Positions 1-64,000 of a stretch of 64,000 nt of DNA are shown here, in pieces (position 1 is the stretch's first letter; the number at the start of each line of letters is the position of its first letter). The translations under genes were made by a program, and so were the position numbers. The notes beneath the pieces were generated by a model. That model did no database searches. It was not told where the DNA came from and was given only the letters and a program-made list of their open reading frames with translations. The stretch covers positions 10,664,001-10,728,000 of the forward strand of contig NC_086113.1 in assembly GCF_963921235.1 (NCBI RefSeq), given 5' to 3'. The stretch comes from Mobula hypostoma. Its lineage: Eukaryota.

Positions 1-278
1 ATGTGTAGATCCTTAACGTTATTTCACTCTACTTAATAACAATTCTTAAAGACTACAGAGGCCTCCATTAAAGCTTATTCTCCTTGAATACATAGCCAGA
101 AGAAAGAAACGCTTCGATCAAAATTGTTCATTTGCATCCTAAAGCTATTTAGAAATTAAATTTAGTCCATAGACAATTTAATGAAAGAGACAATTAGTCC
201 ACAGACAATTTAATAAGCAGACGTGGGGAAAGTTAGAGCGTCCAGTCGTGAATTAGACAGATTATCTATGTTTACTAG

Positions 279-578
<300 letters not shown>

Positions 579-647
579 AATATCTATCTGAAGCTTGAAC
601 TGTGCGAATGTACAAAGCTGTTTCCCAACAGCTAACAATGACATTTA

Positions 648-1672
648 ACTACCTAGCCACAGTCGTGGACTATTAAAAAAAATGTTGTGCGTTGGCACTC
701 ATTATACTACCTATATGTTTCAATAGTCTTCTGAAATAAATAATAATTTTGCTTTCTCTAATTTGGTTTTAATAAAAAAAAATCCAAAATCTTGATCGGC
801 ATTAGTAAAACCATAAGAAGGAAATAGGTTCAGAATAAGTTCTTTCAATACTAAAGTGAAAGCAAATGGTTGTAGATCCTTTGCCCGGTGGTCACGTATT
901 TTCCCCAGCTAATCCGAGAATCTCTTATTGCAATATTTAAAAAAAACACACAAATGAAAGGACAATTCTGAACCTCTGCACTCTACTTAAATAAGGGAAT
1001 GGGATCCCGACTCTGTGCTCCAATAGTGGAGCGATAGGAACAATATGAACCGATTAAAAAAAAACAAACGGTAGCCATTGTATTAAATTCACTTACCACT
1101 CTGTGATATAAGATATATCTCATGCACTGAGCTATTTAGCAGTCTTATTTTACCTTTATTAATTCGCATCCTAAAATATTTTAAAACATTTCTGCATACC
1201 ATTCACAAAGTAAGAACGTCGTGACTTTAGAGGCTAATTTCCAATCCAACCAGAAACCAAGTATTGAGCCACTCTTATCATGTATTGCAAGATCTGATGA
1301 GTTAAATGGTTTATTTCTGCTCAATTCCTCGTTTTTCTCTAGATTGTTTATTGTGTTACTAGTGTGTCTTTTTATATGTATCGTCCCACCAGGGATGTAA
1401 AGCAATGGGTTGTATTCACTTGGCAATTAAATGTAAACTACCTATACCACAGTAGTGGACATCTTGCACGTTTATGGAAACTACCTAAATGGATTAATTT
1501 AAAAAAATTGTTTCTAGACTGAGAATGTTCTTCTGGAGTCTTGATTTTTCGCCCTTCTTATAACAGTACCATAATATGAGAGTACGACAGTGAAATATAT
1601 TCCGATATGTGTGTATTTTAATGAGGTGTGTATGTAGTCACTTTACAACAGAAACATAATGAATACTACCTA
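648..1672 (+). promoter_or_regulatory. Five miR-196 8mer target sites (ACTACCTA) in the HoxA7 3' UTR
   Basis: ACTACCTA at 648, 706, 1437, 1480 and 1665 is complementary to the miR-196 seed. Hoxa7 is an established miR-196 target. Confidence 0.85.
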
Positions 1673-3049
1673 GAAGCCAGTTTACGTTTAACGCGAATGG
1701 AATCCTTTCGCAATATGCTTCAATACTATGCTGTACAAAGCAAAATAGTTGTATTAGGAGGGAGAAATTGCATTATTACTTTTTGATGGGTGTCATTAAA
1801 ATATATACTTGCTAAAGATTTCAATAAACCTTGTATTATTGACTGATGTAATCGTGTTTCTTTAAGTGTTGTATCAGTTGTCTTAGACATGTGTACTGTT
1901 TAAATTATATTAAAAAAATTAATAACCAAATGTAATAATAGAAAACCCGAACTGCATCGTCAGCTGAATATATTGTGGTTCCATATTCGGTGTGGTATTT
2001 GTCAATCGAAAGTTTGCTTTGTAGTCTGTGTATGTGTTGTTCAATAATAACCGATGTTAAAGGTTTAAGGTGCAATCTATTTAAATATATATATTCGTTC
2101 TTGACATGTATACTTTGAATGGAAACTGTGTAAGCAAAGAAAACCCAGAAACATTAAAACGGTGCTTGAATAAACATGGTCTCAATTTCTTGTCTGAGCC
2201 ATATACCGCCAAATGAGTGAGTATATGGTTCGTTATAAAGGTATGGGATAGATAATTACTAACAAGAATTAAATATAAACATTAAATCTATGCATAACCC
2301 TTCATACATCGTCATACACCCATCACCTTCCAATAATCTCACTTTAATTATATTAAATTAAACATTGTTTTAAAACACCTTATCGGAAATCTTTATATTA
2401 ATTAAAACACATGTAAGAAAAGTGGATTGTTAAAAGTGGGTAATTGTGATTATAATTGGCCAGATGTTTTATTTTGAGCATGTCAATATTCAGACGGGAT
2501 ACATTCGAATTGAGAAATCCGGGAAAAGTTGTAGCTGAGTATTCAACATTCGATTCTAAATCGTGCCCATTTATCAATCTGGGAACATTGGAAGAAAACT
2601 TTTAAAAAAATGAAGCAATATTGTACTAGGACTCAGTATAAAGACAAATAAGAAGTGGGGTGAAGAGCCGAGTGTTCTATCATCGGCGACCTTTGAACGA
2701 ATTTTCGGGCAAGTGCATCTATATACGTTGTGGATGCAGTGCGGCAGTGCGACCTGAAGTTGTGTCGCACGGTATGAACGAGCTGGGGTTCATTTTCCAA
2801 CGGCACCATACTAAAATAAAATGGAAAACTGGGGAGGAAAATAGGAATGGAAAGCTTCGATTAAACATTAACACCGACTTGATGCGCTTTAATAAGAGCC
2901 TGGGTGCGGTAACAGTATTATCCTGTAAAAAAAAACCCACATATTAGAGACGAATATTACTATCATGATAACTTGTCTTCGGAAACTGGAAAAATATATT
3001 TAAACTGCGGAAAAAATCTTTTATAATTTCGCAATTTTAACTTGTCTCT

Positions 3050-3260
3050 TTGTTAAAAATGGCGTCTAGGACCTGCCTCCTAATAGTCATGGGGAAATGT
3101 CATAAATCCGTTGTTGTTTTATGAAAATTTACAACTTTGCAATAGAACTTTACGAGTTGTTCGGTTTTTCCATTGGCCGCTGAAAGTCATGTGGAGAGTA
3201 ACCGTGAACATGAACTTTTTATAATTTCCCTTGCGACTATAGAGCTGCATTCTTGTGCTA
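3050..3260 (+). promoter_or_regulatory. Conserved HoxA7-A6 intergenic element / distal promoter (Hox8/7-6 four-cluster-sequence type)
   Basis: YY1-like AAAATGGCG (3056), clustered CATAAA/TTTATG/TTTACG Cdx or posterior-Hox sites, CCAAT box (ATTGG 3172) and E-box GTCATGTG (3186). A CpG-richer stretch and a splice donor at 3660/3661 follow. Confidence 0.7.
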
Positions 3261-4548
3261 AACGCGTCTTGGTTCGGATGTGAGAGCTTGGAGGCTTTTA
3301 TTTTCGCCGCATATTTTGTTCTTTTTTTCCCCCTCCCAGCGCACTGATTATTGTCCATGGAGCCTCAATGCATCCAAGCTTTCAGCACAGATCTCATGGC
3401 AGGCAACCTCGAATTCCTCCACAGAAGGTGGAGCATTGGACTAAAAAGAGCCGGCTGCTATCCGCAGGGCAGTTTCCTGCAAGTCGTCACTAAACGCCGC
3501 TGGCGGAATGCGAGAGCAATTGGCCCGGGTTGGATCTGAACGGACAGCTGTCAAACTAACACGGACTCTACAACACAGTCTCAATGGGGATGAGTCAACC
3601 CTCCGCACGGCCTGCGCAGTGCCCGGGAAAGCCAGCCCGAGAGATCGATTCGGCGACAAGGTAAGGCCCTCTCCCCATTCGTCACCTAGCAATTCCGTTA
3701 AAAAAAACCTTTTAAAGATATTATGCTAAAACCTGCTTTCTAAAATTCTTAATTTGTCAAAGTTAAAGTCCACTGTGTAAAAGGGTCAACGACCTTCGGA
3801 ATAACCAATTCCAAATATCACTTGGTTATGCATTTTTTAAGCAATTTGAGTGTTGTCAGAGGCTGCTTTATTCTTTGAAATTGTGAAGTATGCTTTTGTT
3901 AAAAAAGAGTGTGAATAATACTATTGACGTGGTATGTTCTGGTTCATCTGATCGACTCCGGCTTATTGGTTCAAAGTATTTCAGGGGGAAAACACAGAAC
4001 AAATCTGAAGAAGTGAAACATATTGCTTGATCGGTATTGTTTTCAAGAAGATACCGTATGGTAACAATTCTGCTTTATTTTTAACCACGGCTGTTGCACA
4101 CTTTATAGAGTGAGAAACGTACATCTACTTAAGTTTAAAATAAGGTGCCGCTTGCAGTGATTGCGACGGCTTTCTTGCACCAATGAATTGATTATTTGTT
4201 TTGAATCGTCTTTTATCAATTAATAATTTTAGTTTAAGATACTATATTTTAAAATAATATTTCTATTATTTCGTTGGAAATTATCCGATAGCAACGCAAT
4301 GAACGTTCTCTGTTGGCGTTTACTTGAAGACGCCATCCGTAATTATTAGAGGTTTATTGCTGCGCTGATGTTGATCATGAATGTAAGGAAAGATCAAAGA
4401 GAACCTATTTTGGGTGTGAGCAGACAAAAGTGCCTGTTATTGTTGGATCTTAGCGCGGTGGTTGTCTTTCTGGCACTGAAACACTGTTGTCTGACTTAAA
4501 ATGTGAAAATGTGTGGATATTGATGTTGGCTATGTTTTTGGACTCGAT

Positions 4549-4563
4549 GCTGCCATCTTGTGT
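4549..4563 (-). promoter_or_regulatory. Putative CTCF site between HoxA7 and HoxA6 (6|7 type)
   Basis: Minus strand reads ACACAAGATGGCAGC, one mismatch from the CCACAAGATGGCAGC-type core. A weaker second site lies at 4601-4614. Confidence 0.6.
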
Positions 4564-7500
4564 TTGGAGTGTGAACAAAACCTGCGCTCGGAGCAGCCCA
4601 GCGTCTCTTTCTGGTCATACGTTGTTGATTAAATGGTTGAGTTCAGTTCTCAAATTAACCGTTATGTAAGTTGTTTTGTGGACTCGTCCAGTAATCATTA
4701 TTTTTGCTTACATAATGTCTGAATGTTCTGAATTCGATCCAAGAGCTTGGCGAAGCTCATTTACACGAAAGTAATGTATTAAATTTTAAACGGCTTTAGC
4801 TCTGATCGTCCAATTGCGCGCAAAAGAATAATAAGCTTTGTGAAGTGCATGTTTGGAAAACCACCAGCAGCATGCAATGATTTTGAATATTTGTACATCA
4901 ACAAATCGCCCCTATATTAGGCATTAAACTTTATGTGATCTCCAATAATATTTATGCCAACCGTAGTTTGAACATAGTTGTGGTGAGAATAGAAAATTAG
5001 ATTTAATAAGGAGTTTGTAATTAATGAAAACTAAGAGAAATATATCCCCGTTTACTATAAATCAGTGTAATTCTAAATAATAGTCTTAAATGTTACTAAC
5101 AATCAGTGTTTAAGGTGGCAAAGAGATTTTTTAAAACAGGCGTGGGACCGAAAGAAGAGCGAAAAATTAAATTAATCTAGAGCTTTAAAATAAGTGACTA
5201 TGAAGTATGTTTTCGATTAATCGAACATTAAATGACCAGACAAATTTTGTATAAATACTGTAAGCTCAATTTATTTTAAAACTCTTCATAATCAAGAGGC
5301 TGCAAACACTACCTTCAATCAATTTACACTGCCTACTTTTTCGAATGTGTTGGAATTAATAGAAATAGTTGGGAGATTATGGAACTTCTTCTCCTGACTT
5401 ACATTTTTAATGCAGAATGTTAACGAGATGTGAACATATCAACAACTAACACAAAATGCCAAGTGGGTAACATCCTGAATCACGGCCTCGAATTTCGTAG
5501 TTTCAGGGCCTGTATTGTATTATTTAGAAATTATGCGATGTTTGATTTAATGTGTGTTTAAGTGTTATTATATTATAAAATATTTATTGGTCGGGACAGT
5601 GATTATGCTATTCTACGTTAACTGTAAGCGCCAAACCAAGGCCCCAAATATACCTAATAGGCCAAGAAGAGCGCAAGGTATTTATGACTGGAATTACATC
5701 TGCTACGACTGTCTAGATTATACTAAACTTAATCACCCCCAGAACGAAAAGTCTTTGCCAAAAATTCCCTCTCATTAACCAGATGATAAAATCTAATTTA
5801 CATATCTTTGCGTTGACGGTAATATAACTTTAATGAAAAAAATGAACTTTAAAGGTACGAAAATTCCTAGCATTAATTTCTAAACTGAATGAGTTTGCAA
5901 TATATTGGTTATTATCAGCTTTGGGAAGGTTTTGCTATTTGCAAGGAAATGCAAGTACGTCAACGGAAAGACTAACGGAATGATATTTTAACCTTTCCCA
6001 GACCAGTTACGATCTAGTTGCAAGTCGCAATAGAGTTAAAATTAATTAGTACTCTGTCTCTAAACAGATGCATGCCAATTAAAAATCTGAGCCGAAAACT
6101 GCAGTGCAGTATTTAAATTGGTCTGCGTTGTTTTCCGTTTTAATGACAAGATGAAATTGTTACTGTTTAATATATTTGCTGAGCTCTTCGATTCAGATTT
6201 ACGCTATTCTGCGTTCATGCTCTCATTATATTTATTGGCTTGTTTTCCTAAGTCATGGTCCAGCAGCAATTGTGAAGTGGTTATTAGCTATATCACCTAA
6301 TAGGAAAATAATGGATATAGGTTACCACATTGCTCTTTAATCCATCTTAAAGTGTCATATTTTATCTTTACCAACTTGTGAAAATTTCCTTTTTTTAAGA
6401 ATACAGTGGTAGTGGTGGGAGGGGAGGGTGGGGTGTGGGTGGGGGGGGGTCTTCAAAAACTAGCTGTCATGCTTGAGGCATGAATAAACGAAAGGCGAAA
6501 ATAATATTTAAAACAAATCATGAGCAGAACAGATCAAACGTGGATGAGATAATTTCAAATTTATTAAAATCTTAGGTACAATTGCAAGAGGAGGCACACA
6601 CGAGGAATTGCAACACAAGGTAAAATACTACAGAGCTGTTACTGAGGAAAGCGGCAAGCGACGGCCTTTCATTAAGAGGATTCGAACTAGCGTGGTCTTG
6701 CTCATTTCCCTCCACAGTCCCGCTGTACTTATACTCACACCTCCAACAGCTACAGATTTTGATTTCGGCAGGCATTCTGTTTGTTTTTATAAAGCCAGTC
6801 TATATGTAGAGAAGAAAGACAGATATATAAGGGTTCAGTACTGAATATTAACCTGTCGAGGTATTTCAACAACTTACAATAAATAAAATAACATCCTCCC
6901 CAGAAAGACATTATAACATTCGAAAATGTAAAATTGTCCAACCACTAACCAACCGCGTTTATGACTCGCCCGTAACTTACAATCATTGTCCTATAATTGC
7001 TTTGTTTCGAGTTCGGGTACAGGGTCTGTAACTATATTTACCACATCACTTAAATTACCCCCACTAAAATAGATAAACAGACACATTGTATGTGTGCATT
7101 GTTTACTCCAGCTTAGATATTTCAATCTCTGTATTACTATTGTTGACGAAAAGAAATCTAACGGGATAATGAGATCTTTGGTAAGGAGCCCCTGGTTTCC
7201 GTCCTTTTACTGCGATCTGATGCCGCGCTAAGGGCGCAGTAAGTACTCGGTTATTCCAAAACACAAATTACTCCATCGAGATCTTCAAAAATGCCTAATT
7301 ATTGCAAAAGAAACATTCCACTATTTTATGGTCGATAAAACCTTAACAGCGTGCAATTATGGAAAATCGAACTTGGGATTTGGGGAGTATTAGCAAATTT
7401 CAATCGCGTGCAATTAAAATAACATTGTGATGGAAGGGAGCCCATATGCAGACACATCAAGTATAAATCCGAGCTCCTGTATGTTTGCAGATCGGTTGGA

Positions 7501-8503
7501 CATTTGAACAATCCCGGTGAACGTTTTGTTCAACACTTTTCTCTTGAAGTACTGTAGTGTTTATACACCAAATGCACATGTAGATACATGCACGCTTTAA
7601 TGAAGAGTGCTGATGCAATAACAATCACTCCCACGCACAATTACTGTGAAATCCTTCAAAGCTAAGATATGGCGTTGTGCTCTTCTGTTGGGATTTTCTT
7701 TGCAAGAATATCAAAATTAAATCTATAAATCATCTCCCTGAATACATACTCTTATGGCTGTGTTCTTCCCTTTCTTTTAAGCAGGGGTAATTTACTGAAA
7801 GCAGAAATCAGGAGACTGTTGGTGTTTCCTATCCCACTAGGTGTAGACGCTGTTGTTCTTTACCGCATTTAAAATAGTCAGAGAAACACTATTCCAGAGA
7901 CTGATTTCTGATGTTTCCCTAGTCTACACAAGCTAAGAAAAAGGGACATTATGCTTGTACAATGAAAAAAACCCAAATGGAGAACTGAATGAAAAAAAAA
8001 ATCTATTCTCACAACTGTTATTTACCTATCTAAATTACAATGTTCATCTACATATAAAACACATTTACTGAAATAATAATTTGTTATTCTGTTTCTTATT
8101 TTCGCATCTGTCTTCTAATCACTGTTGATCGAGCTATTGTTAAATACGTGACGCAGAGCCATTTTTTCATGTGTTAGACTATATGAAATATGCATGCATA
8201 ACTATATCCTGTAACCTAATACGGTTCTCATTGGGCCACTAATATTCTATTAGAACCACCTCTGTTATAGTTCAGAACTGATTTGGTTGTTTGTAACTTT
8301 GCTAGCACAGTCGTCGGATCTCCAGGGAGTTTTTTGAACTAAAGTCGTTTTCTATTGGCCAGACACTGATCAGCTGGTTATATTTGCTGCTGTCGCTTTG
8401 GCGCTCGGCCATCCTGAAACAAACCACCTCGATGACTACTAATAGCTAAACCACATTGTGTACTAATACATAACAAATCATATTACTACAGAGTGTGGAG
8501 CAA

Positions 8504-8933
8504 ATGAGTTCGTATTTTGTGAACCCCAGTTTCCCTGTTTCACTGCCTAGTGGCCAGGACTCTTTCCTCGGACAGATCCCACTTTATACAACGGGCTATG
8601 ATGCTCTAAGGCACTTTCCAGCTTCCTATGGGGCAACCACCCTCCAGGATAAGAGTTACTCTTCACCTTGTTATTATCAACAATCCAATTCAGTAATAGC
8701 TTGCAATCGTGCATCGTATGATTATGGTGCTTCTTGTTTCTACCCTGAAAAGGATCTAGCCAGTATCTCGCCATCCGGTAGTGGAAAGCATAGACCCCAG
8801 GATGACTTCTTTTCCTCAGACCAACATTACAAAACAGATTGTGCGCAAAACAAAATTTTGAGTGAAGAAGGAAACGACCGGAAGTACAGTACTCCAATTT
8901 ATCCTTGGATGCAACGAATGAATTCAAGTTCCA
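8504..8933 (+). CDS. hoxa6: Hox-A6 exon 1 (join 8504..8933,9119..9378; 229 aa)
   Basis: Starts [10 protein letters not shown], contains hexapeptide [10 protein letters not shown], donor A|GTGAGT at 8933/8934. Confidence 0.96.
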
Positions 8934-9096
8934 GTGAGTATATTTTAGTGCCTACAGACACTTTGTTCCAACTTTACTAGAGGAGTGCTTACATATGTTA
9001 ATTACAGTGTTTAAATGGGGCACTCTGGGTCGAATCGGGGAATTGAATAATATGGTTGATTTGATAATATGACTTTACTGTTTTGAATTTCTTTGA

Positions 9097-9378
<282 letters not shown>

Positions 9379-11063
9379 GAGCGCAAATTCAAAGGAAGTT
9401 ACCCTGGGCCTTTCTGTTTGGTAGTGAGTTACAATGTGCTCATTCTGCTAAACAGTTTAGAGAGAGAAAAAAATAATCGTATATCTGTTTGTTTTCGTTG
9501 TTCCTCTTGAGCTTGTGTCTATGTATAATTGGTAGAGGAATTGTTCAAATAATTCGCATTCCATAGGATACAATAATTATACGGTGTAGGATTAATTGTT
9601 TTATAAATGCGAAGTGTGAATGTTTCTGCTTTTCTAGTCGTTACTATGTGATGGGTTGCACCACAAATAATGACCCAATTGTTTCAATGGATAGTTTGCT
9701 CCGTAGGTATAATTTGACAGTCTCCAAATAAATGATCGTAGTAGATATGCCCATTTGCTAATGATAAATATTGCATTGTATATGTCCACAATTTGCCACC
9801 ATTTTTTGTTATTTTTAGAATATTAAGAGGGCACAGTATTCAGGCAGGTCGTGTCATTCTTTCTCTTACAAAGAAAACAATTATATTTCCTTTTATCCTG
9901 ACATTCGTACGATAAACTAAGCTAGGTTGGTAACGCTTTCGCTTTAAATTGAAGTTTTGAGGATAAAAATGTCTTAAATATATATTAAGATATACATTAA
10001 TATATAATTAAAAGCAAGGTGCCCAATTTGTAAGAATTTAGCCTTTAGCAAAAGCTGCCGAAAACTTTTTGTATTAAATAAGCTGTGAAAGGAAACTTAG
10101 CACTGTGAAATTGATCGGTAGATGTCCTTGTTTCAGAGAGGAAAATAATGGACTGTATACGTGGTAAGAATGACTATTTGGTTTCTGGGTTCATTAAATA
10201 GGGCAATTTTCACTAAATGCACAAGTAAAGACGTAGCTAGAGCCGCGTTTAAATTGTAAAACGTTCTTCATGATATTTATTACAACAAACCTAGAAATAG
10301 TGGTCTTGCACAAAGCTGATGTTTTGATTAGGTGGATGACTATTTGTAAAGTGCGCTGCCTTTTGTTAGATAATGTACAGCATTTACTAATCGAACCAAC
10401 GCAAAATGCTGTGCAAAAACATTATTTCCACGTAAACTGGGCACAAAACGACGTTTATATACCAATCGAAAAGGGGTCCCTGTTTAGGATGTAATATGTA
10501 ATAAAGTAAATTGGAAAAATTTAAACGCATCTTCAATATACGTGACATGAGTTTTAAGAACGCGAAAATTGGCTTGAGAGTTTAAGTGCGGGGTGGCTTC
10601 GAAATTTCCGCAGATACACGGTGAACTCTAACATTGTGAGCTATGCAGACAAAATAAAAATTTAAAACGGCGTAACAGATTAAAAGAATTAGCATTTTGA
10701 TGCTGTACGATACCGTTTCTCCCCTGAACTAATCAGCGATGGTACCCGAAGCGTACGAAAATCACAGAATACATAACTAAAATTAAATCTAATTTTAAAA
10801 ATTTCAAAACAAGCCAGTTACAAGAAAACGTCGAGTCCTATCTGTACCACCATCAGCTCTATCTTAAGAAAACCCAACATCTCTGGTGGGTTAAATAAAT
10901 GTACTGCTGTGCGACGTAGATTTTTTTTGAAAGATGCTCTTCCCATTGGTTTATGTGATTTATTCTACGAAATGTAATGGTTAAGTTTGAAATGTGTGGT
11001 AGCCTTAATTCGACCCGAGGCCGATTTTCCCGTTCATCACAACCACAGTCGCATAGCCTCTGT

Positions 11064-11079
11064 CTCCAGAGGGTGGCGC
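11064..11079 (+). promoter_or_regulatory. CTCF site, HoxA5|A6 boundary type
   Basis: CTCCAGAGGGTGGCGC in the CpG-rich stretch upstream of HoxA5, at the position of the mammalian C5|6 boundary. Confidence 0.7.
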
Positions 11080-11200
11080 GCAAGGACAACCCAAAGCCAG
11101 TGCTGGGAGCCGCCGGCGCGCCCCCGTGCGCGCCACCCTCTTTCTTTCTTCCTCGCAACCTTCCAATTTGTAGCCACAGTGCACGGATTTACCTCTAGAG

Positions 11201-11340
11201 NNNNNNNNNNNNNNNNNNNNNNNNNNNNNNNNNNNNNNNNNNNNNNNNNNNNNNNNNNNNNNNNNNNNNNNNNNNNNNNNNNNNNNNNNNNNNNNNNNNN
11301 NNNNNNNNNNNNNNNNNNNNNNNNNNNNNNNNNNNNNNNN
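11201..11340. other. N-run (140 nt) over the HoxA5 proximal promoter / 5' UTR
   Basis: Run of n characters. Confidence 0.99.
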
Positions 11341-11399
11341 GACGCACAAACGACCAAGAGCCACAAATCAAGTAAAAAATAAATAAATAAAAAAATCAA

Positions 11400-11985
11400 A
11401 TGAGCTCTTACTTTGTAAACTCATTCTGCGGTCGCTATCCAAATGGCCCGGACTACCAGTTACATAATTATGGAGATCATAGCTCGGTGAGCGAGCAATA
11501 CAGGGATTCTGCAACGATGCATTCCAGCAGGTACGGCTACGGTTACAATGGGATGGATCTCAGCATTAGTCGTCCAGCATCTAACCACTTTAATGCCAGT
11601 GAAAGATCTCGAAGCTACTCTGCAGCAGCAGCAACAACAGCAGCAGCAGGAGCAGGACCAGAAGCAGGGGCAGACACCAGGTACAACCAACCTGCCACGT
11701 CCACTCAGTCTCCTTCACCTGACCCTCTGCCCTGCTCCGCCGTGGTCAGTCCGCCTGCCAGTGACAACCACCCCGGAATCAAAAACTCCATAGCAAGCCC
11801 AACTACCTCCTCAAATTCCAGCAGCAGCAGCAGTCAAATCAGTAGAGATGGGGTTGGCACGTCGCCTGGTACTGAGGATGACACCCCGGCAAGCAGCGAC
11901 CCTCCAAGTTCACAGAACGGGCAAGGCACAGCACAGCAGCAGCCTCAGATTTACCCCTGGATGCGAAAACTGCACATAAGTCACG
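11400..11985 (+). CDS. hoxa5: Hox-A5 exon 1 (join 11400..11985,12441..12691; 278 aa)
   Basis: Starts [33 protein letters not shown], contains [14 protein letters not shown], donor G|GTAAAC. Confidence 0.97.
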
Positions 11986-12400
11986 GTAAACTCCCTCCTC
12001 TTTCATCCTTGCATTAGTGGAATCTTAAATTACTTTACGCGTTGTAAATCAAAACGCTAAATATATACGCTAAGACTTCCGTAAGGGTCATAATTTTAAG
12101 CTGTAATTATATTTGTAACCATTTGCGGGGTGGGATAATATTAGTATCCAGTTACGTATCATAATGTGGGGGTAAATAAGAATTGTTAGATTGAAAAAGG
12201 TGTGGTTAATAGTGGGGCAGATTCGTCCAAGTGGAGACTTCAACATTTTGTTCCAGTTAAGTTTCTAAAGTCATTTTGCTATTAAGGCATAGAAGGAGCG
12301 CAAAGGTTAACGTAGACAGGCGGGTGCTTAAATTTCAGTCTCCTGCATTCAGCTTGTGTTTTTTTTTGTAGTGTATTTCATATTACACTGATTGCACTAA

Positions 12401-12691
<291 letters not shown>

Positions 12692-13128
12692 TCAATAGAA
12701 GCACTGGCCACTAGCTGACCAATTAGCATAATGTCAATACAGTACTGACTTCCAAAACTCTTTTCCCGTGTTACTTCTATGAAGAAAAGCATTTCCATGT
12801 TGCCGTATTCCAATCTTTGCATCGTTAGTCTGCTTTCTGGTCGTACTGTTGCCTGTACAAGTCATTGCTTACAGTATATTGTCTAGGAATAGGATAGCCT
12901 TGTGAATTATAGCTGTTTTAACTTATTTATATTAATACAAGCGGTATTACTTGAAGTAACTGTATAAAATCGTCTAGTAAAATGTAATTATGTGTTGCAC
13001 TCTGCAAAAAAAGTGTATGTATGTGTTAGTGTTGCTAAATGTCAAAATAGCTCCAAGCTTGCAATACGAATTTAATTTCAGACCATCGTCCTCTGTATTT
13101 GATATCGTAGTGTTAAATCACTGAGATG

Positions 13129-13135
13129 CTACCTA
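13129..13135 (+). promoter_or_regulatory. miR-196 7mer-A1 site in the HoxA5 3' UTR
   Basis: CTACCTA, upstream of AATAAA at 13366. Confidence 0.5.
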
Positions 13136-14159
13136 TTCTGTGTTATTAGTGAGCAGTGAATTTTGTGAAGGGTATTGCGACTTTGAACTGTATGTCTATG
13201 CTGTGCCTTTGTATGACTTTGCACGAATTCCAATAAGTGGCTCTTAGCGCAGCGTCGGTGTATGTTTTTTTGTGACAAAGGATAACTATAAAGCCTAAAA
13301 GACTGGCAGTTTAAGAAATTAGTGATGAGCTTTTGTATTTGTTTTTAAAACTGACTGGAAGTTAAAATAAAGTTTCTATAGTAACTTTCCTGCTCTTTAG
13401 ACTCCCAGATAAGTATTTCTCTTGCGTTTGTTGTCTTGTGAATTAAAATGTTTCCACTACAAACGCTTAACATAGTTTTTGTCCAAAAAAAAGTAAAAGT
13501 TTGGCATAATTTTTATAACTTTGCTCTAGATGAAAATATTGCAGATTGGTTAACCACAGGGTTTCAAGTTGCGCAAACTTGTAAAGACGGGTCTCTAACA
13601 AATGCATTTCGAAATTTATGATTATTGCAAATGGCGGAATTCGGTAGGAATTAGTTCAGTGAATATTTGAACGTGGTGCTATATTGTAATTTGGTGTTTT
13701 TACGCATTTCGGAGTGAATACGTACGCCTCTTGAATCCCAGTCCTTGCGCTCTGAATTTTGCGCACCGTTTCCTTCTCCTGCTAAAACGCCAATTTCCTT
13801 GCTGCCTCCATTGCTGTTCTTGCAATTGAACAAACCCTTTTCATAGACCTGATTTCTCTGAAACTCTATAGTGTGGGTCTGAGGAAAGATTGCACCCTGA
13901 AGCATTCCAACCACTTTTGTTCCGCAGGTAGGCGTTAAGCCCACGATCTCTCAACTCCCCCATTCTAAAGTGTAGCGTAAACCTCTTCCAACAGGTATTT
14001 TCACTTTACAGAGTTAACTTCACTTACCGCGTGAAAGCAGGGCAGAAAAGTCACCACTTAGCTCCTGACAGCAAGGGGGATCAGTACTTTCACCCTTTCT
14101 GCTGAGTGAGTGCTCGTCCTTTAAAGTTATAAACAGTAAACTTTTATACACCTCAGTTC

Positions 14160-14350
14160 CGGCTATATGACATTTGGGTGCCAAATGAATAGGGTTTTGT
14201 CTATGAATTAGATCGTAAAATCATCCATAGCACAGACTGATAGCCTCACTGGCTATAAAAAATCACGTGGTGTCATTAAAGTAAGTTTTATGGTTTTGGG
14301 GAGTTGACATGGAACAGTATATTCTACATAACATATAATCTCACTGACGC
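14160..14350 (+). promoter_or_regulatory. Conserved element 3' of HoxA5 (Cdx-site mesodermal enhancer or internal promoter)
   Basis: TCGTAAAA, CTATAAAA, CACGTG (14264), TCATTAAA and TTTTATGG clustered within about 190 bp. Confidence 0.6.
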
Positions 14351-16342
14351 TGGACTTCATTTGGCTCCTTTGCAGATTGCGTGTGCAGGCAGGCCACTCA
14401 AATGGCTAATCTTCTTGCTCAGAGGACTATCCACAGCTCCACAACTCCAGTATACAGGAAAGTTGTGTTTTCTTGCAATACAAGGTAAATTCTGTTGAAA
14501 TATTATCGTTGCAATTCTCAGCAAGAAATTTGGCCCAGTAACTCAGGCCTTGAGCGGCACCCAGAGTGCACTGAGGCAGAGAAAAAAGTCTGAGTGAGCT
14601 ACGAATTAGTTTCTTTTTGCGTTCAAATGAAGCTTCTGTTTTTTTAACAAATCAAGTCGTGCCAAAATGAAAGATTAAGAAAGAAAAAAAAACTTTGAGG
14701 GAGGAGTGTGTGTGTTCCATTAAAAATGTAACAGGTTTTTGCAAGGCACGATTAATTCTTACCGAAAGCTACTGTTATTGTTCAGTACTTTATACTGTGG
14801 ACAGACTTTTTTTTTGCCCCGCAAACTCTGATAGTGGTGTTTAATGTGTTTATTTGTGATTTGTTTGAGGGGAGTGTTCTGCTGCTGTTGTGACAAGTCT
14901 CTTGTTGGTGTTGTTTCAAAGTATATGTTTCAAATGTATTCATTGGCAAGCAATTCGGGAGCTTACGGGGTACTGATATTTTAATGAGTAGGGTGTAAGT
15001 GTGGTTTGAAGAGTTCCAAAATAAAGCCAGTCTGCACACATGAGCTGATTAAGGTACACAGACTGTATTACATGATTCTTTCACGTAACCAAGCAAACCG
15101 CCCCTCCCCCCAGCCCCCTCCTCGAAATCGTAATTTAAACTTTTATGGCGACAATCATCAGTCTTTTGAGGAATGGAAGTACGGGTAATATAACAAAAGA
15201 TGTTACTGCAAAGAAAAACATCCTTAAGATCTAAACTTAGGCACATGTGCCACAGAAAGACCAAATTTATTTATAACATAACATCTGAAATACGCCCAAT
15301 AGAAAAGTTACTGCAACTTTTACTCTTAATTGTTGTAACGCCAACATTGTTTTTCTCGTGAATTGCAGGCTTCCCACAGTAGTGGCTGACGAACCATAAA
15401 GTTTATGACCGATTTTTTATTCTTTGAAGCTTCCGCTAGTCTAGAATGTAGATGAAGGCTTACATGTATAATCAAAGGAAGAATGCTTGAAAACAGTATT
15501 TCCGAAGAACGGAAGTTTTTTTTGAGAGCAAAATTCATTAACTTCTCTGGATATTTCATTTTCGTTTGTAATGTCATAGCAAACCTATACTATAAGGAGT
15601 AGAGATAATAGGCGACTACAGATTTAAAGAGGTTGAAAGCAATTACCCTCCAGAACTTACACTCAAAACATTCCACTGCAATTAGGTCTGTTTTACGACG
15701 TGCTATAAAACCCAACAGTAAATAAAGGAAATCGGCCCCTGTATCAATACAGCAGTTCCGGATCGGCCATGTCAATCGCGTCAATCTGTTGTAATTTCCT
15801 TTGTATTAGTTTACATTTAAATATGACAGTTTAATATATCATCTGTCCAGATCACTTAAAGGCCTCTTATAACAAGCCAAAACGATCTTTAGTTTCAATC
15901 AGTGCTGGAGTACCATTCAGACAAACATTACATATTACTTATTACAGTTACAATTGATTTCCTTGCGAATGCATTCCTAAACCCTAGTGGTAATGTTTTA
16001 TTTCGTTTCAAATTACTCAAAGGGTTATGCACTTGATATAATTTGCTGAACTTGGGGTGGGGGGACATTTCATTTATATATAAAAAAACATTCTACACTC
16101 CAAACTGGACAAAAAGTTGGAGGAGCATGCTGTCAAGTTAAGGATTAAACGTATGCATGCTATCTAAAATGGGAACTGCACACCCTTGAGCAATGCAGAT
16201 ATTCTATAGGGACCAATACAGAATGGCTTAGGGTGCTCCCCCAAAAGTGCCGAGTTCTGAGATTTCCTCGGTAAGGTACCTACTATTTTCTATAAGGCCT
16301 TCTTTCTCCATTTAGTATACTGCATCTGTATACTTGAGGGTG

Positions 16343-16480
16343 NNNNNNNNNNNNNNNNNNNNNNNNNNNNNNNNNNNNNNNNNNNNNNNNNNNNNNNNNN
16401 NNNNNNNNNNNNNNNNNNNNNNNNNNNNNNNNNNNNNNNNNNNNNNNNNNNNNNNNNNNNNNNNNNNNNNNNNNNNNNNN
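16343..16480. other. N-run (138 nt)
   Basis: Run of n characters. Confidence 0.99.
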
Positions 16481-18577
16481 TAACTAGTTTCTGAGGAGAA
16501 CTGTATTTGCCTTTCAGAAGCATCCTTTCAATGGTTTGAGGCTGCCATTTTACGTGAACGATTACAGACACATTTTCAAAACAAAATCAGCGGTTCATTA
16601 TTTGATATGCCTTTTACAAAGTCTTCTTCAAGAAGGCCCTTGGCAAAGACATAACACGGAGTACAAAGGCAATCTGTTCAGTTTGTGAAACACAAATTGT
16701 CAATAAATTCAATTTCTTACAAGACAGAATGTTTAATCTGAAAATGTAGTGAATGAACCCTCATTCAAAAAGCTGTTGTTCAATTTAGAAATCGGATATA
16801 GGTGAAAAATCTTTTGTTTTCTCAAATTGAAGCAATGGATAAGTTTTAGTTGAGGCGTTTAATTGAGAGCTTTAACGTAACATATCTCTACCCTTTAACA
16901 TACCATCTCATTAATCAGTGGTTGAAATTAAAAGCAGCTTCTGTGTGGTTCAGCCAACAATTCCCTTATCGTGAAGAAAAAATATAAATGTTAAACAAAT
17001 GAGAAGTTCTGAGTGGTAAAGAGATGGACGCCAAAAAACCTGGAATGCGACGTGCTTACGTTTCTTCTGTGCTAAGGGCATCGAAAGGGCACCACGTACT
17101 TCAATTGCAATCTATGCTAGTTTGCTTTTGGACAGAATAGAAGTTTCTCTAACCACAACAAATAGATTCTTTATCAAACCAAGAGCCCGTTACAAGGATT
17201 TTGATGTAGTTGTCCCTTTTTTGTAATCTCTAAAATGTATGCATCTTTGTATTATGTGAGACAGGGACAAATTTCTCGGGGGCCCTCTCAGTGGATCTGG
17301 GGTTGTTGTTGGTGGTGGTGGTGGTGGTGGGAAGGTGGGTGGGAAAGAGCGGCTGGCAGTGTTGAGAGTAACTATTTATGATTAAAGTAAGATAATTGAC
17401 TTGGTATTCATTGCATCTTAAAATAACTTTAAAAGGGAGTGGCAATATTGCTCTGTTTATGAGCATAAAATGTTACCATACAGCTCACTGAAATAAGCAG
17501 AAATGCATGTGTGATAATATTATCCACATGATGACCTAACATATCAGTTCAGATTATCTAGCAAGCTACGTAAGTGCTTAACCGAGTAGTTGTCTTTTTT
17601 AGTTGCATTTAGTCCATCTATCTGACTCTTGGCGATATTGTTAAATGGAATATTTGAGGTCTAAAAATGAGGGTTGTTAAAAGAAAGTAACACACGTATG
17701 CTCTCAGGAGTTCCGTCACGTTCACGTTTTATTTCTTTATTTTGTTCGAAGTCCCTTGGCACTCAGGTTCATGGAATTAACTGTATTTCTGCAGAGACAA
17801 CTAATGAGCTAAAGAAGCAGATTGTTACTAAATACGCTGCCATGAATTTTTCAGCCGTAAAGTTTTGACTGCAGCATGACCTTGTAGAAATAAAGAACTT
17901 GTTAAGTCTTCCTGAAATGGTTTCATTAATAACCGCGGTGTGTTTACTGGAATGGAAGATATTGTTGTAATAAAACGCTGAAAGATTCCGTTCACATCAG
18001 TATGTCTTGCTACAGATGGAATGGGTTGGGGGGGGGAGTGAAACAGGCGAACCCACTAAATAAACCATAATATATATTTTTTATTTTGTTACTAGAGACA
18101 TGTCCTTCACAAAAAAAGGGCGATGCAAGTAGTTATCATACACACTTTATCTAAATAGGGTATCATTACGCAAAGATTAAAATAGCAGTATGTATTATGT
18201 TTATGCATTTGTATTTGTCAACCTTCTTCTCTGGAGGAAGGAATCAGTAGCTTAAAACAATCTTTTAGAGAGAGTTCACTTAGAATCAATACGCAAAAGG
18301 AAATTTCACAAAGTTTTATTATTTTCCCGCCTCCTTTTATGTTTGCTTCATCTACTGCTTACAGTTGCGACATAAACTAATTAATAATGCATCTTTTTTT
18401 TTCTTAAGAGGGTATCATATTAAAGTCACGCGTCTTTGGCAAGGAGAGTTCAGAATGCGCCCCTCTTGTACAAAAATTATGTAATTTGGATGGGGATTAT
18501 TTCATTGATTGGAGGATTTTCGTTCCTTAAATCAAAAAAGGGCATGTTTTCAGGGAAGAAAGAGGTATCTGCACACT

Positions 18578-18601
18578 CTGCAACTCACCAGCAGAGCTCG
18601 C
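18578..18601 (+). promoter_or_regulatory. Putative CTCF site with upstream (U) motif between HoxA5 and HoxA4
   Basis: CTGCAACTCA followed by CCAGCAGAGCTCGC, i.e. a TGCA-type U motif plus core. Confidence 0.55.
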
Positions 18602-21458
18602 TTTAGACCAAGTTCACAGTCAGTATTAGCAGGGGTTGGAAGCTTGCGTACCCATTGTTCTATCAGTATAACAGAAAAGAACGAAAATGCGAAAGTAAAC
18701 TCGTGTTAAATTGATCTGTTTTTCTCCCCCACACTATCTATAATTACATTGGCTGGTCGCTGCAATGATAAAAAAAACTTACCCTCTTTGCACATCCAAC
18801 AAAATAAAGGAGCACTCGAATAAACAGCTTGCAGACTGTTGAGTTTCATGCCATTTTTAAGATTAAAAGGACGTTTCACTTATGGGGGGACGGGTTGGGG
18901 GGGGGGTTAGGTGTGGGACAGAAGGAGAGGGAATGGATGCAACTGCTTTAGCTTTCCAAAACTTGAAATTAGCAGTACATCATGAAAATACTGAACGAAA
19001 GGGGATATTATCTAGTCCTCAGTGGGGCTTTGAAAAAGGCTCCCTGTACGGTGGTTGGCAGGGCGGTACAACTATAGGGTCAAAAAGTTGAGGGTCAAAA
19101 GTTTACGTTTTGCCCGACTTGCAATCATCTGCTCAGACAGAGTTTGATGTCAATGTTATAGCGCGATCTTGACTATCAGCACAAAAGATAAAATAGCTTT
19201 GAGTTACCCGTGTATCATGCAATGGACTCCAGGTGAACCCTAGCGACTGAACGACCTCAATTACTGACGAAAGGAAAGAAAAAAAATGCTCTTTTCATGA
19301 TGGAGACACATTGTATTTCATATTGAAAAATCGACCACGGTATTTCTCCTATCTCCCGTGTAAATGTAGCAGGTAAATCTTTCGAAATTGTACCAAAAAA
19401 AAATCAAGAGACCTTTGTCTAAAAAGATAATTCAATTGTTTTATTTAAGTTCGCACTGAAATACGCTTTTTAGGATTTGAAATACAGCAGAAGTCTGTCG
19501 AATTCCAATATACAACAGGGTACACAGTCCTCCCCTAGGCAAAGATCGACATCAATTAAATTTAGATTCATAGAAACCTTCTTTTAAAAAGAAATGTAGA
19601 ACAACTGCTGCTAATTTAGAATTAATGAACATTTCAAAAGTACATATGTTTGCACTGACATCCTAGCTAAATCATAAAATTATATAGGTATGTGTCCTAC
19701 TCTGTATCCTTTTCATTTCCGTTTTGTTCATATCGATGGAAGTGTAACATTTGAGAGGGAAATAACTACATATAAAGCTGTTAAAAAAGCTTAGTTATTT
19801 CCTCAATTACTTCTATTTATTTGAACAAATCCTTAGCTATGTCTTGCTCTCTTATTTTTTTCACCCCCTAAAATAAATTTCAGTAGATAATATGAAGAAT
19901 ATAAATTATATATAGAATGATAAATACACAAGCTAACATTAGAATCATTACAGGATTACGGCCAGTGTTTTAAATGTATTACAAACTAATCTTAGCTATG
20001 CGTGTAATCTTAACGACTAAGTAAACTAATAAGTAAACGACTAAATCATAGAAGAAGGTCAAATTTTGTTTGGGGCATTAAATCCAGATATAATATTTTA
20101 TACAAATATAAGCATTTAAATAGCACCGCCGCCGTTTGGTCATGTTATAGATCATGATCAAATACGTCTTAGCTTAAGATACCGATAGAGAATATAAAGC
20201 CGTGTAAAAACGTCTTATATTTCCTGATTTTCATCATAGTTAGCAAATTATGAGTAACGGGATGCAGCGTATTTTGTAAACCAATATTAGCGTTCTACCT
20301 AGAAACTGGAGAATGCGTGCATTCGAAAATCATTAACACACAGGTAATGGATTAGGAAAGTAAAAAAAAAGCATAGTGTTGTAGGGATAAACGAAATTAA
20401 TGTTTGTTAGGAGCAGGCCAAATTGCATAATCAGTACACCAACAGTTTGCAAAAAAAACCCAATCTATTTCATATGTGATTCAAAAACAAATGCATTATT
20501 CAGTAGGTCAAGGAGCCATCTTTACTCGGAGTCCATATAACCTTCTTCACACCCCCTACCCCCACCCACTCCTCCATCTCATTCTTCTTGAAACTTACAG
20601 ATTTCAGATTATATTTATTTACTGTATGTATGGATAAAAAGGAATAACATTTCTGACACAGTAAGGGACTCATAGAAAAGTGGCGGATTTTGGTGAAAGA
20701 AGGAAACGGTATGATATTGTATAACAGATACGAATAAAGAGAAGACAGGAATCCATCATGCATAAATGGACCTTTTTTCCTTCGCTAAGAAAGATGGGAA
20801 GCTTATCCTAAACGAATAATTTCGTTTTGCAATTTTGACACTTGTTACTAGAATAGTTTGTTGGAAATTAAAACGTTTTCAGAAGCGGGAAATCATTGGA
20901 GAGGGAACACTCCATTGGTGAAATTAGGAAACAGGACATCTTGTCACAATTTTCAAAATTGAAGGTCATATATGAAAAACGTGTTCCCTAAAATAGTAGA
21001 TTTATTTTATGAGCACGACATTCTGACATAATATATTGGGGATGAAGTTTGTAGAGGGATGGAGGCACGAGTGAGTGGATTTCAAATTAAATGCAGATGT
21101 ATTAGTAACACAATACAGCCCTTTGTGCAACTTTTTTGTATGTTAAAATTAATATCAAATCTAAAAAGAAAATTATCCGATCCTTGGTATTTTTAAATGT
21201 TATTTAATATTTTCCAGAATTATTTTTTTCTGAGTTTGATCAAACAGATTTTTACAAATGCATTGATCTTTCACTAGAAGTTATATTTACAAACATTGAA
21301 GCACGCTACAGAAATGGCTATTGCGACACTCGGGACTGTATAGAACCCATGCATTTTGGCTACTTTTCCCCCCTCCACAAAGGTAATGACCTGGGCAAAA
21401 CACTCTGGTATTTGAAAGAGCACTATAGGCCTTTTAGAAATGGCTAAGTCCAAGGCCG

Positions 21459-21475
21459 AGGTGAAATTCAGGTCA
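21459..21475 (+). promoter_or_regulatory. HoxA4 5' DR5 retinoic-acid response element
   Basis: AGGTGA aattc AGGTCA, about 2.9 kb upstream of the HoxA4 ATG. Matches the Hoxa4/Hoxd4 5' RARE type. Confidence 0.9.
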
Positions 21476-24394
21476 CCGCGTCTAACAAATATGAAAATGT
21501 CGCCTCACGAATGGCACGCCTTGTTACTTAACAAAGACTGTCAATGTATAAGATTAATAAGAAACAAAATGCACACGGTGTCACTTTTCGGTCACTTCCA
21601 AACTTAGCTTCGCGTATCCCTTACGAAATCTCATTTCATTGAATAAAACCTTTTGTTTTGTTTCCCGTGTCGAAGTCCAATAAATGCACAGTTGTGCAGC
21701 TCTGTGGGATGCGGTGCAAGCCTGCCCGAAGATGTATCTTCGAAATGTATCATTTTATTTGTTTTATTTTGTTTTTGACTCGGAGACCGGCTGTTTTAAC
21801 CACATGCCCCAGATAGAGATGCGAAACAAGTACACTTTGGCATGATGCAATCTATCTGATAAATCCCGAGATGGATTCGGACGCCTAATGAAGAAAATAT
21901 GAAACTCTTAATCATCTAAACTACTGATTTGCTGTTCGGAAGAGTTAAGACTGGTAAAGTGTAATTTCTGATTTATTAAAACGCGAAAACAAATCTTCCA
22001 TTTAGTGCCTCAGAACTTGGATCCTCTTTTACGTGAAACAGATTTCATGAACTCGACTCTTTCTAAAATTAAAATTTGGTGAAAGTTCTTAAGATCCCCA
22101 GGTTTTGGAAATGTCGTAAAAAAGCGTTAACTTTGCCTCTCTCTTTAAAATGGCTGTAAATCTGCCCTTGCAGTAAAAATGTCAAATGTGCACGCAGGCG
22201 AGCTAACACTTGGGGGTCTTGGCTCTATCTGTGTTTATTATGGAAAAAATGCTTTGGCGACTGACCTACATTTGCTCGTCTTCAGAAACGCCCTGTGTTT
22301 ATACGATGAGCTCTAATTCCCCATTTTTCGACAAAAAACGTAAATACAGATATCACCCAAGTTAATTAGTAGACTGCTTTATTTACTGGCAATTTATTTG
22401 GTTAATGCAAAACGATGCACTCTAAGCCTACCAAAGGAAAATCATGGGGCGTGTGGTGGTGGTGGGGGGCACAATAATTTTAGAAAGTTTGTATTTCTTA
22501 TAAAGGGCGTTGTTTAACAGGAAGTAAGATTTTATTAACATAATCTAGACCACATTATTTCATAACATTGTGGGCCGTATTATACTTAATTTAAATATAA
22601 ACATGCACAGAATGTATTCTAGGGGGTGTACAAAATAAATTCGCACAAGAAATGTATGTTGCTGTTTTAAGTTGTCCCTTCTTTGTACAGTGAGCAGTGG
22701 AAATAAGCATGTATTAATTACACCGAAAGTCAATTGATTTTTACAGCATGGTGTTTAATTGAACGCGTTCTAATGGGCGATTACACTCCGCTGCAGAACA
22801 GGCTGGGCTGGTAAATGTACTCTACTAAATATGTGTTCCAGTGCATGGAAAAGATTCACTCTAATAAAATGTGAGCAAATGTGCCTGGATACAGTGTGCC
22901 GTTCAAACAATAAAATTGAGATTTTAACGCATCCCTTATTGACAAGAACGAATGCTAATGAATCACTTTTATGGCAGTCCAGAAAGCATATTGCATATGC
23001 TTATTTTGGAAATGTAACGCGCAATGCAGCAACTTGGCACTTATTCTGTTGAGGGCAACTTCTTATTGCATGTATTCGAAAAATATCAGAATTCGCATGT
23101 AAGCATGATAGAATTTTAATCAGGTTAACTAATCTAAAACGCTAATCAGCGTGCTCAATTTATTATTGTCTTTTGAAGGAAAAGACAGCAAACATTAGAA
23201 GGCTTTATCAAATACCACTGATATTTTAATGCATTGCTTTAACAGACAGCATTTATTAAAGTTACATGTTTCATTCATCCACTCTTAACCGTGATATTGT
23301 AGAATTACCTGGAAATTAATTGTTTTTTTCAGTAATTAGCTATGCAAGGAGATGAAATAAGCTTCGTTTCAGATTGAAATGTGCAAAATTAACAAAGTTT
23401 AGTAAATTCCCTTTAACATATATCCATTCAAATTAATCGATTTACTGAGCATTTGTGCTTTCTGCATGCTTTTATACATAAAAGTAATGCAATCAGTATA
23501 CATTTTAACAATCCATTTCCAATAATACAATGTTCGTTTCTGTCACTCGTATTTCACCTAGCTCAATTAAATCAGATTTTAAAAAATAATATCATAGGAC
23601 AATATTAAATTAAAAATATTGCACAATCGAACAACTAAATGGGAGTTTTAACAAAATTTTATTGTATCATGTTGTTGATATCAATTGATTACATCACGTT
23701 TAGTAGTATACATGAAGCAGTTGGACACAATCTTCCAACACTTAGCGAATGTGATTTTACATTGAAATCTTACTGAGATATTCGAAAAGACACAAGTTTT
23801 ATTTCATTAAACCTAATATTTTTTAGAATTTTATGGGAATTCTTTCAAAGGCTGAATCTCAGAATGTCTTCAATGGCATCTGTTACTCCAGTGAACTCTC
23901 GGAATTATGCCACCAAATAGCCTTAACTTCCCTGCGATATATAAGTGAAAATGCTTATAGAGTCGCATTCTCAGAAAATAGTAAACTATTTAAGACATTA
24001 TCAGACCGCTCTTGATACTATCTTGTGATATTTTCCCCCGTTAACACACATCTTGCAAATATCTGTTGTCTGTATAATATCGTGACATCATTGCCTATTT
24101 AAAATTATTTTACAATTAGGTTTTTTTCCTGATTACTACGGTTTTTTTTTCTATCTATGCGGCAACATAATTTCGGGGAAACGAGATTTTGAATGATAAT
24201 ATGGAATTTTTCACTGGACTCCATGCATTCATCATTGGTGTATTTCCTTATCCGGGACCCACAGCCACTCGTCCCATTGGCTGCTTACATCACATGAACA
24301 GCTAACTTTATACACTTGACAGCAAGTAGGAGGGTTTTATGGAACAGAAAAACGACAACGCGAGAAAAATTAGTATTTTGCACTTCAGAAATTA

Positions 24395-24812
24395 ATGACC
24401 ATGAGTTCGTTTTTGATAAACTCCAACTACGTTGAGCCAAAATTTCCACCTTGTGAGGAATATTCTCAAAATAACTACATACCAAGCCAATCTCCTGAAT
24501 ACTACGAGCGGCCGCGGGACACTGGATTCCATCATGAGGCACTATACCCACAATCAAACTACCCAGAGCCGACCTACAGCTTCAACAATGTCCAAGGCAC
24601 TGGCAACCAGGACATGTCGCAAAGGGGTCATATGCAGTCGCAGACTAGCCTCCAAAATCACATACCGAGACAGAATCAGCTTTGTGAAGTGGTCCCAGTA
24701 GCTACACCAGCATTGTGTGGCCAAAATGCGAAAAATCCCACTGCCCAGAAGGGTACTCTCAGCAAAGAGCCCATAGTTTACCCGTGGATGAAGAAAATTC
24801 ACGTTACCACCG
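24395..24812 (+). CDS. hoxa4: Hox-A4 exon 1 (join 24395..24812,25162..25487; 247 aa)
   Basis: Starts MTMSSFLINSNYVEPKFPPCEEYSQ, contains KEPIVYPWMKKIHV, donor G|GTAAGT. Confidence 0.97.
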
Positions 24813-24897
24813 GTAAGTAACTAAAGCAAACTGAAACAATTAAAATTCACTTGAAATCGGATGTGCGGAACCCTTTCTGTAACTAGCCCTTTCATGA

Positions 24898-24955
24898 GAT
24901 TTACGATCACCTAACTGTTAGGTCGGTAATTACAGAGCCCATAAATTTGATTGCT
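24898..24955 (+). promoter_or_regulatory. HB1-type homeodomain-site cluster in the HoxA4 intron
   Basis: GATTTACGA...GTAATTAC...CCATAAATTTGATTG near the intron 5' end, as in Hox4 introns. Confidence 0.7.
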
Positions 24956-25161
24956 CTGGATCTCGCTTCTGGCCATGTGTCTTTGATGCTTTTCTAACCT
25001 AAATACCCAGAGCCATTTTATTGCAGTAGATTGTTCTCCGTTGTCAGAACACTTTGACAAAAAACTCTGGACTTTTATAACCTTCATTCACGTGCATCTA
25101 ATCCCATTGTCAGATTCGTGCCTGTCTCTGTATTTATGTTTGGTACTTTTTTTTTGTTCAG

Positions 25162-25487
25162 TGAACCCAAATTACACTGGAGGAGAGCCCAAACGGTCTC
25201 GAACTGCTTACACGAGACAACAAGTATTAGAGCTGGAAAAGGAGTTCCATTTTAACCGTTACCTAACCAGGCGTCGACGCATTGAGATTGCACACACTCT
25301 TTGCCTGTCTGAACGCCAGGTGAAGATCTGGTTTCAGAACAGAAGGATGAAATGGAAGAAAGATCACAAACTGCCTAACACTAAGATGCGTTCTGCTAGC
25401 TCATCATCTTCTACAAGCCAGCAAACACAAGTATCCTCCCAGGGCCCACAGCCAGATGGTTCAGCACCAAATTCATCAAGCCTATAG
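25162..25487 (+). CDS. hoxa4: Hox-A4 exon 2 (homeodomain)
   Basis: Poly-T plus TTCAG acceptor ends at 25161. Reads [23 protein letters not shown]...[13 protein letters not shown], with the PG4 LPNTK motif. Confidence 0.97.
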
Positions 25488-27509
25488 CTGCTTCGAGTCT
25501 CCAACCCCTCTCCCACAACATAGTTTGGACCAAAATGTGTTCGCCACATAATTGACTTGAATGTGGAAGGATTTCTTGGCAATGAGAATTTTCTTCCAAA
25601 GGAAATATGCTGTTAACCTCATTAGGGCCACGCATTTCTATTGTGTTAACCCATTCTCAGCAGACTTTAAAAATGTTTTACTGTTTCATTGGGTACGTTC
25701 TGTATCCTTCAATATCCCTACATGAACCGATGCTAAGTTCTGTCAAAGTGGCTTCTACCATGATATTCAAAGCAAAAAGAGCAAAGGACCGTGAATAATA
25801 GATATTGTGAGGAACCGTAAGCGTCATCATTTCAACTAGTGTAGTCTGTTGAAATATTTGTGAGAATATAAGAATAAACATGTTTTAGAAAATGAGAAGG
25901 GCAGCAATATTTGTGGATGTGGAAATGGTTTTTAGAGCAAATAAACTGTTCAGATGCTACATATATAGGAAATAAATTATGTCGCCAGCGTTATTTAAGG
26001 TGTTTTCTTTATTTTAAATCTGTATCCTCTATATAGTTGTGGTACTGATATCAGTATAACGAATGTGCAAGAAGCTTATTCAGAGATTTCAGACGAGTTG
26101 TATATTTAACAATTTTGGTACAGTCCAAGTGTGACGAAACTGTACAAATCATTGGTAAGATTTGTGTATTTTCTGTGGATATTTCAGTGTGCTATGTGCA
26201 GTGCCAAATGTTCCTGAAACGAAAGACATAATTTACAGTGTATAAACCAAAGCCCCAGGCTTTAAATAAAACGTTAATTCGTGGACCATCTCAGTTCTTA
26301 TGTGTACAATTTACTTGCAGCGAGGATTTGGTAAACACACCGAAGCTGAGAACTCCTTCCACTCCAAAACGTGACCATACATTTAAGTGATTGTTCACGT
26401 TCTTAACTAAAAAATCTAGCTTTCTAAAAAAAAATTGCAAAGAATAGCCCGTGATTCCTAAGAATAATCCAGCGAAAGAGGATAAGTTATTGTCTGGGTC
26501 TATAATTCATCTTTCTACAGCCTTTCCACATCAAGTTCTACGTCACTAGGTCGTAAATAATGCAGTAAAATGTGAGGCGATCAAATAATAAGTCATCTGC
26601 AAGGTGGCGAATAGGGCCTTTTATAAAGCTAATTGTTATATTTCCGATCCTGCAATAGGGTATATATAATCATGTGAAATTATTCTTTAGATTGACTTTG
26701 CATCTACGGGCCAGGGAAATGCTAAATTTAAATTTCGCTAACCAGCATTACTTGTTCTCAATGGTCAGGGAAACATAAATTGCGGGAGCATAAAGCGAAT
26801 ATTTACTGTTATATAGTTTTGCTAATCTTGTAGAAGAGGCTAGCTAAGCAAGAATTCACTAAATATAAAGTCGTATCTATCGATTTCTAACATTACGATA
26901 ATCTAATCTGCTTGATTATATTGTTTGTTTGAAGCAACGCTGATATCAGCGTTCCTGAGAATCAGCGTAGTTTTTTTCTGTGTATTAAATGATGCGTTCT
27001 TCAAATGATAGTTTGTTAGAGCAATTGTTTAAAATTCACTCAAGGAAATTTCGTTCCTTTTTAAAAAATTATTTCTCTACAAAATATAACAAGAACAAAC
27101 AAAGTCCATATACCGAATGCACCACATTGTGGCGAAGGGAAAGCAATTAAGCGCGTTGGGTTCATTTCCTCCTAAAATTATTGCCTAAAAACTGGAATAA
27201 TCTGTGGTCACGCACAAAATTCTCACGAATAAAGCAATCAGAAGCTTTTCCCGGAATTTCACAAAAATAAACTGAATTGTACATTTTACTTTCTAACCGC
27301 AATCTTTTAAAATACATTGTTTTTTAAAAAGAAATTGCAAATAACCAGAGCTAATATCAAACAGAAACTTTATAAAACACGGCTTCTAAAAGGTCTTTAA
27401 GACAACTGCAAACGAATATAGAAAGGAAAAGAAAGGACGACGAGAAACTTCAGCCATTAGACAACCGTGCTTGCTTATCTGAAAAAGGAATTTTAAACAG
27501 ATTGAAAAT

Positions 27510-27545
27510 AACAGATTTTACCCAGAATCATTAATCACCTCATTC
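27510..27545 (+). promoter_or_regulatory. CR3 / late-neural-enhancer-like Hox-responsive element 3' of HoxA4
   Basis: AGATTTTACCCAGAATCATTAATCACCT resembles the CATTAATCAC core of Hoxb4 CR3 (remembered sequence). Confidence 0.55.
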
Positions 27546-27977
27546 AATAAATACTTCTTTGTATACTTCAACAGCAAGTCTGAAGGGTGTTCTTTTAGAG
27601 AAGTGTATGAACACATTGGATCTCTTGAATAAAATGTGGCCATCTCGACACACACCATGCCTCTCTGCAACCCCCCCCCCCCCCCAAGATCCTTGGAAAA
27701 GTTGTGGAGTTTTAGCTGGACAACGTTATTACAGCAGGAAATCATAGGACGCATATTTCAAAGGCAGGCGGCAATTTACAATATATAAAAGCAGTTTTGC
27801 AAAGTGCAAGTTGATTATAGCCTGTCCTTTATTAGACCAAATTTTAGGTGCCTTGAACACATGAAACCCCAGTTTGCATCTTTTTCTTTCTCTTTGATGT
27901 GTTTAGTTTATTGTAAATCGAACGGCCTTTTGTAATAAAAAGTTGCATTGTTTGTCAACGGCTGGGCAACCAGAGTG

Positions 27978-27994
27978 AGTTCACCAAGAGGACA
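27978..27994 (+). promoter_or_regulatory. HoxA4 3' DR5 RARE (early neural enhancer type)
   Basis: AGTTCA ccaag AGGACA, about 2.5 kb 3' of the HoxA4 stop. Extra TGACCC/TGACCT half-sites lie at 28033 and 28049. Confidence 0.85.
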
Positions 27995-29259
27995 AATTTT
28001 CTGACCGATTAGCCGTTTTTAGCGTTGCAGACTGACCCCTCAAACCCTTGACCTTTAAGAGATGGACAGTGCTCTTTCCACTATTTCCTATGCCCGCAGA
28101 TAGGAACTAAAAGAATACAGCTCGTTATCAAAAAAGCTGTCTAAGATGTCCAAGCAATGTGCATTTAAACTACCTTGATGTATCCAACAATATTGAATAT
28201 TACACACGCAATAAAGCACAATCACACATATACATTCATGGACATACACGCACACGCAGATCAACTGTATCTAACTTCATGTTTTTAAATGTGCGGCGTG
28301 TGCTTATGTAAAGGAGATTTGTCAATGATTTATATACAAGCTCGGAAAGTTGCACGTGATAAGAAACAATGGTTGTTTTGAATGGTTTAATTAATAACAC
28401 ATTTTTAGTTAATGACTTAAGAGAATGGATTCAATCCTTCACTTGTAATCGTGAGATAATTCACCTATCGGAGCACTCCATTGTTCGGATTATTGAAGAG
28501 AATAACTGTTACTTTTTTTCCTCGGCCAAACACGTGCTTACTTTCTTGATATTATATGTTTTGCAGTCGACATTTACGAGAGTTGTTGGCAACTGATTAA
28601 ATTTATTGTAAAAACATTTCTTCATTCGAAACATGTAAACGGAGTCACAAGTGCAAAGTGCCCAGAACAAAATGGGTTGAGTCTAAAGCCAACTGAGGTT
28701 GTAAGCAAAATTGCCACCAAACCATTAAATTTACTGGGACTGTTATTAAATCGACTGTTTTTGCTGCACAATGTTCCTTGTCACACTTAAAATAACCAGT
28801 GTGTGTACCATGATAATCGTAGGATGTCGAAGACCTCTAATCACAAAATAAAGCCTAATACACATTTGGGTGGTATAATAAAATATCGACTGTGGCTAGT
28901 GAGGGTCGATTCGGTGTCAAATTTAACAGCCTTATGGGGATGTAAAGTCACATATGAAAGAGTTAGCCTTCCCTGTGACTGTTATGTATGCGGGGTACTG
29001 TAACACTGAGCTTCAATATCAAACTGTCAGGCGAACAATAAAGACAGCTTGAAGAAATGCCCAGGAATATTGGACTGAGGCAGCTCGAAATGTAGGTGAC
29101 ATAAATGGCGGACCTGTCAAATCTGGGATCAGGACAAGCCAGTCATTTTTTGCATTATCACTTACCAGCGAGCATCCAAACACTAAAAGAAACCCACGAA
29201 CAATAAAGATTCAAGTAAGAAGGGCGCAAAGAGGAAAAAAAAACTCCACACTCCAAGAT

Positions 29260-29483
29260 AAAGGGTCACGCGTCTCCTCCGTGTATGTATTGAAATTTTA
29301 ATCTCTCCCGTCACGTGACTCATTAAATAATTAATGCAGCCGGTCCGGAATAGATATGTAGTCGTCAGTATTCGCACTAGATCTGTTTCAGTCTGATGTG
29401 AAAATGAAGTTTCCTTAAAAAATAAGTCTATAATTGGAAGATCTGTCTCAGAGTGAAGTGGTACAGATCAGCTAAGAATTGTG
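29260..29483 (+). promoter_or_regulatory. Putative HoxA3 upstream promoter and non-coding exon
   Basis: Palindromic GTCACGTGAC E-box next to TCATTAAATAATTAATG, then a strong donor GTG|GTAAGT at 29483/29484. Confidence 0.6.
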
Positions 29484-32400
29484 GTAAGTAGTGTTTTTAT
29501 GATCATTCCTTTATTCTGTTTATGTTTTAACATTTTTTTTATTTCTTAAAACTGTCATAAATGTGATGAATAGCGCCCTTTAGTATTCAGATTTAAATCA
29601 CGGCATGTCTGTGATGGTGTTTAGTCAGTCTCTCGCGTGTCAGTAATATTTTAGATTTTTTCATGATTAATTGCAACAAATACAAACACATATGATGATG
29701 TTCTAGTTCACAGTATGTATGCCTGGATACCACGGTGTAGCTGAGCTGCTTTGTTCAATTTTCCTGTCGTTAATAAATCACCATCTCTTACATGCGCAGG
29801 GCTGCAACTGTAGGCAGGAGCGTTTGGAAATGAAGAGGCATCAGCTAAATTCCTCTATGATTCATTAATTTGAGCGATTTACAATAAATGACAGAGTTAT
29901 GCTGCTCTAGTAAATGTACTAACATATGTAATTCTGAACAAAGTGATGCACTTATTCTGACTATATACTGCCTGGCTCTTGTCTAGACCTGATTTGCAAC
30001 TATGAACAATACACATAAGACTACAGAGTTGTATAGAAACACCTGTCTTTATTATATGTTGCGATAATTCCCCAGCCCTGTTGATTATTCAAATTTTAAA
30101 TTCATTTATTTTCATCCGTTTTTGGAATAAACTTTGAACTCATATAGATGAAATTTGTCTTCGCCAGAGAATACATTCATCCTTTTCAATATTCTTTTCC
30201 TATTTAACAGATAGATTTGATTTTGTTACCTGGCGAAAGGGCATTCATAAAATGTGCATTTGTTTGCACTCGTAATTAAGTACTGCTCCCAATATTTACA
30301 ACAAACTATCATTAGTAAAAGTACATAGCACTTAATTAAATGTCTTATCGTTCCATTCAAGTACATTTTATTAGTCCTACTATTCGTTATGATCAATCAA
30401 AACAAGATAATTGCAACAGTATACCGGCTAGTACAATGCTTGAACTTCCGGGCTGGCATTCCAATAAAACACTTCTGTAATTGGATCCACCTCCTAAAAT
30501 TGGAACAGCACAAACACATTATGAGTTGCACATTTGGCAACTGTCCTTTAATTTAACATTGAATGCTTCTTACAGATCTGGATCTCTCTATTCAGAAACA
30601 GGGCTAGCACCAGGATTACCAAATTGGGATTTGAGATGGGCTAGAGACCAGAGTTAAGGAGGTAAAAAAATGAAATGGAATTAGGTGTAATGCCGAAATT
30701 CCATGGCTAGTCTCAGGTACACTTATTTGGGAGTAACAGGTGGTTAGGTGCTACAGTTCATCGGAATCAGTGGACACTAAATGAAAATGTCATTTATTTT
30801 TCCAAGAGTGTTATAAGATGAGAGGCGGTATGCTCTCGGCAGATCAGATTCCTTCCGCGTTAAAATGTATTACCCAGGCGCAAAATAAGGTAGTCATGGA
30901 GCCATTTGAGAGTGTCAGTTTGGTGGTTAGTTGAGGGAACAAAAGCCTTGGGTACTTCCTTTGTTAGGGGTTCACAGCAACCTCAAAGAATTCACTGGAG
31001 CCACAAACATACAGCTTGATTTATTTAAACATTTCTAGAATTAAATGTGGAGCCCACTAATTATTTCCAGGAAAACCAACTTCAAGATACTAATAAGTAT
31101 AGGTTAACATCCCTATGTTTTCCAGACACATTTGTGGGGAAACCTCCTCTAACTGCAGTTGTGCAGGGCAGTTATGTTCCTTTACATGTTAATTTGTTGT
31201 AAAAAAAATTGGCAAAATACAAGTGCTTTGTGCAACTACCCTTTATTTGCCATCTGGTCCCTGCGTTATTCCAATGTAAACCTCCCTAATGTCTGTGTTT
31301 ATAAAGTTAGTAAGCAAATTTCATCCCATTTATTGAAGCTAACACGCGATTCCCCAGCTATAATCAACAAAATACAGTGAAGCGGGTTGAAATACTAGCG
31401 CGTTTCTTTGTTTAATTATTACTCGACTTACAAGGACTTCAAAGAGCCACCGCCTATTTCCGTTTCTCTCATTTTTCCCGTTTCATGTAACTATCTACAA
31501 GCGCTGCATTTCCGATTTGATTTGCAGTTTTATCATAGACAGAATAAAAATACAGTTTAAAAGTGAATATTCATTTACGACCTTCCCGTGTTGGAACATT
31601 GAAAATCCAGTTGGGATTAGAATATTAGGCCGGGATGTGAAATTTTCAACAGCGCGCAAAATGGGAAATAAAACTCAAGTTTCTAAGAAAAAAGAGGCTG
31701 CTAGTAAGAAAGACCCTCAAGAAAGAATCGATTTGGGATAGAATGGCAGAGGTGCCCTTAATCTGTCTGTTTACTCCTTAAAATCCGTTGGATTAATGGT
31801 AATATTATGCCCGCAGTAAATCGAATAAATATTATTGCCAAATTTTTGTTAGGTTAGAAGTAATGAGAAAGCTCAAATTTTCTGGTTAGTTTAAACTGTC
31901 GTTTGATAACTGGAGTAGTTTTATGGCGTGGAATGAGATGTGCAATAAATTACTCGACCTTAATGCTTTGTTGTGATGGGTTTGTCAATTGGACCCGCAC
32001 ACAGAAATGAGTTTCTCATATGCCACTCTGAAAATGAAAACCAACCAGAATTTTACTGGTACATAAACCGCTTTACTTTTTTTAAAAGAGACCTTCCTTT
32101 TACGGCTTACATCAATTAGATTTAACCAAATACAATTGTTTCATTTGGCCCTCTCGTTTGTTTGAATGGTTTATAAATTCTTGGGTTCTCAAGCAGATGC
32201 ACGTCAGAAAGAAATGTGCATGGAATCCCAGTTTAATTACTGTTTTGAGGTCCAAGTAAAATAGTTTTCTTCTCTCTTTCTTAAGCAGCGTGAATTGTGG
32301 GATTTCAACGCAATAAATTATCTTAACCGGTTATATTGTTTGTTAAATACGAATATCTAGATTTTTGTTTTTTTTTAAAGTCAATGAACGAGTGGCAGTG

Positions 32401-33482
32401 GTTAGGGTTTAAAGTGCAAATCCCCTTTCCTCTGTTGCAAGGTTTCACCCTTACCTCAGTAACGCATTTGGACTGAGCTCTTCTCAAGCCTGGTGCAGCT
32501 GTTTCCTAAATCAACTTCGCATATATGCAATGTCAGTTTGCAAGCATACTCGCTTAACAATGAACCACAGAAACTTTATTGTATGCGGTTAATAACCAAA
32601 TTTAATCCAGATTCTGCTAACAATTATTTTTAAGTCACGTGAACGGATTCCACAAGGTTTTTTTCCCCCTCGGCTTGGCCCTACTTGTTTCCCGGGCTCT
32701 TTTTTTTCTCTCTCTCTTTCTCTAATACACAGATCTCACAGAAAACTAGTACCCCAGACGGCTGCAGAAACCTATAAGGGAAACAGATCAGCACTTTGCA
32801 GGGCGCCGAATCAGTATTAGGGGAGTAACTTCATTCTCCGGCCTTTCTGTTTTGAGAGAGGTTTGTAGAAAGGAAATGTGCCTGCAGCAAGCACAGTGCA
32901 AGATATTCAAAACGACCGGATAATTTGGAAAATGTAGGATCTTCAGCGTGCGTTGAAACTTTTCCCCTGAAAGCACATTATCAATTTCACAGCAGTCTTT
33001 ATCTGTCCTTTGAGGCTGGTTTGGATTTGGCTGAATTGTCAGGTAAGCTATAAGACTTCTTTGTAGCTCTGTCTATCTGCACAGAGGAAAAAAATTCCAG
33101 TTCAGTTAGTAATTGATGACTCAAAATTTGACCTAAGGAAAGGGAAGTCATTGCTTATCGTTAAGCCCGAAGGCCCCTTTATTTGGATCCCTCACTCTTT
33201 ATAATGCATGTGTTGATAAAAGCAATTTTCTCGAATATCTTCAGGTTGAATTTTGTATTCCTAAAAGTCTTTTCTGACTTTCCTAGGATTGAAATACAGC
33301 CTGACTTCGAAAAGTATCTAACGACATGCCCTGAACTTTAAGCGAATTCATTGCCTGGATGGATCCCCTGCTCAATTCACTCTTTTAATTTCTCTACGCT
33401 AATTTTTTGACCTTCCCACGTCCCAACAACAGGATATTTCCTTCTGCAAAGAAAGCTGGAATAAAAGATCGACTCCTTTCTT

Positions 33483-33570
33483 TCTATCTATCTATCTATC
33501 TAGCCATTTATCTATCAACCTATCCATCTATCTGTCTATCTATCTATCTATTTATCTATCTGCCTATCTG
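33483..33570 (+). repeat. Imperfect (TCTA)n tetranucleotide repeat
   Basis: Read directly from the sequence. Confidence 0.95.
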
Positions 33571-35919
33571 TCATCATTCATATGTTTAGTTATACTATAT
33601 ATTCAACTATTTATGTAAACGTGCTTCTTAACTTTCGAACTTCAAGACGTTAATCAATAATTCATTAATGTTTTACTCAATGTTAAAAGTTTTACTCCGG
33701 CCTTTTTGGAACACGGATTTTGGTTCGAGTTAAGAATCTAGAGAATGTGCAATCATAAAGTATGTTCAGTTTAAAGGTTGAACAGATTGTCCTTCGTCCT
33801 TCATTGGAAGACATAGTAACGATCATAATTTTAATCAATTCATTGCCAGCTCGTCTTAACTGCGGAACTGAAAACTTAAGGTGTGCGAGTTTTCTTAAAA
33901 CTTTTATGAATGTTATATTCAGAGCCATGTTGCACCATTTGTGGCATGAGACAATGTTTACTGACGAGAATATAGGTTGAAGAATGTGTATCCACGTTGT
34001 GTAAAACTGATTAGAATGAATGCTTAAATAATGACTTTTAGAAATATAAAATGATAAGACATAAAATGCTATGTAGAAGAACGTAAAGAAAGAAAAATAA
34101 TAAGAGCTATCTGTTAAGGACAGAATTTACAAAAGGAAACAACGTTTTACAAATAAAATTAAAGTGATGAAGTTACGTGCTTGGAGTAGAAAGATACCAG
34201 ATACCAACCCTTGCCATAACGCATTTTAGCAATTTTAATCCAGAAAAAAATTGTTAAGTGTACCAATATTATCTCTTACATGTTTTATGTTCCTGAACTT
34301 TCAATCTATGGTGCACTTACATAGCTTAAAAAAACAAATAAAGAGTTTCAGTTCTATTGAATTAATAGAATTGTCTAATTCTCTTCAAAGGTTCCCAATG
34401 ATCATTGGCAAGTCTCATGTTGAAACTACTTTAGCCTTCTTACCCCCAAGAAATTTTGCGCGTTATCAACTTGCCCTGAAGCATCTAAGCATACATTTTG
34501 CATTAGTGACCCCAAAGGCACGATTTACGATTCAGTTGGGGGGAAAATCAGAATCATTATGTCCTTATCAAGTCTACCCCCTCACTCTGTGCTGCACTGA
34601 CTAAAATCACCTTAGCTTTCCCTGTCTGCCTTTTGTCAGGTAAATACAAACCTTATCTAGTCCTCATAACTAGCTTGGTGTAACGTGTGGGTGTTAAGCA
34701 AGTCCAATACAATAGCGCTCTAAAAAGCACGCCCAGAAAAAAAGGGACAGTCGCACACAAGCTTAACAGCTGTGGGGCTTCCCTGATTGTTTGGGTTGAA
34801 AATGTGGAGTGCTCGCTTTCTTATAGATCGATTCAAATTCCAGACCCCAGTTTTAGTCCATTACAAACAGCTATTCGTCTGCTCCAAGTAGTTCAGCCTA
34901 CATGCTCCGGATGGAGGTCTTTCACACCATGAGACACAGTCGACCCAACTTACCTTATCGCGGATTTCTTGCAAGGAATTATCACGGAACAACCTTCTGC
35001 AATACCAACAAAACTGAGCTTAAGAAACTTCTTAGGATTTGTTGGGTAAAAAGTTAGACTTTGAAAAAAAAAGTATTCCTTTAATTATCTCCCAAATTCA
35101 AATAAAAGGATTTAAGTTGACGTATGACCACGTGAGCACATAATACAGCGCATTATTGTGGCATTTGGATCGGAGACCCAGGCTGGCTTCGGCTGTGATT
35201 ACGCTTTTCCACTTTCTGTTAAGAGCCAGCTTTTTTCTTCTAAAGAGATTGCACTCTGGGCGCTGGATTTCACATGAAGGGATATATGCGAACAGGGAGA
35301 GATGCTGCATTTAGCGGAATGGATTTTATTTTGAGGTATTTCAAATGCTTCCGTTGATTGTTCATTAATATGGTGAGTTATTGCTGTTCAAGGCAAAGGT
35401 CAGTGGAAAGCCTTACGGGTGTCAGATTGTGCCAAAACACGCTTAGTTTCCTCTTTTCTGCCTGTTTCGGCGCATAGTCCATTTCCAGTAATGTTTGCTC
35501 TCCATATGGTAAATATAAAAGAAGTTATTTTGTACAATAGTGTGCGGATCACATGTATTGTATGTGTTGTTCCTTAAATCATGAACAATCGAATATTGAA
35601 ATCCTGTCAATGGCCGCTCTCTGTCCGAATAAGTACAAACAAAACAATGTATGTTTATTATATATAATTCGACGCCAATATTTCTGGTTGTAAGAGCCAA
35701 TAATAAAATGATTATTATAACACATGGGCATTAATGTACATTTACTTTTTTGACATTTTATTCTTTATATAACAAGCTACAATGAAAGGTTCATCGTCCA
35801 TTTTAAAAATCCTGCCAGCTAGTTTATGAATTGTTGTGTCCTTCAAATTTAGGTTACTAGGTTTTTCCTTACTATGTGAGAATTACCGAAATTGCAATGA
35901 ATCACATCGCTTCATGGAT

Positions 35920-36052
35920 NNNNNNNNNNNNNNNNNNNNNNNNNNNNNNNNNNNNNNNNNNNNNNNNNNNNNNNNNNNNNNNNNNNNNNNNNNNNNNNNN
36001 NNNNNNNNNNNNNNNNNNNNNNNNNNNNNNNNNNNNNNNNNNNNNNNNNNNN
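35920..36052. other. N-run (133 nt)
   Basis: Run of n characters. Confidence 0.99.
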
Positions 36053-36379
36053 GGGAAATAACAAGCAAGCTCTTTAATGGATGATCTAAACACAATTGCC
36101 CACATTTCTCCATCGTCACTGTGGTAATATTTGACCAACTTGAGGTACAAAGCAGGTTGTATTGGGGTATTATTTACTAGCAGGCCGTCATTGTGTTGGA
36201 ATATTGACTGCATAAAGAAATTAACGAAATAAATTAATAGGCGATGGAACCCAACTCAATACTGCCATTGTCTTAAGAGTACATTTGCGGTGAAAAAGGC
36301 AGGAAAAGACTCCTTATGTTATGCTGGTGGGTGCAAATGTTATATAAAAAAAATGCACCCACCAGTGAGCCTTTCTCAG

Positions 36380-36550
36380 AAAAGGTCAGAGTGCTGCGAT
36401 TTGATTTATGTTTTCGGTGTTTTGGGACAGTCATGCCAATGCAATCTGCTTTAACGAATGCTTTACTTCTTTTTATATATGACAAATCACATTGGCAATT
36501 ATTGATAGCCTGATCGGTTATCCTACCAATGCTAAATTCTACCAATCGTG
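36380..36550 (+). promoter_or_regulatory. Putative HoxA3 r5/r6 hindbrain enhancer (Pbx/Hox plus Meis/Prep sites)
   Basis: TGATTTATG (36402), TGACAA (36480), TATTGAT and CCAAT motifs, about 6 kb upstream of the HoxA3 ATG. Confidence 0.5.
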
Positions 36551-39375
36551 CAAAATTAAGCCAAGTATTGGGTGGGGTGGGTGTGGGGTATTGCGTGGGC
36601 TGAGGAGAGGAGGAGGAGGGTAGTGATGTTTAGAATATAATTGCCAATAAACAAAGTTCGTATCTGGGATCTATGCGATTAAAACAAAAATTGAATAATA
36701 AACGTGTTGAACACTATCACGACTTTGCAAACAGTTGTTTCACAAAAGGTTCCATGCACATACAGTGATCATCGCCTTAGTATTTTTTTTAGCCCTAATT
36801 GGACTCTGGAGCAGGGTTTTGTTTGCCTATTTAAATTCGTGTGTCCCATCTGCCGTTTCTATTACAACCCCGTCACCCCAATATAAAATGTAAACACTGG
36901 ACAAAGATTTTTCATGAAGGTTTCAATTTTTTTTAATCGCTCTTGAGTTACAATTCCTTTCTTGCCCACTATCCAATACTGAAGCAAGTTTAACATGTCT
37001 AAAACATACAACACACAGTTTCATAGCGTCTTACATGTTTAAAGAACAATAAGAAGTTGGGTTAGTACAGATGCATTTGGGAAGACATGCGTACATAAAA
37101 TACGACACCGGCGATGACGGACAGAAGGTTTACATGTTGGGTTTATGATAAATCTTTACTTAGAAGAATCCGTTCGATATACAACGAAGATCCGTACATA
37201 TTGGACGTTTTTTTTTCTCATTGATTGGAATATTGTATCTTCGTGTAATTGATTTGAGATCTTAGGTTGATTTCTGTCCGTTAATAATTCATGTAGATTT
37301 AGTCGATGCTCTTAAACAAGGATTTTTAGCATCCCGGCGCCTTTCTTTTTATCGCGTGGAAATTAATGGTTTCTCGATTTCGTTGCAGACTTTGTCCTAA
37401 ATAACACTTACACAAGCAAACGCAGAGACTGTACAAACTTTCGGTGAGTTTTCTAAACTTTTATGATACCTAAGTAGATATATGGTGGCTAAGGACAGAA
37501 AATGCTCTCACTGCAAGGTGTCATCTTTATTAGTTCCCGTTCAAGCGACGGGTTATCTTGAGCTTCTAACAAATGAACCGCAATAGGTTGTTACAATTTA
37601 AATCACGTGTGCTTTTGGATATTGGATATAAAAAGACACATACCAGTTATAGAGGAAGTTACATTCAACATATTATAGATGGTAACATGGATGCTATACC
37701 ATAGTAATTAGCATTATCCGAACATTAGAACATCGATTGGAAATGTAATATTTCCCTTTATATTGAACAAATATACCTTCACAATGGAAGGTGTGACGGT
37801 TGCAGTAAATTATACAGACTCTTTGTTTAAAAATATTGGCATCTATTGCTAATATCAAGTCAAATCAAGCAGTCGCCACTTCCACCTCTCTCCGTTTACT
37901 CTCTCTTTGTAAATATTTGCATCCGTTAAAGAAAATAGATTCTTATCCAATATTGCAGTTCTCTTACATCCGAGGATAGTGACTTTACAAGGTTCGCTGA
38001 TATAAGCGGGGCCTTCAATTTCTATGCAGTCGCTTCTGAACTGAAATTCACGGAGCCAAACTTAAGAGGTAGAAAGTTTTAAAGGAAAGATCCAGCATCC
38101 GTTGGCGTTACTATTTTCCCACCTTCGTACGATCTCACGAGAGAAGAAAAGGTTGGAGTCAGCACATTAAGATAGTGGAAGGGTTGATCATTGACAATAA
38201 AGTACTTCACTACAGAGAGAGAAAAAAACATTGAGCGGCTTACTTGCAAAGTTGCATACGAGTGAATTTTTGGCCCTATCTTCCCTCCTACGCTGCTTGG
38301 CTTCCCCTTTCATGTAGTTGCATCGCAATAAGCGATAGGGGCAAGTGTTTTCTCTTTAGTGCTCTGTTTACAGCCTTAGTGCATGAAGTCATAAATCTTA
38401 CGTAGCCATAAACGACAGAAGCATTGGTATGCATAAGGGGTGTCTATAGCTCATATACTCTTTCATTGCTCGCCTTCTCTCTTTCGTTTCCTCCCCAGTT
38501 GTAACTTTTTACTCTTGTAGCTGAAATACTTTGATTTTAACATTTCTAAAACCTCTAGTTTCGGGAATACCGAAATACTGGATGTGCCTTACATTCAACT
38601 GAACCGGTTTGAAACCGGCTGGACTTTTACTCCTGCATCGTTTTTCCTCTTAACTATTCTCATGCTGTACCTTCAAACAAAGGCCTTCCTTTGCAACCAG
38701 GGGTTAATAAAAAGTTAAGCTAGTACTTTTAATGCGAAAGTGTGCGTCCACATTTAAATAAGGCAAAACTCTATTCGGATCTGAGTGATTATTAAAAAGT
38801 GCGTGGATTTAAATGGGACAAGCTCGTTTCAAGTTTGATTGCATAGATTCAGTGATTGCCAAACCCAGGCGCTTGTGTTCTCCGTGTTGGTTAATTTGCA
38901 TAATTTTTCAGTTGTGACGCTATGTTTCGGGGGAGTTTACCCAGCCTGTCTGTTCAGTACTGCCAGACAGCAAACTTAAAATCCGCGCTTTTAGCATTCA
39001 ATATTCATAAGAAACATACCCCATTTCTTTGGTATGAGATAAGAGCAGCCAAGGAAGCTGATAGTAGTCTTATCTCCCTGACCAGGGCGCGCTACCATAA
39101 TCACAAGGGTGGCCATCCAAAAGCTACAGCCCTTCTCTCCAGTTTTTTTTCAGCTCTACCATTTTCCTTTCCCATTTGCCGTTGTCGAATTTCAGCGCTC
39201 AAGAGTAATTGTTTGCCTTCATTCCAATTAATTCCGAAGTTCTGAAACTTCTGCTTATCGATTTCCCCCGGTGAATCTGAAAATATTGTGCCGTGGTCTG
39301 CGCCTATCGTCAGAGACTAAGGTAAGCTGGACACAAATAGGCTATCACTCGTGAATGGCGGAGTTTATGTCCCAG

Positions 39376-39420
39376 TGATTTATGACCATATGACTTAAAT
39401 CTCGGTTCAAGAAAAGTTCA
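39376..39420 (+). promoter_or_regulatory. HoxA3 5' DR5 RARE with adjacent Pbx/Hox site
   Basis: TGATTTATGA at 39376 and GGTTCA agaaa AGTTCA at 39404-39420. Confidence 0.85.
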
Positions 39421-42400
39421 CATGCTATAGTTTCCTTTCATATCGTGACTGATACTCGTAGGCTTCCAATTCAAGTCTTTCATTCCAATGTTCTGCTTCT
39501 CCTTCGCCCTTGATCGGTTTCTTTGAGCTACTTCCCTCTGCATTTTCGGAGTTTTATGAATTTATTATTGCCTACAACGTAGCCTAGGGCACACCACCAC
39601 ACACCTACCAAGATACTCATTCTGTTCTTCCTGTTAGAAGCTGAGTTCCAATGCTTTCTTTTTCGACCTTCCCACCTTTCTAACCTTAGTGATGTAGTGA
39701 ACGCTGAAGGCTGTTATGGAGGCGTTTTTTTTTAACTTTCAGTGTGCGTAGCTTAGGGTTATTTGTGCAATAAATTAGAAAATACTCCTAGAATTTGAAG
39801 AGATTTCTAAATTGGTGAAAGGATTGTTAGGTGAACTCTATATTGTTACTTCAGTTGACAACCCTTTGGCCAGATGGCAGTTAATATACACGCACACACG
39901 TGAATATGCAGTATTATCTGTGCTGCGTATGTGCTTCCAGTTACCAACCATCTCTGCACTCAGACACACAAACAAAACGAGAGTCCAGAGTAATTCGAGA
40001 GTAAATAATTTCCCTTAAAATAGAAATTAGAACAAAAATTATTTTGCCAAATATCGGAGTGTAATTACGTAGAATTAAATCATAGCGCTTACACAGGTGA
40101 GTAAAGTTGTGGTTGTTGCTTCAGGGAAAATGGCGGACGGCACGCAGGGCCGAGAGAGCAAAAGACATTTTTGATGTTTGAGCAGTGATTCACAGGGGTT
40201 TCTATTAGTTATTCGTCGAAAAGAAATGAAAAATTCACAACCTTTCCCCGTTGGTTTATTTATGCATGCTTGTGAAACAGTTTCGATCATATAGTAAGAA
40301 CTGGATATAAGGCAAATTACTGACAAGTTCTTAACATTAAATCCCAATAACTCAATACATATGGCGATAACTAGCTCCTAAAGCAAATCGTCGCAGGGTT
40401 TAGGTTTCAGGCGCAGCTGTGGAGAGTCTGATGCGTAATACTCGCTATTTTATGATTTCAATATTTTAAATGCTTTGGGACCATTATGTGCTGCTGTCAA
40501 CAATGGCACATGACTTGTTCTGAAGACAGGAGGTTAAATGTATCTTTGAAAAGCATAGTTTAGCGTTTGAATCGCCCACTTTCAGAAACGCACAAAAGGT
40601 GTCATTTAAAACCTTAGCGCAAGTTTATCCCGCCTGCTGACCTCGGTAGTTTCGTTTTCATTTATAGACCTGAAAAAAATTACAGCTCCAGGTTCATGTC
40701 ATATTCACTGGAATGCTGTGAGTTATGTTTTATTGAAAAATAGGGATGTACAGGGGGACAGAAGGGCCAAGTAGTTCATCAGTGTTAACCGGTCAATAAT
40801 TTTATACGAAACGCGGAGAAAACATTTTGGAATGACCGTTTTGAAAGTAGTTTGAAACTAGTCTCAGTTTGGTCTGCTGAACATCTTCAGCATTTTCTGC
40901 TTTTATTTCAGACTTTCATCATCTGCAGTTCTTGGCTTTTCAGACAGATTCGCTTTGTATTAGGGTGACCGAGTCAAAGAAACCCCATGGAAACAATGGT
41001 TTGCTCGATAGGGCTAACTTCTTTCAGAAAGTAATACTCCGGTGTAAGCAGGGATCCTTAGGATAATTAACCTACCAGAGGAACCCATCAATGACCAAGT
41101 ATCCGAACATTATTTCTAGATTAATTAGTGATCTGTAGGCCTTAGCGAGCTTTATATATCCAATGCAAAAATAATTCAACATTATCAATTTATTCCGCGC
41201 GACAGTTTAAAACTATTCTTTAACCACGGGTATGGTTGTATTTTTAGGAAAATAATAATTAACTGAAAGGTTTGAAGTGGGTTGTTTACTGCCCCTTTCT
41301 CGTGATGCAGGCGCTTTCTGTGGGCTGGGTTTTCAACTCTTCTCCCGGCCTAGTGACCCCCATACATCAAATTACGAGCACTTTCAGAGACAGAGCCTAT
41401 TATCGTTTGGTCGGAAGAAAAGTTCACACCGTGGTCATGAAGAAGAACGCCAGTTTTTCAGGTTCCTGGCGCTTTCCGATCCATCATGCATTTAACAGGT
41501 AGAATTCAAACAGTAAAAAAGAAGGCTTGAAAATTTCCGCCCGACCAAATGGTGACCCGTTAAAAGTGGAACCAACAAAAAAAGCAAGACATTTCTGCTC
41601 GCCAGTCTGGGGAAATCAGGATAGTCAAAACAAACACTAGTTAAATTATTTAGAAAACAATGCACTCAGTGCAGGGCGAGAACTGAAATTCTTGTCCAAG
41701 GCTCAGAGTTTAAGCATTTTAAAACGAAGCTCCTCTCCGGAGCCGCGTAAATACCATTAGTGTCTATCTGGCAGGAATGTTCAAATACTGGTCAACACGG
41801 AAATACAGTCTGCAATAAAGTTTGGTAATAGTTTTAAAGAGTTACTTAAAAGGTACTTTGCCGATAATTAACTTTATAGTTATCAATTTAATCGTAATCA
41901 TAAATTAAAACTTTGCACAAGTTAGTGTTTACTTTTTGTATTTATCCTTGCTGAAAAGTTAGCGTTCCAAAAACTGCTTTCCTTTGGTTTTATTTTTTTG
42001 AACAAATATTTCAAATGATTCAATCATTTGTGTGAGCTTATGTCAATATATCTGCTTTATATAATGATCGGCCTATTTAAAATCGACCAATTTAAACGGA
42101 TATACACAAATCAAAAATCACAAAGCATTAGTTTTAACATTTGTTTTATTCGCACGCAGTGTTTCTTTTTAACTACCTAAGGAAAAAAAAACCGTCTGCT
42201 TTTAGGTCAACCTCCCGAAATCCATGGTTCACAGGAAACCAGAAGTAGTATTGTATTTCCATAATCAGACAAAATAAAACAAGAAACCAGAATCTGAAGG
42301 AACTCAATGTTTGGTTCTCACCCACACTGAGCATTTAGTGCTGAGGGTCAGTTTTAAACTGCTGTTATACTGAGAACGCCTAGGGCTAAGCTGTGTGACC

Positions 42401-42623
42401 AAATATTGCTGCACACTTTTTTCATTTATGGCTTTGATGTCAGCTGCTATTGAGAGTAAGATGGATTTGTACCATTTCACCATTATGGTTTTGTTTGTTG
42501 TAACCCTAGGTCTACCCGAAGAGGCCATTGGAAGAAGAGTCACGTGACACCGGGTGCCAATGTTATTCTATAAGGGTGTCAAGACCCTGTCAGTTTGCGA
42601 AATAAATATTGGGAAGCAACGAG

Positions 42624-43080
42624 ATGCAAAAAGCAACATACTACGACAGCTCTGCGATTTTCGGTGGTTACACGTACCAAGGAGCAAATGGTTTTAACTA
42701 CAATGCCAGCCAGCAGCAATATCCGCCTTCATCTCATGTGGAAAATGACTACCACCGGCCTGCCTGCTCTCTACAGTCACCTGCAAGCTCTGCCCCTCAT
42801 CACAAGCCCAATGATCTTAATGAGAGCTGCATGCGAACCAGTGCCAACCAAACGAGCCATCTCCCTGTTATTGCAGAGCAACAGAAGCCGCAACCACCTC
42901 CACCACCCCCACCCCCACCATCTGTATCCCCACCCCAAAATGCCAGCAGCAACTCAAATCAATCTAGCACAAGCAAAAACCCCACACTTACCTCACAAAC
43001 CACCATTAGTAAACAAATATTCCCTTGGATGAAAGAGTCACGCCAAAATGCCAAGCAAAAGACCAGCAGTTCTAGTTCAG
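42624..43080 (+). CDS. hoxa3: Hox-A3 coding exon 1 (join 42624..43080,44575..45347; 409 aa)
   Basis: Starts [16 protein letters not shown], has a poly-Pro run and [13 protein letters not shown], donor G|GTATAA. Confidence 0.96.
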
Positions 43081-43313
43081 GTATAACTTAACCTGTTTTT
43101 CTTTTGACTTACTTGTCATGACAGAGTTGCAATGAGTACATGCTAACAAAGTCAATCTCATTATCACTATCACAGGTGGTCAAGCAAATAATTGTGTGGC
43201 TTATGTAGCCTTTAAAAGTGGTTTGAACATTTTCACACAATAATTAGACAAAGAACCAATAAATTTCATTATTTCCAAAATGTAGTTTAGGTAAATTAAG
43301 GTACATATTTATC

Positions 43314-43440
43314 CATATCTATATCTATCTATCTATCAGCTTATATCTATCTATTTATATCTATAATCTATCTATCTATGTATGCATATGTATATGTGTA
43401 TTTGTATGTATATGTGTATACGTATGTGTGTGAGAGAGCG
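43314..43440 (+). repeat. Compound (TATC)n/(TATG)n/(TG)(AG) microsatellite in the HoxA3 intron
   Basis: Read directly from the sequence. Confidence 0.9.
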
Positions 43441-44574
43441 AGAAGCAATTATATCTCACCTTCTCTCCACAGCCCTGTTGAACCCTCTTCCCCCATTCTT
43501 TTCTCTCTCTTTCCCACTGATCTTTTATCTCTAACATATTTAAAATCTTAGCACAACTTTGTTCTACTTCATTTATACTGGGTTTATTTGAATATTATAT
43601 TTGTTATTTATGTATATGTTCATACTGATCAGAAGTTAGAATCATATATATATATATATAACCTGTTCTAATTTCAATAATGTCCAGATGGGTAGTTAAG
43701 TATGTCTTCAATCCAAGGATTGGACAGTGAATAGCATAATCTTCATTTCATTTCAAGGTTTAATGACCAGTATAAATGTGGTTTAACTTAAATTATCTGT
43801 TATCTAAATGCAATCCCTGAAAATATATGTATTATTATATGATTAATAGCATGATTTGTGGACAGCCGTGATTCTTTTATAAATTAAAATGGCTTGGAAA
43901 TATTTAAAATTTAGATTTGCATCTGTGGTCACAACCAAATATATGCAAACATATATTTATATTCACAAGCTGAGAAATACATTAATAAGAGCTTTGATAA
44001 ATTTTCTGTAAACCATAACAACATATGGCATTGCAATTGAAAATTGTGATCAGTAGTTATGAATTATCATTATCCATATTGAATATATTTTTGTTCATTT
44101 ATTGGATGTGTGCATTGCTGGCAAGAGCTGAATTTATTGCCTATCCATAATTGCCTTTGATTATGTGTGGTGAACCACCTTCTTGAACCACTGAAAATTA
44201 TATGCAATCCAGTGCTTTTTTTAAGTAACCACTCAATAACTTGAAATAACATGCCATGTTAGAAACTGTAGTGACATAAACAAGCATATCTCTTGTAGAG
44301 GCTGAAGGACACTTCAAGTTGGTTTGTTAGTATTTTATATAAAGTAGATCAGGTGCTAGAAATCAGTGTTCATTTCTAAATATAACTCAATATTATGATT
44401 ACCTATGTATGTATTCAGTATAGCCCAGAGTAGCATGTGTTACAGTTCTTAAAGGTCCAATGGCCAATTTTATTTGTAACTTCTTAAAAATATAAAGTAG
44501 ATAGATACTTAGATATGTAGATATTGATGTATATCCTTACAGATGTACTTAATGGCCATTTCCTTTATTTATAG

Positions 44575-45347
44575 TTGAAAGTTCTGCTGGTGAGAAAAGT
44601 CCACCTGGCCCAGCGTCCAAGAGGGCACGCACAGCCTACACCAGTGCCCAGCTGGTGGAATTGGAGAAGGAGTTTCATTTTAATCGCTACCTTTGTAGGC
44701 CCCGGAGGGTCGAAATGGCCAATTTGTTAAACCTCACTGAAAGACAAATCAAAATCTGGTTCCAGAATCGTAGAATGAAGTACAAGAAAGATCAGAAGGC
44801 AAAAGGTATGCTAACTTCCTCTGGAGGACAGTCGCCATGCAGAAGCCCCATCCCGCCTTCCGCAGCGGGAGGATATGCAAACTCGATGCATTCCTTGGCG
44901 ACCAGTGCACCCTATGATCCTCACTCACCTACTTCCTTCAGCAAACCTCATCAAAATGCATATGGTATTCCTACATCTTATCCTGGGCCTCTCAACAATT
45001 GCCCACCTCCACAGAAGAGATACGCTGGGACAACAGCTGTGACACCTGAATATGACTCGCACCCTCTTCAAGGTAATGGCAGCTATGGGACTCCTCATTT
45101 ACAGGGTAGCCCAGTGTATGTTGGAGGGAACTTTGTAGAATCCATGCCAAGCTCTGGGCCTTCTCTTTTCAGCTTAACCCACCTTGGCCACCCTCCCTCT
45201 GGAAGCATGGACTATAACGGTGGAGGGCCAATGACCAGCAACCATCATCATGGACCTTGTGACCCACATCCCACATACACAGACCTTTCTTCACACCATC
45301 CGTCTCAGGGAAGAATTCAGGAAGCACCGAAACTGACCCATCTGTAA
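44575..45347 (+). CDS. hoxa3: Hox-A3 coding exon 2 (homeodomain and C-terminal domain)
   Basis: Acceptor TTTATAG ends at 44574. Contains [38 protein letters not shown] and ends [13 protein letters not shown]. Confidence 0.96.
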
Positions 45348-45630
45348 TGGACCGGTTGGCTCCTGGTGTACTATCACTGTCTTATGCATTTATGTCATCT
45401 TAAACTTATGATTACATTTCTCCTTTCACCTCTTTCTCCTTTTTGATTTAGTATCAATCTTTATAGTTTACATGTAATGGTGTTTCTATAGACAACCAAT
45501 CCTTGCTTGTATTGCTCTGTCTCTGGTTCGTGGTTGTTCTTCTCATGGACTCCAGCCTTAGCATTCAGTAGTAGAAGTGAAGTACTAAGGCTTCCAGAAC
45601 TTTGCATATATAATCTTCTACTCTTATGGA

Positions 45631-45778
45631 ACAGGGTATATGAACAAATTTTCTAAAAAAAATACCTAAACGTGAATTTGTTCGTGCTTTATTTTTCCTT
45701 ATGAGGAACAGTAAAATGGTTTATATTGCACTTCTTTACATTGAATGGTTAAACGAGATCGATGCGCTTGTACAGGGT
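45631..45778 (+). promoter_or_regulatory. Two miR-10 target sites in the HoxA3 3' UTR
   Basis: ACAGGGTA (8mer, 45631) and ACAGGGT (7mer-m8, 45772). Confidence 0.7.
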
Positions 45779-48209
45779 CTCCCTGGGCAAATAGAAATTC
45801 TTGTCCATCTTTCAGTATGTGTGTATGCTGGTGAACATTCAAATTTATTTATTTGCTCTTTCAAAGGAGAATAATCTAAGTGTTTAAAATATTATTTATC
45901 CCCATTGACACATATTTATAAAGAAAACTGTACATTAACTATTTACTTGGTTATGTTCAGCCTTGTGTTTTAAGTCATGGTAAATATATGTTTCTTTTTA
46001 AATTCCTGTAAGATACACAGAAAAGTAGTTTTCTGTCCATAATGTAATAAAGGAAAGCAATTTGGTCAATTGTGGGAATAATGCCAAGGAAACAGAATTT
46101 AGTCTGTAACTGTAGTATTCTTAAAATGAAACACAACATTGCCACAATTTTGTTTTAGATATGCATTCCATGCTGCAAATGAAATACCCGTTGAACAGCT
46201 AGTTCTGAAGAATAAATTTTTTTTGTCAGCAATATTGTGTTGCTTGAAATATTAACTCTGCTCAAATCAATGCACTATTTTCCTTCTGAAATGCTTGTAA
46301 AAATGCAAACCAGCTCAGCAACACACAGTAAAGCACACAGCCCTGTAATCAGGTTTCCTTTGTGTTGTGTGGCTACAACCAAGTCTTCCACCCCCACACT
46401 GTAACATCATCCATTTTCATGTGGCTGGCATCTGTCTCCAATGCTGCATTTATTGAAGTCCAAAAGGGAAGGGACTCTCTCTGCCCCCCCCCCCCCATGT
46501 AGGAAATGAAAAACTCTACAAGAAAATAGTGTTGGATTTATTATATTTAATAATTAATAATAGTTTGTTTGATCAAGACAAATACACACTACAAATAAAA
46601 GGTACAGATAGTACACTGCACAGAAAATATTTCACCATCGGAGAGAAGCCCAGCTATTGTCGCCTCGTTCGTTTTCCAACGTACAATGCATGTGCTGAGA
46701 GGAGAAAGAAAAAAGAAAATGTCAGGATTCAGAAACGTTTGTCACTCATGGTTTTAAATTAATATCTGATTTAGAAACATTGCTGGAAAAGATTTTAACT
46801 CTAGCTGATGAATGCATAAAATTCGTACACAAGCCGATTCTAAATAATGAAGAAAGAAAAACAGTCATGCATTCGGGTTGAGACACTTAAGCGCCTACCG
46901 TTCAACGTAAAAAAGACTAGAACGAACAATGTTGGCTTATTTATTTTAAAATGCCCTTTTAATTTTCAAAGTTAATGAAGTTATCACTTACTACTTCAGC
47001 TATAATCAGTTGCACCTAAGTTATAAACTGTAATGTAAACTCCATACAGTAATTCAATAGTTACAGCAACTAATGTTAGTTCAGGATTTTTTTCTTCCCA
47101 TTGCATGTTTCCCCGAGTCAAGAACTGAAAATAAAAGTATCCGGATAGACTTCCTTGTTGTCAGATAGTTACTTAAAATTACTTTTATGTAGTTTATTAA
47201 TTTTCAAATAAGGCATTTTAATTCCAGGCATGCATTAATAATCACATAACCTTATGATCTATCAAACTACGTCTCAATATATATGTGTGCAGTGTATATT
47301 GATATATAGGCAGAAATATGGTTTTGGAGAATTTATTAACGCGCTGCAAATTTTCCCGTGTGCTTCTAAAAATGTGGAAGAAACAAGAAAAAGAGAGCTT
47401 ATACTTGGTATGCTACATTTTCAATAAAAGGAATTAGTTTCCATTTGATAGAGCAGGAGTGCTCAGAAAGGAGACGCCATGTTGTCGGTGTCCTCTCTGT
47501 CGGAGTTTCCCAAAGGATATGTGGTCTAATTTATCTTCCTATCCAAAATACACGCACGACCTTCTTTACTCGAGTCGCAATGCTTTAAAAGTGATACTAT
47601 TAAAGTGCGGACCATGGAATTGAACTGTAACCTGGGCTGCAATACTCCAAGAATTTATTATAAAGCACGAGTTTCGTAAATTCAGATCGAACGAAATCAT
47701 TACGGGTAACCTGAGAAGAAACCTCAACATTTTTTTCGCGCATATTAGCTATAAATAATGTATTTTAACGAGAGCACCTTTCTGATGTGATTTTGCTGTA
47801 ATTTTGTACAATTGAAAACTAAAATCCCATTTAATTGATAATGAAAGGTTAAATCGCAACGAAACAGTCCTTAAAAGAGCCATTCTAACTCAATATTTAT
47901 CGTTAAATGATATTTTAAACTTTCAAATTTGAATTAATTTAAATACTTAAAACGCTTATAACAAACCATTACTCCCAGAACACAGTAAGGATTTACCCAT
48001 AACAAGTGACAATCTAGCTAGCGTTTTAATAGGACTTGTATGTTTTCTTCAAAATATTTGAGATGCAATAGTGAACGATTCTCCCCGCATATCTATCCTT
48101 TGCTACAGTTTGCAAATGGCAAAGTTATTCATAAAATCAGCATTTCCGAATCTTAAAATATACTTCTTTTTATTCCATACCATTTGGTGTTGCTAACAAA
48201 CTGATTTGC

Positions 48210-48640
48210 TTTCGCCCACATATCCTTGCCACAGAGACCCTGAAAATTTGCAGAACGCCAACGCCTACTCAAGTTTCACATACAAAAGCTCCATTTAATT
48301 GCAAAAAGCTCTTTTCATTTGTACGTTAGCACCAAAAAAAATCATCATTACAAACTTGAAAGAGGGAAAATTAGTGTTAATGATTAAATGTTTCTTTTTA
48401 AACGAACTCACCGCTTGGTGTAATAATAGAGTAGCGCTGACTATGGTATGAGGGTAAGCAAAATACTCCCTGCAACAATTTTAAGCACCATAACAGGGTT
48501 CTCACATTCTTGATGATATTCGACATTGCAGCGAGAAGCTTTAAATGTGTTCTTGGGGGCCAGAAGCTGTCAGACCTTTAGCCGAGCAAGATTGATAGCG
48601 CGCATACTTCCTTTCAGCTTTGTTTGCGGTATAAGCAATA
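48210..48640 (+). promoter_or_regulatory. HoxA2 upstream r3/r5 and neural-crest enhancer
   Basis: Egr2/Krox20-like CGCCCACAT (48213) and CGCCAACGC (48256), Sox/BoxA-like ACAAAAG, Meis CTGTCA (48567) and Pbx/Hox AGATTGAT (48589), in the known order. Confidence 0.75.
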
Positions 48641-49689
48641 CTGAGGCCCAGCAAACCACTACCATTTCCATTTTGCCTGTTCCAATAAATTCCCAGCACC
48701 CTTGAATTCCTCGTTCGCGAAAGATATTTTGTCGACGTGCTGGTGTATTTATAAAATACTGCGTGGGCATAACGAATATAAGTGTATCGTGACTTAGCGT
48801 TCATCCCCTCCCCCGCCCCACCACCACACCCGCCCTTCACAATTTATATTAAAGTATAACTAATTTTATAAAGATAATTTAAAGATAAATTCTTGAAAGC
48901 AGACGATCAGTTTACTGCTTCAGTTATGCTACGAAAAGTCGCGTTTAACTGAAACTTTCGTTTCATATAAAATAAAGTCATATCTTTATTCTATCTATTC
49001 ATCTGTTTTTCTATTCCTGCGAGTTTATCAGCGTGGATGCTTGAGTGTACATGTGTGTCGGTGCTTTGCGAATGATTTAAATTCAGTGGCCTACTATCAC
49101 GAAGAGCTAATCCGCAGATGTTACAGATTTCACAAAATAAGATTATACAATACCTTCAGTAATATGCCTTTTTTTCGTTGGCCATAAATAAACGGCTATT
49201 TAAAAAAATCATGTAATGTTGTATCCAGAATCACCACCACATTCGATGTCCTGCGTGAATTATTGCCTCCATACAGAATAAAAATCAAAGAATATCCGGT
49301 ACAGTACAAATATAATAATGGGGGGACCGAACTCCCAGCGAAAGCATGGAAGCAAATGGCTGTAGCTTCGCCTTGTGTAACTTCTTATGTGGCTGGGTTC
49401 TGGGGTCCAATGTCAAAACTTTGAAGATTAATGGATTACTTTGTTAATGACTCTAGGCGTCAGATTTAGGTGCAAGATGATTTGTGAGGTGCAAGTCGTC
49501 TTCGTGACAGTCGGTAACACACAGAGAAAAAGGAGCCAGCAAGTGTGCAGGAGACAGAGAGGGAGACAGTAAGAAACAAGCAGGGCTGTGTGAACTGATT
49601 ACCAGGAGCTTTAAAACTGAAATCTTTTACACATTTATTATGGGAAGATATCAAAAAGTAGAAATCAAAACACCGCTGGCCCAGAATGA

Positions 49690-49885
49690 GGCGTTCCTCT
49701 CTGACTTTTTGGATCAATCACATAGACAGTGCCTTCTTTTGATTAAACCCCAAATTGTCATTGGGCAGACGCAATCATGTGACAGCGAATTCGGTCCAAT
49801 TTCAACCTTGTCTCCATGAATTCAATAGTTTAATAGTAGCACGGTCCCCATACGGCTGTAATCAGTGAATTAGAAAAAAAACAGC
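49690..49885 (+). promoter_or_regulatory. HoxA2 highly conserved proximal promoter and 5' UTR
   Basis: ATTGG (49760), CATGTGAC (49776), CCAAT, and the characteristic CCCCATACGGCTGTAATCAGTGAATTAG block. Confidence 0.75.
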
Positions 49886-49964
49886 AGCGATATTTATTTT
49901 TTTAAAACGGCCCAAAAAATAACTAACACCTAACTTTCTCCCCCTACGTTCTGTGGAGACGGCA

Positions 49965-50316
49965 ATGAATTACGAATTTGAACGAGAAATTGGTTTTATC
50001 AATAGCCAGCCGTCGCTTGCTGAGTGCCTGACATCTTTTCCCCCTGTCGGTGATACATTTCAAAGTTCATCAATCAAGAACTCGACGCTTTCACACTCGA
50101 CAGTGATTCCTCCTCCTTTTGAGCAAACCATCCCTAGCCTGAATCCCAGCAGTCACCCTCGCCAAAGCCGGCCAAAACAGAGCCCAAATGGCACAAGTCC
50201 TTTACCAGCCGCGTCTCTACCTCCGGAGTACCCCTGGATGAAAGAGAAAAAAAACTCCAAGAAGAATCACCTGCCCGCTTCTTCTGGACCGGCAGAATCC
50301 CGTCTTTCCCAAAAAG
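49965..50316 (+). CDS. hoxa2: Hox-A2 exon 1 (join 49965..50316,50830..51569; 363 aa)
   Basis: Starts [38 protein letters not shown], contains [10 protein letters not shown], donor G|GTCAGC. Confidence 0.97.
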
Positions 50317-50454
50317 GTCAGCTCAAAGACGTTTCATTTCTAATGATTGTCTTAACTTAGTCTAACTTATTTGCATGAAGTGTTTAATCAGTTTTATTTT
50401 GGCTACTAGGTAATAATTATGAAATCGAAGCACTTTCGCCTACTTATTTAATGG

Positions 50455-50555
50455 AGAATGATTTATTTGGCGAGCTAGTCAGAAAATGACCTTCTGTGCT
50501 CTCCCCATCCCAGAGTTTTTATATTTGACAGTAATGAAGAGTGATAGATGAGCGC
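50455..50555 (+). promoter_or_regulatory. HoxA2 intronic r4 enhancer (Pbx/Hox plus Prep/Meis)
   Basis: TGATTTAT (50459), TGACAG (50526) and TGATAGAT (50542). Confidence 0.75.
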
Positions 50556-50829
50556 GCTTTCATGGTAAAGCAGCGGATACAGAGATCACCAAATGTGCAA
50601 AGACTGTTGCGAACTTTGCTATAAGATTGGGGCTACTGCACACGTGGATTTTACAATATCTTTAATATTTTAGAAAGAAGCAGACGCCACAGTCGCAGAC
50701 TCTGAAACAATGGATTTGCTGCATTCAGGCGGCCATTTTGTTGCAGTGAACAGATTATTTTTTATATTATTTTGGTTCAAGTGGTTATAATCTGTTTCAT
50801 GATTAATTTTCGCGTCCGTTTATTTGTAG

Positions 50830-51569
50830 AAACTCGTGAAATTCCGGATAATACAGGTGGGGGATCGCGGAGGTTAAGGACAGCTTATACAAACACACAG
50901 CTTTTGGAACTGGAGAAAGAATTTCACTTCAACAAGTATCTGTGTCGACCCAGGCGGGTGGAGATCGCAGCCTTGCTCGATTTGACTGAAAGACAAGTGA
51001 AAGTGTGGTTTCAGAACAGACGAATGAAGCACAAAAGACAGACCCAATGCAAAGAGAACCAAAACGGAGATGGTAAATTTAAGAATTTGGAGGACAGTGG
51101 GCAGACTGAAGATGACGAAGAGAAGTCACTCTTCGAGCAGGGCATCAACAATGTTACTGGCGCTCTTTTGGATAGGGAAGGGTATACTTTTCAAACCAAT
51201 GCACTGACTCAACAGCAGGCCCAGAATTTACACAATGGAGAATCCCAAAGTTTCCCAGTTTCGCCTTTACCCAGCAATGAGAAAAATCTAAAACATTTTC
51301 ATCAACAGTCACCCACTGTTCAAAACTGCCTGTCAACAATGGCCCAGAACTGTGCAGCTGGCCTGAACAATGACAGTCCAGAGGCCCTTGATGTCCCTTC
51401 TTTACAGGATTTTAATGTGTTTTCTACAGAATCCTGCTTACAGCTTTCAGACGGAGTATCGCCGAGTTTACCAGGGTCCCTGGACAGCCCTGTGGATCTT
51501 TCTGCTGACAGTTTTGACTTTTTTACGGATACTCTAACTACAATCGATTTGCAACATTTGAACTACTAA
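50830..51569 (+). CDS. hoxa2: Hox-A2 exon 2 (homeodomain)
   Basis: Acceptor TTGTAG ends at 50829. Contains [31 protein letters not shown] and ends [10 protein letters not shown]. Confidence 0.97.
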
Positions 51570-53638
51570 ATGAACAGTCGCTGTAAGCAAAATATGCCTT
51601 CTTTTAAACTCGTTTCCTTCCCTTCATTTCCTTTCAAATGGTCAGTATTCCCCCCCCCCCCCATTTTAAATAACTTGAATGTGTTGAGGAGCACCTATAA
51701 TTTGCAAAGATGATTTGGGCTTTCCCTCATATTTCACAACTTGCTAATTCAGCAATACATGGGTCTACGTGAAAATTACTTTGAAGATATTGACCAGTTG
51801 CTACTATTACCTCTTTTACTTTTGTATTAAGTTAGGGTGCATTGCCATTAATAATTTGATAGAGTAAAGTATTATACGCTACAGGTAGCCACCCTGAAGC
51901 ATTTTATCTCTCAGGACTATTTACACTTAATAAATATTCTTTGTTTTCTTTTTGACATAAATTCATTAATGAAATCGAAGTGCCTGGTCAGTCTCGTTCT
52001 TTACTTCTTCTTAATAGTATTTAAGTGCAAAATAAAAACAATCCAGTACCTTTATTGTAAGGCTCAAAAGAAGGAATAAAAATGTGGTTGAAAACTTATC
52101 AAAACTGTGATACAGAGCCAGGGACTAGGGAAATCTAATAACGTAGCGTTTATTAAATCACAGAAAACATTGGCACTCTCATGAGCAGTACAAAGGCAAA
52201 CAGGCGGGCACATATGGAAATCAACAATATTTCACGGGAAAAAAAAATCTTCTTAAGTTCACCCCATGGAAACATCAGCCACCACTGAAAATCTAGGAAA
52301 GAAGGGAAAAAGTTTAAGTGTTCATGGCCATGTGCACTTGTTATCAAACAACGCTCTTTATTTATTGATGTCAGTAGCTAATCTTTAGTGCCGATTCCAC
52401 TATCCCTTATCTCGCTTGCTGCCACTCATCATCAGCAATATAGATTCCCATATGTTTTACCACGCCATGCGCGATTAACCTGATCTTTTTTTTTAAAAAA
52501 AAGATCTTAAGAATTCATAATATTGCCACGTAGTTAACTACTTTCAATTTACATGCCACCTGAGGTAAATATCGAAGTGCAATTTTATTCATTTTTAAAA
52601 CGAGCTTTGAGAGAGTGTAGTACGTAAAATCTATTCAACTTTCTTATAAAATTATTTTTTGATATAAGTCTAAAGTAATTATGATCTGATTTTTGTCCAC
52701 ATTTTATAAAAGGCGACACATATTCCAGTTCGTTTTCACGTTTGTATTTCTGTCAATAAAATCACTGTGGGATTGCTTCCTCGTGGTGCACTGGGATTTA
52801 TAGGCAGCCATTCCTTTTTTTTTGTTTTAACTTTCCTATAACAATTCCTTACTCCCACCCCCCAGCTTCACGCCGGCCCTCAAAGAATTTGTGGTAATTC
52901 TTGTTTCGATGCAGCAGAAACTTGAGTACGAGCGGCGATGCACAGCGCTCGTGTTCGCGTCCCGAGCACGTTGGGCTTTTCCATAAGCGGTGACGGGAAC
53001 CGCTCTGGAGGTAATACTTCCCAATCTCATAAATCAACCCTCCTTTATGAATGAGTATGTCATGAAATGGATCAATCGCAGTAGCACATAACAAAAAAAA
53101 AGTTAGCTTACGTATTTGGCCAGTCGGGGATCCCCTGTCAGTTTGTAAGTTGTAGGCGTTCAGTCGTAATTCATTTTTACAGAGCGCGGCAGTTTCTTAC
53201 AGCTGCCCTGACACACAGTTCGAATTTGAACAAACTACTTAAGGATTTACAGCGACGCTACTGTTACTCTGGAGTTCCAATTATTTAATCATTAAGCAGG
53301 GAAATGGCGGAAATGGATTTTTATTGCTTACTATTACTGGCACTGTGTCCAAGTGTTTTTTTAATATGTTACATGATCAGACTACTGTATCCTGTCCACT
53401 GGGAAGACAATACTCTTCCCTATTAAAAGCAAACCGCACGGGAAACCGTGACACATTGTCAATAACACGTCTCTATGAAGCAAATCTTTACACGACATAA
53501 TGGGCAGGCTACCAGAAAATTAGCTGTTTTCTGTGAAAGTATAACTAGAGAAGTTTGCTCATTTATTCTGAATTATAGGCTCTCCTTCCATGTCCAAATT
53601 CCAATGAAATCCAAATATCGGCCTTGTTTTCTGGGATG

Positions 53639-53641
<3 letters not shown>

Positions 53642-53693
<52 letters not shown>
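53642..53693 (+). repeat. (GT)26 microsatellite
   Basis: Read directly from the sequence. Confidence 0.97.
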
Positions 53694-53695
<2 letters not shown>

Positions 53696-55645
53696 GGTGG
53701 GGTGGGAGACTTATTCACCGGGTCCTTGGGAAATCTGCATCACTATTTTCCTTTCACGGTCGGGTAGAATTGCTTTTCTTTGCAGAATTCAATACGTTCA
53801 TAAGGCGTTACAACATTATTTCCCCCTTTAAATCCATCTTTCTTGAGGAGGCAGCGTCCTCTGCACTGATTGTTCAACCCCAGAGAATAAAAATGGCGGA
53901 GCTGTTTGTTACAGTAAAGCTTTCCATTTGTTTGAACTTGCTAGCACATGGAAGGCGGAAAAATGTACTAATTGCAGCTTCTGATTGCCGCATATTACGT
54001 GAGGGGAAAGGGTGTATTTTTTAAAGGAATACAGGACGGGAGAGATTATATTTTAAGATGAATCAACAAAGCGTACTATTGAAACCAGTTAAAAAGAAAT
54101 TTTGATAACCTTTGAAACAAAGTATCTCGCATTTTCCTCGATACTTTATAATTCGATATCGATATTAAGCAGTGTTTGAACCATATTTAAATTTAAAGTG
54201 GAGCTTTGCTGAAGCTAATCGATAGACTGCAGAATTATTTTTGTTTTACAAACATTGAGTATAATAATTCCTTAGTTTGGGGCAAATGTTATCCGGCAAT
54301 TTTCATCATATTCTTCATTTAATAACGTATATTTATTATACTCAAACACACAGGCCGTAAATAGCAACGACCACCTCACTGCCATATCTAAGTAAATATA
54401 ATACTGCGTTTGATTGATTTGAAAAGATTGAATGTTTCCTAAAGTCTAAAGGAACATATACTTTCATTGTTGGCAATCTCCATGCTGATGCTCTGGAGCA
54501 AGTACCGAAATGGTCCCAGTTTTCCTCGTCCTGTCGTTATTCCCCAGTTCTACAGTGGGATTAGAATCCGCCGCTTGACATAATTAATTATTCCGAGTAA
54601 ATTATTGTCTGTAAACCTGATCCACGTCGGTCTGTAATGCGCAAAAGATTGATCTGAAATTCTGACCGACCCTCTCCGCTTCGAGAGGCCTCTACAGGAA
54701 GCTGACAGATGGCCGGCAGCGCCTTCGAATCGACCGCGTTTGCCTGCATTATGCTACGGCCAAGTGGAGTTATTATTCATAACTGTGTGTTAAAAAAAAA
54801 TGTACACTCTGATTCCCGCAACAAACAGAATAAATAGGCAGGCCGCCAATACAAGGAAGATCCTCTGGCTGCTTGTAATCCTTTCGTGAAGGGAGGGGGT
54901 GGGGGGCTGCTCCCAGCAGCCTGTGTTCGATGGAAGGGGTTGCTCATTTCCATGCCAATAGCTGGAACGCAGAGGATAGACGCAGGCCAGGCCTTGATAG
55001 GCTGCGGTGACATTCGTGCACAGTGAAGACATGGCGCCTCCTTTTACAATCGGACGCCACACCACACACAGCTTAATTATAAATATCTACATCATACACC
55101 CTTCAGTCCAATTAATCATTTTGCCCGCTGCTTTGAGGTCGTCCCTTATGCCTCACGGATTAGCACTGAGGGCAGTATCAGTCACTGTCGATCCTGTGCA
55201 GATCGAACAGCATCAGTTACCTGTATTAAAGTGCAAGAACCAGAGTAACACATAATAGGTTTCGCACAGACTTTCCCGACCTAAGACTGCAGAGCTGGGC
55301 TCCAATATAAAAATTAAAACATTGTTCTCCCACCCTGCTATATCTGAGGCACTGGCCAGAAAATAATTAATCCCATAGGTCAACAAAAACACGACCCTCC
55401 CCTCGAGAGTTTCTTAGATGCTAAGTTTTAATATTATCAGCGAGTTGCTTTCCTTACCTGTTTGCGAGGCTGCTGTGCGGAAGAAGGCGGACATCTCCCC
55501 ATTGTAGACGTGCGATCGGCGCTTACACTAATACCGTAGCAGACCCGAGCAAAGCAGTACGTGCATCTTGAATAAATTCCTGCTGCATTCTGCCGGGCAT
55601 GCTTTGAAGTATAATGCATTCGTGGGCTAATAATGTTCGCAACCT

Positions 55646-55751
55646 TGATGGAAGAGCGTTTGTAATTTAAATGCCACTACAGTGATCGATCACCGCCAAG
55701 AGCATGCAAACTTCGCAGCGAGCATCGCAATTGGCCAACCGGAGTCACGTG
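55646..55751 (+). promoter_or_regulatory. HoxA1 proximal promoter: ARE-like block plus CCAAT/E-box
   Basis: TGATGGAAG-TTTGT-ATTTAAAT-TGATCGAT (55646-55690), ATTGG (55730) and GTCACGTG (55744). Confidence 0.65.
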
Positions 55752-55871
55752 GCCACACTTCACTGTATATTGATATAATTTTCTTTCAGCTCTATTGAGG
55801 AAGTGGGGAAGTTGGCACGGTCCATCCAGGTTGGTGGACAGTCACTTTATATGCTGGTTATCCCATGACAG

Positions 55872-56496
55872 ATGGACAATGCAAGGATGAACTCCTTTCT
55901 AGACTATTCCATCATTAGCGGAGACACTGGGACTTGTTCTTCTAGAAGTTACCATGCAGAGCAAGGAATTACAACTTATCAGTCTTGTGCCGTTGGCAAT
56001 AATAATAGCAACGTTGATGAGCGCTATATCGTGAGCAGAGGTGTCCAGATAAGTGCTCCTCTTCATCATCACCACCATCAACATGCCAGCTACACACATA
56101 ACAACCTGGGCATTCCTTATAGTGCCCACCCTAACTGTGGGACAGGATACCCAGCACAAAGCTTTAACACAGGCTATAGCCATCACTATTCACTGAACCA
56201 AGAGACTGATGGCAACGGAGGTTATCCTCAGTGCAATCCTGCCGTCTATCCCGGAAACCTCGCCTCAGCAATTAGCCCGCAGCACCATGGCTTTGGCGGG
56301 ATGGTGGGAGCAGGCCAATATGCCCATCACCCTTACAGGCAGGAGCATCAGAGTTTGGTGCTCGCTACAGGCTGTCACCCTATGTCACCCGTTCCTGGCA
56401 CTCACCAGGAGGCTTGCTGCTCCCCGTCAGCCGAAACCTCTCCGCCAGCACAGACCTTTGAGTGGATGAAAGTGAAGAGGAATCCGCCAAAGACAG
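55872..56496 (+). CDS. hoxa1: Hox-A1 exon 1 (join 55872..56496,56903..57255; 325 aa)
   Basis: Starts [12 protein letters not shown], has a His tract and [14 protein letters not shown], donor G|GTGAGT. Confidence 0.97.
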
Positions 56497-56902
56497 GTGA
56501 GTTGAATTTATCTTGCCATATACCGTTTGTTTTACGGATAAAGGTAACATGAAGCCAACTTCTCGCTAAGTGGGCTGGAAAAGTGGCTGCCAAATCTGTC
56601 AGCTCTGGTGGAAAACAATGAATCTTGCCCTGTTGCATATTGGTAAAGATGACCCGGTGAGCCCACCTCTTGCCTTGATTATTTCTCCTGTGATCTATTA
56701 TGTCTTCTGTACCTCAACCGAAGTGGATTTTAAACATCAACTAGTTGACGATATGCAGCAGTAGTAAGTAAAATTGTCTTAAGTACCTACGTGGAACTGC
56801 TGGTTTATCAGTGCATCAACTCTTGACCAGAAATTAGAAGCAATTATAACTTTCTTCTCTCTGACTTAATTATTTGTTCTGTGATTTTTTTTACTGGTTT
56901 AG

Positions 56903-57255
56903 GGAAGGCTGGTGAGTACGGCTTTGCCGGTCAGCCCAACACGGTGAGAACCAATTTCACCACCAAACAACTCACCGAGCTGGAGAAGGAGTTCCACTTC
57001 AACAAGTACTTGACCCGGGCCAGGCGGGTGGAAATCGCTGCTGCCCTCCAGCTTAACGAAACGCAGGTAAAAATTTGGTTCCAGAACCGACGCATGAAGC
57101 AGAAAAAGCGCGAAAAAGAGGGTCTTACCTCAGCTTCTCCGGCCACACCTGGAAGTGAAGCAAACACAGAAGACGCTTCAGACAAATCAAGCTCTACCTC
57201 GTCGACCCCCTCCCCTTCATCATCTACCTCAGAAACTCTCAATACTTCAGGCTAA
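56903..57255 (+). CDS. hoxa1: Hox-A1 exon 2 (homeodomain)
   Basis: Acceptor TTTAG ends at 56902. Contains [46 protein letters not shown]. Confidence 0.97.
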
Positions 57256-58130
57256 AGCATTCCAAACACCAAACCAAATGTTTTACCAGTTGTCTTTAGT
57301 TAAAAAGAAAACAAGATGTAACTCCATATGATTTTTCTGGGAAACTAACTAAACGAAACATTATGGGTTGGGGAAAATAATCTGCCAATCTCTAAGCAAA
57401 CCAGAGATGCACTATTTGAAAAGCGTTTACACAGAAAAAACAACTACTGTATAATATAATTGTCCTATTTTAATTTAACGTGTTGCATATATATTGTAAG
57501 CTGCGCTGGCTGTATATATTGTCAAGAGTTTTATCTTTTTACAAATATTTTCTAAAAAAAAATCATGTTGAGAGCCAGGGTCACGTGGCCCTTATATGAA
57601 GTAGATGTAGAGATTTTATATGAAAATGTAATCGATGAATTGGAGAGGAAATTATGCATTTCTTGTTCATGCAGAATGTCGAGCTGAGTGAATAGAGGTG
57701 CTCTGCCCACACTGTGGAAGGTTATGTGTACAGGAATTATTGTATACTTCATTGCACTGGGCTATGTAAAATGTGAAAGGTGAAAGATGTTAAGTATATG
57801 TCCCTCCCCCTTCCAAATGTAAGTTGGTTACCTCAGCACATTGTTAAAATACCTCAGAATGATCACGTTTACTCAGATATTTGTTGGGCTTAATGTCATG
57901 AGCTACCTGTTAAAGTAAGTTAATTAAGAATCTAAGCCAAACGAACGTTTCTTTCTTTCCCCCTGTGGTTTGTGTCTAGAATTTTGCATGATACAATGCT
58001 GTCAGTGTGTACTTCTTCTACATTACTGAGTTTTATCAGTTCTTCTCTGTGACTAGATGTTATATACAATCAGCACGTGATTTGAGACAGTTCTGAGATT
58101 TTTTTTGAGACTGAAATCCAGAACAGAATT

Positions 58131-58149
58131 TACGGGTCCAGATAATAAA
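58131..58149 (+). promoter_or_regulatory. miR-99/100 7mer-m8 site followed by a poly(A) signal in the HoxA1 3' UTR
   Basis: TACGGGT at 58131 and AATAAA at 58144. Confidence 0.55.
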
Positions 58150-58474
58150 TTCTATTAAAATGCTGCGTTTCTTCGTTATAATCTGGTATTTTCCTTGTCG
58201 TTTCCTGAACTTGCTTACTTAGTAATACTATTTCTAAAATTTCTTTTTCCTTTTCTCCAATTTTTTTACATTACATGCATTTTATTTATTTTAGATTCTT
58301 AATTGATAAGACATGAAGAGAGAGGGGAAAAGTAACTGAGGTTAAAGCTTGCCGATTCAAGCAAACCGAATCAAAAGTCAAAAGGGACGTTTTCTGCTCG
58401 TAGGAAAAACAGCGGTTCTTTAAAGGACCCCTTTCAGATCAACATTAAATGCCACACATACCAGATCGACAGAG

Positions 58475-58488
58475 TGACCTTTTCACCT
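58475..58488 (-). promoter_or_regulatory. DR2 RARE 3' of HoxA1
   Basis: TGACCT tt TCACCT, i.e. AGGTGA aa AGGTCA on the minus strand. Confidence 0.65.
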
Positions 58489-59647
58489 TGAACAACTTAT
58501 TTACATATATGTAAACAACGCACTTTCCAAAAACACTGCCACCAACTAGCTTTAGATTATTGCACCAAGTTTCCTTTGCTGATTTCACATGCACGTAAAA
58601 ACAGTTTATTCAAAACGCACAGGATAAAAAACATAAGATTATCGAATTAACTTTTTAACCTAAATCATTTTTTTTCATATTGTTTTGACGGAACAAGCTG
58701 CTGACGCCGCGTGACTAGAATGTCACTGGCATTTGCTTCAGAATCAACACGATTAGATGCACTTTGGTGTCAATAGCAGAAGTCGATGGTGTTTTAGGGC
58801 ACGTCGGCCACATCAATGGAGAAAGCTGCCCGCATTTGGAAGATTGCAGTCAATGTAAAGAGAACTTCAAAGAAACGAACACTTGCTTTATATGTTACTC
58901 AAAGGCCCAATATCGTTTTGTTGACAAAAGTAAACAAACTTGTACGAAATTCACAAGGCGAAAGCCAACCTACCTCTTCGTTCCCTTTATTTAATGAGCC
59001 GGCTAAATGTTCGTTCAATACAAATATATTGCTTTTATTTATATTCTTGAACGCACCTGGATTCCAATATGAAAAAAGGAATAATTGAGACGATATCAGA
59101 AGAAGGGCAATAATGTAACACTCTTCATAACTTTAGGACACTTCTAAGCACGTTACGGCCACTGAAATTCTTTTGAAGTTTTATCAACGTAGGAAATACG
59201 ATGGTTCTAAATAAGATAGAAAGATAATTCATTAGGTAAATTTACATTTTATAGTTACTGTATTTGTATCTTTCCACAATATTATAAAAGTTCACGTATT
59301 ATGGTTACGTACTCTTACATAAACTTTACCAAAAGTCTGCACGGACATTATGCACGACTGTAATATCTGGCCATCTGTTGCTGTTGAATAGGTGCAAAAT
59401 TCAATCCTTAATTGATCCCGTTTGCTTTCTCACTCTTCAGATTTTAGCCCTCGCTACTCTAAACACTCGGCGTCATGATATGGAAAAGAAGTCGAGCCCT
59501 TTAACGACTTCTTGCCAATGAATATGCCTATCAATTTTGTGTACGCTCGAGAAAAATCGTCTGTAAGCGTGTTACAACCTACACAAACCCTATAAAATAA
59601 AACCCTCCAAAAAGTATAATGAAGTCATATGCTGACACATTTCTGCA

Positions 59648-59890
59648 TACACAAATGCTGGAGGGCCTTTAGCAAGTCAGACAGTAAACGTCGACTGCTT
59701 ATTCCTTTCCATAAATGCTACCTGACCTCATGAGTTCCTCCAGTATTTTGTGTGTGTTACCGTGGATTTCCACTGTCTGCAGAATCTAAACACAAGAAAT
59801 TCTGCAGATGCTGAAAATCCAAAGCAACACACACAAATGCTGGAGGAACTCAGCAGGTCAGGCAGCATCCATGGAAGTAGGCAAACAGCC
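59648..59890. mobile_element. Elasmobranch interspersed repeat fragments (Penelope-like terminal repeat or MITE-like) in inverted arrangement
   Basis: Three related copies of AAATGCTGGAGGAACTCAGCAGGTCAGGCAGCATC: a degenerate forward copy (59648-59685), a reverse copy (59686-59785) and a forward copy (59799-59890). Family assignment is from memory. Confidence 0.65.
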
Positions 59891-60468
59891 ACCCCTCTTG
59901 TGTTTATGACTTTTCTACATGTTCTAATTTACCGAAGGGCATAAGATACCTCGGTCAGATTTACAATTCTTTTAATTTGATGTAGAATTTATAACTGATG
60001 TGGAATATATATTCAACTAAGATATAAATTCGCCGTAACATTTTAAATCTGCTGAATCCACTAATATGTAAGATCAAGAGATGACCTTTTTCTAATTTAG
60101 GCTTTGTTTCCTTGTAGGGGTCAAGTTTTTGATGAACACCGAGGATATTGTGCCCTTTATTCGTGTACTTTGTGACTTTTTGTGTGTTGAATTGATCTGT
60201 CATGAACACAGTAGCATTCTTAGATGATGATTTGTTTGAAAACGGTCACGAGTTAGAGCACCTAATGATAAGGCAGAGATGGCCCAAACGTTCATTCCAT
60301 TGTAACATTCATCCTCCTGAATTTACCTTTTCCATGTAGAGACTCCGCATTTCCCTCCAGGGCAATCAGATTAAAGCTGATCAATATTTACTCGGTGTGA
60401 AAGGTTGCCTGAAAACCCTATAGCTAAGAAACTGTTCCACTCTGCGCGTTCAACCCTGTGTAATCTTC

Positions 60469-60485
60469 AGTTCACTGAAAGTTCA
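60469..60485 (+). promoter_or_regulatory. HoxA1 3' DR5 RARE
   Basis: AGTTCA ctgaa AGTTCA, matching the classic Hoxa1 3' RARE (GGTTCA ccgaa AGTTCA type) in sequence and position. Confidence 0.9.
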
Positions 60486-62631
60486 AGCCGAATTAATTCA
60501 GTGTTGGGTCATTTTCAAATTAGCCCTCTTGTTTGTAGCCCGAAGTAAGCCCAAACATCAAACTCCAGACAAATATCTTAGACCAGAGATATGGTGTAAG
60601 CAATCTACGCACAATCACACCAAAAAACCCTCGCAGAATCCAGAGAAAAATGCAGGGTATTAAGCAAATTGTTATCCTTGTTTGAGGTCAAAGTTCACCC
60701 CACCACCGAATAAATGAATATTTAATTATACTTTATTGCCCTATTCTAATGACAGGTCACGTTCTTAGTAATCTTCTCTATAAACATTGACGTCCTAATC
60801 GATACTAGGGTTTAGTTTTATGACAGAACTGAGACAGAAATTGTCAGCCGTTATTGCAAGACTAACTAGACTTCATTGTCTACAGCTATTGCTTTAATAT
60901 AACGATTTATTTCGTTGAAAGATGACAAGTTGCAATGGAATTCCGATTATTTAGTATTCATAAAACCCGTAACAACAATATACAATAAGATTTCCCAAAA
61001 CTGAATATCAACGCATGGTTACGTAAATTATTGGGAACATTTTCCTGTATTGTAGATTTGTGAACTTCCATGCCGGTTTAACTTCCAGCAGAATTTCAAA
61101 AATACTTCTGTTCTTTTTCGTGCTCTGAGGTCGTATAATGGGGATTCTGAGAGTGATATATTTTATGGAAGGGGTTCAACAGCACCTAGATTCTAGGTCC
61201 TAGAACTACAAATTGAACGGACTGAATGGACCTTCAACCCGAATATTTAACACAATCATTTGATCTATATGTTAAAACAAACCATTCAGCTTTTGGTGAT
61301 AGCGAATTCACTGCTCTGCTTATACAATCGTGTAGTGATAGCGAAAAATCTCTGCCACTATAGTAAGTGACCTCTAAAATAGTCAAATCAACCCTCGAGT
61401 TATTATTAGTCGTCAATGAATAGATTAAGTAGGGCAATCTGACAGCATGAAGAAAGGCTTCAACTGAAAGGCACGCATTGGACGACTTAGCACAGAAAGA
61501 TGATTCCTATAGCATTGCATAGCAAATCGCTACATTTTCTTTCGAGTATACTTTGACGTACCAATTACACAAGTAATGGCGGAAGTGACTCTTGCCTCAA
61601 CAGCAACACAGTATTGACGGCTGCACCGAACTCAGGGGCAAATGAAGTCATTGAAAGCGCATCTTTAATAAATTGACGAAATTCTATTTTAACGCACTTC
61701 GCGTTCGGAAACAATCAACAAGTTAAAGTTCATATATAAACTGTCAGAAAAGTGTGAATTTGATCCGGGGTTAAGCAATATTCTCTTGTTATTTTGCGAC
61801 CTGCTAAAGAGATCTTTATTTTTTGAAGGGGTGGTGGAGAGTTCGTTTGAACTATTTTCAATCTATACCTGTTCAGGTCATCATGCTTGTTTTCGTTTGC
61901 AGTTGATATTATCAATGAGCTTGGAGCATTTCCTGCATTTGTAAATCCACTTTATTAACAACGGATGAGCTTATCAACCTGTACAGTATTAATCTACGCT
62001 ATAAAACAGTAATTTGTTTCGAAATAATCAACTGGGTCTATATACCGGACAATCCCAGTTTTGACCTTTTGATAGTTTTGCCCATAAGGTTAAGCAAACG
62101 TACTCCAGGACGTAAGGGCCGATTCATCAATTTAAGAGGCCGCGCAGTAACTGGTCGCGCGTGATAGCAAATATTTTACATCTGGAAACAATAGGAGAGT
62201 TTAATAGTATGTACCAAATGACACTATGCTAATAAATAAAATTTAAAAATAAAGAAACTCAACAACCACGTTTGTATCTATGCCTGAAAATATACGCAAA
62301 TTATAAACCAAAAGTTGAAATACTTAATCAAACTTGGTAATTAAGCATTTCGTTTTTTATTAATAAAACCATGTTCAGAGTACACATAAATGTACTTAAT
62401 TTTACTGACGAGGTGCATAATTTATTCTATTCTACAATAATATTTGTGGATGTAGTCAAATGTCCGTTTGCATATTTACACACAGACCATCGATCGGACC
62501 TTCTCTTACACTGTAATATTAATATAAAATTTTGAAAGTCAATAGCATGGATCGATAGTTTAAACATAATTTTCCCAGTTAATAGCAGAAAGTGTGAAGA
62601 GATAAAATCGATATCGGTCATGGTGTACAGA

Positions 62632-62950
62632 TCATCAGAATCAGATTTAATATCACTGCAATATGTCGTGAAATATGTTGTTTTTCGGCAGCAGTACGTT
62701 ACAATACATAATAAAAACTATAAATTACAATAAGAAATATAATTATTAAAATTAAATAAGAAGTGCAAAAAGGCAAAGAAAAGAAAACTAGTGGGTTAGT
62801 CTACATGTATTCATTGTCTATTGAGAAATCTGATGGCGGTGTGGAAGAAGCTGTTCTTAAAACGTTGGGTATGTGTCTACAGATTTCTGTGCGCCCTCCT
62901 TGACTGTAGCAATAGATGTGGGCATGTCCTGTGTGACGGGGGTCCTTAAT
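62632..62950 (-). mobile_element. 5'-truncated Rex1/Babar-like LINE 3' end, degenerate
   Basis: Minus-strand translation IKDPRHTGHA/LLQSRRAHRNL*THTQRFKNSFFHTAIRFL matches the Rex-Babar ORF C-terminus, with a frameshift and a stop. A TTCTGA-type tail lies at about 62635. Confidence 0.75.
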
Positions 62951-64000
62951 AAAGGAAAATAAGAAAGGCATGCCTTTTCAAGACGTCCTCGATTACTTCG
63001 CAACCAACTGATAAGCCCTTGGTGTTTACACGCTTAAGACCAAAAACTAAAAAAAAGTTGCAAAATGAAGATTACTATTTTGTAAATACAATCGAATTTT
63101 AAAGAAGTTAAGTCATTTTTCGTTCCATTGACGGCGTTTGAAACAAATTTTCACTGAATTTGAAGTGAATGCTGGACACAATTCTTAATTGATTGGATAG
63201 ACATGTTTACGCCTTAACTTCAGAGGTGTAACTATCATTATGATAGGAACGGTGCAATAGTGAACTTTCAGAATCAAACCTTTTCCATCTAAGTAGACGA
63301 ATTTCATTTTGCAAGCACGAAGATACGAAAATCAGGATGAAATGCTCAGAGGATTCTACATTTTTGAATACACATTTCACGAAACGCTCACATTTTCGGG
63401 AATTCTAACAAGAATTGCAATGTTAGCTGGTGTTGAATGAATATAAGAGACAACGGAAAAAGTATGAATTAGTGTTTTAAAAAGTGTTACTTTTAATATT
63501 TCTTTCACTGCGTTGGAACCCGAGAGCAAGATTAAACTTCTGCAATAACTTTACACCATTCACCAACAAGAGCTATGCCGTTTCTGTTGGTTGGCACAGT
63601 CGGTCGGAATGTGTCTAAATGTCTGTCCCATGCTACCTGTAGGTTTGCAAGTTGTGCTAAACAGGATGCTCCTATTATAGTACTATGTCATTTCTGAACA
63701 TGTAAATTAAACCTTCGTACAAATTCAGTGTTTTCCCCACTTCGAAAGGTTAACCAGCCCTTACATGAGGAAAATTATGCTCTATGCTATTCTTATTGAT
63801 GTAAGCTGCATCAGTTACCAATGGCCCTCGTTAAGGGCAATCTTTATAATGCTTCTGATACAACACTGGACTCCGTGAAACCGGACGGTAATTGATAACG
63901 CCAGCTCGCCCCTCTTCCCCACCCCCAACAATCCCTTCCTCACCCGCTCCCACGAAGACTGGAGTGATGAATGAAGGTTTAACTTTATTTTAGTCGTCAA

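What the first reader, a model, noticed from the sequence alone, without database searches (positions are those of the whole stretch)
3260..42623. Chain of candidate non-coding exons that could build a cluster-spanning (~39 kb) leader for HoxA3
Seen: strong + strand splice signals, most beside conserved-looking blocks. Exon A runs from the distal promoter to donor AAG|GTAAGG (3660). Exon B is 14376-14484 (CTCCTTTGCAG| to AAG|GTAAAT). Exon C ends at GTG|GTAAGT (29483). Exon D runs from 32733 (long pyrimidine tract, ACAG|) or 32947 to CAG|GTAAGC (33042). The final acceptor CCCTAG| at 42509 is 114 nt before the HoxA3 ATG. Known: mammalian Hoxa3, Hoxb3, Hoxd3 and Hoxa5 have long multi-exon leaders from upstream promoters. 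Inference: a transcript starting between A7 and A6 can skip A6, A5 and A4, cross the 5|6 CTCF boundary and express HoxA3 under posterior control, and this architecture is ancestral to jawed vertebrates.
Basis: partly seen in the sequence, partly recalled or inferred. Interest (0 to 1): 0.7.

Follow-up and report, generated by a model that had tools for sequence, protein, structure and literature searches.

The report
Long spliced leader of ray HoxA3
In this devil ray, HoxA3 messages carry non-coding leader exons spliced in from as far as 28 kb upstream, jumping over HoxA4. Mouse and zebrafish are already known to do the same, so the finding is real in outline, wrong in two of its exons, and not new in kind.

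Summary
The window is a compact HoxA cluster, A7 to A1, all on the + strand. It comes from a devil ray (Mobula).

- **Motifs:** every quoted splice motif is at its stated place. Strong donor motifs are equally common on both strands, so the motifs alone prove nothing.
- **Confirmed by RNA contigs:** the HoxA3 acceptor (42509|42510) is used.
- **Not supported:** exons C and D appear in no joined form.
- **Exon A (about 3239-3660):** it sits behind a TATA/CCAAT promoter that is nearly invariant in ray, chimaera, gar and frog. Frog HoxA3 mRNA contigs begin exactly there. RNA-like runs hold only the exon side of its donor. The A>B junction itself was not seen.
- **Conservation:** the splice dinucleotides of exon B are kept in chimaera and gar. 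Those of Y are kept out to Xenopus, and a teleost mRNA shows the Y>A3 joint.
- **Known parallels:** the mouse D2-promoter Hoxa3 transcripts (Y11717, AK051552) and zebrafish hoxb3a splv2.
- **Untested or unsupported claims:** the CTCF-boundary claim has no motif support here, and posterior control could not be tested.

Verdict: partly supported. It is a new member of a known kind.

The parts
2995..3238 (+). Distal D2-type promoter between HoxA7 and HoxA6. It has an inverted CCAAT box at 3172-3176, CATGTG at 3188-3193 and TATAAT at 3220-3225.
   Evidence: The block is 81% identical to chimaera, 82% to gar and 85% to the frog Nanorana. The TATA and the start-site motif are invariant in all of them. 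The position matches the mouse D2 promoter (PMC2868907).
3239..3660 (+). Exon A, the probable first non-coding exon. Its start is approximate (3237-3250). Its donor is ACAAG|GTAAGG.
   Evidence: Frog HoxA3 mRNA contigs L002-L005 begin at the motif homologous to 3239-3254. RNA-like runs hold up to 0.41 of the words of 3460-3860, against 0.46 expected for the exon side alone. The donor GT is conserved in chimaera. The junction to exon B was not seen.
14121..14375 (+). A conserved non-coding block that ends exactly at the exon B acceptor. It contains CTATAAAAAA and CACGTG.
   Evidence: It is 88.7% identical to gar and 89% to Nanorana, and the match stops at 14375 and 14369 respectively.
14376..14484 (+). 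Exon B, a 109 nt non-coding exon about 0.9-1 kb beyond the HoxA5 poly(A) signals.
   Evidence: Its last 30 nt form the loose end joined to 42510 in X5 and to 37389 in X1. The acceptor TTTGCAG and the donor AG|GTAA are in register in ray, chimaera and gar. The HoxA5 poly(A) signals are at 13366 and 13442.
29380..29483 (+).
   Evidence: It is absent from every joined form: B is joined directly to X or to A3. The donor score is matched by 15 + strand and 19 - strand sites. This stretch was not itself laid with reads.
32733..33042 (+).
   Evidence: The donor CAG|GTAAG and the AG at 32733 are conserved in chimaera, but the AG at 32947 is not. No match was found in gar or Xenopus. No D-type loose end appears at 42510 in four runs.
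37389..37443 (+).
   Evidence: Joints seen: B tail > 37389 (X1), 37443 > 39240 (X1) and 37443 > 42510 (X7, X17). The sequence is TTGCAG|ACTTT ... TTTCG|GTGAGT. AG and GT are conserved in chimaera within a small island at 37334-37452. It is not detectable in gar or Xenopus.
39240..39321 (+).
   Evidence: Joints 37443 > 39240 and 39321 > 42510 in X1. The donor TCGTCAGAG.CTAAG|GTAAGC is conserved in ray, chimaera, gar and Xenopus. The teleost mRNA contig L008 shows the homologous Y > A3 joint.
42510..42623 (+). The common 114 nt leader, which follows the acceptor CCCTAG| and precedes the HoxA3 ATG. It carries an out-of-frame uATG at 42560.
   Evidence: The acceptor is used in all four runs. Frog and teleost mRNA contigs align to the ray only from 42508 onward. 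It is 93% identical to chimaera.
42624..43080 (+). HoxA3 coding exon 1.
   Evidence: ORF and donor G|GTATAA. It is very close to the Hemitrygon akajei HoxA3 P0127, with about four differences in exon 1 by eye.
44575..45347 (+). HoxA3 coding exon 2, with the homeobox and the stop codon.
   Evidence: It is 97% identical to the Heterodontus HoxA3.
38133..39020 (-). Spliced antisense RNA between HoxA4 and HoxA3. It is not part of the leader but overlaps its intron.
   Evidence: Joints 38133>38244 (X7, X17) and 38209>39020 (X1) have CT..AC ends, which is GT..AG on the - strand.

Best explanation
HoxA3 of this devil ray is made mostly as an mRNA whose coding exon 1 is entered through a 3' splice site at 42509|42510. 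That site receives alternative non-coding leader exons.

**Shown.**
- Exon B (14376-14484), downstream of HoxA5, is spliced either directly to that acceptor or via two small exons between HoxA4 and HoxA3: X (37389-37443) and Y (39240-39321).
- The direct splice removes a 28 kb intron that contains all of HoxA4.

**Inferred.**
- These transcripts start at a deeply conserved TATA/CCAAT promoter between HoxA7 and HoxA6. This is the counterpart of the mouse D2 promoter.
- Their first exon (about 3239-3660) is spliced over HoxA6 and HoxA5 to exon B. That gives a leader of roughly 645-780 nt drawn from about 39 kb of DNA.
- The leader has nine upstream ATGs, one of which opens a 99-164 codon upstream reading frame. 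These long-leader mRNAs are therefore probably poorly translated, and probably mark or tune HoxA3 output in cells where the posterior promoter is active.

For: **Junctions.** GT..AG joints are seen at 37443>42510 (X7, X17), 37443>39240 and 39321>42510 (X1). Loose ends identical to the last 30 nt of exon B sit at 37387 (X1) and 42508 (X5). These come from independent studies, and the match to the window is perfect in X1 and X5.

**Reach of the X5 contig.** It is 2128 nt. 1675 nt lie beyond 42700, which is enough for the whole coding sequence. 262 nt lie upstream of the joint. That is 153 nt more than exon B.

**Exon A.**
- X5 holds 0.29 of the words of 3460-3860. 0.33 is predicted if those 153 nt are 3508-3660.
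- No RNA-like run exceeds the exon-only expectation of 0.46.
- The promoter and start-site motif are invariant in ray, chimaera, gar and frog.
- Frog HoxA3 mRNA contigs from four runs start at that motif and carry the full coding sequence.

**Conservation of the other exons.**
- Exon B AG and GT are conserved in chimaera and gar.
- Exon X sites are conserved in chimaera.
- The exon Y donor is conserved out to Xenopus, and the Y>A3 joint is seen in a teleost mRNA.

**Literature.**
- Mouse D2 promoter, with AK051552 and Y11717 running from the Hoxa6-Hoxa7 intergenic region via an exon in the Hoxa4-Hoxa5 intergenic region towards Hoxa3 (PMC2868907).
- Zebrafish hoxb3a splv2, with one exon 3' of hoxb5a and two exons 3' of hoxb4a (PMC2148072).

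**uATG count:**
Against: - The junction 3660>14376 was never seen. The evidence for exon A in the ray is a word share, not a read across a joint.
- The 153 nt upstream of exon B in X5 could be unspliced DNA-colinear sequence.
- All runs are Logan contigs whose RNA nature is a guess by the tool. It is shown here only by their spliced joints. Contigs cannot give start sites, abundance or tissue.
- The translation effect of the leader is inference from uATG counts and from mouse work.
- Expression domain and any CTCF relation are untested.
Confidence: 0.8

Rival explanations
1. The exon B leader is real, but it does not begin at exon A. Transcription would start just upstream of exon B, inside the conserved block 14121-14375 with its TATA-like CTATAAAAAA, or would run on from HoxA5. 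The transcript would then span about 28 kb, not 39 kb, and exon A would belong to other RNAs such as long HoxA5/A6 forms.
For: - The A>B joint is unseen.
- The 255 nt directly upstream of exon B are 89% conserved from ray to frog and carry TATA-like and E-box motifs.
- In mouse the D2 promoter also drives long Hoxa5 transcripts (PMC2868907). Exon A words in an RNA run therefore need not come from HoxA3 mRNA.
Against: - The acceptor TTTGCAG| at 14376 is conserved in ray, chimaera and gar.
- X5 extends 153 nt upstream of exon B. If that stretch were colinear it would start at 14223, upstream of the TATA-like motif.
- The HoxA5 poly(A) signals lie about 0.9-1 kb further upstream.
- X5's share of exon A words (0.29) fits 153 nt of exon A.
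- Frog HoxA3 mRNAs do start at the D2 homologue, and so does mouse Y11717 (PMC2868907).
Confidence: 0.17
2. One reading: A, B, C, D and then the HoxA3 acceptor, with C and D as regular leader exons.
For: - The donor of D and the AG at 32733 are conserved in chimaera within a conserved block.
- D has the second-best donor score in the window.
Against: - In X1, B is joined directly to 37389. In X5, B is joined directly to 42510.
- No loose end at 42508-42510 in four runs carries the tail of D.
- The D block is not detectable in gar or Xenopus.
- C has no support of any kind.
Confidence: 0.04
3. The joints are assembly artefacts, that is, chimeric contigs made from shared short words, or they come from a paralogous cluster.
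For: All the evidence comes from de Bruijn contigs, not raw reads.
Against: - The joints fall exactly on GT..AG at conserved sites.
- They recur in four runs from four studies. Two of the runs are from a relative whose sequence here is about 2-4% diverged.
- The matches to the window are perfect in X1 and X5.
- Homologous joints occur in the teleost and frog contigs.
Confidence: 0.02

Closest known systems
Mouse Hoxa3 distal transcripts from the D2 promoter (GenBank Y11717, AK051552), as described by Coulombe et al. 2010 (PMC2868907)
   Same: - A TATA promoter just downstream of Hoxa7.
- A first exon in the a7-a6 intergenic region.
- A next exon about 11-12 kb downstream in the a5-a4 intergenic region. 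The ray distance is 10.7 kb.
- Continuation towards Hoxa3, skipping a6, a5 and a4.
- The promoter core is conserved across bony vertebrates and, as shown here, in ray and chimaera.
   Different: - The first joint is not shown in the ray.
- The small exons X and Y were not compared with the mouse exons, because no mouse DNA was available to the tools.
- Tissue and stage are unknown here.
Zebrafish hoxb3a splice variant 2 (Hadrys et al. 2004, 2006, as summarised in PMC2148072)
   Same: The exon plan is the same. There is one non-coding exon 3' of the Hox5 gene and two non-coding exons 3' of the Hox4 gene, followed by the main Hox3 reading frame. Its primary transcript spans the Hox4 gene and the miR-10 position.
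   Different: - It belongs to a different cluster (B, not A).
- It is described as starting 3' of hoxb5a, not upstream of Hox6.
Mouse long Hoxa5 transcripts (5, 9.5 and 11 kb) from promoters D1 and D2 (PMC2868907)
   Same: They use the same distal promoter region and show the same principle: a posterior promoter feeding transcripts of a more anterior gene.
   Different: They end at the Hoxa5 poly(A) site and contain Hoxa6/a5 sequence. The ray forms seen here skip to HoxA3.
Mouse Hoxa3 translation inhibitory element with uAUG111 (PMC8172242)
   Same: The ray exon A has a uATG at 3357, about 109-119 nt from the predicted start, in a conserved ATGGAG context shared with chimaera and frog. The leader also carries long upstream reading frames.
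   Different: Homology with the mouse element was not tested, and no translation data exist for the ray.

Membership tests
Distal-promoter, cluster-spanning Hox3 mRNA (mouse Hoxa3 Y11717 type) | A conserved TATA promoter and start site in the Hox7-Hox6 intergenic region | tested here: met
   - The block 2995-3282 is 81-85% identical to chimaera, gar and frog.
- The TATA and start motif are invariant.
- Frog HoxA3 mRNA contigs begin at it.
- RNA-like runs hold the ray exon downstream of it.
Distal-promoter, cluster-spanning Hox3 mRNA (mouse Hoxa3 Y11717 type) | The first exon is spliced over Hox6 and Hox5 to an exon in the Hox5-Hox4 intergenic region | tested here: inconclusive
   - The joint 3660>14376 was not observed.
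- Indirect support comes from the word share, from the 153 unexplained nt upstream of exon B in X5, and from the conserved donor and acceptor.
Distal-promoter, cluster-spanning Hox3 mRNA (mouse Hoxa3 Y11717 type) | The Hox5-Hox4 intergenic exon is spliced over Hox4 into the acceptor just upstream of the Hox3 start codon | tested here: met
   The exon B tail is joined to 42510 in X5. In X1 it reaches 42510 through X and Y.
Distal-promoter, cluster-spanning Hox3 mRNA (mouse Hoxa3 Y11717 type) | The transcript carries the complete Hox3 reading frame | tested here: inconclusive
   The X5 contig runs 1675 nt beyond 42700. With the normal intron removed, that reaches about 45869, past the stop at 45347. 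The letters of that part were not shown.
Distal-promoter, cluster-spanning Hox3 mRNA (mouse Hoxa3 Y11717 type) | An expression domain set by the posterior promoter | not testable with these tools
   Run identities are coded, and contigs give no levels.
Zebrafish hoxb3a splv2-type exon plan | One leader exon 3' of Hox5 and two leader exons 3' of Hox4 before the Hox3 coding exon | tested here: met
   The X1 contig runs B > X > Y > A3. The zebrafish plan is described in PMC2148072.
Transcript crossing a CTCF boundary between Hox5 and Hox6 | A CTCF site between HoxA6 and HoxA5 | tested here: not met
   The consensus scan gives 3 matches in 64 kb against 2.1 expected, at 4549, 18588 and 58535, and none between 9378 and 11400. 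The scan is crude, and 140 unread bases lie in that interval, so absence is not proven.

The most novel reading that the evidence does not exclude
The exon plan may be older than the duplication that made the A and B clusters. That plan is a distal start, one exon 3' of Hox5, two exons 3' of Hox4, and then the Hox3 coding exon. It is shared by ray HoxA3 and zebrafish hoxb3a. On this reading it has been kept because the long leader, with its conserved upstream start codon, lets the posterior promoter transcribe through Hox6-Hox4 while keeping HoxA3 protein output low. That would be a built-in way to enforce posterior dominance at the level of translation.
Probability: 0.2. Interest if true: 0.6.

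Novelty: new member of a known kind. Interest (0 to 1): 0.38.

Why it matters
It shows, at the level of actual splice joints, that a cartilaginous fish makes HoxA3 mRNAs whose leader is spliced in across HoxA4. It also places the likely start at a promoter conserved from ray to frog. Together with mouse and zebrafish, this dates long-range Hox3 leaders, and the promoter between Hox7 and Hox6, to at least the last common ancestor of jawed vertebrates.

This bears on the live dispute over whether the long annotated Hox 5' leaders are real mRNAs, and over how their upstream start codons affect translation. It also gives exact coordinates for probes and reporter tests in skate or ray embryos.

It is not a new mechanism.

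Tried and rejected
1. **Partial HoxA3 proteins from ray RNA contigs.** I searched with exon 1. There were no elasmobranch hits, so the ray contigs could not be fetched as DNA.
2. **Stingray HoxA3 locus.** The Hemitrygon locus gave no DNA because the file was too large.
3. **Upstream reading frame in exon A.** I looked up the 60-codon frame at 3357-3536 to pull out contigs containing exon A. It is not on record.
4. **Chicken HoxA5 anchor.** P0237 is not on record.
5. **Splice-motif strength as evidence.** Rejected. Strong donors are equally frequent on both strands, and the proven donor B ranks only 62nd.
6. **CTCF motif scan.** It is at chance level.
7. **Tandem repeat at exon C.** None was found.
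8. **Exon X in bony vertebrates.** It is not detectable in gar or Xenopus.
9. **Exon B in the frog mRNA leader.** No clear match. That leader instead contains the D2 exon and an exon about 1.7 kb upstream of HoxA4.
Full report
**Layout.** Homeobox motifs place seven Hox genes on the + strand: A7 (495), A6 (9280), A5 (12602), A4 (25329), A3 (44757), A2 (51006) and A1 (57076).
- HoxA3 has its ATG at 42624. Exon 1 runs to 43080 and exon 2 is 44575-45347.
- HoxA5 exon 1 is 100% identical to Mobula hypostoma HoxA5. Earlier notes of this scan call the genome a devil ray.

**The observation.**
- A donor weight matrix, with frequencies recalled from the classical vertebrate consensus, finds as many equal-or-better donors on the - strand as on the + strand for each of the four candidates. 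The motifs alone are therefore no evidence.

**RNA evidence.**
- A search for runs holding 42300-45400 found about twenty runs holding 0.27-0.47 of its words. None held more.
- The exons make up 0.45 of that stretch, so these look like RNA.
- I laid the contigs of four runs from four studies on 36701-42700, which was the only read-laying run allowed. X1 and X5 match the window perfectly. X7 and X17 differ by about 2-4% in the non-coding stretches, so they are close relatives.
- Joints with GT..AG ends: 37443>42510 (X7, X17), 37443>39240 and 39321>42510 (X1).
- So exon B's donor at 14484 is used. It is joined either directly to the HoxA3 acceptor or to a 55 nt exon X (37389-37443). X is joined in turn to an 82 nt exon Y (39240-39321) or directly to 42510.
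- Contiguous, unspliced coverage across 42510 exists only at low depth.
- No contig or loose end shows the tail of exon C or D.

**Exon A.**
- The X5 contig carries 262 nt upstream of the joint, which is 153 nt more than exon B.
- Fourteen RNA-like runs hold 0.12-0.41 of the words. The exon side alone would give 0.46, and none exceeds that.
- Six large, probably genomic, runs hold 0.52-0.59.
- X5 holds 0.29, against 0.33 predicted if its 153 extra bases are 3508-3660.
- This fits an exon ending at 3660 in the same samples. It is not a junction.

**Comparative evidence.** I fetched three kinds of sequence:
- the chimaera (Callorhinchus) HoxA3 and HoxA5 loci
- the gar HoxA3 and HoxA5 loci, the Xenopus HoxA3 locus and the Nanorana HoxA5 locus
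- HoxA3 mRNA contigs of a hyloid frog, a teleost and a salamander

| Element | What the comparison shows |
|---|---|
| Promoter block 2995-3282 | 81-85% identical in chimaera, gar and frog. CCAAT, TATAAT and the motif ATAGAGCTGCATTCTT are invariant. |
| Start of exon A | Frog HoxA3 mRNA contigs from four runs begin at that motif. Their first 342 nt match the Nanorana sequence at this place (E = 4e-82). They carry the whole HoxA3 reading frame. |
| Exon A donor | Kept in chimaera. |
| Exon B | AG and GT are in register in ray, chimaera and gar, while the exon interior has drifted in gar. |
| Block just upstream of exon B | The 255 nt are 89% identical from ray to frog, and the match stops at the acceptor. 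|
| Exon X | A small conserved island in chimaera with both splice sites kept. Not found in gar or Xenopus. |
| Exon Y donor | Kept in chimaera, gar and Xenopus. A teleost mRNA contig shows the homologous exon joined to the HoxA3 coding exon. |
| HoxA3 acceptor | All frog and teleost contigs align to the ray only from 42508 onward, so the acceptor is used there too. |
| Block D | Conserved in chimaera, including its donor, but not detectable in gar or Xenopus. |

**Assembly gaps.** All three lie in introns. The sequence on both sides is colinear with the chimaera in the same order and orientation. I did not read or infer the missing letters.

**Known counterparts.**
- Coulombe et al. 2010 (PMC2868907) describe a mouse promoter D2 just downstream of Hoxa7, with a conserved TATA box. 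In mRNA AK051552, the D2 first exon is followed 12 kb downstream by an exon in the Hoxa4-Hoxa5 intergenic region. That second exon overlaps a distal exon of the Hoxa3 mRNA Y11717, which also starts in the D2 exon.
- Zebrafish hoxb3a splv2 has one exon between hoxb5a and hoxb4a, two between hoxb4a and hoxb3a, and then the main reading frame. [quoted passage not shown]
- The ray chain B > X > Y > A3 has the same plan.

**Likely working.**
- The composite leader is 645 nt (A-B), 700 nt (A-B-X) or 782 nt (A-B-X-Y). It has nine upstream ATGs.
- One, at 3508, opens a 99-164 codon frame. One, at 42560 in the common part, overlaps the HoxA3 start out of frame.
- A uATG at 3357 in the context ATGGAG is shared with chimaera and frog. 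It lies at about the distance of the inhibitory uAUG111 of the mouse Hoxa3 leader (PMC8172242). That match is a lead, not a test.
- I infer that long-leader forms are weakly translated and report activity of the posterior promoter.
- The claim about a CTCF boundary has no motif support. There are 3 hits against 2.1 expected, and none between A6 and A5.

**Verdict.**
- The cluster-spanning leader is real for the B-to-A3 part, probable for the A-to-B part, and wrong for C and D.
- Two real exons were missed.
- The architecture is already known in mouse and zebrafish, so this is a new member of a known kind. Its useful content is evidence that the arrangement goes back to the jawed-vertebrate ancestor.

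Noticed in passing
window 38133-39020, minus strand: Spliced antisense RNA between HoxA4 and HoxA3. The joints 38133>38244 (two related species) and 38209>39020 have GT..AG on the minus strand. They lie inside a block 78% conserved with chimaera. The position resembles mammalian HOXA-AS2.
   Followed up: partly
window 14121-14375: A 255 nt block that is 89% identical from ray to gar and frog and ends exactly at the exon B acceptor. It carries CTATAAAAAA, CACGTG and TTTATGG motifs. It could be an enhancer, an alternative promoter or a splicing element.
   Followed up: partly
window 53004-53222, minus strand: Rfam match to HOTAIRM1 conserved region 2 (97.7 bits) between HoxA2 and HoxA1.
   Followed up: no
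window 3357-3359: An upstream ATG in the context ATGGAG, about 109-119 nt into exon A, conserved in chimaera and frogs. It may correspond to the inhibitory uAUG111 of the mouse Hoxa3 leader.
   Followed up: partly
window 42560-42562: An out-of-frame upstream ATG (CCAATGTTATTCT) in the common 114 nt leader. It is conserved in chimaera DNA and in frog and teleost mRNA contigs, and its frame overlaps the HoxA3 start codon.
   Followed up: no
window 18585-18617: A short core 94% identical to the frog. It contains one of only three CTCF-like motif matches in the window and lies between HoxA5 and HoxA4.
   Followed up: no
L002:420-478 and L014:18528-18586: The hyloid frog HoxA3 leader includes an exon that maps about 1.7 kb upstream of HoxA4 in Nanorana. 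Frogs therefore use a different middle exon from the ray.
   Followed up: partly
window 40096: A perfect consensus donor, CAG|GTGAGT, on the + strand 2.4 kb upstream of the HoxA3 acceptor. It is not used in any contig laid.
   Followed up: partly

Follow-up and report, generated by a model that had tools for sequence, protein, structure and literature searches.

Hoxa1 and Hoxb1 are the textbook example of regulatory subfunctionalisation following genome duplication: Hoxb1 kept its autoregulatory element, the b1-ARE, and Hoxa1 lost it. Repeat 3 of the b1-ARE (TGATGGAT or TGATTGAT) is the key site for its activity in rhombomere 4 (r4). The labial autoregulatory element of Drosophila is Hox/Pbx-dependent and also lies upstream of a group-1 Hox gene, and Tvrdik and Capecchi (2006) reportedly knocked a 107-bp b1-ARE into the mouse Hoxa1 promoter. 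That the ancestral Hox1 gene regulated itself is established thinking, and this ancestral state has so far been inferred from function, by way of the mouse knock-in and the Hox/Pbx elements of the fly and of Ciona.

The b1-ARE adjoins the Hoxb1 promoter and drives expression in r4, and binding of SOX and OCT proteins is needed for its full response to HOX/PBX (PMC9286507). For this element, PMC9286507 and PMC3261376 cite Popperl et al. 1995, Di Rocco et al. 2001 and Ferretti et al. 2005. Pbx-Hox sites have the accepted consensus TGATNNAT (PMC3261376); Labial-class proteins prefer TGATTGAT (PMC8846413). In Ciona, the 1UP1.4 fragment of CiHox1 is active in r4 of the chick and is responsive to Hoxb1 (PMC3227721), so self-regulation of Hox1 arose before the vertebrate duplications. 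The duplication-degeneration-complementation account (summarized in PMC2213666) has an ancestral Hox1 gene with an ARE that then degenerated at Hoxa1; in the mouse, autoregulation of Hoxa1 is described as degenerated, and the gene is not maintained in r4 (PMC2213666). In mouse ES cells, PBX, TGIF and PREP are found near the Hoxa1 promoter, and after retinoic acid MEIS, PREP1 and HOXA1 are recruited; according to De Kumar et al. 2017, the occupied region ‘may provide auto-regulatory input’ (PMC5580710).

Here, we describe the promoter of HoxA1 in a ray, Mobula hypostoma, and compare it with those of HoxB1 and of other HoxA1 genes. We consider it reasonably probable, from the motifs and alignments set out below, that positions 55627-55751 and the b1-ARE with its proximal promoter are ohnologues, descended from one module upstream of the single ancestral Hox1 gene, with a proposed input from TALE and Hox1 proteins. 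The base-by-base alignment dates the module before the split of HoxA from HoxB, and it reveals the order in which sites decayed at HoxA1. Neither this base-level alignment, nor the intact repeat 2, Sox and repeat 3 sites of cartilaginous-fish HoxA1, nor the inverted repeat 3 of tetrapods was found described in the literature searched; Tvrdik and Capecchi 2006 lies outside that literature, and may show a Hoxa1 remnant. The study of chondrichthyan Hoxa clusters by Mulley et al. 2009 (PMC2746220) makes no mention of Pbx, Hoxb1 or autoregulation, HoxA1 is not treated by Natale et al. 2011, and the same search turned up nothing on expression, binding or reporter activity for HoxA1 of any chondrichthyan.

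The HoxA1 promoter of the ray

The window, by which we mean the whole 64-kb stretch of M. hypostoma DNA that was analysed, contains an open reading frame that begins at 55872 and encodes the N-terminal part of HoxA1, with the homeodomain exon downstream. Splicing of 55872-56496 to 56903-57255 yields a product of 325 amino acids, identical to Hox-A1 of Mobula birostris at 323/325 positions and to that of Hemitrygon akajei at 320/325, which marks the animal as a myliobatiform ray. The motif string occupies window 55646-55711, 226-161 bp 5' of the ATG. Its second and third repeats (R2 and R3) lie at -226 and -189 from the ATG, compared with -234 and -198 in HoxB1 of the same genome, and it adjoins the promoter, upstream of the presumed transcription start. 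The initial annotation had placed these strings about 200 bp upstream of the HoxA1 ATG; all are where it put them, and the reading frame is indeed that of HoxA1. The features are as follows:

55627-55635, plus strand: columns homologous to repeat 1 (R1) of the b1-ARE (alignment columns 31-39), degenerate CTAATAATG vs the invariant AGATTGATG of HoxB1
55644-55756, plus strand: match to a profile made from HoxB1 promoters only, ARE-type module plus proximal promoter (profile positions 45-158, R2 to E-box)
55646-55654, plus strand: R2 equivalent, a Pbx/Hox-type site, TGATGGAAG; HoxB1 has TGATTGAAG
55658-55663, plus strand: Sox-type core GTTTGT (TTTGT at 55659-55663); HoxB1 has CTTTGT or TTTTGT
55665-55672, plus strand: motif at the octamer position, ATTTAAAT, a HoxA1-specific derivative of the HoxB1 octamer ATG(C/T)AAAT
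55682-55693, no strand assigned: R3 equivalent (core TGATCGAT at 55683-55690), within the perfect palindrome GTGATCGATCAC
55704-55711, plus strand: ATGCAAAC, within the conserved block (C/A)AAAC-TTCGCAG; aligns with HoxB1 TGACAAAC (gar, bird)
55730-55734, minus strand: CCAAT box (ATTGG on the plus strand), 47 bp after R3
55746-55751, no strand assigned: E-box CACGTG, 16 bp after the CCAAT box
55872-56496, plus strand: coding part of HoxA1 exon 1, from the ATG to the splice donor
56903-57255, plus strand: coding part of HoxA1 exon 2, with the homeodomain and stop codon

The sites differ in how closely they resemble those of HoxB1. R2 matches that of gar HoxB1 at 8/9 positions, and is the same in the HoxA1 promoters of ray, skate and chimaera. 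R3 fits the Pbx/Hox consensus on both strands; its core departs from HoxB1 at position 5, with C in place of G or T, and keeps the G at position 6. The motif at the octamer position, followed by GCCA in ray HoxA1 and likewise in ray HoxB1, is invariant in all seven HoxA1 promoters sampled; it matches ATGCAAAT at 6/8 positions and lacks the ATGC half. A reading of it as a TATA box was considered unlikely, because the CCAAT box lies some 60 bp downstream. The columns that correspond to R1 match at 5/9 positions and are without the TGAT-NN-AT consensus. R1, which the initial annotation had called unrecognisable here, cannot be recognised in any of the seven HoxA1 sequences, and is present in all four of HoxB1.

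The string ATGCAAAC at 55704 had been annotated as a near-octamer, and we rejected it as a second octamer: it is not conserved in chimaera, which has GTGCGAAC, and so the octamer reading is unsupported; moreover, the string aligns with a different HoxB1 block, TGACAAAC/TCACTAAC. The E-box CACGTG is present in 9/11 promoters, with one-base variants in chimaera and echidna. No TGACAG/CTGTCA site for Meis/Prep adjoins the HoxA1 element. The Meis/Prep consensus TGACAG does occur at window 55866-55871, abutting the start codon (position -6); the hexamer is at -6 in skate and echidna HoxA1 too, and at -20 in Xenopus, and its placement at -6 could be a coincidence of start-codon context.

Comparison with HoxB1 and HoxD1

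A search of the whole genome (3.48 Gb) with the HoxA1 homeodomain exon found two further group-1 genes, on contigs C91 and C18. The former (locus L013) has FDWMKVRRNPPKT and is HoxB1, and the latter, the product of which starts MNSYLEY, is HoxD1; these identities are based on the exon-1 products and the surrounding clusters. Upstream of ray HoxB1 is a canonical ARE, comprising AGATTGATG (R1), TGATTGAA (R2), TTTTGT-G-ATGTAAAT, and TGATTGAT (R3), followed by CCATTGG and GTCACGTGA. When the 400 bp upstream of ray HoxA1 and HoxB1 are compared, a local alignment of 58 columns emerges that starts 231 and 239 bp before the respective ATGs. It scores 52 vs 18.6 +/- 2.2 for shuffled sequences (about 15 standard deviations above them), a score that 0/500 shuffles reached. 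Bases outside the motifs are also common to the two, namely AAATGCCA, GATCACC and AAAC-TTC.

To these we added promoters from other vertebrates. The HoxB1 promoters compared were those of ray, thorny skate, spotted gar and turaco (a bird); the HoxA1 promoters were those of ray, thorny skate, elephant shark (a chimaera), turtle, echidna, Xenopus laevis and tarpon. The eleven sequences can be aligned from R1 to beyond the E-box with no difficulty, and none gives a sign that the HoxA1 and HoxB1 strings arose independently. An nhmmer profile built from the four HoxB1 promoters only has a single match in the 64-kb window, at 55644-55756, with an E-value of 3.2e-14.

Gar HoxB1 reads TGATTGAAG tgtc TTTGT c ATGCAAAT ...10 nt... 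TGATGGAT, and bird HoxB1 is equivalent; except for one octamer base, this is the mouse b1-ARE layout that the initial annotation had given. R2 and R3 are 37 bp apart in HoxA1 of ray and skate and in HoxB1 of gar and bird, 36 bp in HoxB1 of ray and skate, and 40 bp in HoxA1 of chimaera. The real b1-ARE is thus not spaced differently, and the common order and spacing of motifs proposed at the outset are borne out. Further downstream, R3 and the CCAAT box are 46-48 bp apart in the nine promoters, HoxA1 and HoxB1 together, in which both motifs are matched, and the CCAAT box and CACGTG are 15-18 bp apart.

As had been noted, the bases of the spacers have diverged. With the HoxB1 sites taken as the reference, between chondrichthyan HoxA1 and the four HoxB1 promoters the site columns (R2, Sox, Oct, R3, CCAAT and E-box) are 83% identical and the spacers 46% (single-pair Fisher p 1e-3 to 9e-6), a contrast that is partly post hoc because CCAAT and the E-box were added after the alignment had been viewed. 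For HoxA1 of bony vertebrates, the corresponding figures are 69% and 42%. In the HoxA1 element we have a genuine, ancient paralogue of the b1-ARE with its promoter, and cartilaginous fishes have it in its most complete form; homology of the two modules is as well supported as it can be from sequence alone; with the profile match and the alignment score, this upholds the earlier proposal that the element is older than the split of HoxA from HoxB.

HoxD1 of this genome has only the GATTGG...CACGTGA core in common with the other two genes. A joint profile matches there with an E-value of 0.008, and local alignments of HoxA1 with HoxD1, and of HoxB1 with HoxD1, do not rise above shuffles; an ARE relic at HoxD1 was rejected.

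Three other observations concern these promoters. First, a CCAAT box followed 15-18 bp on by CACGTG is common to ray HoxA1, HoxB1 and HoxD1 (window 55730-55751; L013 6487-6508; L014 2917-2956, minus strand), and occurs in most orthologues, from gar to bird, with one-base variants in tarpon, chimaera and echidna. This CCAAT/E-box core, common to all three Hox1 paralogues, looks like a Hox1 core-promoter signature that predates the cluster duplications. Second, 65-90 bp upstream of R2, ray HoxA1 (window 55565-55580) and HoxB1 (L013 6297-6311) share a further short block, ATCTTGAAT(A)AATTCC, which recurs in HoxA1 of skate and chimaera and in skate HoxB1; strings resembling GAATAAATTC and GGATAATTC occur in HoxB1 of gar and bird. 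Its local alignment score of 25 was reached by 10/1000 shuffles, and is weak. Third, long GT/CA-type microsatellites occur upstream of HoxB1 (L013 1980-4300) and in its intron (7882-8406), which is unusual, because the inside of a Hox cluster is normally poor in repeats.

Conservation and decay among HoxA1 orthologues

R2, TTTGT and R3 are identical in HoxA1 of ray, skate and chimaera, so that the motifs are kept in chondrichthyans other than the ray. Across the seven HoxA1 promoters, the sites compare as follows:

R1: not recognisable in cartilaginous fishes or bony vertebrates
R2: TGATGGAAG in cartilaginous fishes (3/3); TGATGGAGG in echidna and TCATGGAGG in turtle; lost in Xenopus and tarpon
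Sox core: TTTGT in 3/3 cartilaginous fishes; absent in 4/4 bony vertebrates
Octamer position: ATTTAAAT in cartilaginous and bony HoxA1; ATGCAAAT or ATGTAAAT in HoxB1
R3: TGATCGAT in cartilaginous fishes; TGATCCAT in turtle and echidna; CGATCCAT in Xenopus; TGATCTAT in tarpon

The six positions of the Sox core match at five in the three chondrichthyan HoxA1 promoters, and at two in all four from bony vertebrates. The latter keep ATTTAAATGC, CCAAT and CACGTG, with a one-base exception each, and an R3. Persistence of the module in a slow-evolving lineage, which the initial annotation had proposed, thus holds for an intact R2 and the Sox core, found in cartilaginous fishes only, and not for R3, the octamer-position motif, CCAAT and CACGTG, kept in bony vertebrates as well. 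Of the composite Sox/Oct site, the Sox core TTTGT is there in cartilaginous fishes, and the Oct half is degenerate in every HoxA1. Because the octamer is changed in every HoxA1 sampled, the gnathostome ancestor already had an altered Sox/Oct composite; the HoxA1-specific states are shared by cartilaginous and bony lineages, across about 450 million years, and the change therefore predates their split.

R3 has a history of its own. In a palindromic frame, the site is GGTGATGGATCACC in skate and gar HoxB1 and the perfect palindrome GTGATCGATCAC in ray, skate and chimaera HoxA1. In turtle and echidna HoxA1 it is GGTGATCCATCACC, the exact reverse complement of GGTGATGGATCACC. In Xenopus HoxA1, TGAT on the plus strand is broken, and the minus strand still reads TGATGGAT. 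This canonical group-1 Hox/Pbx site is perfect on the minus strand in 3/3 tetrapod HoxA1 promoters (at about 2821-2834 of locus L017, 2766-2779 of L023 and 2831-2844 of L021). The inverted site may account for the binding of TALE proteins and HOXA1 that has been published for the region near the mouse Hoxa1 promoter.

Over the 230 bp from -330 to -100 relative to the ATG, element included, ray and chimaera are 89% identical, so conservation within chondrichthyans alone cannot demonstrate selection on the sites. It is the comparison of paralogues, as we read the alignments, that reveals such selection. The whole 330 bp before the HoxA1 ATG (window 55540-55870 vs L015 2665-3000) is 86-89% identical between ray and elephant shark. 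Within it, a long block at about 55550-55625 has no counterpart in bony-vertebrate HoxA1 or in HoxB1, and may be a constrained element specific to chondrichthyans.

Proposed function and relation to known systems

How might the ray element work? It is probably Hox/Pbx-responsive. In the mechanism we propose, R3 would be occupied by a group-1 Hox protein along with TALE proteins (Pbx with Prep/Meis), as would R2, though less strongly. Help would come from a SoxB1 protein at TTTGT and from NF-Y and bHLH factors at CCAAT and CACGTG. HoxA1 would thereby gain a positive auto- or para-regulatory input atop its activation by retinoic acid. The homology, the integrity of the sites and their conservation across cartilaginous fishes and, in part, all jawed vertebrates sampled are matters of observation; that these proteins bind, that the input is positive and that it acts in rhombomere 4 we infer. 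For cooperative binding of Hox1 with Pbx and Prep/Meis, the mouse ChIP-seq results near the Hoxa1 promoter (PMC5580710) are indirect support.

The ray element retains more of the ancestral sites, and so may still give positive feedback. In its strongest form, this proposal says that HoxA1 of cartilaginous fishes is still autoregulated, and that R2, the Sox core and the palindromic R3 together respond to Hox1/Pbx and keep the gene on in rhombomere 4. We offer it tentatively, and regard it as somewhat doubtful. The missing R1, the altered octamer, the C at position 5 of R3 and the lack of an adjoining Meis/Prep site argue against function fully like that of the b1-ARE, and, with mouse Hoxa1 not persisting in r4, an R3-type site is evidently not enough by itself. 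If the proposal is true, then ray, skate and chimaera would exhibit the state before subfunctionalisation, the one reportedly rebuilt artificially in mice by Tvrdik and Capecchi. Loss would then have been stepwise: the octamer first, in all HoxA1, and then the Sox core and R2 in bony vertebrates, leaving the inverted R3. The three cartilaginous fishes would be natural ‘intermediate’ alleles.

The most durable of the other explanations accepts the homology and holds that the job has changed. On this account the element would be a relic, now a general promoter-proximal platform (TALE ‘priming’, NF-Y and an E-box factor) poised for induction by retinoic acid, with neither Hox feedback nor r4 specificity. 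This is quite possible, although we do not favor it. The loss of R1 and the alteration of the octamer in all HoxA1 since before cartilaginous and bony vertebrates diverged are in keeping with it, as is the presence of PBX, PREP and TGIF near the Hoxa1 promoter in mouse ES cells before Hoxa1 is expressed, with paused polymerase (PMC5580710). So, too, is the R3-type site that mouse Hoxa1 keeps in the amniote pattern (that of turtle and echidna), yet autoregulation there is described as lost (PMC2213666). However, R2 and the Sox core were kept in cartilaginous fishes and lost in bony vertebrates, which is easier to understand if the extra sites still act, and occupancy of the mouse region by HOXA1 rises upon differentiation (PMC5580710). 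Were the element inactive, it would be a clean case of a disused enhancer that stays recognisable for a long time in slowly evolving genomes.

Descent itself could be questioned in two further ways, both of them very improbable and both rejected. The HoxB1 ARE might have entered HoxA1 of the ray lineage by recent gene conversion or transfer, as the exact occurrence of AAATGCCA in both genes of the ray might suggest. But ray HoxA1 shares ATTTAAAT (not ATG(C/T)AAAT) and TGATC-N-AT (not TGAT(G/T)GAT) with chimaera, turtle, echidna, Xenopus and tarpon, which rules out such an event, and ray HoxB1 groups with HoxB1 of skate, gar and bird, for example in its intact R1. Alternatively, short motifs might have come together in an AT-rich promoter by chance or convergence, with no relation by descent to the b1-ARE. 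This is conceivable because single motifs are short and common (TGATNNAW alone occurs about 16 times in one 10-kb locus), but is dismissed, as far as sequence evidence goes, by the score of the ray HoxA1-HoxB1 alignment, by the pattern TGATKGAA-N24-32-TGATNNAT, which occurs once in the 64-kb window vs 0.03 times expected from dinucleotide-preserving shuffles, by the HoxB1-only profile, and by the eleven-promoter alignment, with its shared non-site bases and its conserved spacing to CCAAT and CACGTG.

We return, then, to an ancestral Hox1 module with proposed TALE/Hox1 input, and to how it compares with the systems described at the beginning. The b1-ARE and the ray element both belong to group-1 Hox genes and adjoin the promoter, some 190-230 bp 5' of the ATG, and both have R2, TTTGT, the octamer-position motif and R3 in the same order, with CCAAT and CACGTG downstream. 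Unlike the b1-ARE, it has no R1; its R2 is TGATGGAA rather than TGATTGAA, its octamer ATTTAAAT rather than ATGCAAAT, and its R3 the palindromic TGATCGAT rather than TGATGGAT or TGATTGAT. It is also without the TGACAA-type block after R3.

The Ciona and Drosophila elements resemble that of the ray in having Hox/Pbx-type sites upstream of a group-1 Hox gene. No alignable similarity is claimed for them, whereas the similarity of ray HoxA1 to HoxB1 can be followed base by base. The mouse region bound by TALE proteins and HOXA1 is, like the ray element, proximal to the Hoxa1 promoter, and HoxA1 of turtle and echidna carries the orthologous R3, GGTGATCCATCACC, which reads TGATGGAT on the minus strand. 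The amniote copies, in contrast, are without an intact R2 or Sox core, and De Kumar et al. 2017 (PMC5580710) is not known to link the mouse region to the b1-ARE. Finally, the duplication-degeneration-complementation account of Hoxa1 and Hoxb1 concerns the mouse; HoxA1 of ray, skate and chimaera fits it as a less degenerated state.
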